From a virus (lineage: Duplodnaviria > Caudoviricetes), in IMG/VR virus record IMGVR_UViG_3300016476_000882, positions 1-41,655 of that record: a stretch of DNA of 41,655 nucleotides. The stretch is one strand, 5' to 3'. Shown in pieces: positions 1-41,655 of this stretch. Both the position numbers and the translations under genes were made by a program. Each line of letters begins with the position of its first letter. The first letter of the stretch is position 1. The notes below the pieces were generated by a model, which searched no databases, was not told where the DNA came from, and worked only from the letters and a program-made list of their open reading frames with translations.

Positions 1-1029
1 GCATTAGGAAAACCTAACATAATGAAAATGAGTTTTGACAGAATAGATTTACTTAATTTTATTGATAAAGAAAAATTTCAATACGATGAAAATTTTATTT
101 GGTGTAAATTAGGTTATTCACCAATTTCAAAAGATTGGAGTATTTCTTCTATTCAAAAAAGATATAATGTATCTAAACATAGTGTTGAAACTGCAATTTC
201 ATTGTTAATAAAAGGAAAGAAAACTACAAATCTTTCAATAATTGAATTGTCAGAAAATTTAATAAAGGATGGATTTATTAAAAATGAACCAATTAAAGTC
301 AACAGATTTATCAATATAACCGATGAACTTATGGAAGTTTTTGGATGGTATATCGCTGAAGGGTCAAACTCTAAAGGTAGTAGAATTGAATTCGATTTGA
401 ACAAATCTTTGCTTCAAACAAAAGCACAATTCATTAAAAATATTTGCGACAATACATTTGGTATTAATTCAATGATTGAAGACAATGGTAATAACAAATG
501 TAGAGTAAGATGTAATAGCCAAGTTATAAGCCACTTTTTTGCAGCACTATTCGGTGTTCACGCAAAAAATAAAAAAATACCTTCTATTTTGTATAATCAT
601 AAAAAAATAAAATATTTAATAAGAGGATATTTTCAAGGAGATGGCTACATTAGAGCATCGAAAAATACTATTTCATTTTCAACTATTAGTCAAAGTCTTG
701 CTTTTCAAATTAGGTCTATTTTATTATCATTTAATATTATGACTAGTATCAATTTTAATGAAAAAAGAAATATTTTTAATGTTAGTGTAACCCGCGATAG
801 TTTAGATAATTTTAATAATAAAATTTTTGAAGATGATTTATTATTGATGAGAAATACTATCAAAAATGAAGTAAAATTTAGAAAACATAAGCCTAAATTT
901 ATTGAAGATTATTGTTATTATTTTGTTAAAGTAAACAAAATTGAATTTATAGAGCAACATCAAGAAATGCTTGATTTGTGTATAGATGAGAGTCATAGTT
1001 TTGTAGCAAATGGTATCGTTTGCCACAAT
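1..1029 (+). mobile_element. Intein with LAGLIDADG homing endonuclease (partial)
   Basis: LAGLIDADG motifs VFGWYIAEGS and LIRGYFQGDGY; blocks F/G MLDLCIDESHSFVANGIVCHN followed by Thr. Confidence 0.9.
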
Positions 1030-1341
1030 ACTATTACCGAAGCGATGGCAGTTAAATTGCCAATAATTTCCCCAATACATACTTCAATCAGTGAAATTAC
1101 AAATGATGGTAAATTAGTTTACGCATTAGATGACCTTTGGGGGCACTTCCAAATTGAGGATGCTGAAAACATTCGTTTTAAGAGTAACCCAACACAAGTG
1201 GCTCAAAGGATGGTTGAAGTTTATAATGATGTAACTAGTGGTAGTTTTAAGCCGAACTACGAAGAAAAAATGGCTGAATATGAATGGGATAAAATTGCAG
1301 ACCAATGGAAAATAATAATCAAACGGATGCTCAAGATTTAA
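1..1341 (+). CDS. GT4-like glycosyltransferase (C-terminal part) interrupted by a LAGLIDADG intein; 5' end lies outside the window
   Basis: Frame is open from base 1. After the intein end (VCHN) the extein reads TITEAMAVKLPII...YEWDKIADQW, typical of the GT-B/GT4 C-terminus (EAMA motif, terminal W-helix). Confidence 0.8.
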   Translation, partial: ALGKPNIMKMSFDRIDLLNFIDKEKFQYDENFIWCKLGYSPISKDWSISSIQKRYNVSKHSVETAISLLIKGKKTTNLSIIELSENLIKDGFIKNEPIKVNRFINITDELMEVFGWYIAEGSNSKGSRIEFDLNKSLLQTKAQFIKNICDNTFGINSMIEDNGNNKCRVRCNSQVISHFFAALFGVHAKNKKIPSILYNHKKIKYLIRGYFQGDGYIRASKNTISFSTISQSLAFQIRSILLSFNIMTSINFNEKRNIFNVSVTRDSLDNFNNKIFEDDLLLMRNTIKNEVKFRKHKPKFIEDYCYYFVKVNKIEFIEQHQEMLDLCIDESHSFVANGIVCHNTITEAMAVKLPIISPIHTSISEITNDGKLVYALDDLWGHFQIEDAENIRFKSNPTQVAQRMVEVYNDVTSGSFKPNYEEKMAEYEWDKIADQWKIIIKRMLKI

Positions 1342-1481
1342 AATACTACTTTATTGCTTGTGGTATTGAAGTTTTAAACAATTTCATTTTAGTTCGTGCA
1401 ACTAATTTTGAAGAGGCTTGTGAAAAAATCAAAGAAAAAAGACCCGATATGAAGGTCTTTCACGATGCTACCATACAATAA
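1305..1481 (+). CDS. Small hypothetical protein (58 aa, not in ORF track)
   Basis: MENNNQTDAQDLKYYFIACG...DATIQ*; fills the gap and its stop overlaps the next ATG (TAATG). Confidence 0.6.
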   Translation: MENNNQTDAQDLKYYFIACGIEVLNNFILVRATNFEEACEKIKEKRPDMKVFHDATIQ

Positions 1482-1738
1482 TGACAAAGCACGAATTAGT
1501 AAAGAGACACTTGCTTCAGCATAAACTAATTACTAGTTGGGAAGCAATTGAAATGTATGGTGCTACGAGATTAGCAGCAATCATTTTTAATCTTAGGGGC
1601 GAAGGCTTCTTAATTGATTCTTACGATATTCAAGACCACGATAGACACGGAAATATTTCTACTTATGTTAGATATGTTATGTTGGCTACTCCCGAACAAA
1701 ATGAGCAAATTAAAAAGTTGCAACTGAAACTATTTTGA
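1481..1738 (+). CDS. Winged helix-turn-helix protein (HTH_39-like)
   Basis: ITSWEAIEMYGATRLAAIIFNLRGEG matches the phage wHTH pattern IT..EA...G..RLAA.I..LR. Confidence 0.75.
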   Translation: MTKHELVKRHLLQHKLITSWEAIEMYGATRLAAIIFNLRGEGFLIDSYDIQDHDRHGNISTYVRYVMLATPEQNEQIKKLQLKLF

Positions 1739-1739
1739 A

Positions 1740-2405
1740 ATGGATTACGAAGTAAAACCCATTGACTATCAAGATTGTAAGGAATGGTTTCTTAAAAAGC
1801 ATTACGCGCATAGAATTCCACCAATAGAATATTGTTTTGGATTGTATGATAAAGAATTACTCATTGGTGTTTGTAGTTATGGTACACCCGCTAGTTCTGT
1901 TTTAAGAAATTTATTTCCATCGTTTAAATTGTTTGAATTGAATCGGTTAGTTGTTAATGAAAATTTGCCTAAAAACACATTGAGTTATTTTGTAGCACAA
2001 ACATTCTCCTTTATGCCAAAACCGATTGTATTAGTTTCTTATGCTGATACTTCACACAACCATAAAGGATACATATATCAAGCAACTAATTGGATTTATA
2101 CGGGATTGTCGGCAAAGTTTATGGATTATATGGTTAAGGGTATGGAGCACTTACACGGGGCAAGTATTTTTGATATGTCAAGGGGTAAGGAAAATCGCGT
2201 TCAATGGTTAAAGGATAAATTTGGCGATAGGCTTTATATGAAAGAAAGACCACGTAAGCATAGATACTTTTACTTTTTAGGTGACAAAAGGGAGAAAAAA
2301 CAAATGTTAAAGGAATTGCCTTACTCAATAGAGCCTTACCCAAAAGGAGATAATAAAAGATATGACGCGAATCACCAAACAACAACACAAATAAAATTAT
2401 TATGA
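1740..2405 (+). CDS. mom: Mom-like (GNAT-fold) DNA modification enzyme
   Basis: HY start, GVCSYG.P, ELNRL, VSYAD, H.GYIYQATNW.YTG motifs typical of Mom-family proteins. Confidence 0.75.
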   Translation: MDYEVKPIDYQDCKEWFLKKHYAHRIPPIEYCFGLYDKELLIGVCSYGTPASSVLRNLFPSFKLFELNRLVVNENLPKNTLSYFVAQTFSFMPKPIVLVSYADTSHNHKGYIYQATNWIYTGLSAKFMDYMVKGMEHLHGASIFDMSRGKENRVQWLKDKFGDRLYMKERPRKHRYFYFLGDKREKKQMLKELPYSIEPYPKGDNKRYDANHQTTTQIKLL

Positions 2406-2632
2406 GTTACTTAAAAGCAGATGGATTTGATGAAGCCATTATTGGAATTGATGAAATTAATGAACGTATCATTTATTCAAAACAAAAAATGGTTGAAATA
2501 CTATGTAGTGATATGCCCGAAGATGAGGCTATTGAATTTTTAGAATTCAATACTTGGAACGCATACGTTGGGGAACACACTCCAATTTATTGTGATGTTA
2601 TGTCAAGTGATGAATTAGATAAGTTGCTTTAA
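2402..2632 (+). CDS. Small acidic phage hypothetical protein
   Basis: ADGFDEAIIG...EAIEFLEFN..AYVGEHTP pattern seen in many phages; ATGA overlap with the upstream gene. Confidence 0.7.
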   Translation: MSYLKADGFDEAIIGIDEINERIIYSKQKMVEILCSDMPEDEAIEFLEFNTWNAYVGEHTPIYCDVMSSDELDKLL

Positions 2633-2662
2633 AAGAAAAGGGTCACACATTCCGTATGACCC
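2631..2662 (-). terminator. Intrinsic terminator for the minus-strand gene (possibly bidirectional)
   Basis: Stem GGGTCA...TGACCC preceded on + by AAAAGAAAA (U-tract on the minus strand), between convergent genes. Confidence 0.6.
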
Positions 2663-2715
2663 ACTTCCTCATCCTTTTGGGGGTTGCTCAGACAAACCGT
2701 TTTAATAAAAACCGA

Positions 2716-2823
2716 TTAACGATTTTTGTAAACGAGGTAAGCGAGTAACGCAATGGTAACAGTGTTGTGAACATTCACACCACCTAACCAATTAGGACTT
2801 TTAATGTCGAAAAATCCGTTCAT
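2716..2823 (-). CDS. 35-aa membrane-anchored peptide (not in ORF track)
   Basis: MNGFFDIKSPNWLGGVNVHNTVTIALLAYLVYKNR*; A-rich upstream, hydrophobic C-terminus plus basic tail, terminator downstream. Confidence 0.65.
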   Translation of the reverse strand: MNGFFDIKSPNWLGGVNVHNTVTIALLAYLVYKNR

Positions 2824-2844
2824 AAAAGTTTTGTCAATTTTTTT

Positions 2845-2852
2845 TATATTTG
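2845..2852 (+). promoter_or_regulatory. Bacteroidota-type -7 promoter box (TATATTTG)
   Basis: Matches TAnnTTTG in the divergent intergenic region; a near match (GATATTTG) lies on the minus strand at 2859-2866. Confidence 0.45.
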
Positions 2853-3025
2853 ACTTTACAAATATCCACTAAATGCTCTTAATTCAAGTATCTTCTATTT
2901 TTTATTGTAATTTATTTTTAGTGGATAAATTAATGAACCATTGTAAATGCTTGAATTTCTGATGTTTTCAATGTTAATAAAACTAATTAAGTGAAAATAT
3001 TTAATTCAATTTCAACTAAAATCAA

Positions 3026-4141
3026 ATGCAAAAAGGTAGTAAATCAAAGGGAATGAATCTTGCTGATGTGGCAAAATTACACGGAATGACGGCTCAAGAA
3101 TTGATGCCTCAACTAAGAAAGGGTATTAAGCACGAATATGAGCACACTACTTCAAAACAAGTTGCTAGAAGAACTGCATTAGACCATTTAGTTGAATTCC
3201 CCGATTATTATGACCGATTAGATAAGATTGAGAAAATGCATTTGGGAGGCGATATGAGCAAACATTTAGCACCCAATGGGAAACCTAGCAATCTTAATCA
3301 CGAGCAGTGGCATTTAGTGCGTACTCCCGAATTCAAGGCGTGGTTTGGCGATTGGGAGAATGACCCCCAAAATGCAAGTAAAGTTGTAGATGAAAATGGT
3401 GAGCCCTTGGTGGTTTATCACGGAAGTATAAAAGGAATAAATGTATTTAAAACATCCATTGGTAAAAATTATTTTTCACCATTAAAATATATTGCTGAAG
3501 ATTTTGCCAAGTATAAATATGGGGATAATTCAAAAGTTTACGAGGTTTTTTTGAATGTGAAAAAACCAAAATATTTTGAGGAGATTGATTCAGAATTATT
3601 AGAATTAGAAGAAAATAAATCTAATGATGGAATTATTGCAAAGTATGTTTATGTAGATGGCTTCAATGAAGGTAAACAATACATTACATTTAATTCTAAC
3701 CAAATAAAACTTGCAGATGGTAGCAATACAACTTTTGATTCAGAAAATGCCGATATAAGATTTAAAAGAGGTGGAAGAACTATTGCTCAAACTCCCGCTC
3801 CCATTTCAGAAAGAATTTATGGAAGTAAAAAGAATGTTAAAGGTAGTGCTGCTTCCAAAGTCAATAGGATAACATTCACACCTCAATTAACGAAATCAAT
3901 AAAGAATAAAGTAGATGAGCATAACGAAGAATATCCCGATAATAAAGTTACACTAGCAACTGCAAAAGCGGTTGTTCGTAGAGGTATGGGGGCTTATTCT
4001 AAATCTCATAGACCTACAATCAGTGGTGGAATGCCGAATTCAAGACAAGCGTGGGGATTGGCTAGGTTAAATAAATTTTTAATGAAAAAGAGTGGCAAAC
4101 CCGTAAAAAAGGCTTACATTCAAGATGATGACTTATTATAA
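3026..4141 (+). CDS. Polyvalent protein: DUF5661-like domain + ADP-ribosyltransferase-like (ART-PolyVal) domain + basic C-terminal domain
   Basis: GIKHEYEHT...ALDHLVEFPDYYDRL; VRTPEFKAWFGDW, PLVVYHGS, YF, VYEVFLN.K.P, DGII, YITFNSNQIK; C-terminal VRRGMGAY..SHRP...WGLARLNKFL. Confidence 0.75.
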   Translation: MQKGSKSKGMNLADVAKLHGMTAQELMPQLRKGIKHEYEHTTSKQVARRTALDHLVEFPDYYDRLDKIEKMHLGGDMSKHLAPNGKPSNLNHEQWHLVRTPEFKAWFGDWENDPQNASKVVDENGEPLVVYHGSIKGINVFKTSIGKNYFSPLKYIAEDFAKYKYGDNSKVYEVFLNVKKPKYFEEIDSELLELEENKSNDGIIAKYVYVDGFNEGKQYITFNSNQIKLADGSNTTFDSENADIRFKRGGRTIAQTPAPISERIYGSKKNVKGSAASKVNRITFTPQLTKSIKNKVDEHNEEYPDNKVTLATAKAVVRRGMGAYSKSHRPTISGGMPNSRQAWGLARLNKFLMKKSGKPVKKAYIQDDDLL

Positions 4142-4142
4142 T

Positions 4143-4150
4143 TATATTTG
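4143..4150 (+). promoter_or_regulatory. Bacteroidota-type -7 promoter box (TATATTTG)
   Basis: TAnnTTTG in a short intergenic gap just upstream of ATG 4160. Confidence 0.5.
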
Positions 4151-4159
4151 TGTAATTTT

Positions 4160-5692
4160 ATGAATCGCTACGATGTAGAATATGAAAGAGTAAAGCGCAC
4201 TATGGAGAAAGGTGGAAAGGTTTCCGCTGCTTTTGAAATAGCGACTCCAACGGGGGTGAAATCTAAGTTAACCTACGTTGAACAATTAATCGTGCGTACA
4301 ACTGCATTTAAAAATTGGTTCGGAGATTGGGAACAAGCGGCTAAGATTTATATCCTCACTGAAAAAAATGAAGTTGATAAATTCCTTGAAGATGTAAAAA
4401 GAACTTTCAAAGAGAATTATCCCGAAAATGGTGATAAAGTTTATGAAAACTCATACAATTTCAATGATTTACTTACTTTTAAAAAGAGTTATGAAGGGGT
4501 AAGTAAATGCATTGATGGGGATACACTTGAGCCTAGTGTAGTTTATCACGGGACAAAAGCGGATGAGAAGTTTTATGAGTTTAAGACAGAAGTAACGGGT
4601 TCAACTAGACCTTACGCATATTTTGCCGTAAACAAAGAATATAGTAAAGAATTTTCAAAAACTATAATGTATAAGTGCTTCATAAGTGTTAAGAAGCCTT
4701 TTATGATTAATAGTTTCGCTAGGAAAACATTAGTCAATTGGATTGAAGATTTTATTACTCGTATTTTCCCTTTAAATGGTGTTGAAAGCAAAGATAGTCC
4801 TCAAGTATTAGATTTTATTACTTGGTCAGTTGGTGTAGCCTTTGAAAAAGACGAAAAATTCCCATTTTGGTATCTTATGTCGCGTGATTCCCAAGGGTAT
4901 TTTAAGAAAATGCTAGAAAGTTTTGGATTTGATAGTATTTTATATGGGGAAGAACTTTATGAGAAATTCGATTTTAGCGAGAAGGGGCAATTTACTAGGG
5001 CTTATACTATTTTCAATTCAAATCAAGTAAAATTGGCTTGGGGGCTTAATACTCAGTTCAATCCAATGATAAATGATATTCGATACGAAGAAGGCGGTTC
5101 GGTAGAAAAGAATATTATGTTACCCGATACAAGTGCAAAGTTCTCACACTTGAAAAAAGTGTTGAATATGCAAGGCTATCAACTAGAGCCTATAAATACA
5201 AAAATTAACGAAACGATTATTTCAGAAGATAAATATGAAGTAGGCGGTACTGTTAAACATAAAAAAGGAGAAACAAACGATGCTAAAAAAGGAGGATACT
5301 TCGAGGGTCGTTCACACGCTGATGGTGGCATAAAGGCGTGGAACATATCTACTAATAGCCCAATAGAAGTAGAGGGGGGTGAAGTTATCATTACTAAAAA
5401 AGCGGTTGAAGATGATGAATTGTATGAGTTTGAGGGTGAAATGCTCACCAATAGACAAATACTTTCTAAAATCAATCAAAGCGGTGGCGGTGTAGCCTTT
5501 GAAGATGGGGGCGAAATACACCAATGCAATTGTAGTGGTAAAATGTTTAAATTTGGTGGCGAAACAATGGAGGACTATATGGTTATAAAAAAACTAGGGT
5601 CTTCTTATGAATCAAAGAATCAAAAAAGAACTAAAATGGCAAAATATGGGCATCGTCTGATGAGCAAAATGAAACAAGGAGGTTTCATATAA
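4160..5692 (+). CDS. Polyvalent protein with a second ART-PolyVal-like domain and a G.SH..GGI/EGGE domain
   Basis: VRTTAFKNWFGDW, VVYHGT, YF, FIS.KKPF, FDSI, YTIFNSNQVK; GRSHADGGI...EVEGGEVII. ATG 4160 preferred over TTG 4148. Confidence 0.75.
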   Translation: MNRYDVEYERVKRTMEKGGKVSAAFEIATPTGVKSKLTYVEQLIVRTTAFKNWFGDWEQAAKIYILTEKNEVDKFLEDVKRTFKENYPENGDKVYENSYNFNDLLTFKKSYEGVSKCIDGDTLEPSVVYHGTKADEKFYEFKTEVTGSTRPYAYFAVNKEYSKEFSKTIMYKCFISVKKPFMINSFARKTLVNWIEDFITRIFPLNGVESKDSPQVLDFITWSVGVAFEKDEKFPFWYLMSRDSQGYFKKMLESFGFDSILYGEELYEKFDFSEKGQFTRAYTIFNSNQVKLAWGLNTQFNPMINDIRYEEGGSVEKNIMLPDTSAKFSHLKKVLNMQGYQLEPINTKINETIISEDKYEVGGTVKHKKGETNDAKKGGYFEGRSHADGGIKAWNISTNSPIEVEGGEVIITKKAVEDDELYEFEGEMLTNRQILSKINQSGGGVAFEDGGEIHQCNCSGKMFKFGGETMEDYMVIKKLGSSYESKNQKRTKMAKYGHRLMSKMKQGGFI

Positions 5693-6618
5693 TGGGCAAA
5701 GAAAAAAAGAATGTTGTAATAGATGGTTACACTTATTACAATGTTGATGTAAGCAATTACAATGGGGCTTACACTCTTCGTAGTTCGGGTATTGCCCAAG
5801 TTGTTAGGCAGTATATCAAAAGAAAATATGGAGATATAAAAGTTTGGGTAAGAACAAACGAATTTTCGGGTGGAAGTTCCGTAGATATTTATTTATGGGA
5901 AGTCCCCGATATGTGGGTTAAAGATATTGATAATTTTGCTGATATATTTGGTAAATACAATGCAGACCCATATAGCGATTATTGGAAAGGTAAAGATGCG
6001 AATGCCAAATTGGAAGATGGTACTTCTATTTCCAATTTTAGCCCTTATATGCACGTTCATAATTCTCCACCTTGGAATGCTAAGGAGAAAGATATGACAC
6101 CTCCTACTTATTCTGAAAAACCAAGTAAAACCACAAAGAAAACTTTCAGCAGAAAGAGCCCTAAGAAAACTAATGATTTAGAGGGATTTGAATTAATTCA
6201 AGATTGTGGTAATGGTTGGAAAATTTATAGAGGTCAACCCAAAACTTACAACTTATACGTTTTAATTAAGGACGAAAATGTTCCACCAAATCGTGAACAA
6301 TGGGCTGAAATTAAAGGCGATTTATTAGATGTTGGTTTCCAATGGAAATCAATGAACCAAAGATTTGAAAGATGGAGTTTGCCACTTGTTCCGATGTATG
6401 AAATAGAAAGAACTTGCAAAATTATGCAACGCTATTTTCCTACTTTCCAACCGACAACAAGTGAAGAACCATTGCCTCCTTCAGAACAAGAGGAAGAAGT
6501 AGATATTGCTAAATTTATTAGTGATTTACAAATACTTTTAGATGTATCTGAAGACGAAACAGAAAAACAAGAACTACAACAATTCATTTCCGATTTAAAA
6601 CTATCATTTGAAATATGA
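5692..6618 (+). CDS. LPD29-like (large polyvalent protein domain) protein
   Basis: IAQVVRQYIKRKYGDIKVWVRTNEFSGGSSVDI resembles the LPD29 consensus (IR..LK..FP..KFSVR...SGGSSI). Confidence 0.6.
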   Translation: MGKEKKNVVIDGYTYYNVDVSNYNGAYTLRSSGIAQVVRQYIKRKYGDIKVWVRTNEFSGGSSVDIYLWEVPDMWVKDIDNFADIFGKYNADPYSDYWKGKDANAKLEDGTSISNFSPYMHVHNSPPWNAKEKDMTPPTYSEKPSKTTKKTFSRKSPKKTNDLEGFELIQDCGNGWKIYRGQPKTYNLYVLIKDENVPPNREQWAEIKGDLLDVGFQWKSMNQRFERWSLPLVPMYEIERTCKIMQRYFPTFQPTTSEEPLPPSEQEEEVDIAKFISDLQILLDVSEDETEKQELQQFISDLKLSFEI

Positions 6619-9116
6619 CAATCGAAGAAAAAAATAATGCAATTGAAGCATTAAGGCGAGTAATTAATAATCCAATGACCCCCGAAAATATTAAAAGAAA
6701 TGCGGTGGTTAGGCTTGATAAATTGGTTAACGAAACAACAACTGATGAAGAAGAAAAAGCAGAAGTTGTAGAAGTTATAGAACCTACTCCAAAACCAACA
6801 AAAACACGCAAAACTAAAGAATCTTCTGAAAGTGTTGTGGATGCTATGCTAAGTACAATTAGACAATTGATGTTAGCACAACAAGGTACGGGAGTTGATT
6901 CTTTTGAAGTAAGAAAGTTAATCGAGGATTATTTAAACAAACGTAAAATTTCTTTGAGCGAATTAGATAGTTCGGTTATTGAAGAAATTAAGAAAAATCA
7001 AACAGTTGTTTTGACTTTGCCTCGTTACGATTTACAAATTACCTTAGATAAAGGAACTACAATGATACCAAACATTTTTGCAATCATCGATGATGTTTTG
7101 GCGGGTAATAACGTATATTTAATCGGTGAAGCGGGAGGTGGAAAAGCGCAACCATTGTCTGCTAAAATTGCAACACCGAAAGGTTGGATAACTTTTGCCG
7201 ATGTAAAAGTAGGTGATGATGTTTTTGGTGAAGATGGAAACATTTATAAAGTAGAAGGTGTTTATGATAGAGGCGAGAAAGATGTATTCATTGTAACTAC
7301 GTCTGATGGAGCAACTACTGAATGTTGTGATGAGCACCTTTGGGAAATTCAAACTAGGAATGATAGAAATAAAAATCGTAGAGGTAAAGTAATTCCTTTA
7401 AGTGAAATCAAGCCATTTACTGATAGCAAAAAGACAAATGCCTATTTGCCAATTGCTAAACCTATTAATTTTACATCAAACATCAAACCTCTTATTGACC
7501 CTTACGTTTTAGGAGTTTTAATTGGCGATGGTTCTTTAACTACTGATTCTATATCTATTTGCAATAATGATGAAAACATTATAAATGAAGTTTCTCGTTT
7601 ATTGCCAAAAGGAGTTAAATTATCTAAAAGAGTAATTCAAGACAGAGCAAATACTTACGGAATAGTTGGTGAAAATGGAGTAAATGTTGTCTTGAATGAG
7701 TTAAGAGATTTGAATTTGTTGTATAAAAAATCTATTGATAAACATATCCCATCAATTTATTTATATGGGTCTTTAGAAGATAGAATTTCTTTACTTCAAG
7801 GATTGTGTGATACTGATGGATATGCGGATGCAACTCATTTTGAATTTTCTACTTCAAGTGAAAAATTAAGCATTGATTTTGCTGAGTTGGTTAGAAGTTT
7901 AGGTGGAACTTGTAAAGTAACTTCAAGAATGGGGGCATATTCTCGTAATGGGGTAAAAAAACAAACTCATATTTCATTTAGATTGAGTTGCGTTTTCCCC
8001 GATGAGATTAATCCTTTTAGAAAATCCAATAAGAAGTACACTCATAATACTAAATACAAGGTTAAAAGGTCAATTGAAAAAATTGAATTTAAAGGCAAAG
8101 AGCAAGTAAGATGCATTAAAGTATCTAACCCTTCAAGTTTATACTTAACCGATGATTATATTGTTACGCACAATACTTTTACTGCCGAAAAAGTAGCGGA
8201 AATATTGAATCGTGACTTTATGGTATTGAATTGTTCTCAATATACTTCACCCGTAGAAATATTGGGTGGTCAAACTATTGAGGGCTACAAAGATGGTAAA
8301 TTGGTTTTATCTTGGAGAGATGGTAAAATTCTTATTTTGGATGAAATGCCAAAATTAGACCCTAACACTGCGGGATTATTGAACGATGCATTAGCAAAAT
8401 CTTCTAAAACAAGACCTAATGCCTACATCAATAGTACAAACCCATCAGAACCTCCTATACCAAGAAATGAAAACTTTGCGGTAATAGGAACGGGTAATAC
8501 TTATCCAAACAAACCAAACCCTGCGGGATATGTTGGTAACAATCAGCAAGATTTATCATTGCTAGACCGATTTAGCGGTTCTGTTTATTTTGTAGATTAT
8601 TCTGATTTTATCGACCAAGAAAGTTGTCGTTATCAGTTCTTATATGATATGTTGGTAGGTAACTATCACGAGTATGTAAGAGCGATTAGAAATAATCAAA
8701 CTGCACCTACTCCTAGAGGTTTAAGAACGATAATTGAAGCCAACAATATGAAGAATATGGCTTTAGTATCTTATCGTACTATTATTGCTTTCCGAGTTGC
8801 ATTTGAAATCGAATTAGTTCGTGCTATTGCAAAGAGTAGAGGTGATGAAGTTACAGATAGAGGTAAAACCGTGGTTAAAGCATACGAATCTTATTTGGTG
8901 GCTTTCCCCGAAGCATCTAAACAAACTTTAATCCGTTTGAGTGGATATACAAATGATAGTGTAAAGACCTTAACTGCTGATGTAATTGATTTGATTGTTA
9001 ATGGAGGTGAGCAAGGTTTCTTAGCCACTCTTACACCCGAAGTTCGTCAATATGCATCTCCCGTTTATCAAGAAAACTTAAACTTCCTTATTGCAGAAAA
9101 CTTCATCGTTTCTTAA
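6615..9116 (+). CDS. MoxR/CobS-like AAA+ ATPase containing an intein
   Basis: Walker A GEAGGGK/T split by an intein, Walker B ILILDEM, sensor-1 TGNT, LLDRF arginine finger. Confidence 0.85.
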   Translation: MTIEEKNNAIEALRRVINNPMTPENIKRNAVVRLDKLVNETTTDEEEKAEVVEVIEPTPKPTKTRKTKESSESVVDAMLSTIRQLMLAQQGTGVDSFEVRKLIEDYLNKRKISLSELDSSVIEEIKKNQTVVLTLPRYDLQITLDKGTTMIPNIFAIIDDVLAGNNVYLIGEAGGGKAQPLSAKIATPKGWITFADVKVGDDVFGEDGNIYKVEGVYDRGEKDVFIVTTSDGATTECCDEHLWEIQTRNDRNKNRRGKVIPLSEIKPFTDSKKTNAYLPIAKPINFTSNIKPLIDPYVLGVLIGDGSLTTDSISICNNDENIINEVSRLLPKGVKLSKRVIQDRANTYGIVGENGVNVVLNELRDLNLLYKKSIDKHIPSIYLYGSLEDRISLLQGLCDTDGYADATHFEFSTSSEKLSIDFAELVRSLGGTCKVTSRMGAYSRNGVKKQTHISFRLSCVFPDEINPFRKSNKKYTHNTKYKVKRSIEKIEFKGKEQVRCIKVSNPSSLYLTDDYIVTHNTFTAEKVAEILNRDFMVLNCSQYTSPVEILGGQTIEGYKDGKLVLSWRDGKILILDEMPKLDPNTAGLLNDALAKSSKTRPNAYINSTNPSEPPIPRNENFAVIGTGNTYPNKPNPAGYVGNNQQDLSLLDRFSGSVYFVDYSDFIDQESCRYQFLYDMLVGNYHEYVRAIRNNQTAPTPRGLRTIIEANNMKNMALVSYRTIIAFRVAFEIELVRAIAKSRGDEVTDRGKTVVKAYESYLVAFPEASKQTLIRLSGYTNDSVKTLTADVIDLIVNGGEQGFLATLTPEVRQYASPVYQENLNFLIAENFIVS
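7146..8174 (+). mobile_element. Class-3-like intein (343 aa) with LAGLIDADG endonuclease
   Basis: Begins with Ala (AQPLSAKI); block B EHLW, block F VRCIKV, block G IVTHN/T; DOD motifs LGVLIGDG and LQGLCDTDG. Confidence 0.88.
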
Positions 9117-10411
9117 TGAGTCAATTCATTAAAAAAATATCACGTACTTTAGGAAGGAACGCCACTGCCGTTCTGTATGATTCATTTTATGATTTTACAG
9201 ATTACATAAATCAAAATGAAGTAGGATTAAGCGATAAAGCAAGGCTAATTTATGATAGATGGTCAAGTAAAACTAATGTTGAAAGTAATGCAAGTGATAT
9301 AAATTGGTATGGAACAATAAATGCCAATGAAGTTTTACAACCTTTTCAAAGTTTTTTATTTCAAGACAGATTAAGAACGGAATTAGATTCAATCCAACGA
9401 AATGTAGTTGATAATGTAAATTACAATATTGACCAAAAGAAGCAAATCGTTTTCACTAGTCAAGAAATAGGTATTTTTTCATTTGACTTAGCCTCTTTGG
9501 GTTTAATTCGAGTTTTTGAATATTATTCTCCATTATTGAAAAGAATTGTTGATGGTAATTTTATTCGCTCATTTAAAACATCTGAAGGTAAATTAGTTTT
9601 TTATCACATTTACGTTGCTGAAGTTCCCGAACATTTATTGATTCAGAAAAATGGTAAATTGTTTTCACCTTTATTAAAAACTTATATCAATAAAGACGAG
9701 GCAATAGTAAGGACTGATAGTAAAGGTTCAATTTTGTTTTTTCATAAATACGAAGCAGAAATACCTAAACACGATGTTGAGCGTATTCAGCAAAAAAATG
9801 ATGATGGCAAACCAAGATTTTCATCTACTTGGAAAAAGAGTTTTATTTATATACCAAAAGTAGAAAAAGAATTACCACAGATAGACCTTATAATTAGTTC
9901 TACATTTTCTGCTTCTGTAAATGCTCAAGATATTTTTTGGACGGGTGTAGCAGTTAATGCCATTTTAAATATTTTATCAACTGCAAATATGCGATTTAGA
10001 GTTTATGTTGGAGCAAGTAATACTTGGAGTAGAGATACAAATGATTCAATGACTTCTTTTATAAAGATAAAAGATTTAAACGATGCAGTTGATGCTAACT
10101 TAGTGTCTATACTTACCGCTGATGCAAGAAATTTCCGTTATAATTTTTTTAGATGGATTATTCGTTTTGCAGATGAAAATGGATATGGAGACATTATGAC
10201 TAGTGGTTTGGGATATGTTAATGATAATAAATCATTTTTGAGAAATGCGTTTATTGAATTGATGCAAGAAAAAAGAGATTTTGGCTCAAGCATTGAAGAT
10301 ACATTAAACCCAAATACAAAAATTATTTTAACGGGAGTTAGAACTAGAGATGCTGCTATTCAAGAAATAGAAAATGTTATCAATCAAATTAAAGGATTAG
10401 CCGTAATATGA
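9116..10411 (+). CDS. Probable VWA-like partner of the MoxR ATPase
   Basis: Translationally coupled to the MoxR gene; C-terminal alpha/beta region starting IDLIISSTFSAS looks like a degenerate MIDAS strand. Confidence 0.5.
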   Translation: MSQFIKKISRTLGRNATAVLYDSFYDFTDYINQNEVGLSDKARLIYDRWSSKTNVESNASDINWYGTINANEVLQPFQSFLFQDRLRTELDSIQRNVVDNVNYNIDQKKQIVFTSQEIGIFSFDLASLGLIRVFEYYSPLLKRIVDGNFIRSFKTSEGKLVFYHIYVAEVPEHLLIQKNGKLFSPLLKTYINKDEAIVRTDSKGSILFFHKYEAEIPKHDVERIQQKNDDGKPRFSSTWKKSFIYIPKVEKELPQIDLIISSTFSASVNAQDIFWTGVAVNAILNILSTANMRFRVYVGASNTWSRDTNDSMTSFIKIKDLNDAVDANLVSILTADARNFRYNFFRWIIRFADENGYGDIMTSGLGYVNDNKSFLRNAFIELMQEKRDFGSSIEDTLNPNTKIILTGVRTRDAAIQEIENVINQIKGLAVI

Positions 10412-10725
10412 CCGATTCACAAAGATTAAGAGTTCGAGAAAAGAAACAAGAATATCTTGCTAATATGAGGCTATATTCTTTTTATGGGGCTGAAAAGTAT
10501 GTTTCGTTTAAAGTAATGAAATCTACCGACCCCATAGATACTTCTATTACTATTGTTTCAAATTTGATTGAAGATATTAACGACAATTCTATTCCGTTTA
10601 CTAAACAAGTTTTTTACAACATCGTTGAAGATGGTTCTTTTGTAACTTTGGATTTAATTTTAACCACTAGTGAAATAGGTGACTATATTTCAACACTAAT
10701 ACCAATTGATAATGAGATTTTTTAA
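10408..10725 (+). CDS. Hypothetical protein
   Basis: ORF coupled to both neighbours. Confidence 0.7.
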   Translation: MTDSQRLRVREKKQEYLANMRLYSFYGAEKYVSFKVMKSTDPIDTSITIVSNLIEDINDNSIPFTKQVFYNIVEDGSFVTLDLILTTSEIGDYISTLIPIDNEIF

Positions 10726-11209
10726 ATATTTGAATCTTACCGAGGACGAAATAGATAGTTTGCCTACGGATATTAAGCAAGGAGGCGAACTCATAGATGG
10801 GTTACAACTTATTTATGAAGAAATGCCCGAAGGCAGTAAAAAAGATATGTTTGCTTCAGTAATTGCTGAAAGCGCATCAATATTAATTACCAAAATAAAC
10901 GAAATTGTTAATGGATATGATGCGAAGGCAAAGATGGAGGAAGAAATGAGAGAAATGGAAAAGGATGAGGAAGTTGCTGAAGAAGTTAAAGAGCAAGTTG
11001 TAGAAGAATTTCAAATGGTTGAACCCGATGAAAAAACAACGGATGAAAACCCCGTTAAAGATACTGATGTCGATAAAGTTGACCCTCCAATTGAAAGCAC
11101 TCCAAGTCCTAAGCCAAAAACAACTCAACCACAAACTCCAACAGAAATGTCGGAAGAAGATAAATTATTAGAACACTTAAAAATAGCAATCGAAAACCTA
11201 GAATTTTAA
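10712..11209 (+). CDS. Acidic hypothetical protein
   Basis: ATG 10712 in frame with the listed TTG; E/P-rich linker. Confidence 0.7.
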   Translation: MRFFKYLNLTEDEIDSLPTDIKQGGELIDGLQLIYEEMPEGSKKDMFASVIAESASILITKINEIVNGYDAKAKMEEEMREMEKDEEVAEEVKEQVVEEFQMVEPDEKTTDENPVKDTDVDKVDPPIESTPSPKPKTTQPQTPTEMSEEDKLLEHLKIAIENLEF

Positions 11210-11214
11210 ATAAT

Positions 11215-13083
11215 ATGAAAACTCCTAGCGAATTAAGCAGACTATATAGAAATATTGATAGGAAGAACCTTTCACCTACGGCTCAAGAAACCTTGAAAAA
11301 GATTATGAAGGCTAATGGTAATTGGAGAAAAAGAGATGAAAAAGTACAACAAGTATTTTTGGACTTTTATGAAAAACTGAAAGAGAAAAAACCCGTACTA
11401 ATTAAAACAACTCCCGAATACAAGGCTCAATTATTAGAAATAAAAAGGGCTAATGTTCGTAAAGCAGCGGAAACTCGTGCGGCAAAGTTTCAAGATTCAA
11501 AAGAAAAAGAAGGAGCGAAAGGCAATCAAAGAGATGCTGCAAGACCCGCAAAGAGAATTGGTTGGAGACTTAAAGGTAAAAACAATTACAAAAAGCCCAC
11601 AATAGCCGATATTCGTGCTAAAAGGGCTTATTTTGAGAATCGTGTGAATCGTTCCGACAAGAAGCGTAAGAAATTCCCAATGCTAGAAAAAGGTGGCTAT
11701 ATGGCTGATGGTGGTATTGTAGTTACATCAATTAAAGATATTCCAAACTTTGAAGAAAGACTTAATCAAGGTAGAATAACTTATAGAGGATTAGGTGTTG
11801 GAAAGTTATCTAATGATTTTTATAAAGTTGCGGGAGAGGGTGGTAAAATCATCAAAGTAGATGGCAAAGAATATTATATTACCGACACTGAATTTAATTC
11901 TTTCTCACGGGATGCTGATGGAATGTTAAGAGTGAAATTTGCTGCACCAAAACGTAAATTTGAGCGTGGTGGCTATATGGCAAGAGGTGGTCAAGTAGAG
12001 TTTTTATATTCAGATAGCAATTTCGACAATAAATATTATAAGCGTTTTAATGGAGCAATAGGCTCTTTTGCTTGGATTTATGAAAAAAGATACAATGAAG
12101 GTATCCTATATCCATTAGATGCATTTGATTTAGATTACTATGCCCATTTGCCTTTAAAAGAGAATGAGGTAATTTTAAGATACCAAAGCGATAGAATGAG
12201 AGATGTTGATTCTAGTATGTATTTGATAAAATTCAACGTCAAAAAAATGTTGGTGTACTTTATGGAAGATGCATATTCTGATGACGACAAGAATATAAAA
12301 TTCAGCCCTAAAGGTCTTAAACTTGAATACTTAACTATTGAATGGCAAGGTCTAAGTTCAAAGCAACAAATGAACATTGATTTAGATAAGTTTGACAAAG
12401 GTGGAAAGGTGGACGCATCATATTCTGTTTGGGTAAGAAAAGGCGCAAGTGACGATGAAGAAGTTGTAAAAAGCAACTTGACTAAATCACAAGCGAAAAA
12501 ATTAATGGACTCTTTGTGGGATAAAGATGAATACTATGAGATAGGAATGAGCAGTAGTACTTATGGAGATGGCGGCACGTTGGAGGACTATGACCAATTA
12601 ATAGGTAAAACCATTTTGATTTACTCTATGGGTGTTAAAACTCCGAATAGTTACAAAATTAGTGGTGTTAAACCTCCCGACCCAAGATTTTCTATACCAA
12701 CACTAATGATAGAAGTAGGTGGTGGCGCAGAATATATTGAAGGTAGAGAGAAAATCGCAAACTTCTTAAAGGGTAATCAAATAGAAATGAACGCTGGAGG
12801 GGAATACTATGCTATTGAACTTCTGACTGATTCAAAATCAAAAGAACATTACGCAAAAGGCGGTCAAACTCCATTTGAAAAACTATCTAACAAAGTAGCA
12901 GATAATTATGAGGGTAAAAAAGTACCAAATAAATATCAGAAACTTTATGGGAAAACTTACGATAGGAGCGAAGCGAAAGAAGTTGGGGACAAGGTAGCCG
13001 CTAAGGTTTATCGTTTACAACTTAAAAACAAAATGGCAAAAGGTGGTGAAATTTTATTTACCGACAAACATAGAAACGACTAA
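11215..13083 (+). CDS. Multi-module protein with basic N-terminus and eight [MFYL]xxGG motifs
   Basis: K/R-rich N-terminus (DAARPAK..GWR...YFENRVNRSD), then modules separated by LEKGGYMADGG, FERGGYMARGG, FDKGG, YGDGG, YAKGG, MAKGG. Confidence 0.75.
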   Translation: MKTPSELSRLYRNIDRKNLSPTAQETLKKIMKANGNWRKRDEKVQQVFLDFYEKLKEKKPVLIKTTPEYKAQLLEIKRANVRKAAETRAAKFQDSKEKEGAKGNQRDAARPAKRIGWRLKGKNNYKKPTIADIRAKRAYFENRVNRSDKKRKKFPMLEKGGYMADGGIVVTSIKDIPNFEERLNQGRITYRGLGVGKLSNDFYKVAGEGGKIIKVDGKEYYITDTEFNSFSRDADGMLRVKFAAPKRKFERGGYMARGGQVEFLYSDSNFDNKYYKRFNGAIGSFAWIYEKRYNEGILYPLDAFDLDYYAHLPLKENEVILRYQSDRMRDVDSSMYLIKFNVKKMLVYFMEDAYSDDDKNIKFSPKGLKLEYLTIEWQGLSSKQQMNIDLDKFDKGGKVDASYSVWVRKGASDDEEVVKSNLTKSQAKKLMDSLWDKDEYYEIGMSSSTYGDGGTLEDYDQLIGKTILIYSMGVKTPNSYKISGVKPPDPRFSIPTLMIEVGGGAEYIEGREKIANFLKGNQIEMNAGGEYYAIELLTDSKSKEHYAKGGQTPFEKLSNKVADNYEGKKVPNKYQKLYGKTYDRSEAKEVGDKVAAKVYRLQLKNKMAKGGEILFTDKHRND

Positions 13084-13084
13084 T

Positions 13085-14779
13085 ATGAAACTTTTTACAA
13101 AATCAATAGACAAAAAATTATTCGCTCAATACGATAAAGGTAGCGACTTAAAAAATCAAAAAGTAATCGCCAAGATTTTTAACCCTTATGGGAGAGGTAC
13201 TTGGTATATTTTAAATAGTGACCCCGAAGACCCCGATTATTTATGGGCTATTACGGACTTGTTTGAAATAGAAATAGGTAGCGTTTCTCGTAACGAACTT
13301 GAAAACATAAAAGTTCCTCCATTTAGGTTGCCTTTAGAAAGAGATATGTATTTTGACGAAATAAATGCGTATGAACTTTACCAAGGATTGAAAGAAGGAA
13401 AAAGATATGATGATGGTGGCTATATGGCTAAAGGTGGCAAATTGGATGTAGGGGTTTATAGAATAGGTAAACCCAAAAGAATACAACCAAATTTATATGA
13501 ACAAAAAATAGTTGAAATTTTTGAAAATGGTGATATTTCAACGGCAAGTGATTATGGTAGAAAATTAGATGACTTTAAATCTCAAAAATACCCTATTATT
13601 ACGCAAGAACGATTTGAAGAACAATATAAATACGCCAATGGTGGCTATATGGCTAAAGGTGGCATTTTAAAAGTAGATGATTATGTTTGGAATGCAGTTG
13701 GTAATAAATTAATTGTCGATAAGGTTACTGATGACGAGTATTTTTTAATTGGATTCGGTCAGTCTTCTCCATCTCCTTTTTCAAAACAAAAAGTAGATAA
13801 TTATATTGAAACGGGTGAATGGACATTAAAGCCCAAAATGGCTAATAGTGGATATATGGCTGAAGGTGGTTTTGTAGTTTATGATAAAAATTTCGATGAA
13901 AATGGCAAAATGAAAATCACTATTATAGGTAAACACAAAACTAGATTAGCCGCAAAGAAAAGTGCTTATGGTACGGGTTATAATATTACCGATATGGAAA
14001 CTTTTGAAGAAATGTATGGTGATAAAATGAAGAATGGCGGCTTTTTAGAGGATGCTAAGTATGTTTCCAAGAGAAATATTTCTAGTATTACTTTAGAACT
14101 AGATGGCAAATCAGTTACTTTAAAAGGCGAAGATTTAGTTGATGGGGTTTACGTGAAAAAAACTAAAAGTGCCACAAAGACTCCAACAAAAACAAAAGTA
14201 GATGTAAAAGAAGTTGCCAATAAACTTTCCGACCTTTATTATGATGTTTGGGACAAGTTAAAAATTGAAAGTGGCTCACAAATTTATTCGTCTGATGCAA
14301 CTCAAAAGAAATTAAACAAAGAGTTAAAAAACATCGGTATAGATGAAATTTATTCGAATTTGACTAAACCCGAAAGAAAAAAAGTTTCTGATATTCTTAC
14401 CGATGAAAATCAACATAGCCTTAGAAACTACTTAGGGCTGAGAGGGTACAACGGAGAACAAGAATATAACTCTTACGTAACTATGTATGAGGATAATATG
14501 AAGAACTACAAAAGAGCATACGTACTTAATCCTAAGAACTTCGATAGAGTTTTAGCCGAGGGTGGTGGATTAGGTGATTCTACGTATTTGGTTAAAGTAG
14601 CGGAAGAATATGCTGAAAAAGAATATGGTAAGAAAGTTAAAAAAGGAGCGGGTGTTGCTAAAGCCAAAAAAGTTGGCGATAAGTATGACTATTCCGAAGT
14701 GACTGTTTTCTTCCAAGACGGAAGTCAAGAAACCTTTGAAAGAGAAGATTTTGAGGAGTTCTTTGAAATAGAGGATTAA
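13085..14779 (+). CDS. DUF2958-like domain + modules separated by GGYMAxGG motifs
   Basis: KIFNPYGRGTWYI...EIGSVS..EL...LPLERDMYF; linkers YDDGGYMAKGG, YANGGYMAKGG, MANSGYMAEGG, MKNGG, LAEGG. ATG 13085 preferred. Confidence 0.7.
   Translation: MKLFTKSIDKKLFAQYDKGSDLKNQKVIAKIFNPYGRGTWYILNSDPEDPDYLWAITDLFEIEIGSVSRNELENIKVPPFRLPLERDMYFDEINAYELYQGLKEGKRYDDGGYMAKGGKLDVGVYRIGKPKRIQPNLYEQKIVEIFENGDISTASDYGRKLDDFKSQKYPIITQERFEEQYKYANGGYMAKGGILKVDDYVWNAVGNKLIVDKVTDDEYFLIGFGQSSPSPFSKQKVDNYIETGEWTLKPKMANSGYMAEGGFVVYDKNFDENGKMKITIIGKHKTRLAAKKSAYGTGYNITDMETFEEMYGDKMKNGGFLEDAKYVSKRNISSITLELDGKSVTLKGEDLVDGVYVKKTKSATKTPTKTKVDVKEVANKLSDLYYDVWDKLKIESGSQIYSSDATQKKLNKELKNIGIDEIYSNLTKPERKKVSDILTDENQHSLRNYLGLRGYNGEQEYNSYVTMYEDNMKNYKRAYVLNPKNFDRVLAEGGGLGDSTYLVKVAEEYAEKEYGKKVKKGAGVAKAKKVGDKYDYSEVTVFFQDGSQETFEREDFEEFFEIED
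13413..13664 (+). repeat. Exact 27-nt direct repeat ATGGTGGCTATATGGCTAAAGGTGGCA (13413-13439 and 13638-13664)
   Basis: Read directly; related copies start at 11692, 11968 and 13847. Confidence 0.9.
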
Positions 14780-14809
14780 ATTGTTTATTTTGAATATAAA
14801 ATTGTATAA

Positions 14810-15286
14810 ATGGAAAATGTAATTAAAACCCTAGAAGTTTTGAATTTAACCGAGCAAGAGTTGCCCGAAGAAATTCAAGAGAAAATTTCTTACTTGGAAA
14901 ATTTAGTTCAATCACACAACTCACTTGTTGACGAACTAGATGAAAAGGATGAAGTAACTGAAGATGAAGAAAAATTGGTTGAGCAACAATCAAACAAAAT
15001 TGATTCATTGGATGCAAGAATTTCTCAAGAGATTCAAAACTTTGCAAAACTAGAGAACGAAAAAAAGGCTAAAGCAAAACACAAGGCTGAAACAGAAAAG
15101 AAAGAAAAAGAGGAAGCAGCGAAGAAAGCCGAAGAAGAAGCCGAAGCAAAAAAGAAAGCCGAAGAGGAAGCAGCCAATAAGAAACCCGTTGAGAAAAAAA
15201 GCGGCATTGGACTTGGTGGATTTATCTTAGGCGCAGTAGTACTGATAGCAACCGCAGGTGCGGTGAACGCATTTAGAAATAAGTAA
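14810..15286 (+). CDS. Coiled-coil protein with C-terminal membrane anchor
   Basis: E/K/A-rich helix followed by GLGGFILGAVVLIATAGAV. Confidence 0.75.
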   Translation: MENVIKTLEVLNLTEQELPEEIQEKISYLENLVQSHNSLVDELDEKDEVTEDEEKLVEQQSNKIDSLDARISQEIQNFAKLENEKKAKAKHKAETEKKEKEEAAKKAEEEAEAKKKAEEEAANKKPVEKKSGIGLGGFILGAVVLIATAGAVNAFRNK

Positions 15287-15501
15287 TGGAAGTAACGAGG
15301 GCACAAGTATATCACATTTTCGACCCACAACCTATTAGGATGTTGGATGTGATATTTGTTGCGCCTCTTATGATTTACGCAGGTGTGGAAGGTAAATTTC
15401 ACCCCTTTATCAAATGGTCACTTATCGGTGTTGGATTTGCTACTATGATTTACAATGGGATAAACTATCACAAAAATTATAGGGAAGAAGATGGCTTATA
15501 G
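15286..15501 (+). CDS. Small two-TM membrane protein
   Basis: Two hydrophobic segments; coupled start. Confidence 0.7.
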   Translation: MEVTRAQVYHIFDPQPIRMLDVIFVAPLMIYAGVEGKFHPFIKWSLIGVGFATMIYNGINYHKNYREEDGL

Positions 15502-15784
15502 AATCACTGAATACACTAAAGCACAAGCCAAAAAACTAGGTGTTGTTGTCAAGCCGTCAAAGGTTAAAGGCAAGAAGATTGATGTTTTCAAAGGTGAAGA
15601 AAAAGTTGCTAGTGTTGGTGCTATTGGCTATCCCGACTATCCTACATATTTAAAAATGGAGGCAGATGGTCGCGTTCCTAAAGGTACTGCTAGTTTGCGT
15701 AGAAAAGCCTACAAGACTAGACACGCTAAAGATAGAAATGTTAAAGGAAGTAATGGGTTTTATGCCGATAAGTTATTATGGTAA
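15491..15784 (+). CDS. Basic DUF5754-like protein
   Basis: KKIDVFK...GAIGYPDY...RRKAYKTRH...YADKLLW. Confidence 0.6.
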   Translation: MAYRITEYTKAQAKKLGVVVKPSKVKGKKIDVFKGEEKVASVGAIGYPDYPTYLKMEADGRVPKGTASLRRKAYKTRHAKDRNVKGSNGFYADKLLW

Positions 15785-15790
15785 AGGATT

Positions 15791-16387
15791 ATGAAATTTA
15801 CAAAAGATATAATTGAAAAATCAGTCAAAGCACAAGGATTTAAGTGGTTTGACAAAGGAGACTACAATTTGAATATTGTAGGTGTCCGCAATATGAGTTC
15901 TAAAAAAGTAACCAACCTTTTCGATGATTGGATTACTCTTTCTTATATGGTAAAAGGCAAATGGATTTTCCATCAGTTCAACGCTACTACGGAAGCGGGA
16001 GATGATTATTTCGCGAAGCCAATTAACCCAAGAGGTACTGCTATTATTAAAGAGGGTCAATATTCAAAAGTTTGGGGTTTAGGTTTGCACCAAGGCAAGT
16101 ACAAAGCATTACGTCAAGTTGGCAAGTTCGAAACTTACAGAGACAACAATAAAGACTTAGTAATTGATTACATCAACCCCGCTGAATCTTATAATGATGG
16201 TATTAATTGCCATAGAGCAAATCCAAATGGAGTTAGCGTTTATGTAAACAATTGGAGTGCTGCTTGTCAAGTAATTGCATCTTCAACGGATTTTGAAACT
16301 TTAATGAATGCTTGTGAAGAATCTGAAAAGTTGTATGGTAATTCTTTTACTTACACTTTGTTGAATACCAATATGATTTCAAAATGA
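15791..16387 (+). CDS. Putative endolysin of the L,D-transpeptidase (YkuD-like) fold
   Basis: NIVGVR, FDD, ATT..G, GQY, GINCH...WSAACQV with His/Cys catalytic pair. Confidence 0.65.
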   Translation: MKFTKDIIEKSVKAQGFKWFDKGDYNLNIVGVRNMSSKKVTNLFDDWITLSYMVKGKWIFHQFNATTEAGDDYFAKPINPRGTAIIKEGQYSKVWGLGLHQGKYKALRQVGKFETYRDNNKDLVIDYINPAESYNDGINCHRANPNGVSVYVNNWSAACQVIASSTDFETLMNACEESEKLYGNSFTYTLLNTNMISK

Positions 16388-16527
16388 AAAAAGAGTATTG
16401 GCTAATTTTAGGTGTTTTGGCACTTTCGGGTGGAGTTGCATATTTTTATTTTAGAAAAACTTCTAAAGACTTAGAAGGCACAACTCCCGAAGATGCAGAA
16501 GTATTAAGAACAATTAGAATTGTATGA
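16384..16527 (+). CDS. 47-aa N-terminally anchored membrane protein (not in ORF track)
   Basis: MKKEYWLILGVLALSGGVAYFYFRK...; ATGA overlaps at both ends. Confidence 0.7.
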   Translation: MKKEYWLILGVLALSGGVAYFYFRKTSKDLEGTTPEDAEVLRTIRIV

Positions 16528-17291
16528 GTTTAGATATAAAAATACCCGCTACCTCTATTGAATGGCAAGTCCCAAAAGGTCAAGTGCCATTTAGAGACCA
16601 AGCGATTTCTATTATAAAAAAATATAAAAATTTGTATGGTGCTCAATTTAAAGTTGCTGAAGAAGCCACGGGAGTGCCTACAATGATTTTAGTGGCTTTT
16701 GCGGGTGTAGAAGGTGGTGGATTAGAAAATGAAAAATTAACGGGCGCGAATGGTACTCCGTCAATTATGCAGATGTCCCCCGACACGGGTTATGATACAA
16801 TTCGATTAGAACTTCAAACAAACACTATTGGTAGATTATTCCCTTTTTATCAAGTGATACCTAATGCGTTCGTTGTTAAAAAGGCTATCCCTAAAGATTT
16901 TTGGAGTTCTTCAAACATAAAATTACGCCAACAAAAAGCAAGTGATTATTTATCGTTAAAACCTTTATCCGAGGTAAGACAAATGATTTTCACTGCATTA
17001 TATAAAAACGTAGGGTTTGCAATACTTTTAGGGGCTACTCATTTAGCACAACTAATGAAAAAAAGTATTCAAGAAGTTGGGACTGTTAGACTAGACCACA
17101 TTATCGTTAAGTATAATGGAGGTATTGGCACGTACAGAAATCGAGTTTTAAATACTGATTTAAAAAACGCTGATACAACTAACTTGGTTACAACTTACAC
17201 CAAACGGCATAATGCAACAACTCCCGCTTACATTATTAAATTAATGGGTAAGAATGGGTTGTTAGATGTACAAAAGCAAAGACTTGCATAA
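16524..17291 (+). CDS. Lytic transglycosylase-like (SLT/lysozyme fold) protein
   Basis: ILVAFAGVEGG (catalytic Glu), SIMQM (GLMQ-like), N...GA..L, KYNGGIG, terminal YIIK. Confidence 0.65.
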   Translation: MSLDIKIPATSIEWQVPKGQVPFRDQAISIIKKYKNLYGAQFKVAEEATGVPTMILVAFAGVEGGGLENEKLTGANGTPSIMQMSPDTGYDTIRLELQTNTIGRLFPFYQVIPNAFVVKKAIPKDFWSSSNIKLRQQKASDYLSLKPLSEVRQMIFTALYKNVGFAILLGATHLAQLMKKSIQEVGTVRLDHIIVKYNGGIGTYRNRVLNTDLKNADTTNLVTTYTKRHNATTPAYIIKLMGKNGLLDVQKQRLA

Positions 17292-17333
17292 TATGTTCAT
17301 TTTTAAAATGTGTTCGACTTAAAAACATTTAAA

Positions 17334-17600
17334 ATGAAATTACCGATTAACTTTAAAGAATTCTCAAAAGACCCTAAAAATGGGCTTTTATATATCATTT
17401 TACCCGCTATTGGATATTTGTATGTAGACCAAAAGATGACTAACAATCAAATTAAGGAAGAGTACAAAAAAGAAATAGCAGAACTCAAGGCTATCGTTTT
17501 GTTGCATTCAAAGCAACTGAAAAAAAGCGATAGTGCACTTGCAGCGGCAACAACAAAAATTGAGATTTACACTCAACTAGGTAAAATCCCAAGAAAATGA
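17334..17600 (+). CDS. Membrane protein with coiled coil (spanin/holin-like)
   Basis: One TM followed by a coiled coil; directly upstream of a lipoprotein. Confidence 0.5.
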   Translation: MKLPINFKEFSKDPKNGLLYIILPAIGYLYVDQKMTNNQIKEEYKKEIAELKAIVLLHSKQLKKSDSALAAATTKIEIYTQLGKIPRK

Positions 17601-17923
17601 TTAGGCTACTATTGATATTGCCATTATTTATAACAAGTTGTTCAAATGTTGAGCAAGAAAAAGATGCTGAATTAGATTCAATTATTCGTGAAGCCGATTC
17701 AATATATTTTGAAAGCCACAAAACAATGTACAAACACGATTCTATTTCCATAGTTGCTGATAGCATAAAAAATGCTCAAGTAGCCGCAATAGAATCTAAC
17801 ATAAAAGTAATGTCAACTACCCTAGTAAAAGAAAAAAAACGTAGTAAATTAGCAAAGGTTCTATCTCAAGTCGTTGGAATAGATACTATTGTAATTCACG
17901 ACACTATAATTATACAGAAATGA
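17597..17923 (+). CDS. Lipoprotein (possible o-spanin-like)
   Basis: Signal MIRLLLILPLFITS-C with lipobox. Confidence 0.6.
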   Translation: MIRLLLILPLFITSCSNVEQEKDAELDSIIREADSIYFESHKTMYKHDSISIVADSIKNAQVAAIESNIKVMSTTLVKEKKRSKLAKVLSQVVGIDTIVIHDTIIIQK

Positions 17924-18135
17924 AATTTTTAGAATTACTCACTAAACACGCAACATCAATTATTGCATTTATTGTAATAACTTTGTGTTTCTTCGTTTTG
18001 ATAAGCATAGTATTTTATGACTTCCCAAGCGAACAAAAAGATATTTATTTTACCATAAGTGGTGGTGTATTATCAATTATTACAATGATAATAAGTTATT
18101 ACTTTGGGGCAAGTAAAAAAGAAAACGAAAACTAA
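17920..18135 (+). CDS. Holin-like two-TM protein
   Basis: Two TMs ending IISYYFGAS plus charged tail. Confidence 0.55.
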   Translation: MKFLELLTKHATSIIAFIVITLCFFVLISIVFYDFPSEQKDIYFTISGGVLSIITMIISYYFGASKKENEN

Positions 18136-18146
18136 CTAACCAATAT

Positions 18147-18257
18147 ATGAAAAACACTAATTTAGGCACGGCTCTTCTAGGTTTAGCAATCTCTTTAGGT
18201 GCTATCTACGTTGTAGCCTACGTTGCAGGAAAAGGTTTCTCAAAGGCTTCTAAATAA
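18147..18257 (+). CDS. 36-aa membrane peptide (not in ORF track)
   Basis: MKNTNLGTALLGLAISLGAIYVVAYVAGKGFSKASK*; TAATG coupling to the next gene. Confidence 0.7.
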   Translation: MKNTNLGTALLGLAISLGAIYVVAYVAGKGFSKASK

Positions 18258-18754
18258 TGAAGGAAGTTTTTTCGGAAATATCGAAAGCAACGGACGGAAA
18301 GTACGGGCAAGGAGTTCTCTATGCGGGAGCGGTTGGATTAATATTGTCTGATATTATCCCTACTCCCGCTGATGCCCTTTATTTTTATTATGAGCGTAAA
18401 TTACGTAATCAATGGAAAGCGGGGACTATTACCCCTCAAAACTATTGGCGTAAATCAGTAGCGGCTTATTATCTTTTGAATCCTCTTTGGTGGACGGGAG
18501 TATTAGCAACCCTTTACTACGTTAAAGGCGATGTTAAACAGAAAGCCAAAGTAGGATTAGCAGTTGTTGGAGTTGGTGCAGTTATAGGTATTATTTATCG
18601 CAACTATACCAAGGACATACAAGATTCTAAAAAAGAGGTTATGGATGAAATAGAACCAAAGGTAGAATTTTCGGGTACTGAAAGACCCAAACCACAAGTA
18701 GGTAAATATCGTGCCGTAATGAGGCAAGGTAATTACATAAAATTTATAGCATAA
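18257..18754 (+). CDS. Multi-TM membrane protein
   Basis: Three hydrophobic segments. Confidence 0.7.
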   Translation: MKEVFSEISKATDGKYGQGVLYAGAVGLILSDIIPTPADALYFYYERKLRNQWKAGTITPQNYWRKSVAAYYLLNPLWWTGVLATLYYVKGDVKQKAKVGLAVVGVGAVIGIIYRNYTKDIQDSKKEVMDEIEPKVEFSGTERPKPQVGKYRAVMRQGNYIKFIA

Positions 18755-18755
18755 A

Positions 18756-19109
18756 ATGGAAGCAACGCAAGTAGCAACACAACAAGTAGCCCAAGAAGCA
18801 ACAAATGCCGCATCAATGGCAAGTAATCCTATACCTCCTACCCCCGCAACTATGGCGGCTCAAGGGATTAACCTAGAAGAAGGAGGCGATGCGCCCGAAG
18901 GTACTTCTGATGGTAGTAAGGATTGGGGTCAATGGATAGCAATTGGAATCATTTCATTAACCATTGTTTCTTTGGTTATGCAAATCTATGTTCAAAGAAA
19001 AACTATGATGAAATTGGACAAGGATGACGAATCAATGAAAAAGGACATAAATGAGTTAAAGTACAACTTGAAGAAAAATATGGGTAGTAAGTATGAAGAA
19101 CTACCTTGA
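18756..19109 (+). CDS. Single-TM protein with coiled coil
   Basis: WIAIGIISLTIVSLVMQIYV followed by heptads. Confidence 0.7.
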   Translation: MEATQVATQQVAQEATNAASMASNPIPPTPATMAAQGINLEEGGDAPEGTSDGSKDWGQWIAIGIISLTIVSLVMQIYVQRKTMMKLDKDDESMKKDINELKYNLKKNMGSKYEELP

Positions 19110-19740
19110 TGAAATAATTTACGGCAATCCTACTGATGACTTCCTCCCTTATTTACGTAAAGGAGGTTATGATTTTATTTTTGAAGATTTAAAAGACTAT
19201 CCTCATCCATCGAACTCAAGCGAAGCGGCTAAAGATGAAATTCGTGCTTTAATTGAATATCAAAATCTTCCCCAACAACAAGATGCGGATATGATTGCAA
19301 GGTATCTTGAGTACGATAAAAACTTAATTGAAATATTTAAGAACTATTGTAAAAACAAAGTAGGCGAAAACTTAGATTCTCAAATTGATGAAATCATTGA
19401 AGATAGTAAATTCTTGATGGTTAAACTAAAATTTCATTATCAGAGAATAAGACCATATCAATTAGCGGGGCAATACAAGGCAAAGTTATTCCCATTCAAA
19501 TCTTTATCAGCAGTTAATCCCTCTTATCCAAGTGGGCATACTTTTCAAGCAAGGGTATTAACTGAATTTATAGGGAATAAATATCCCGAACATTACGAAA
19601 TACTCTCTAATTTAACACACGATGTAGCAAGTAGTAGATTGTTTTTAGGACTTCATTATCCAAGCGATAATGACTTCGCGCACATTTGCGCCAAAAGACT
19701 AACTCAATCGAAGGAATTCACAAGTAAGTATGGAATATGA
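19093..19740 (+). CDS. PAP2 / acid phosphatase-haloperoxidase family protein
   Basis: K-x6-RP (KFHYQRIRP), PSYPSGH, SR-x5-H-x3-D (SRLFLGLHYPSD). Confidence 0.85.
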   Translation: MKNYLDEIIYGNPTDDFLPYLRKGGYDFIFEDLKDYPHPSNSSEAAKDEIRALIEYQNLPQQQDADMIARYLEYDKNLIEIFKNYCKNKVGENLDSQIDEIIEDSKFLMVKLKFHYQRIRPYQLAGQYKAKLFPFKSLSAVNPSYPSGHTFQARVLTEFIGNKYPEHYEILSNLTHDVASSRLFLGLHYPSDNDFAHICAKRLTQSKEFTSKYGI

Positions 19741-20128
19741 ATTTCTATTAAATCCAATAGGGAAGCCACGAATGACACAAAGAGATAAGTGGCTTAAACC
19801 TCCCCGACCCGAAGTGCTGAAATATAGATTGAGTTGTCAAGCAATTCAATTTTTTGCAGCATCGCAAAATTTTCTTTTAAAAGACGAAGCAAATATTATA
19901 TTTGTATTGCCAATGCCGAGTTCTTGGTCGAATAAAAAACGACAAAGAATGTGTGGTACTAAACATCAATCAAAACCCGACTTAGATAATATTCTAAAGT
20001 TTGTGTTTGATGCGTTGAAACCCGAAGGCGACCAAACTATTCATTCCATTGTGGCAAAAAAAATATGGGGTGAAGAGGGCAAGATAATTTTTATTGAAAA
20101 TGACAACAACACCGAAGAACTCACTTAG
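19730..20128 (+). CDS. rusA: RusA-family Holliday junction resolvase
   Basis: KPRMTQRDKW, KPDLDNILK...DAL...D..I. Confidence 0.85.
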   Translation: MEYEFLLNPIGKPRMTQRDKWLKPPRPEVLKYRLSCQAIQFFAASQNFLLKDEANIIFVLPMPSSWSNKKRQRMCGTKHQSKPDLDNILKFVFDALKPEGDQTIHSIVAKKIWGEEGKIIFIENDNNTEELT

Positions 20129-20537
20129 GAGCATTGAAAATCTATTTGGAGCAATCAGTTCCTCTATCCGAGAGATAGGTATTCAGAATACTATTCATTT
20201 ATTAGAAAAGGGTCAAAGTCACAACGTATGGAAAAGTGATTTGTCTTTGGCGGCTCAAAGCGTTTGTGAAGTATTTGACATTTCAACCGTAATTCTTTTT
20301 GGTAATAGCCGAAAGTATCCAAGGAAATACGCATTTGCTTGTTGGGTTTGGTTATGCTATTACGATAGAAACTATTCTGTTATAGATTTACAAGGTTATG
20401 CAAAGACTAGCGTTTCGACTATTTCAAAAGCGAAACAATTCATTGACAACTTCCCTAATGATACTGCATTTGAAAAGAAGATACATCAAAAACTAGAACA
20501 ATCGAAAACCAAACTAAAAGAACTCCTTAATAGATAA
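20100..20537 (+). CDS. Stand-alone DnaA C-terminal-like HTH protein
   Basis: VCEVFDIS...LFGNSRK...YSV.DL......STISKA resembles DnaA domain IV. Confidence 0.45.
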   Translation: MTTTPKNSLRSIENLFGAISSSIREIGIQNTIHLLEKGQSHNVWKSDLSLAAQSVCEVFDISTVILFGNSRKYPRKYAFACWVWLCYYDRNYSVIDLQGYAKTSVSTISKAKQFIDNFPNDTAFEKKIHQKLEQSKTKLKELLNR

Positions 20538-20540
20538 GAT

Positions 20541-21521
20541 ATGAATACCGAGAACAATTTTGAAATAGATTTTAATCCGCTACAAGAGAATGTAATTCAG
20601 AGAGAATATACAAAACCGAATGTACAAGTAGTAGATACAACTCCTATTGAAGAACCCGTTTTTATTTCTCCAAGTTTTGAAGAATTGCAAAGCGGTTTAG
20701 AAAGCAACATTAATCCCGAACAACCATCACAAGGCGATGGTAGGACTGTTTGGGGTCAAAATGGGGAATCTTCTTCAGCGAACCCATACACTGAAACATT
20801 AGACAAGAAAGACCAAAAGGCGGCTTCCGCTGCATTGGTTGAAGCGGTTTTGGATGGGTACACTCAATTGAATGGATTTGCCAATAAGTTAGTTCAATTC
20901 AACCCAAAGAAAGTTGAGAATTTAATGCAAAGTGGGGAAATAGACCCCAATATTAGTTTGCCCGTTGGAGGGACTAATGTATCTATACTTGACTATATTC
21001 AAGAATACAATTCACAAACAGATGGTGTAATATCTGTAAGTGATGAATTCAAGGATAAGGTAAGACCCGTTATGCTTCGCGTATTTATGAAGCGTAATAT
21101 TGGTATGACCGATGAGCAATTGTTGGCTTACTATTTTGGTGTAGATATTATTTCTAAAGGAGCAACAGTTTTCGCATTACGTAAACAAAATGCAGAGTTG
21201 TTGGATTCTTTGAAAGAAATGACTTCACAAAGAGTTTCTACCCCTCCCCCAAGTGCACAACCCAAACAAGAGGCTAGGAGGGAAGAACCCGTAGAAAGCC
21301 CTAAGTACGAAGAACCAAAAGCCGAACCTACTCGTCAATATGTTGAGCCCGAAGAAGTTACTAATTTTGAACCCGTACAAGAGGCTATTGTAGTTGATGA
21401 GCCACTTCGTAAGTCAAGAACAAAAACTGCTATGCCTCAATTTGGAGATGCAAGTATTTTGCAACAGATGGAAGAAATAGCAAACGAAAAACCTAGAAGG
21501 ACTAGAAGAAAGAAAGGGTAA
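20541..21521 (+). CDS. Hypothetical protein upstream of the packaging ATPase
   Basis: 326-aa ORF, acidic/Pro-rich ends, basic tail. Confidence 0.75.
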   Translation: MNTENNFEIDFNPLQENVIQREYTKPNVQVVDTTPIEEPVFISPSFEELQSGLESNINPEQPSQGDGRTVWGQNGESSSANPYTETLDKKDQKAASAALVEAVLDGYTQLNGFANKLVQFNPKKVENLMQSGEIDPNISLPVGGTNVSILDYIQEYNSQTDGVISVSDEFKDKVRPVMLRVFMKRNIGMTDEQLLAYYFGVDIISKGATVFALRKQNAELLDSLKEMTSQRVSTPPPSAQPKQEARREEPVESPKYEEPKAEPTRQYVEPEEVTNFEPVQEAIVVDEPLRKSRTKTAMPQFGDASILQQMEEIANEKPRRTRRKKG

Positions 21522-21524
21522 TCT

Positions 21525-22337
21525 ATGAGAGAACCGAAATTAGGAGTTGCGATAGGCAGAAAGGGAGCGGGAAAATCGTTTACAACGGATAAGGTAATTG
21601 CCAATTACGTTATGGGAAACCCCGCTAGTGGGATACTTCCAAGGAAAGCATTAATCCTAGATGTAAACGATGAGTTTACCCATATCAAGGCAATTGCACT
21701 AAAAGATTTAATCAAGTTTAGTGTTCACCCTTTCGTGGAGGCAAGACGAATAAGACCCTATCACCCAAACGGCAAGAAAATGACTTTGGACGATTTGGGT
21801 CATACCCTAGGAGTGATTTTAGACAATTATAGCGGAGGTTTACTATTGATTGAAGATATTAACCGATATATCAGCGATAGTATGCCTATGGACTTAATGG
21901 GTGCTATTGCAACGAACCGACACCGAGACTTGGATATTATTTTACACTATCAAGGTATAGGTAGGGTTTCCCCGAAGGTTTGGCAAAATATGAATTGGCT
22001 TCGTTTCCATAAAATTACAGAATCTGTAAAAAGACACGAAAAGAAGTTTGAAGATAAATATGAATTGCTACGCATAACCGAGTTTATGGTAAACAACGAA
22101 TACTTTTCAGACAACATTAGATTTTATCAGTATGTAGATGTAGAAAATATGTGTTTAATCGGTAAGATTGATGAGAAAAAATTCGATGTGGCGTGTACTC
22201 AATATTTAGAAGAAAATTATCGAAGGGTAATTACTCCAATGCTGCAAGTTAGGACTTCGAGTAATAAACCTAAATATACTCACGATAGTGCGATGAAGTC
22301 GGAACTACAACGACTGAAAAAAATGTACTTAAAGTAA
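21525..22337 (+). CDS. A32/FtsK-HerA-family genome packaging ATPase
   Basis: N-terminal Walker A GRKGAGKS, Walker B LLLIEDIN, and RHRDLDIILHYQ (RH-x-hhhh-Q signature of A32/P9-like ATPases); 270 aa, no nuclease domain. Confidence 0.8.
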   Translation: MREPKLGVAIGRKGAGKSFTTDKVIANYVMGNPASGILPRKALILDVNDEFTHIKAIALKDLIKFSVHPFVEARRIRPYHPNGKKMTLDDLGHTLGVILDNYSGGLLLIEDINRYISDSMPMDLMGAIATNRHRDLDIILHYQGIGRVSPKVWQNMNWLRFHKITESVKRHEKKFEDKYELLRITEFMVNNEYFSDNIRFYQYVDVENMCLIGKIDEKKFDVACTQYLEENYRRVITPMLQVRTSSNKPKYTHDSAMKSELQRLKKMYLK

Positions 22338-22344
22338 AACGACT

Positions 22345-22372
22345 AAGCCCCCAACATAAATGGGGGTTTTTT
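22345..22372 (+). terminator. Intrinsic terminator
   Basis: AAGCCCCCA-loop-TGGGGGTTTTTT directly after the ATPase stop. Confidence 0.8.
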
Positions 22373-22450
22373 ATTTAATATACCTTTAAAGGGGAATGTT
22401 GCATTTTCAATTATTAAAAAGACTAATCATTAATAGTTAATCTTTAAAAA

Positions 22451-22458
22451 TAAATTTG
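22451..22458 (+). promoter_or_regulatory. Bacteroidota-type -7 promoter box (TAAATTTG) for the capsid transcript
   Basis: TAnnTTTG between the terminator and ATG 22500. Confidence 0.55.
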
Positions 22459-22499
22459 CTTTGACTTGCGGTCTGAACCTCAAGCGAATTAACAAAATT

Positions 22500-22610
22500 A
22501 TGAACGCAACAACAATTAAAAACATCTTAGGAAAAGTAGCCATCATAGTAGTTGGCGTACTAGTGGCGAATCAAGTGCAAACTATGATTGATAAAGCCAA
22601 AACCAAGTAA
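22500..22610 (+). CDS. 36-aa membrane peptide co-transcribed with the capsid candidate (not in ORF track)
   Basis: MNATTIKNILGKVAIIVVGVLVANQVQTMIDKAKTK*; A-rich start context. Confidence 0.7.
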   Translation: MNATTIKNILGKVAIIVVGVLVANQVQTMIDKAKTK

Positions 22611-22633
22611 AACAAATTTAAAAACTAAAAATT

Positions 22634-23329
22634 ATGAGCAATATCCGCAAGTATCTCGCTGACGCACAAGGTCGTGCTCACGAGTCTTTTGTAAATGCTG
22701 ATGGATTCTTCGATAGCGATTTATCTTTCACTGCAAATGAAGACTTTATGTCTGCAAATGGCGAAATGGGTGGCGGTGCACCCACTTCTCAGCCTTACAT
22801 TATCACTGTATCTAACACAGGTTCTGCTACCTCTAACTTTGACGTATTAGGTTCTTACGAATACATCAACAATAGTGGTTTCAGTGCGGGTGGTTCTTTG
22901 ACCATTGGTTCAACTACCATCAGCAGCGGAACTCCAAACGTAACTTATCGCCAAATGTTGTATCAGTTTATGAACAACCCATTCAGCGTAGGTTTAACGT
23001 ATATCCAATCCGCTTCTAACACTCAGTTGTTGGAAGTAATTAGCGTAGAAACTAAAGACGCTAATGGTAACTTGGCTCAAAAGCCTTTAGTGCCAACTAT
23101 CGACCCATATCAGCAGCAGACAACTGTGTTGGCTATGCGCTACGGGTACAGAATTGATGGTTACACTAAGTTAATCATTAACCAAATCTTGGCTTCTACT
23201 AGCGTTAAGTTGTACTTGTACCCAAGCGACAACATCAACTTGGCTCGTGGATTGAACGGAAATGCAGTAAGCCGTCAATTCGGTTCTCCTGGAATTGTAC
23301 GTTCACAACCCGTGAAACTAGTAGGTTAA
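22634..23329 (+). CDS. Candidate major capsid protein (beta-rich, single jelly-roll size)
   Basis: Follows the packaging ATPase; bracketed by its own promoter and terminator; high-expression codons (AAC, TTC, TAC, ATC, CGT); alternating beta-strand pattern. Fold is inferred. Confidence 0.65.
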   Translation: MSNIRKYLADAQGRAHESFVNADGFFDSDLSFTANEDFMSANGEMGGGAPTSQPYIITVSNTGSATSNFDVLGSYEYINNSGFSAGGSLTIGSTTISSGTPNVTYRQMLYQFMNNPFSVGLTYIQSASNTQLLEVISVETKDANGNLAQKPLVPTIDPYQQQTTVLAMRYGYRIDGYTKLIINQILASTSVKLYLYPSDNINLARGLNGNAVSRQFGSPGIVRSQPVKLVG

Positions 23330-23348
23330 TCCAACTTTTAACCATAAG

Positions 23349-23382
23349 AAAGGGGTGGGTGGTTTCGCCCTCCCCTTTTTTT
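23349..23382 (+). terminator. Intrinsic terminator
   Basis: AAAGGGGTGGGTG-GTTT-CGCCCTCCCCTTTTTTT. Confidence 0.85.
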
Positions 23383-23393
23383 ATTAATTGATA

Positions 23394-23510
23394 ATGGAAG
23401 AAAGAATTCAAAAATTAGAAGCCCAAACTGAATGGTTGATGAAATTGCATAAAACTGCATTTATCGTCATCGGTGTAGGTTTGGCAATTTATTTAATATC
23501 AAGAAAATGA
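23394..23510 (+). CDS. 38-aa C-terminally anchored membrane peptide (not in ORF track)
   Basis: MEERIQKLEAQTEWLMKLHKTAFIVIGVGLAIYLISRK*. Confidence 0.7.
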   Translation: MEERIQKLEAQTEWLMKLHKTAFIVIGVGLAIYLISRK

Positions 23511-23893
23511 ACTTTTACGAATACATCGCTAAATCAAATCCATACGGGGCAAAAGCCGTAATTAATCAATTCGGTTATCAAGTAGTTGACCCTCGTAGAA
23601 TGGGCGATAATCTTCGTATGTTGGTAGCACAAGAAGGTGAACCCGCATTGAAAGCAATTGCCGATATACATCCCGACAAAGATTTATTTGTTGAATTATA
23701 TTCAAATGCAAATGGCAATTGTGGTTGCAAGAAAAATGAAAGTTTCTTGGGAGCGGACGGTATCCTCACGGGTGCAGTTTTAGGTAACAACCAACAACAA
23801 AATGATTCGACAAAATTAGCATTACAAACTAATGCTATGTTGATAGCGGCTACAATCATTATAGCAGCAGCAATTATTGTATCAAAAAAATGA
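23507..23893 (+). CDS. Putative virion membrane protein
   Basis: C-terminal TM + KK; CGC and FLGADG motifs. Confidence 0.7.
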   Translation: MNFYEYIAKSNPYGAKAVINQFGYQVVDPRRMGDNLRMLVAQEGEPALKAIADIHPDKDLFVELYSNANGNCGCKKNESFLGADGILTGAVLGNNQQQNDSTKLALQTNAMLIAATIIIAAAIIVSKK

Positions 23894-24510
23894 AATCACT
23901 AGAACCAAATAAAATATACGCTCTTACGGCTTATACGATTGATAACAATCCAAAAGAAACTATTGCTTTAATCCGTAGAAATGGGGTAATGATAGCGGAT
24001 AATGCTACTTCAACACAAATTGAAAAAGCATTTGCTGCATTATTACCAAAAAGCGAAAAGTTTAGAAATGACTTTTCTAAATTAATTCTGAGAACGGCTC
24101 AAGAAGATTATAGTGGGTTTGCATCAACTGATTTACCTAGTGGTAAAGGTTTGTCAACAACTACAAGTTCTAGCCCATTAGTATTATCGGGGAGCACTCC
24201 AATTGAAGCACCAACGGGCGTTACTACTAAGACTAAAAAGAGTTTTTCAGATACGGCAGTAGGGTCTTTTTTAAGTGGTCTTTTGACTCCCGAAAATGCT
24301 CAAAGTGCAATTAACACGGGATTGAATGTATGGTCTATAAAGCAAACGGGTCAACCCGCTAGTGTTGTAACTACTGATTTGAACGCAGGTAGAAATGAAT
24401 TACCACAAAGCGGAAGCGGTAGAGGAATTTCAACTACTACCACAATAGTTTTAGTTGTTGGAGCATTAGCCTTAATCGGTGTTGCAGTTTACTTTTATAA
24501 AAAGAAGTAA
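23890..24510 (+). CDS. Putative virion membrane protein, Ser/Thr-rich
   Basis: C-terminal TM + KKK. Confidence 0.7.
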   Translation: MKSLEPNKIYALTAYTIDNNPKETIALIRRNGVMIADNATSTQIEKAFAALLPKSEKFRNDFSKLILRTAQEDYSGFASTDLPSGKGLSTTTSSSPLVLSGSTPIEAPTGVTTKTKKSFSDTAVGSFLSGLLTPENAQSAINTGLNVWSIKQTGQPASVVTTDLNAGRNELPQSGSGRGISTTTTIVLVVGALALIGVAVYFYKKK

Positions 24511-24513
24511 TTT

Positions 24514-24738
24514 ATGGAACAATTTGAGGATGCATTAGATAACGTAAAAAAATTAAAGAGCCAAGATGCTCACGATTCTTTCGTAGAGAAATCTAAGAAA
24601 GTAATTAAAGGTGGGGCGGTTGGTGTAGTTGCGGGTCTTATGTATGCTTGGTACACTAAAAAGAATCTTTACGTTTTTGCCGTATTAGGGGCAATAGGTG
24701 GAGGTGCGATAAATTACTTTTTATTTGAAAGAGATTAA
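24514..24738 (+). CDS. Two-TM Gly-rich membrane protein
   Basis: GGAVGVVAG and LGAIGGG segments. Confidence 0.7.
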   Translation: MEQFEDALDNVKKLKSQDAHDSFVEKSKKVIKGGAVGVVAGLMYAWYTKKNLYVFAVLGAIGGGAINYFLFERD

Positions 24739-24739
24739 T

Positions 24740-25153
24740 ATGACACTTGATTCAAACATAATAAACAAACAATATTTCAATCCACAAATAAGTCGAGTTA
24801 AAAACTTGACTTTAAGTGCTGATGGGGAAATAGGAGAGAGTGTTTCTAAGCCACCGATTGAAGGTATAACTCGATTAAAAGTTACTAAGCCCTTTATTTA
24901 CATAAATGCTCAAAGCAAACCAACAGAAATGGAGGTTGGCTCAATTTTATGGGGAAGACCAACTTCAAATAAAAATGTGTTTATATATGAGACTGAAGGG
25001 AGAAAGTATAATCTAATTTTAGGTGAAAATGCCGAAATATTCACCAAACCAAAAGAAGCCCCACTAGATAATAAAAATAAAAAAGGTGGATTGTTGATGT
25101 TTTTAGGTGTTGCTTTAGGTGCTTACGTAATCTATAACTTATTTAAGAAATGA
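24740..25153 (+). CDS. Putative virion membrane protein
   Basis: C-terminal TM + KK; LSADG motif; ATG 24740 preferred. Confidence 0.7.
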   Translation: MTLDSNIINKQYFNPQISRVKNLTLSADGEIGESVSKPPIEGITRLKVTKPFIYINAQSKPTEMEVGSILWGRPTSNKNVFIYETEGRKYNLILGENAEIFTKPKEAPLDNKNKKGGLLMFLGVALGAYVIYNLFKK

Positions 25154-25335
25154 AAAAAGAATACATATACTACGGACTAGGTATATTGGCAGCGGTGCTA
25201 ATAATTAAGTCTTTAACAAAAGACGATGTTTTGGATTCCGCTATTAATGGAACACCTCAACCCGATGGATTTGCTAATTTCACACAAGATGAAATTACTT
25301 ATGATGACCAACTTTACAAGAAACAAGCATTTTAA
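25150..25335 (+). CDS. Small N-anchored membrane protein
   Basis: N-terminal TM. Confidence 0.65.
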   Translation: MKKEYIYYGLGILAAVLIIKSLTKDDVLDSAINGTPQPDGFANFTQDEITYDDQLYKKQAF

Positions 25336-25346
25336 TTTTTAAAACT

Positions 25347-25460
25347 ATGAATAAAACAACAAAAACTATCTTAACTCTTGCCGTTGTTGCAGGTGTTTTG
25401 TATTTCGTTTTCAAGAAGCCAAAACCAACGGCTGCGACTACGACTACTGAAGACAAATAA
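25347..25460 (+). CDS. 37-aa membrane peptide (not in ORF track)
   Basis: MNKTTKTILTLAVVAGVLYFVFKKPKPTAATTTTEDK*. Confidence 0.7.
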   Translation: MNKTTKTILTLAVVAGVLYFVFKKPKPTAATTTTEDK

Positions 25461-25480
25461 TAATTAATTATATTTGAAGT

Positions 25481-25954
25481 ATGGCAAAAAACAATTTGCT
25501 TTTATACGGAGGTATTGCGGCAGTAGCAATATATCTATATACTAGAACTAAGAAAAAACCAACTAGCACTACCCAAGGTGGCGGTGGAGGTGGCGGTTTT
25601 GGCGGTGGAACAATAATTTTACCTCCAACTCCCGTTGCTCCATCTACTCCCGTGAGTGTAACTATTAATTCTATTCCATCTACGCCTCCTAGTGGAGCGA
25701 CTACGGCAACTTCGGGAGCATCTACTCCTATTTCAGCGGGTAGTACTTCAACTGCTGATAAAATTATCAGTGGAGGTGGTGGGATTGTAGCCCCAAGTTC
25801 GGGGACTGTTTTAATCCCAAGTGGTGCAAAAGACACGGGTTCGGGGACTATGAGTTTGCCCGATGCCCCTACTAGCACTTTGGGAGATAAAGTAGTTTTA
25901 AAATTTTCGGGTTACGGAAAAGAATTATTTTTGAGCGATATTCGCAAAAATTAA
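25481..25954 (+). CDS. N-anchored Gly/Ser/Thr/Pro-rich membrane protein
   Basis: TM followed by a mucin-like low-complexity region; TATATTTG box at 25469-25476. Confidence 0.7.
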   Translation: MAKNNLLLYGGIAAVAIYLYTRTKKKPTSTTQGGGGGGGFGGGTIILPPTPVAPSTPVSVTINSIPSTPPSGATTATSGASTPISAGSTSTADKIISGGGGIVAPSSGTVLIPSGAKDTGSGTMSLPDAPTSTLGDKVVLKFSGYGKELFLSDIRKN

Positions 25955-25955
25955 T

Positions 25956-26231
25956 ATGTTAAGTGCAAATCAATTATATAGAGAAAGTGGAAGTACACTT
26001 CCTTTCCGTGAATGGATTGAGAGAGAAAAATCCAAAGGGGTTTTTATTCCTAATGTGAAAGCACAAGAGGAATTCAATAATGCAGACGGAGGGGATGAAG
26101 TACAACCAACTCAACAAGTAAAAAACAATTTAGAAGTCGGTAGTATCATTGGCAAGAATTTGTTGTTTGTTGGGGTCTTAGTAATTGGTGGGCTCTTAAT
26201 TTATAGAATGTACAAAAAGAGTGCTAACTAA
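25956..26231 (+). CDS. Putative virion membrane protein
   Basis: C-terminal TM; FNNADG motif. Confidence 0.7.
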   Translation: MLSANQLYRESGSTLPFREWIEREKSKGVFIPNVKAQEEFNNADGGDEVQPTQQVKNNLEVGSIIGKNLLFVGVLVIGGLLIYRMYKKSAN

Positions 26232-26433
26232 CAAAGAAATAAAGACCTATGGCTTAATTGCCTTAATAGCATTGCTTATCTATGCTAATAGGGGGAGTAT
26301 TAATCCATTCAAAAAGCCTTTGGATGCCGATAATGACTCAGACGATGCTATTGATAGGGCTTTATCTAAAATAAAATCGGGTAGTGTACAAGTAAATAGC
26401 ACACCCGAAGATGTTAGGAGGGCGGGACAATGA
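26221..26433 (+). CDS. Small N-anchored membrane protein
   Basis: N-terminal TM; overlaps neighbours. Confidence 0.6.
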   Translation: MLTNKEIKTYGLIALIALLIYANRGSINPFKKPLDADNDSDDAIDRALSKIKSGSVQVNSTPEDVRRAGQ

Positions 26434-27212
26434 TAGAAAAAATTGTAACGAACTATGCACCCATAACACTAGTTGTTAAAGTACGTAGCGATAAGCCTCA
26501 AAAATTATACTTCACGGTTTCGGATGCATCAAACCCATTTAGAAAATTCACCGAAAGATATAAAACTATCCAAGGTGAAGAAACACTATTTGTACGGATG
26601 CCTCTTTCACCCGAAGTGTCTAAAATAGAAGTTTCTAATACCCCTAACGGAAGTTTATCAAATACTAATTTAGGCTACGAAATAGTTTCGATTAAAAAGT
26701 CGGCATTAGAACGTAGAATTGACGAAGGGGATATTGGGAATTATATGATTAGGAATTTTGTGACTTTTGCACAAAAATTCTGTTTTAATGTTTCCGATTT
26801 GGAAGTTAACAAGACTTATCGGAGCGATGATGGCAATTTTTTCATAAATCTAGTTCAAACAATCAGAAACCAAAATGGAGTGGAGTTAACAACTCCCGCA
26901 CGTATTGGAAGAAGAACGGGGACTATTCAAGTAAGTAAGAAAGCCTTTTTGAAATTCACCATTCCTATGAGGATGGCAATTTTATTACACGAGTTTTCTC
27001 ATTTTTACTTGAATGAAAAAATTGATGACGAAATGGAAGCAGACTTGAATGGCTTATTAATATATTTGGGTCTAGGTTATCCAAGAATTGAGGCTTATCA
27101 AGCGTTTTTAGAAACTTTTAAAGAAAAACCAACTCAACTTAACAAGGCTCGTTATGACTTGATTAACAAGTTTATTAATGACTTTGAAAAGATGAATATA
27201 GTAATACAATAA
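26430..27212 (+). CDS. Zincin-like metalloprotease (HExxH)
   Basis: ILLHEFSHF followed by EMEAD (third ligand, gluzincin/M48-like); beta-rich N-terminal domain. Confidence 0.75.
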   Translation: MIEKIVTNYAPITLVVKVRSDKPQKLYFTVSDASNPFRKFTERYKTIQGEETLFVRMPLSPEVSKIEVSNTPNGSLSNTNLGYEIVSIKKSALERRIDEGDIGNYMIRNFVTFAQKFCFNVSDLEVNKTYRSDDGNFFINLVQTIRNQNGVELTTPARIGRRTGTIQVSKKAFLKFTIPMRMAILLHEFSHFYLNEKIDDEMEADLNGLLIYLGLGYPRIEAYQAFLETFKEKPTQLNKARYDLINKFINDFEKMNIVIQ

Positions 27213-27213
27213 A

Positions 27214-27669
27214 ATGGCAGTTACAACTTGGAATAGCGTTCCCGATTACGATGAATGGGGCAAAGATAGTTCTTGGAATTGTGGCGATTGGATACAATGG
27301 CATAGACTATTAAAGAATAAGTTCGGAGCGGAACGTGCTAAATATATGTGGGAGTTTGCATTTTCAAGAGGTACTGAATTTGCATCGCATTACGATTGCA
27401 GAACATTTGATTCTGATTTCCGTTCGTATGTTTCTAAGGAAGGACTAGACCCATACAAAAATGCGGGATTATTTAAACTTGTATTAAAACCAAGTGGTGC
27501 TGCATTTGATGTTGTGGATAGCACATCAGAAATTGTAACTAATGTTGCTCAGTCTATTGCAGACATATTCGATGGCAAAGGAGTTAATGTAATTAAAATC
27601 GGTATTTACGCATTGGTTTTAGGTAGTGTTGGTTATATAGGTTATAGAGTTTATCAAAAAGTAAAATAA
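27214..27669 (+). CDS. Trp-rich protein with C-terminal membrane anchor
   Basis: WNCGDWIQWH; C-terminal TM. Confidence 0.7.
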   Translation: MAVTTWNSVPDYDEWGKDSSWNCGDWIQWHRLLKNKFGAERAKYMWEFAFSRGTEFASHYDCRTFDSDFRSYVSKEGLDPYKNAGLFKLVLKPSGAAFDVVDSTSEIVTNVAQSIADIFDGKGVNVIKIGIYALVLGSVGYIGYRVYQKVK

Positions 27670-27845
27670 TGACTGACAACACTAAAAAAATATTATTATA
27701 TAGTTCTATTGCGGTAGTAGTAGGATTGATTATTTTAGTTGTTAAAAGGACTAGTGATGCTTCGGCTCTAAAAAAAGAAATAGAATCAAAAGCAGACAAA
27801 GACTTTGAAGAACTTTGGAAGAAAGTTGATGCATCGAAGGTATAA
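27669..27845 (+). CDS. 58-aa N-anchored membrane protein (not in ORF track)
   Basis: MTDNTKKILLYSSIAVVVGLIILVVKR...; TAATG coupling at both ends. Confidence 0.7.
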   Translation: MTDNTKKILLYSSIAVVVGLIILVVKRTSDASALKKEIESKADKDFEELWKKVDASKV

Positions 27846-28354
27846 TGAAAAAGTATTTACCATATCTTATTCCAATTGCTATACTAGGTGGTATAGTTTT
27901 TTTTGCTTTCAGAAAATCTGATAAGCCCGATATTACTACAAATGGTGGTGACGAATCGGGCGATTCTGAAAAACAAAAGGTAGTAATACCCGAAGTTGAT
28001 TCCATAATGAAATTATCACCATCGGAAGCAACCAAAGTAATTAAAAACAAGAAAATACTTACTAAAACATCAACTACTAATTTAAGAACTCAACCTTTTG
28101 TAAACGATGGGTTTATTAATAACTTATTTGATTTTGTTGAAGGAGAGGGAAAATTATTAGGTGAAGCAGTTGAAGTAGTAGTTGATTCGGGTTCTATGAT
28201 GAACCCAAATACTAAAAGACCTTACAAATGGGTTAAGTTTAAGTTAGATAAAAATTTATACGATGAACTTCAGAGTAAAAAATCTTTCTTAACACGAAAT
28301 ACTTCATTTATACAATATTATCCTTGGGTAAGAGAAGATGTAATTAAATTTTAA
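27845..28354 (+). CDS. Membrane-anchored protein with SH3b-like domain
   Basis: N-terminal TM; TNLRTQP...W.K...WVREDVI pattern. Confidence 0.5.
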   Translation: MKKYLPYLIPIAILGGIVFFAFRKSDKPDITTNGGDESGDSEKQKVVIPEVDSIMKLSPSEATKVIKNKKILTKTSTTNLRTQPFVNDGFINNLFDFVEGEGKLLGEAVEVVVDSGSMMNPNTKRPYKWVKFKLDKNLYDELQSKKSFLTRNTSFIQYYPWVREDVIKF

Positions 28355-28356
28355 AA

Positions 28357-28776
28357 ATGAAAAAGAACACTAAAATAATACTTTCCGTCTTAGGAGTAGG
28401 TGTAGTTATCACCGCTATTGTTTTAATAGTTAAAAAGAAAAAGGACGAAGAACTTAAAAAGAAACTTTTAGGAGCGGGTAATACTGAAGAAGATATTTTA
28501 AATAAGGATTTAGAATCTTACGATAAATATTTTTCAACTTCTTTTAATCCAATTGAGTTAGCCAAAACAGATGCTACATTCAAATCTAAAGTTGAAACTT
28601 TACAAACTAAACTTAACGAAACTATCAAGGCAAAGAAAATAAATTTGCCCGAATTAAAAGTTGATGGTCAACTAGGTAGAAGAACTATGAGAGCAATTGT
28701 TTTTGTTTTCGGAGATAGATTATTACCTTTAAAGTACGCATCACAAATTGATTATTACATAAGCCAACTTAAATAA
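28357..28776 (+). CDS. Membrane-anchored peptidoglycan-binding-domain protein
   Basis: N-terminal TM; VETLQTKLN...LKVDGQLGRRTMRAI (PG_binding_1 signature). Confidence 0.65.
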   Translation: MKKNTKIILSVLGVGVVITAIVLIVKKKKDEELKKKLLGAGNTEEDILNKDLESYDKYFSTSFNPIELAKTDATFKSKVETLQTKLNETIKAKKINLPELKVDGQLGRRTMRAIVFVFGDRLLPLKYASQIDYYISQLK

Positions 28777-28777
28777 A

Positions 28778-29314
28778 ATGGAAATAGACGTTTTTTTCAA
28801 AAATGACGATATGTCTTTCGGATTTACGGGGGAGAAAAGCCCTCGTACTGATGAATATAGTTTTTCCGACAAAGTGGAATTTGGATTCCCCGATGTTGAT
28901 TATTCGTATGCTGATGGCTCTAAACAGAGTGAGGCTTATGGATGGTCAATTGGAGGATTGAAGGAAGACGATAAATCTAATTGTGATGTTTTAAAATCTA
29001 CCATTGCAGCAATTGAAGATGCAATTTCGGCTGACAAAAAAGCGATGGTTGGGGCTAAAAAAGACAAAAAAGCACAATTACAAGCATATATTGATGGTCG
29101 TACACGCGCTTTGAATGAAGTAAAAGCCTTGTATGAAAAGTCTCAATGCGAATTAAAATTTGCTCAAAAAGCAGAGGAAGATTTTCAATCACAATTAAAC
29201 AAAATTCTAGGGGCTAAAAGCGATAGCAAAGTAGGTACTTATGTGCTTATTGGTGGTATCGTAGTTGCAGTTGGGGTTTTAGGTTTCTTTATTTATAGGA
29301 GATACAAAAAATGA
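28778..29314 (+). CDS. Coiled-coil protein with C-terminal membrane anchor
   Basis: YSYADG motif; C-terminal TM + RRYKK. Confidence 0.7.
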   Translation: MEIDVFFKNDDMSFGFTGEKSPRTDEYSFSDKVEFGFPDVDYSYADGSKQSEAYGWSIGGLKEDDKSNCDVLKSTIAAIEDAISADKKAMVGAKKDKKAQLQAYIDGRTRALNEVKALYEKSQCELKFAQKAEEDFQSQLNKILGAKSDSKVGTYVLIGGIVVAVGVLGFFIYRRYKK

Positions 29315-30063
29315 AAATGACTTGGGCAAATGCCGATGGATTTCAAGTAGCATCAAGAGATAATCTTATGATGTTGGAAACCGATAATTTTTTAGGTGCT
29401 GATGGAGATGCTACTTTAGGAGATTTTAAGCAAAGAGAAAAAGATGCGACTAAAATTTTAAGAAGGGCTTTTGATAGTCAAGATAAAAAATGGGATGCAT
29501 TTACAACTCCTTATGGGTCTCAAATTGATGCGGCTAGGAATAGTTATAAAAATGCTTTTCCTTTTAACATTAAAATGAGTTTGGACGAACTTTTGAGTAT
29601 TAGGAAACAATTTGATGCAGACAAGATTACTTGGCAAAATCAAAAAGACCAAGAAAGAGGTTCTGTTAGTGCTAAGTCTTTGGGTGCGGGAGTTTTTAGT
29701 GCTGCTTTGCCAACTTTAGTTTTGAATAAAAATGAAGTTGAAATTTTCAGACGTTCTTCAAAAGCAAGGGCAAATATTGAGGCTTTAAATCAATTGAGCA
29801 AAGAACTTGACAACGTAATTAAGTTGAAAGAAGAACAAGTGAAAGCAGAAGCAGAAAAGAAATTAGCCGAAGAAAAAAAGAAAGCGGCTATTGAAGAAGC
29901 GAAAAAAGCCCCGTCTACGGGTTCACCAATAGGGTCTTCTACTTCGGGTACTTCTGATGGTATTCTTGATTTTGGCACTTCCAAATCAAATAAAACATTA
30001 ATGTATGTTGGTATTGGAGTTGCAATACTAGTTGTTGGATATTTCGTAACTAGGAAAAATTAA
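29311..30063 (+). CDS. Helical protein with C-terminal membrane anchor
   Basis: WANADG and FLGADG at the N-terminus; C-terminal TM. Confidence 0.7.
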   Translation: MKMTWANADGFQVASRDNLMMLETDNFLGADGDATLGDFKQREKDATKILRRAFDSQDKKWDAFTTPYGSQIDAARNSYKNAFPFNIKMSLDELLSIRKQFDADKITWQNQKDQERGSVSAKSLGAGVFSAALPTLVLNKNEVEIFRRSSKARANIEALNQLSKELDNVIKLKEEQVKAEAEKKLAEEKKKAAIEEAKKAPSTGSPIGSSTSGTSDGILDFGTSKSNKTLMYVGIGVAILVVGYFVTRKN

Positions 30064-30064
30064 T

Positions 30065-30331
30065 ATGAGAGATAACTTTTTTTATGCTGATGGCAATGAG
30101 AATATTGGGTTGAAACTTGAAGCCGATGTTGCTCAAGCAAAAACTTTTGGTTTAAAATTCAAAGAAACTTTCTCATCCGAAGTTGAATCTAGTATAGATG
30201 AAGTTCGTGGTAGAGTTGAGCGTTTAAATTCTAAAGAGCCCGTTGTTTTAGGAGTTCCTAACTCAATAGTTTATTATTTCTTAGCAGCGGGTGCTTTATA
30301 TGTAGGTTACAGATTATTATTTGGAGAATGA
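30065..30331 (+). CDS. Small C-anchored membrane protein
   Basis: FFYADG at the N-terminus; C-terminal TM. Confidence 0.7.
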   Translation: MRDNFFYADGNENIGLKLEADVAQAKTFGLKFKETFSSEVESSIDEVRGRVERLNSKEPVVLGVPNSIVYYFLAAGALYVGYRLLFGE

Positions 30332-30831
30332 AAGCAAACAAAATCCTATTGATTACGGGGGCTACACTTGCGGGTGCGGCTATTGCTCGTTATGTATATC
30401 GTAACGTATTGTTAGCCAATGAATGGGACTTTAATGTTATTGGATTTAGAATCAATAAACTTTTACCAACCGCTGAAGGAGTGGTTACTTTGGAGTTTAT
30501 TAATAAATCAAACTTCAGTGCAACAATAAAGGACATAGATATTTTGGCTTTTACAAGTGGAGTTAAGTTAGGTTCAATAATGGAAGCCAAAGAAACTACG
30601 ATTGCGCCAAATGCTAAATCCCCTATTTCATTCACTATCAATTTCGACCCTAAGAGTTTAATCAGTGGGTGGAGAACAATCGCTGCAAATGCTTTAACAT
30701 TGAAAGATATACCGATGGATTTTGTAGGAAACTTCAAAATAAAAACTATGTTCGGATGGACAAAAGTTCCCGTTAGGTATAGTACAAGCGGAAAAGAGTT
30801 AAAATCTCTTTACGATGAATACTATGCTTAG
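30328..30831 (+). CDS. LEA_2/WHy-like beta-sandwich protein with N-terminal anchor
   Basis: LEFINKSNFSATIKDI...LG...IAPNAKS.ISF pattern. Confidence 0.55.
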   Translation: MKANKILLITGATLAGAAIARYVYRNVLLANEWDFNVIGFRINKLLPTAEGVVTLEFINKSNFSATIKDIDILAFTSGVKLGSIMEAKETTIAPNAKSPISFTINFDPKSLISGWRTIAANALTLKDIPMDFVGNFKIKTMFGWTKVPVRYSTSGKELKSLYDEYYA

Positions 30832-30833
30832 TG

Positions 30834-30841
30834 TATATTTG
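30834..30841 (+). promoter_or_regulatory. Bacteroidota-type -7 promoter box (TATATTTG)
   Basis: TAnnTTTG in the intergenic gap before 30860. Confidence 0.5.
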
Positions 30842-30859
30842 TACAAATGTTAAAATATT

Positions 30860-31270
30860 ATGATAGGTGAAATGTTTGGCGAGAAAATCGCAAAAGACTT
30901 CGCAAAAGGAGTTGCTAACTTCGCGAAAGAATTAGGTGTTTCTGAAAAAGATGTTCAAATCAGATTGACTTTTGGGGATAGTGAAGAAGCCCCAATTAAT
31001 TATCAATTATGTAACTCTTGGAAAATCGTTCGTAACACGCATTACAAGGAAATTATGTGTCTTAAACTAGATATTATAGGGCAAGAGGGAATGGTTGTAC
31101 CATACATTTATAAGAGTATGGCAAACAATACAACCAACTTGCAAATAGACCCTAATGCATTTAGCGCATTTCTCTATAAGCGAGAGGACAATAAAGTAGG
31201 TGTGGCTATTTTTGATGGCTCACAACACAAAAAGATTACTACCATAAACGAACTCCTTTCGGAAGGTTAA
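30860..31270 (+). CDS. Hypothetical protein
   Basis: 136-aa ORF downstream of a promoter box. Confidence 0.7.
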   Translation: MIGEMFGEKIAKDFAKGVANFAKELGVSEKDVQIRLTFGDSEEAPINYQLCNSWKIVRNTHYKEIMCLKLDIIGQEGMVVPYIYKSMANNTTNLQIDPNAFSAFLYKREDNKVGVAIFDGSQHKKITTINELLSEG

Positions 31271-31322
31271 TTTTTTTATATTTATGATTTTTACTAAATT
31301 GCACACTTTAAATGTGTAATAT

Positions 31323-32198
31323 ATGAATATAATTTTTCAAATAGATGGCGGTTTGGGCAAGTGTATCATTGCCACCGCAATTTGCCAAACTATCAAGGTT
31401 CAACATCCCGAAGCAAAACTTATTGTTGTTAGTGGATACCCCGAAGTTTTTTTAAACAATCCTTACGTTGATAGGTCATTCGGATTCGGTAACATTCAAT
31501 ATTTTTATGAGGAATATATTCACAATAAACCTTGCAAAGTACACGCTCACAATCCCTATTTTGAGATTGCCCATATTCAAAAAAGCGAACATATCCTTAA
31601 AACTTGGGCGAAACTTAATGGGTATCAATACAACGGGGAATATCCCCAAATATACCTTACCCAACGCGAGATGGAATTATATTCCCAAAAGTTCGTCTCG
31701 GATAAGCCGTTGATGGTGATTCAGACAAACGGGGGTGCACCAAATCAAGAAAATAAATATTCGTGGGCTAGAGATATTCCACAACAAACGGCTCAAAAGG
31801 TTGTAGACCATTTTGCCGAAAAATACTTGGTTTGTCATTTGCGTAGGGAAGACCAAACCGCATTAAATAACACTGTTGTTGTTTCTGATAACTTCCGTGC
31901 TATGTGCGTTTTACTAATGATGGCTCAAAAGCGTCTTTTGATTGATTCATTTGCTAACCACGCTTGTGCTGCTTTACAACTTCCATCAGTGGTTTGTTGG
32001 ATTGCCAATGCCGAAGGCGTATTCGGTTACGATACACACATCAATATTCAAGCGAAAGATTGGACTAAAAAACCCGAATTGCGTAATGCGTATTTAGGTA
32101 TGTTTAATATCACGGGAGACCCATTAGAAATGCCTTATAATAGTTCTAATGATATATTCGATGCGGAAACTATAATCGAGGCTTTAGAAAAGATTTAA
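31323..32198 (+). CDS. GT9-like (heptosyltransferase-fold) glycosyltransferase
   Basis: GGLGK.I.AT, PEVF.NNPYVD, IDS..NH..AAL..PSVV.W. Confidence 0.75.
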   Translation: MNIIFQIDGGLGKCIIATAICQTIKVQHPEAKLIVVSGYPEVFLNNPYVDRSFGFGNIQYFYEEYIHNKPCKVHAHNPYFEIAHIQKSEHILKTWAKLNGYQYNGEYPQIYLTQREMELYSQKFVSDKPLMVIQTNGGAPNQENKYSWARDIPQQTAQKVVDHFAEKYLVCHLRREDQTALNNTVVVSDNFRAMCVLLMMAQKRLLIDSFANHACAALQLPSVVCWIANAEGVFGYDTHINIQAKDWTKKPELRNAYLGMFNITGDPLEMPYNSSNDIFDAETIIEALEKI

Positions 32199-32201
32199 TG
32201 T

Positions 32202-33023
32202 ATGGTAGATAAAATATTTTTCAATTCGAGTTTGCCTCGTAGCGGTAGCACTTTGTTGCAAAACATTATGGCTCAGAATCCCGACTTTTATGTTACTCCC
32301 ACTAGTGGAGTATTTGAGTTGTTGTATGCTGCCCAAGCCAATTATAGGAATAGCCCCGAATTTAAAGCCCAAGATTCAGAAACTATGGAAAAGGGGTGGA
32401 AAGGCTTTTGCCACGATGGTATGTTTGGCTTTTTCAATGCTATTACCGACAAGAAGTTTGTAATGGAAAAAAGCCGTGCTTACGGAATACATAGAGACTT
32501 TTTAAATTTCTTTTATCCCGAACCAAAGATTATTTGTATGGTTCGAGATTTGAGAGATGTGTATTGCTCTATGGAAAAGAATTTCCGTAAGAATCAGCAT
32601 TTAGGAAACAATATGGTAGACCACGCTCAATTAATTGGTACTAGTACTCCAAAACGTATTGATGTTTGGGCAAACGGACAACCCGTTGGTATGGCTATCG
32701 AGAGACTTTCTGAAATTATGCGACAAGGGTATGATTCAAAAATACTTTTTGTAAAGTTTGAGGACTTATGTATTAATCCCGATACTGAAATGCATCGTAT
32801 TTATGAGTATTTGGGATTACCATATTTCAAACACGATTGGGACAACATTGAACAAATAACCCAAGAGGACGATAGCCAATATGGAATTTTTGGAGACCAC
32901 GCTATACGTACTAGATTAGAAGTTGTTCCTAGCACCGCTAAACAAGTTTTAGGGCGCGATGTTACTGATTGGATTTGGAATACTTACAAGTGGTTTTTTG
33001 ATTATTTTAGATATACAAAATGA
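32202..33023 (+). CDS. PAPS-dependent sulfotransferase
   Basis: 5'-PSB loop SLPRSGSTLL, 3'-PB motif VRDLRDVYCS, FEDL...P. Confidence 0.88.
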   Translation: MVDKIFFNSSLPRSGSTLLQNIMAQNPDFYVTPTSGVFELLYAAQANYRNSPEFKAQDSETMEKGWKGFCHDGMFGFFNAITDKKFVMEKSRAYGIHRDFLNFFYPEPKIICMVRDLRDVYCSMEKNFRKNQHLGNNMVDHAQLIGTSTPKRIDVWANGQPVGMAIERLSEIMRQGYDSKILFVKFEDLCINPDTEMHRIYEYLGLPYFKHDWDNIEQITQEDDSQYGIFGDHAIRTRLEVVPSTAKQVLGRDVTDWIWNTYKWFFDYFRYTK

Positions 33024-33442
33024 TAAACTTAAATGATAACAAAGTAGTTTTAGTTAGGAATAACGAAAACTATCCCGAAAACTCCGATAAGAAATATATT
33101 TTCATCATCGGTCAAATTGCTCAACACGAAGAAAATGAAAATTTACAAGAAGTTGTAAATGCTGAAGTCTATTTAGTAGATGCTATCAATAGCGATGGTG
33201 CAGTAGTTTTGACTTGGAGCGGTTTAAGCGCAAATGGTCTATACAAACATCATTTTTTATTCGTAGGAAAATCTTTTGATGTTGTAGAAAATGAAAATGC
33301 AGTTATTGGTATTGTATCAAACCAAGAAGTTGAGGAAACTCCCGAAACGGAAAAAGTTTCCGAAGTAGAAGAAACTCCCGAAACCGAAGAAGTTCGTGAA
33401 GAGCCTCAAGCGGATATGGAGGTAATTAAAGATAAAGAGTAA
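33020..33442 (+). CDS. Hypothetical protein with acidic repeat tail
   Basis: EVEETPETE occurs twice. Confidence 0.65.
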   Translation: MINLNDNKVVLVRNNENYPENSDKKYIFIIGQIAQHEENENLQEVVNAEVYLVDAINSDGAVVLTWSGLSANGLYKHHFLFVGKSFDVVENENAVIGIVSNQEVEETPETEKVSEVEETPETEEVREEPQADMEVIKDKE

Positions 33443-33909
33443 TGATAATAGTTTTCTTTGGACAACCCCATAGTGGAAAATCAACTTTGAGTAAGTTGTT
33501 GTTTGGACACCTTAAATCAAAGGCAAATAAACCATCAGCACATTTTATTGACAACGATAAATTTCGGTTGTTGTTTAAAGACCAAGACTATTCTAGGGAG
33601 GGGCGATTGAGAAACCTTAAACGTGCTAGTGAAATGGCATATTATGAGTGCTCACTCAATCGCTACGTCCTAATTTCTTTTGTATTTCCTTATGCTGAAG
33701 CGAGGCAATACATTGAATCTTTAGGTAAACAAGTAAAGTGGATTTACCTTACCTACGATGTAAAAGAAAAGAGGGGTAGAGAGGCGTTTCATTGCGTTGA
33801 TTTTGAAGAACCAACGGAGATAGCCCAAGAAAATATTTTATCAGTGAATACTTCCGAATTTACCGAAACGGAATGTTTACAAAAGATTGTTGACTTTTTG
33901 AAATTGTAA
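33442..33909 (+). CDS. cysC: Adenylylsulfate (APS) kinase-like P-loop kinase
   Basis: GQPHSGKSTL, D.D..R, DYSREGR.RN, FEEP. Confidence 0.7.
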   Translation: MIIVFFGQPHSGKSTLSKLLFGHLKSKANKPSAHFIDNDKFRLLFKDQDYSREGRLRNLKRASEMAYYECSLNRYVLISFVFPYAEARQYIESLGKQVKWIYLTYDVKEKRGREAFHCVDFEEPTEIAQENILSVNTSEFTETECLQKIVDFLKL

Positions 33910-33929
33910 TAAATGTAAAATGTAAAAAT

Positions 33930-34292
33930 ATGGAAAAGAAAAAATATGCAATGTATGTAGGTCGTTGGCAAGTATGGCATAGTGGTCATCGTTGGCTAAT
34001 AGACCAAAAGTTAAATCAAGGTATTCCCGTACTTATTGCGGTTCGTGATGTTGAAAAAGACGAAAAGAACCCTTATAGTGCGGAAGAAGTTCGTTTGAAC
34101 ATTATGAAACAACTATACCCATTAACCAATGAAGGTATGGTTAAAGTAATTATTATTCCCGATATAGAGAGTTTCAACTATGGTCGAGATGTAGGATATG
34201 AGGTAATAGAACATATTCCACCATCAGAAATTGCTGAAATTAGCGGGACTAAAATTCGCGAACAACTGAAGAATGAAAAGGGCAATTTATAA
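33930..34292 (+). CDS. HxGH nucleotidyltransferase (cytidylyltransferase-like; possible minimal ATP sulfurylase)
   Basis: GRWQVWHSGH, NPY, ISGTKIR. Confidence 0.75.
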   Translation: MEKKKYAMYVGRWQVWHSGHRWLIDQKLNQGIPVLIAVRDVEKDEKNPYSAEEVRLNIMKQLYPLTNEGMVKVIIIPDIESFNYGRDVGYEVIEHIPPSEIAEISGTKIREQLKNEKGNL

Positions 34293-34458
34293 GACTATTA
34301 CTTATAGATTAGTTGGCTCACTTTCCACATTTTTTATTGCTTATTTCACTACTAACAGAATTGATGTTGGTATTTATATGAGCGTAACTGATTTGCTTTG
34401 GAAGCCAATTCTATATTTTGGTCACGAAATTATTTGGTCTAAGTTACGTCTAAAGTAG
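34273..34458 (+). CDS. DUF2061-like small membrane protein
   Basis: KTITYR..S..TF.IAY...K.ILYF.HE..W. Confidence 0.7.
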   Translation: MKRAIYKTITYRLVGSLSTFFIAYFTTNRIDVGIYMSVTDLLWKPILYFGHEIIWSKLRLK

Positions 34459-34486
34459 AATAATTTCTTATTAGTTGTTAATTCGG

Positions 34487-34494
34487 TAAATTTG
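34487..34494 (+). promoter_or_regulatory. Bacteroidota-type -7 promoter box (TAAATTTG)
   Basis: TAnnTTTG in the intergenic gap before 34513. Confidence 0.5.
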
Positions 34495-34512
34495 CATATA
34501 CCTTTAAAGTAG

Positions 34513-34758
34513 ATGCAAAAAGAAATTGCTTTAACAACTACATCCCTTTGGACTTGGTTTTTACGAATCATAATGGGGATAGTTTCTTTCCTTGTTATAT
34601 CATTATATCAAGATATAAAATCATTGATGCAAGATATAAACGATTTAAAAGTTATGGTTGCTGAAACTAAAAAAGACATCGAATACCTTAAAGGTGATTA
34701 CGTTGATTTCCGTGGAGAAACCAAAACTAGACTTGTAAAATTGGAGGAACGAAAATGA
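34513..34758 (+). CDS. Single-TM coiled-coil protein (holin-like)
   Basis: TM plus heptads ending RLVKLE. Confidence 0.6.
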   Translation: MQKEIALTTTSLWTWFLRIIMGIVSFLVISLYQDIKSLMQDINDLKVMVAETKKDIEYLKGDYVDFRGETKTRLVKLEERK

Positions 34759-35057
34759 TAGACCCCGTAACACTTGCGGCACTTACGAAAACTATTTCAG
34801 ACACCGCGGTAGGTGTATATAGTGCTAAACAACAATCGAAACTTCAAGCCGATTTGGCTTTGTTGAATGCGGAAGAACAAAAGAAGTTGCAACAACAACT
34901 TTTAGCCGCTCAAGATAAGCAATCAAAATTGGCTTTGATTGAAAATGCAATAAAATCTAAGCAACGCTCAGAAAACTTACCAATTTATATTGGTATAGGA
35001 TTACTAGTAGTTGGAGTAGGTGTTGCATTATTCTTCGTATTGAAAAAGAAAAAATAA
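34755..35057 (+). CDS. C-anchored membrane protein
   Basis: Gln-rich helix, TM + KKKK. Confidence 0.7.
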   Translation: MIDPVTLAALTKTISDTAVGVYSAKQQSKLQADLALLNAEEQKKLQQQLLAAQDKQSKLALIENAIKSKQRSENLPIYIGIGLLVVGVGVALFFVLKKKK

Positions 35058-35058
35058 T

Positions 35059-35370
35059 ATGAATAAAGACTTAAAGGACGGATTAATTATTCTCGGTATT
35101 GTTGTATTAGGGGTTATAGTTTTATTGCCTCGTAAGAAAGGTATTGCCGCTCCTAAAGAAGCCGAATCTTCAAAAGTCAAGCAAAAAGAAAACGCTCGTA
35201 TTATTTTGGATGCTTACTTAGATGCAGTTGATGCAAAAGAAAGCCCATCCAACTTGAACAAACTTAATGCGATGTTCGTTGAGGAATACAAAATGAAAGT
35301 AGTTCGCACAAAAGACGGAAAATACGTTGCTCGTACTTTAAGTGGCGAAGATGTTTTGATGGTTAAATAA
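35059..35370 (+). CDS. N-anchored membrane protein
   Basis: N-terminal TM. Confidence 0.7.
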   Translation: MNKDLKDGLIILGIVVLGVIVLLPRKKGIAAPKEAESSKVKQKENARIILDAYLDAVDAKESPSNLNKLNAMFVEEYKMKVVRTKDGKYVARTLSGEDVLMVK

Positions 35371-35816
35371 TGCCAAGTATAGCACCAATAATAACTATTA
35401 ATAGTTCTCCCGTAGTCGAGGTTAGGGGAGCAAGTGGTATTTCTTATGACGAAATAAACGCATCAATAGGTCTTAACTACGATTATTTGTTATACAACAT
35501 TTATCAATCTACTTCTAATATTTCTCAATTACTACAACCCGTCCGATTGCGTAAATTCAACAAGTTTGGTGACAAAAATGAAGTGAATTTACAAATGATA
35601 GTAGACCCATATCAAAGTACTGCTTCATTAAATCAATCTATGTTTGGTTACGACTATGCGTTTGATTCAAACAACGCATTTTTCGCTAATATAGAGGCAA
35701 ATACATCAGTCGGATACAGAATTGAAGTCGAAGAACAAACGGCTCAATCAATGTTTAATGGAAACACTACAATCAATGAGATAGAGTTCTTCAAAGATTA
35801 TATTAGTGATTTTTAA
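35370..35816 (+). CDS. Paralog of the candidate capsid protein (minor capsid/vertex candidate)
   Basis: Shares QLL-x11-G-x11-DPYQ and downstream Y.Y..D...I.A.TSV with 22634..23329. Confidence 0.65.
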   Translation: MPSIAPIITINSSPVVEVRGASGISYDEINASIGLNYDYLLYNIYQSTSNISQLLQPVRLRKFNKFGDKNEVNLQMIVDPYQSTASLNQSMFGYDYAFDSNNAFFANIEANTSVGYRIEVEEQTAQSMFNGNTTINEIEFFKDYISDF

Positions 35817-35819
35817 CTT

Positions 35820-36302
35820 ATGGAAAATTGGAAACAAATTAAAGAATTCCCTAATTACGAAATTTCAGATTTAGGTAAAGTTAGATATAATTCTAATGGA
35901 AGAATAAAAATTAGGAAATTATTAAAAACTTCAAATGGCTATTTAAAAGTCAATTTGAGTCATAATAAAATTATCAAAACTAAATCTGTCCATAAATTAG
36001 TAGCAGTTCATTTTTTAGGAGATTGTTCTGAAGGGATACAAGTCAATCACATTGATGGGGATAAAAATAATAATTGTTTATCAAATTTAGAATATGTAAC
36101 TCAGTTTGAAAATGCACAACACGCTTGGAAAACGGGATTGTGTGGAGATAATATTAGATATTTTCTTGCACGTTGTGTGGTTGATAAGCAAACGGGCATT
36201 TTTTACGATTCGATAAAAGATGCTTGTTTTTATACAAATAAAAGTTACGTAAGAGAAAAATACTACCAACATAGGAAAAAACACTTATGTAATTTCATTT
36301 AA
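35820..36302 (+). CDS. NUMOD4-HNH homing endonuclease
   Basis: ENWKQI..FPNYEISDLGKVR (NUMOD4); VHKLVA..F, VNHIDGDKNNN...NLEY...EN..H. Confidence 0.9.
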   Translation: MENWKQIKEFPNYEISDLGKVRYNSNGRIKIRKLLKTSNGYLKVNLSHNKIIKTKSVHKLVAVHFLGDCSEGIQVNHIDGDKNNNCLSNLEYVTQFENAQHAWKTGLCGDNIRYFLARCVVDKQTGIFYDSIKDACFYTNKSYVREKYYQHRKKHLCNFI

Positions 36303-36311
36303 AATATATAT

Positions 36312-36319
36312 TATATTTG
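36312..36319 (+). promoter_or_regulatory. Bacteroidota-type -7 promoter box (TATATTTG)
   Basis: TAnnTTTG upstream of 36346. Confidence 0.5.
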
Positions 36320-36345
36320 AACTTAAACTTTAATTTATAAAAAAA

Positions 36346-36657
36346 ATGGCAATCAAAATCAACAAACCCCTTACCACTTCGGAAGGTTTTACTGTAAATG
36401 AAACATTTGGATTCTTAGGTATTTATTTACTTGGAGATTCGTGGACTAATATTGCTTACTTTAAAAGCGAAGCCGATTATTTAGCGGGTAAACAATCGTT
36501 AAATATTCCCGAACTACCATCACGTTGTGGTTTAGCATTAGATGCTCAAGAGTTTTGGAGCACTGATTTAATGGCAAATATCCACAATCAATGTATCACT
36601 CAAATTGAGGCGGTTACGGGTGCGGGGACTTGCTCTATTGTAACTTTAGAACCTTAA
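36346..36657 (+). CDS. Hypothetical protein (spike module)
   Basis: 103-aa ORF with A-rich start. Confidence 0.7.
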   Translation: MAIKINKPLTTSEGFTVNETFGFLGIYLLGDSWTNIAYFKSEADYLAGKQSLNIPELPSRCGLALDAQEFWSTDLMANIHNQCITQIEAVTGAGTCSIVTLEP

Positions 36658-36665
36658 TCCTTACT

Positions 36666-36932
36666 ATGCCAACTACAACCTTTCAAGGATATAATGCACA
36701 AGAATTAACTCCCGATGATGATAACAACATCACCATCGGGGGTACTTCTATTGACAACTTGGAGAATGGTGTATGTTTGTATATTGGTGGCAGCGGTAAC
36801 ATAAAAGTTACAATGTTAAGCGGTCAAATAGTGACTTTTGTTGGATTGGTTGCAGGTTCATTCTTGCCAATTCAAATTAAAAAGTTGTGGGCTACTGACA
36901 CTTCTGCAACTAATATTATAGGTTTATACTAA
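36666..36932 (+). CDS. Spike-base-like protein (similar to RcGTA head-spike base Rcc01079 family)
   Basis: LYIGGSGNIKV...VTF.GL.AGSFLPIQIKKLWAT.T.ATNIIGL; ATG 36666 preferred. Confidence 0.6.
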   Translation: MPTTTFQGYNAQELTPDDDNNITIGGTSIDNLENGVCLYIGGSGNIKVTMLSGQIVTFVGLVAGSFLPIQIKKLWATDTSATNIIGLY

Positions 36933-37084
36933 TGCCAATAGTCATTGCAATGGGAAATTGCATTGGATGGGAATCCAATGTAGGAGGAGGCGTTGTAGAT
37001 ACCAACGTACTTCTATGGTCTGACCCCGACAATGCTCTGCTTATAGATAGTGGAGGGGGTAAAATTTTAATTTCATTTATATAA
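36932..37084 (+). CDS. 50-aa protein between spike base and fibre (not in ORF track)
   Basis: MPIVIAMGNCIGWESNVGGG...LLIDSGGGKILISFI*; TAATG coupling. Confidence 0.6.
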   Translation: MPIVIAMGNCIGWESNVGGGVVDTNVLLWSDPDNALLIDSGGGKILISFI

Positions 37085-37090
37085 ATATTT

Positions 37091-40000
37091 ATGCCAACTA
37101 ATAAAACCACGGGGGCGTTACCCTTATTATCACAATCAGAAATAAAACCTTGTTTTACTATGCCTATTTGGGATGTGGATGCACAGACCACGAAGCAAGG
37201 TTGTATATCGGATATTATCAATAGTCAACAACTTTATACATTAGGTCTTGGTGCTAATAGTACCATACGTTGTGGAGTTGGCAATAGTGCTATTGGGGCG
37301 TTTTCAAATGCTTTAGGTGGGCAGAACAACTGTTCGGCATCTACATTTTCATCCATCGTTGGTGGATGTGCTAATATCGCTAGTGGATATGGTTCTTTTG
37401 TAGGTGGAGGTATTTCAAATTCTGCTTTAGGAGTGTGTTCATTCGTTGGTGGAGGTCAATTTAATAGGGCTTGTATTGGAAAGGGAAATGTTGTTGTTGG
37501 TGGAGAATTAAATACCGCATCTTCTGATTATTATTCATCAGTAGTTGGTGGACGTGCTAATACATCAAGTGGAAGATATGGCTTAGTTGGTGCGGGATTT
37601 AGTAACACTGCAAGTGGTTATGCTAATTTTATAGGTGGTGGTAAAGGCAATGTATCAACTGTTTGTTATTCATCTATTGTTGGTGGACAATCTAATACTA
37701 TAAGTGCTGCTCATTCTTTTATTGGTGGAGGAGCATCTAATACTGCTAGTGGAGCGTGTAGTTTAGTTGTAGGTGGTCAATCAAATAGAGCATCGGGTGT
37801 TTATTCAAGTGTTTTAGGTGGTTTATCTAATTGCGCAATTGGTGCGGGGGCGGTAGTAGTAGGAGGATGTGGTAATTGTAATAGTGCACAAGACCAAGGT
37901 GGTTTTATAGGTGCGGGTACAAACAATAGAATTGATGGTTCGCAAACTTATGCCGCATCAATTTTAGGAGGTGATTGCAATATTATTTGCAACAATGGAC
38001 AATATAGTTCAATTGTTGGTGGTCGTTTAAGTAATATTTCAGCCCGAAATTCAATGATTGGTGCGGCTGCACTAAGTAGTATAAGTGGTACTTATAGTTT
38101 TATTGGTTCGGGTTCTTTTAATGGAATATCCTCATCAAGTTCTTTTATTGGAAGTGGTTCTAATAATAATGTTACGGGAGATGCTTCCGTTGTTGTAGGT
38201 GGAAGATGCAACCAAGTTACAAGTTGTTGTAGTATTGTTGGCGGTGGATTTGCTAACTGCGCTACATCTGTATTTAGTAGTGTTGTAGGTGGGTGTGGCA
38301 ATATTGCGTGTGGATATGGCTCTTTCATTGGAGGTGGAAATTTAAATAGAATATTGGGTTCTGGTCTTTTCTCAAGCATTTTAGGAGGATTTTCAAACTG
38401 TGTTAATTTTACAGGTTTTATTGTTGGAGGTAATAATAACGTATCAGTAGGAGGAGCATCATTTATCGGAGCGGGTAATCAGAATTGTGTAAGTGCTAAC
38501 AATTCATTTATAGGTGCAGGTAATCAAAATACTAATAGTGGATATAATGGAGTATTAGTTGGAGGATTGACTAATTGTGTTTGTGTTGGTTATGGATTTA
38601 TAGGTGGGGGTAGAAATAATAAAGCACTAATAAGTAATTATGCAACTATTGTTGGAGGTCAAAACAATACTGCAAGTGGTTATTGGTCATTCCTTGGAGG
38701 TGGTAATAACAATACTTCAAGTGGATATATGAGTTTTCTTGGTGGTGGTCAAGCAAACACATCAAGCGGTTGTAGGTCGGTAGTTGTAGGAGGGGCTTCA
38801 AATATTTCAAGTGCAATTAATAGTTTTGTTGGTGGCGGTTCATCTAACCAAGCCACAAACAATTTTGCCGTAATAGGGGGAGGTCAAGTAAACCAAGCCA
38901 TATCTGTATTTTCTAGTGTAGTTAATGGTTGTGGAAATGTTTCTTCGGGATATGGAGCATTTATAGGTAGTGGTAGAAGTAACTCTAATGCGGGGTGCTT
39001 TAGTTCAATATTGAATGGTTGTAGTAACTCAATCAACTCTGTTGCTCAAAATAGTGCTATTTTATCGGGTTATTTAAATACAATAACTAATACTACTTGT
39101 GGAGTTATTGTTGGTGGTTTTCAGAATACAATAAGTGGATATAGTAACGAAGGTGGATTTATTGGTGGTGGTAGAAGTAATACTATTTGTGGAGATGCTA
39201 GATATGGTTCTTATATAGTAGCAGGTCAAAATAATACTGTAAGTGGATATGGTTCGGGAGTCCTTGGTGGATGTTGTAACAGAGCATTAGGTGTTAATTA
39301 TAGTCCTAATGTTGGAACTTTTGTTTTAGGGGGTAGTTTAAATTGTGCATCAAATGAAACTACTATTGTTTCGGGATGTTGTAACGTAAGTGTTGGGTAT
39401 CGCTCAACTATTGTTGGAGGTAATTTTAATTGCATACCAAATACAGGGGTATTAGCATTTATAGGTAACGGAAATTCTAATAGAGCATTAGGAACTTATG
39501 CAGCAATAGTAGGTGGTTTCTCTAACTGCGCTTGTTGTGATTCTTTCATAGGAGGAGGTAACAATAACTTAGCAACGGGAACTGATAGTATAGTTGTAGG
39601 AGGTTTCCTTAACTGCGCTACCTCTGTATTTAGTAGTGTTGTAGGTGGATGTGGTAATCAAGCATTGAGTTATGGTACTTTCATTGGTGGAGGTGTTAAT
39701 AATTGTGTTTGTTCAATTGCTACTTTTGGAGCAATAGTTGGAGGTCTTAATAATTGCATTAGAAATACTAATTATAGTGTTGTAGTTGGTGGTGAGTGTA
39801 ATGTAGCGGGATTTAGTGCTCCAGCAGACCATATATTTGTAGGAGGCGGTAAAAACAATCGTGCTTGTGAGTGGTGTTCGGCAGTAGTTGGCGGAGAAAA
39901 TAATTTAGCGGGAGCAAGAAGGTCTTTTGTTGGTGGAGGATGTAATAATACTGCGGGAAATCTTGATAGTTTTGTTGGTGGTGGTGTTGGTAATAGTGCT

Positions 40001-41655
40001 ACAACAAATAGTCATACAGTAGTTGTAGGAGGGTTTAATAATAATGCTACGGGCACTCAATCATTTGTAGGTGGTGGAAGTGGTAATACCGCATCGGGAT
40101 ACCGCTCAAGCGTTGTAGGAGGTCAAAATAGTGCTGCAACGGGTTGTTGGTCAAGTGCAAGTGGTTTTTATGGGAGAGCGTGTGGTAATTATTCATTTGT
40201 AGGTGGTGGTAATAGAGTTTGTGCAACTAATGAATGTGGTGTTGCCGTAGGTGGTAGATTAAATTGTTCTACGGGAATAGGCAGTTCAATTGTAGGTGGT
40301 GCTCAAAACGTAGCAAGTGCAAATAATTCCATAGTGGTCGGAGGTTCTTCAAATACATCAAGTGGTAATTATAGTTCTGTTTTAGGTGGTGGATTGAACT
40401 GCGCTACATCTGTATTTAGTTCTGTTGTAGGTGGGTGTGGAAATAGAGCAACGGGATACGCATCATTTGTTGGAGGTGGTGTTTCTAACTCTGCGGTTGG
40501 AGCAAATAGTGCAGTAGTAGGTGGTTTTAATGTTAGAGCGTGTGCAAGTAACTCAAGTGTTTTAGGTGGTTCAAATAATCTTGTTGATAGCACATCAATT
40601 GGTTCTTCTATTTTAAATGGTGAAGCAAATGGTATTAGTGTTTGTTCACGATATTCTTTATTAGGTGGTGATAGTAATTCGATTGGAGGTTGCACTTATG
40701 CATCTGCTCTTATGGCGGGACGTGCAAACTCTCTTGTTGGCACTTACGCTTTTATGGGTGGTGGGTTTGTTAATACAGTTAGTAATGTTTATGGTTTTAT
40801 AGGTACGGGGTGGAACAATATAGCAAGTAATGTTAGGTCTTCAGTTATTAATGGTGCTTGTAATACGGCATCAGGTTATTCCTCTTTTATTGCTAATGGA
40901 GGTTTAAATTGTACAACGGCTAGTAGGGCTTTTATTGGAAATGGTGAGGGTAATGTTGCATCGGGAGGATGTTCATTTATAGGTAATGGAAGATTAAATT
41001 TAGCATTAGGGGGTTTTGCCAATATAGTAGGTGGGTTCTCTAACTGTGCTTGTAATTCTGCATTTATTGGAGGTGGCAGCAACAACATTTCAACGGGTAT
41101 TTATTCAAATGTTGTTGGAGGTTTAACAAACTGCTCTCAAGGGATATTTGCGGCAGTCGTTGGTGGTTGTGCAAACGCGGCATCGGGTAACGCATCATTT
41201 GTTGGAGGTGGTACGGGCAATAGGGCTACATCTTGCCGTGCAGTAATTGCGGGTGGAGACCAAAACTTAGCAAGTGGAAACCCTTCATTTGTTGGAAGTG
41301 GTTTCTTAAATAATGCTACGGGTGTTTATTCGGGTATTGTTTCGGGTCTTAGGAACTTGGCTTCATCAAACAACGCATTTGTCGGTGGTGGTTTTTGTAA
41401 CATAGCAAGTGGAGCAAATTCAACTATTAGTGGTGGATATTGCAACACTGCTTCATCAGCCTATGCAGTTATTGGTGGTGGTGTAAATAACTTGGCTAAT
41501 GGAGTATATTCGACAATTGTATCGGGTAATACCAATTGCAATTGTGGATTAGCATCTGTTGTCTTAGGTGGTGAATCAAACGCAATTACTCACAACTATG
41601 CGGGTGTTTACGGATGCGCGATTACTTCATCAATGGATTGTGCTTGGCACGTTAA
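37091..41655 (+). CDS. Giant Gly/Asn/Ser/Cys-rich repeat fibre/adhesin (at least 1521 aa, runs off the window; not in ORF track)
   Basis: ATG 37091 MPTNKTTGALPLL...; about 15-aa repeats S-[FVI]-[VI]-G-G-G-x-x-N-x-A-x-G; same frame at every point checked, through to ...CAWHV at the window end. Confidence 0.88.
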   Translation, partial: MPTNKTTGALPLLSQSEIKPCFTMPIWDVDAQTTKQGCISDIINSQQLYTLGLGANSTIRCGVGNSAIGAFSNALGGQNNCSASTFSSIVGGCANIASGYGSFVGGGISNSALGVCSFVGGGQFNRACIGKGNVVVGGELNTASSDYYSSVVGGRANTSSGRYGLVGAGFSNTASGYANFIGGGKGNVSTVCYSSIVGGQSNTISAAHSFIGGGASNTASGACSLVVGGQSNRASGVYSSVLGGLSNCAIGAGAVVVGGCGNCNSAQDQGGFIGAGTNNRIDGSQTYAASILGGDCNIICNNGQYSSIVGGRLSNISARNSMIGAAALSSISGTYSFIGSGSFNGISSSSSFIGSGSNNNVTGDASVVVGGRCNQVTSCCSIVGGGFANCATSVFSSVVGGCGNIACGYGSFIGGGNLNRILGSGLFSSILGGFSNCVNFTGFIVGGNNNVSVGGASFIGAGNQNCVSANNSFIGAGNQNTNSGYNGVLVGGLTNCVCVGYGFIGGGRNNKALISNYATIVGGQNNTASGYWSFLGGGNNNTSSGYMSFLGGGQANTSSGCRSVVVGGASNISSAINSFVGGGSSNQATNNFAVIGGGQVNQAISVFSSVVNGCGNVSSGYGAFIGSGRSNSNAGCFSSILNGCSNSINSVAQNSAILSGYLNTITNTTCGVIVGGFQNTISGYSNEGGFIGGGRSNTICGDARYGSYIVAGQNNTVSGYGSGVLGGCCNRALGVNYSPNVGTFVLGGSLNCASNETTIVSGCCNVSVGYRSTIVGGNFNCIPNTGVLAFIGNGNSNRALGTYAAIVGGFSNCACCDSFIGGGNNNLATGTDSIVVGGFLNCATSVFSSVVGGCGNQALSYGTFIGGGVNNCVCSIATFGAIVGGLNNCIRNTNYSVVVGGECNVAGFSAPADHIFVGGGKNNRACEWCSAVVGGENNLAGARRSFVGGGCNNTAGNLDSFVGGGVGNSATTNSHTVVVGGFNNNATGTQSFVGGGSGNTASGYRSSVVGGQNSAATGCWSSASGFYGRACGNYSFVGGGNRVCATNECGVAVGGRLNCSTGIGSSIVGGAQNVASANNSIVVGGSSNTSSGNYSSVLGGGLNCATSVFSSVVGGCGNRATGYASFVGGGVSNSAVGANSAVVGGFNVRACASNSSVLGGSNNLVDSTSIGSSILNGEANGISVCSRYSLLGGDSNSIGGCTYASALMAGRANSLVGTYAFMGGGFVNTVSNVYGFIGTGWNNIASNVRSSVINGACNTASGYSSFIANGGLNCTTASRAFIGNGEGNVASGGCSFIGNGRLNLALGGFANIVGGFSNCACNSAFIGGGSNNISTGIYSNVVGGLTNCSQGIFAAVVGGCANAASGNASFVGGGTGNRATSCRAVIAGGDQNLASGNPSFVGSGFLNNATGVYSGIVSGLRNLASSNNAFVGGGFCNIASGANSTISGGYCNTASSAYAVIGGGVNNLANGVYSTIVSGNTNCNCGLASVVLGGESNAITHNYAGVYGCAITSSMDCAWHV

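Follow-up and report, generated by a model that had tools for sequence, protein, structure and literature searches.

A lineage of large, probably tailless, inner-membrane viruses with an A32-type packaging ATPase and a likely single-jelly-roll shell protein

Results

Gene content of the window

The stretch of DNA analyzed here, referred to as the window, is an entire virus record of 41,655 bases, in which every gene lies on one strand and no tRNA gene was found. Its 63 scanned open reading frames (ORFs) include the features collected in Table 1.

Table 1. Features of the 41,655-base window
Feature	Position	Strand	Basis
Large polyvalent proteins (ADP-ribosyltransferase domains), intein-bearing MoxR ATPase, vWA-like partner	3026..14779	+
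Endolysin-like gene	15791-16387	+	PHROG endolysin, E 7.6e-15
Lytic transglycosylase, likely for entry	16524..17291	+	via G002 homologue
Lipoprotein-like gene, likely lysis	17597-17923	+	role suggested by sequence
Two-helix holin-like gene, likely lysis	17920-18135	+	role suggested by sequence
PAP2-family phosphatase (lipid-phosphatase-like), core gene	19093..19740	+	Pfam PAP2, E 8.8e-8; 13/13 contigs
RusA resolvase	19730-20128
Conserved acidic 326-aa protein directly upstream of ATPase	20541..21521	+	50/53 loci; 13/13 contigs
A32/P9-type (FtsK-HerA) genome-packaging ATPase, 270 aa	21525..22337	+	motifs, predicted structure
Terminator-like hairpin behind ATPase	22345..22369	+	hairpin scan
Bacteroidota-type -7 promoter motif TAnnTTTG before capsid transcript	22451..22458	+
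36-aa membrane protein, first gene in capsid transcript	22500..22610	+
Major capsid protein candidate, 231 aa	22634..23329	+	predicted fold, codon bias, position
Terminator-like hairpin behind capsid gene	23352..23371	+	hairpin scan
Block of small one-/two-helix membrane proteins, basic tails	23394..30831	+
Zincin-type metallopeptidase (HEFSH = HExxH)	26430..27212	+	sequence motif; 46/53 loci; 13/13 contigs
LEA_2-like protein at end of membrane block	within 23394..30831	+	LEA_2, E 3.3e-6
Glycosylation/sulfation cassette: sulfotransferase, APS kinase, cytidylyltransferase	31323..34458	+	domain matches
148-aa paralogue of capsid residues 91-209, without first two strands	35370..35816	+	HHalign
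Fibre base proteins and Gly-rich repeat fibre	36346..41655	+	PHROG, repeats

In the left arm, four large proteins (2,085 residues) contain 24 copies of the pattern PhixxGG versus 7 in the 9,797 residues elsewhere, pattern and protein group having been picked after viewing the data. The MoxR cluster occurs in 10, and the vWA-like partner in 11, of 12 relative contigs that were fetched; the polyvalent proteins are likely packaged cargo, for which the MoxR ATPase and its partner likely act as chaperone. RelA/SpoT and anti-restriction domains are found in polyvalent proteins of relatives (L057:8038-9150, L078:1161-3923). Two LAGLIDADG-bearing inteins interrupt a glycosyltransferase (1-1341) and the MoxR ATPase (6615-9116), and the homologues of both proteins in one relative, G002, are free of inteins. 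A Mom-family DNA modification gene (1740-2405; Pfam E 2.8e-36) is missing in the 12 fetched relatives.

The transglycosylase has no family match of its own; its G002 homologue matches Pfam SLT (E 2.7e-6), which bears out the transglycosylase named in the original prediction. The spike base and fibre proposed there are likewise present: 36630-36932 matches a tail-fibre PHROG (E 5.5e-12), and the fibre itself (37091 to 41653, running off the window end at more than 1,521 aa) is 20% Gly with 43 GGxxNxxx[SG] repeats. The adjoining glycosylation/sulfation cassette likely decorates the fibre. In G002 a ~16-kb collagen-repeat region (L058:12323 to L059:8336), preceded by glycosyl- and methyltransferases and ending with an S74 chaperone domain, stands in place of the Gly-rich fibre.

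Possible signals of the host are found between the genes. The motif TAnnTTTG, which we take to be the Bacteroidota promoter motif, is present in 7 copies across 1,560 intergenic bases, where shuffles give 1.1, and one copy lies directly before the capsid transcript; a sigma-70 promoter scan stays at chance level (4 vs 3.6). A Shine-Dalgarno-like string is found ahead of 6 of 62 genes, and 38 of the 62 have A at position -3. Among 10 matches in genome collections, the longest two belong to bins of Sediminibacterium and Flavobacteriales and the remaining eight, on contigs of 4-33 kb, to bins of unrelated groups. The host is probably a member of the Bacteroidota. When sequencing runs with a low word share are excluded, 11 of the 24 listed runs, from 8 studies other than the possible source, hold at least half of the sampled words, and every habitat stated for them is a water: fresh, river, drinking, lagoon or unspecified.

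The capsid candidate and its transcript

The 231-aa protein consists of an N-terminal helix (residues 2-16), a disordered acidic linker with FxNADG motifs (21-40), a single jelly-roll-type domain (51-200) and a C-terminal arm. As anticipated from its sequence, the predicted structure is beta-rich, with one beta-sandwich domain; among the matches listed, structural search returns only jelly rolls, and double-jelly-roll chains align across one domain only. The wide search did not place SH1 or P23-77 capsid chains among its best 50 matches, a result with which kinship is still compatible, and HHalign of the 231-aa profile against single SH1 and P23-77 hallmark sequences (VP4/VP7, VP16/VP17), a weak test, gave less than 1%. 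SPV1 VP4 ranks 49th in BFVD (E 2.2e-3, TM 0.26). No match was found in Pfam or PHROG and no sequence relative in the PDB; tblastn against 50,697 phage records returned nothing for the capsid candidate, the ATPase or the PolB-like protein described below. Relatives of the 231-aa protein nevertheless form 1,103 clusters at 50% identity; its Atlas matches, all below 0.9, are to clusters that carry the label Uroviricota.

The gene is the most codon-biased of 54, with 35 of 57 Phe/Tyr/Ile/Asn codons ending in C against a mean of 26% (p = 2.5e-8), in agreement with the codon optimization originally noted. Its proposed separate transcription is supported by the promoter motif and the flanking hairpins (3 terminator-like hairpins observed vs 1.0 +/- 1.2 in shuffles), with the amendment that the transcript is shared with the 36-aa membrane ORF, which lies between the likely promoter and the 231-aa gene. 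We consider the 231-aa protein the likely main shell protein.

The packaging ATPase and the capsid paralogue

The ATPase carries Walker A (GxxGxGKS/T), Walker B (LLLIED), NRH and HxQ motifs that are nearly invariant among 24 homologues, and structural comparison places STIV2 B204 nearest to it; its modeled fold is thus shown to be of the B204/A32 type, and structure prediction and search, suggested at the outset for this protein and the capsid candidate alike, agree with an A32-type motor and a single jelly roll. No Pfam or PHROG family matches it save for a weak PHROG terminase match (E 0.007). Kinship to known groups was judged by HHalign ranks against five reference ATPases, among which that of P23-77 is the top profile match; the SSIP-1 ATPase matches weakly (8.7%). 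From its gene position, the acidic 326-aa protein is likely a packaging-vertex or scaffold partner.

The 148-aa paralogue matches the capsid protein at HHalign 99.1% (E 1.7e-18) and is found in the window and in 11 of the 12 fetched contigs. Its gene lies at least 12 kb from the 231-aa gene and outside the 8 most codon-biased genes. Judged by its sequence, the product is likely a vertex (penton-like) protein. A 120-aa gene near the paralogue (L054:16331-16690 in G001; L059:11067-11426) has a start resembling capsid strands 54-77 (HHalign 11.6%, E 0.003) and might supply the stretch absent from the paralogue, so that both together complete one fold. Additional diverged copies of the capsid domain lie in non-structural regions of G004 (L067:6650-7171, 14648-15109, 17225-18415), P0126 and P0162, some as a tandem pair within one protein of 397-411 aa, a double jelly roll arising anew. 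A NUMOD4-HNH homing endonuclease (35820-36302) is inserted behind the paralogue in the window and not at that place in G001.

Two paralogous single jelly rolls of such wide occurrence could also mean that the virus is a diverged member of the Singelaviria (Halopanivirales-like), in which the 231-aa protein and its paralogue jointly form capsomers as VP4/VP7 or VP16/VP17 do. The rank of the P23-77 ATPase favors this, as does a linear ITR genome with no canonical polymerase, a trait that passages of PMC5332951 give for alphasphaerolipoviruses. However, the capsid pairs of SH1 and P23-77 are adjacent genes, whereas here the paralogue is distant, lacks two strands and shows no comparable codon bias, and the closest ATPase structure is that of STIV2; we regard joint capsomers as improbable.

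The membrane protein block

From position 14810 on, hydrophobic helices are predicted in 23 of 49 ORFs of at least 50 aa at a threshold of 1.6 (18 at 1.9, 29 at 1.4), compared with 1 of 14 ORFs to the left, and five more membrane ORFs of 36-47 aa fill gaps. The original count of about 30 small membrane proteins therefore holds, at ~28 (23 + 5), some of which (17310-18135) resemble lysis genes; in the scan of the 63 window ORFs most have no Pfam or PHROG family. The motif [FYWL]xxA[DN]G recurs on the capsid linker and on membrane proteins beside the conserved zincin, with 9 copies in the 2,620 residues from the capsid protein to the LEA_2-like protein versus 3 in the 10,783 residues elsewhere and p = 5e-5, a generous value because pattern and protein groups were chosen post hoc. 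The zincin, which matches no Pfam or PHROG family, is likely a maturation protease, its cleavage activity being suggested by sequence.

The wealth of membrane proteins, together with core genes for a PAP2 phosphatase and a LEA_2-like protein and a capsid candidate with no specific capsid match, would also suit a membrane-vesicle or pleomorphic element, whose DNA is carried inside a vesicle studded with proteins and whose jelly-roll protein serves as an adaptor or loose coat instead of an icosahedral shell. Yet motors of the B204/A32 type fill preformed shells, the endolysin-like genes imply lytic release, and the paralogue and long fibres suit vertex spikes, so that a vesicle of this kind is hardly to be expected.

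Head genes of tailed phages

The terminase, portal, HK97 and tail genes reported missing at the outset are indeed not found. Terminase, portal, HK97 and tail-tube matches in the 63 window ORFs are confined to 6615-9116 and the ATPase. The PHROG terminase matches on 6615-9116 were rejected, as they fall on its intein, and the homologue lacking the intein, a MoxR AAA+ protein, has no such matches. The four hallmark families PF03237, PF04466, PF04860 and PF05065 occur in none of 22 long contigs, while positive controls responded. Terminase, portal and HK97 PHROGs are likewise missing from 257 ORFs of G001, G002, four ITR genomes and G024:C9, a scan that left out short ORFs, ORFs clustered with scanned ones, and contigs G003-G005, G007, G010, G021 and G025. 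"Tape measure" and "baseplate" matches in relatives were dismissed, since they cover only peptidase or lysozyme domains in ORFs of 160-213 aa.

These results bear on the idea of a tailed phage whose head genes have diverged beyond detection and in which the jelly-roll protein decorates or cements the head. Besides the hallmark families, the intein and the peptidase or lysozyme domains, it is opposed by the ITR ends and by a 13-contig core in which every conserved ORF as large as a terminase or portal is accounted for; a tailed phage is thus very improbable, and the idea is already close to refuted.

Relatives, genome size and genome ends

The capsid candidate gene is encoded on 53 viral contigs, with the ATPase within 10 kb of it at 51 of 53 loci and the zincin at 46 of 53. 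All 12 fetched contigs are collinear with the window, providing the syntenic metagenomic contigs that the original prediction had proposed to look for. The closest relative, G001 (94% identity), extends ~16 kb further past the fibre, and collinear genomes contain 8-24 kb to the left of the glycosyltransferase at the window start; the window is therefore likely the central part, holding the genes for building the particle, of a linear genome of 70-80 kb.

Inverted terminal repeats (ITRs) are present in 5 of the 22 longest contigs tested (67.8, 68.8, 72.5, 74.1 and 84.4 kb) and direct terminal repeats in none of the 22. Further long contigs with no detected ITRs reach 100-102 kb, and contig G024:C9, of 132.5 kb, is viral to both ends; the lineage thus has linear genomes of 68-132 kb. 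The ITRs measure 123-133 bp as assembled, which probably falls short of their true length, because comparison of G002 with G016 points to at least 489 bp; no hairpin or palindrome was found at the assembled tips. An interpretation of G024:C9 as a provirus was rejected, its small viral-type ORFs and even GC continuing to both ends. At both its tips stands an 11-bp tandem repeat in inverted orientation (L270:1-60, L276:12330-12486); this repeat is telomere-like, and a near copy lies 30 bases from the right end of G003 (L066:1181).

Candidate replication genes

The statement that no replication genes are in view stands for the window, except for the RusA resolvase. Relatives encode, outside the region shared with the window, RecT (11/12 contigs), a RecE-like nuclease (10/12) and an HTH gene with a 295-aa neighbour (11/12), between which an initiator-like PHROG lies in G013 and G024. 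The HTH gene (L056:9327-9548 and homologues, 11/12 contigs) is of the Cro/C1 type, and since no integrase was seen, a linear-plasmid prophage state is possible.

In 10 of 12 contigs a basic protein of 290-350 aa is paired with a protein of 233-259 aa (~245 aa) (L054:10182-12331 in G001 and homologues; L284:537-2474; L280:16088-17744), and the latter is present in 18 of 22 long contigs, including all 5 with ITRs. It contains D, K, R and D in PolB order, invariant in 22 aligned rows down to 18-25% identity, with TDxxxA[YF]W in 49/49 and motif C in 48/49; we take motif A Asp, motif B Lys, pre-C Arg and motif C Asp, in that order, to be the PolB signature. The nearest named Atlas clusters are PF03175 (0.86) and PF00136 (0.84), each by 10% of members and thus a lead only. 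HMM and HHalign tests against PolB gave no signal, the real HHalign score of 15.0-15.1 comparing with up to 18-21 in 60 block-shuffled controls. The PF03175 profile matched 0 of 22 long contigs in a test in which no control responded, no canonical PolB motif A or C string occurs in 1,529 ORFs, a weak search of 7,993 candidates yielded no longer relatives, and the divergent G025 copy has no viral-contig relatives. Counting redundant loci, the gene for the basic protein is the immediate upstream neighbour at 57 of 62 loci, and its product ends in GG plus 1-5 residues in 44 of these 57 cases versus 37 of 1,060 ORFs overall; this GG end is the tag of the presumed packaged proteins.

Discussion

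A virus that encodes an A32-type ATPase, a likely single-jelly-roll shell protein and ~28 small predicted membrane proteins probably, because of this combination, forms a tailless particle with an inner membrane. Single-jelly-roll subunits of the 231-aa protein, made in bulk, would tile the shell; their N-terminal helices would anchor them to a host membrane patch loaded with the small viral membrane proteins, and the 148-aa paralogue would occupy the vertices. The ATPase, aided by its 326-aa neighbour, would then pump the genome into the preformed particle, and during maturation the zincin would trim the motif-bearing capsid linker and membrane proteins. Fibre, transglycosylase and membrane would finally deliver the DNA together with PhixxGG-tagged polyvalent proteins. 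For replication we suggest, tentatively and from sequence patterns, that host enzymes might copy the bulk of the genome and that a terminal protein and a minimal PolB-like enzyme might finish its ends; this candidate pair offers a testable answer to end completion in ITR genomes that have no canonical polymerase.

The undescribed lineage of large single-jelly-roll membrane viruses first envisaged is supported, with linear genomes of 68-132 kb. That it is an abundant high-rank lineage outside Varidnaviria and Singelaviria, whose large shells consist of a single-jelly-roll protein recruited independently and are matured by a zinc protease of its own, and whose genome ends are finished by a ~245-aa protein-priming PolB-like enzyme, is conceivable, though we hold it doubtful. 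The lineage, common and uncultured, comprises more than 1,100 capsid-protein clusters and is found repeatedly in fresh waters, yet capsid profiles overlook it, there being no Pfam or PHROG match. No account of it was found in literature mostly outside subscription journals, and survey supplements could hold such contigs; the element described in 10.1101/2025.08.03.668216 is a different one of 4.6 kb.

Among known systems, SPV1 (Portogloboviridae), an archaeal virus with a circular genome of ~20 kb, covers a membrane with one main capsid protein, a single jelly roll, and has, to our knowledge, no packaging ATPase; the present lineage is set apart by its ATPase and ITR ends. The Halopanivirales (SH1, P23-77) share an A32-type ATPase, single-jelly-roll capsid proteins and many membrane proteins, and SH1-type genomes are, in sections of PMC5332951, linear with ITRs, terminal proteins and no canonical polymerase. 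They differ in that two full-fold capsid genes lie side by side and in a genome size of 17-31 kb (SH1-like viruses have ~30 kb in the same source), whereas here one dominant gene, a distant truncated paralogue and 68-132 kb are found. STIV2 (Turriviridae) has the nearest packaging NTPase, B204; STIV, as described in PMC5332951, infects archaea and has a circular genome of 17.3 kb and a capsid protein with a double jelly roll. PRD1 and PM2 share the gene order of ATPase, small membrane gene, capsid gene and membrane genes as well as a transglycosylase, and PRD1 also a terminal-protein gene directly before the polymerase, like the candidate pair; they differ in their double jelly roll and genomes of 10-15 kb, and the PRD1 polymerase has 553 aa versus ~245 aa here, which makes the present candidate under half as long as the polymerases of PRD1 and phi29. 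Unlike the capsid proteins of Varidnaviria (Tectiviridae, Corticoviridae, Turriviridae, Finnlakeviridae), the 231-aa protein has a single domain (51-200); excerpts of PMC5894146 give prokaryotic double-jelly-roll groups genomes of 7-18 kb. SSIP-1 (Salisaeta icosahedral phage 1), likewise tailless and membrane-containing, has a genome of 43,788 bp, comparatively large but circular, and two capsid types according to PMC6356626, and 0 of the 24 proteins tested (of 57) match the capsid profile. The Flavobacterium membrane phages FLiP (~9 kb) and phiCjT23 differ in their ssDNA and double jelly roll, and the FLiP group appears, in extracts of PMC5894146, without a packaging ATPase.

The lineage works like PRD1, SH1 or STIV yet departs from a defining feature of each family, because it has no double jelly roll, no adjacent capsid pair and no tailed-phage head genes. 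A one-protein single-jelly-roll shell combined with an A32 motor bears on the origin of vertical jelly-roll capsids, the question that, in PMC12714852, lies behind the 2025 Singelaviria split. Read from its genes, with the particles predicted from them, the lineage is a real, large new form of tailless A32-type viruses, reaching 132 kb where the described bacterial viruses of the same build compared here are smaller.
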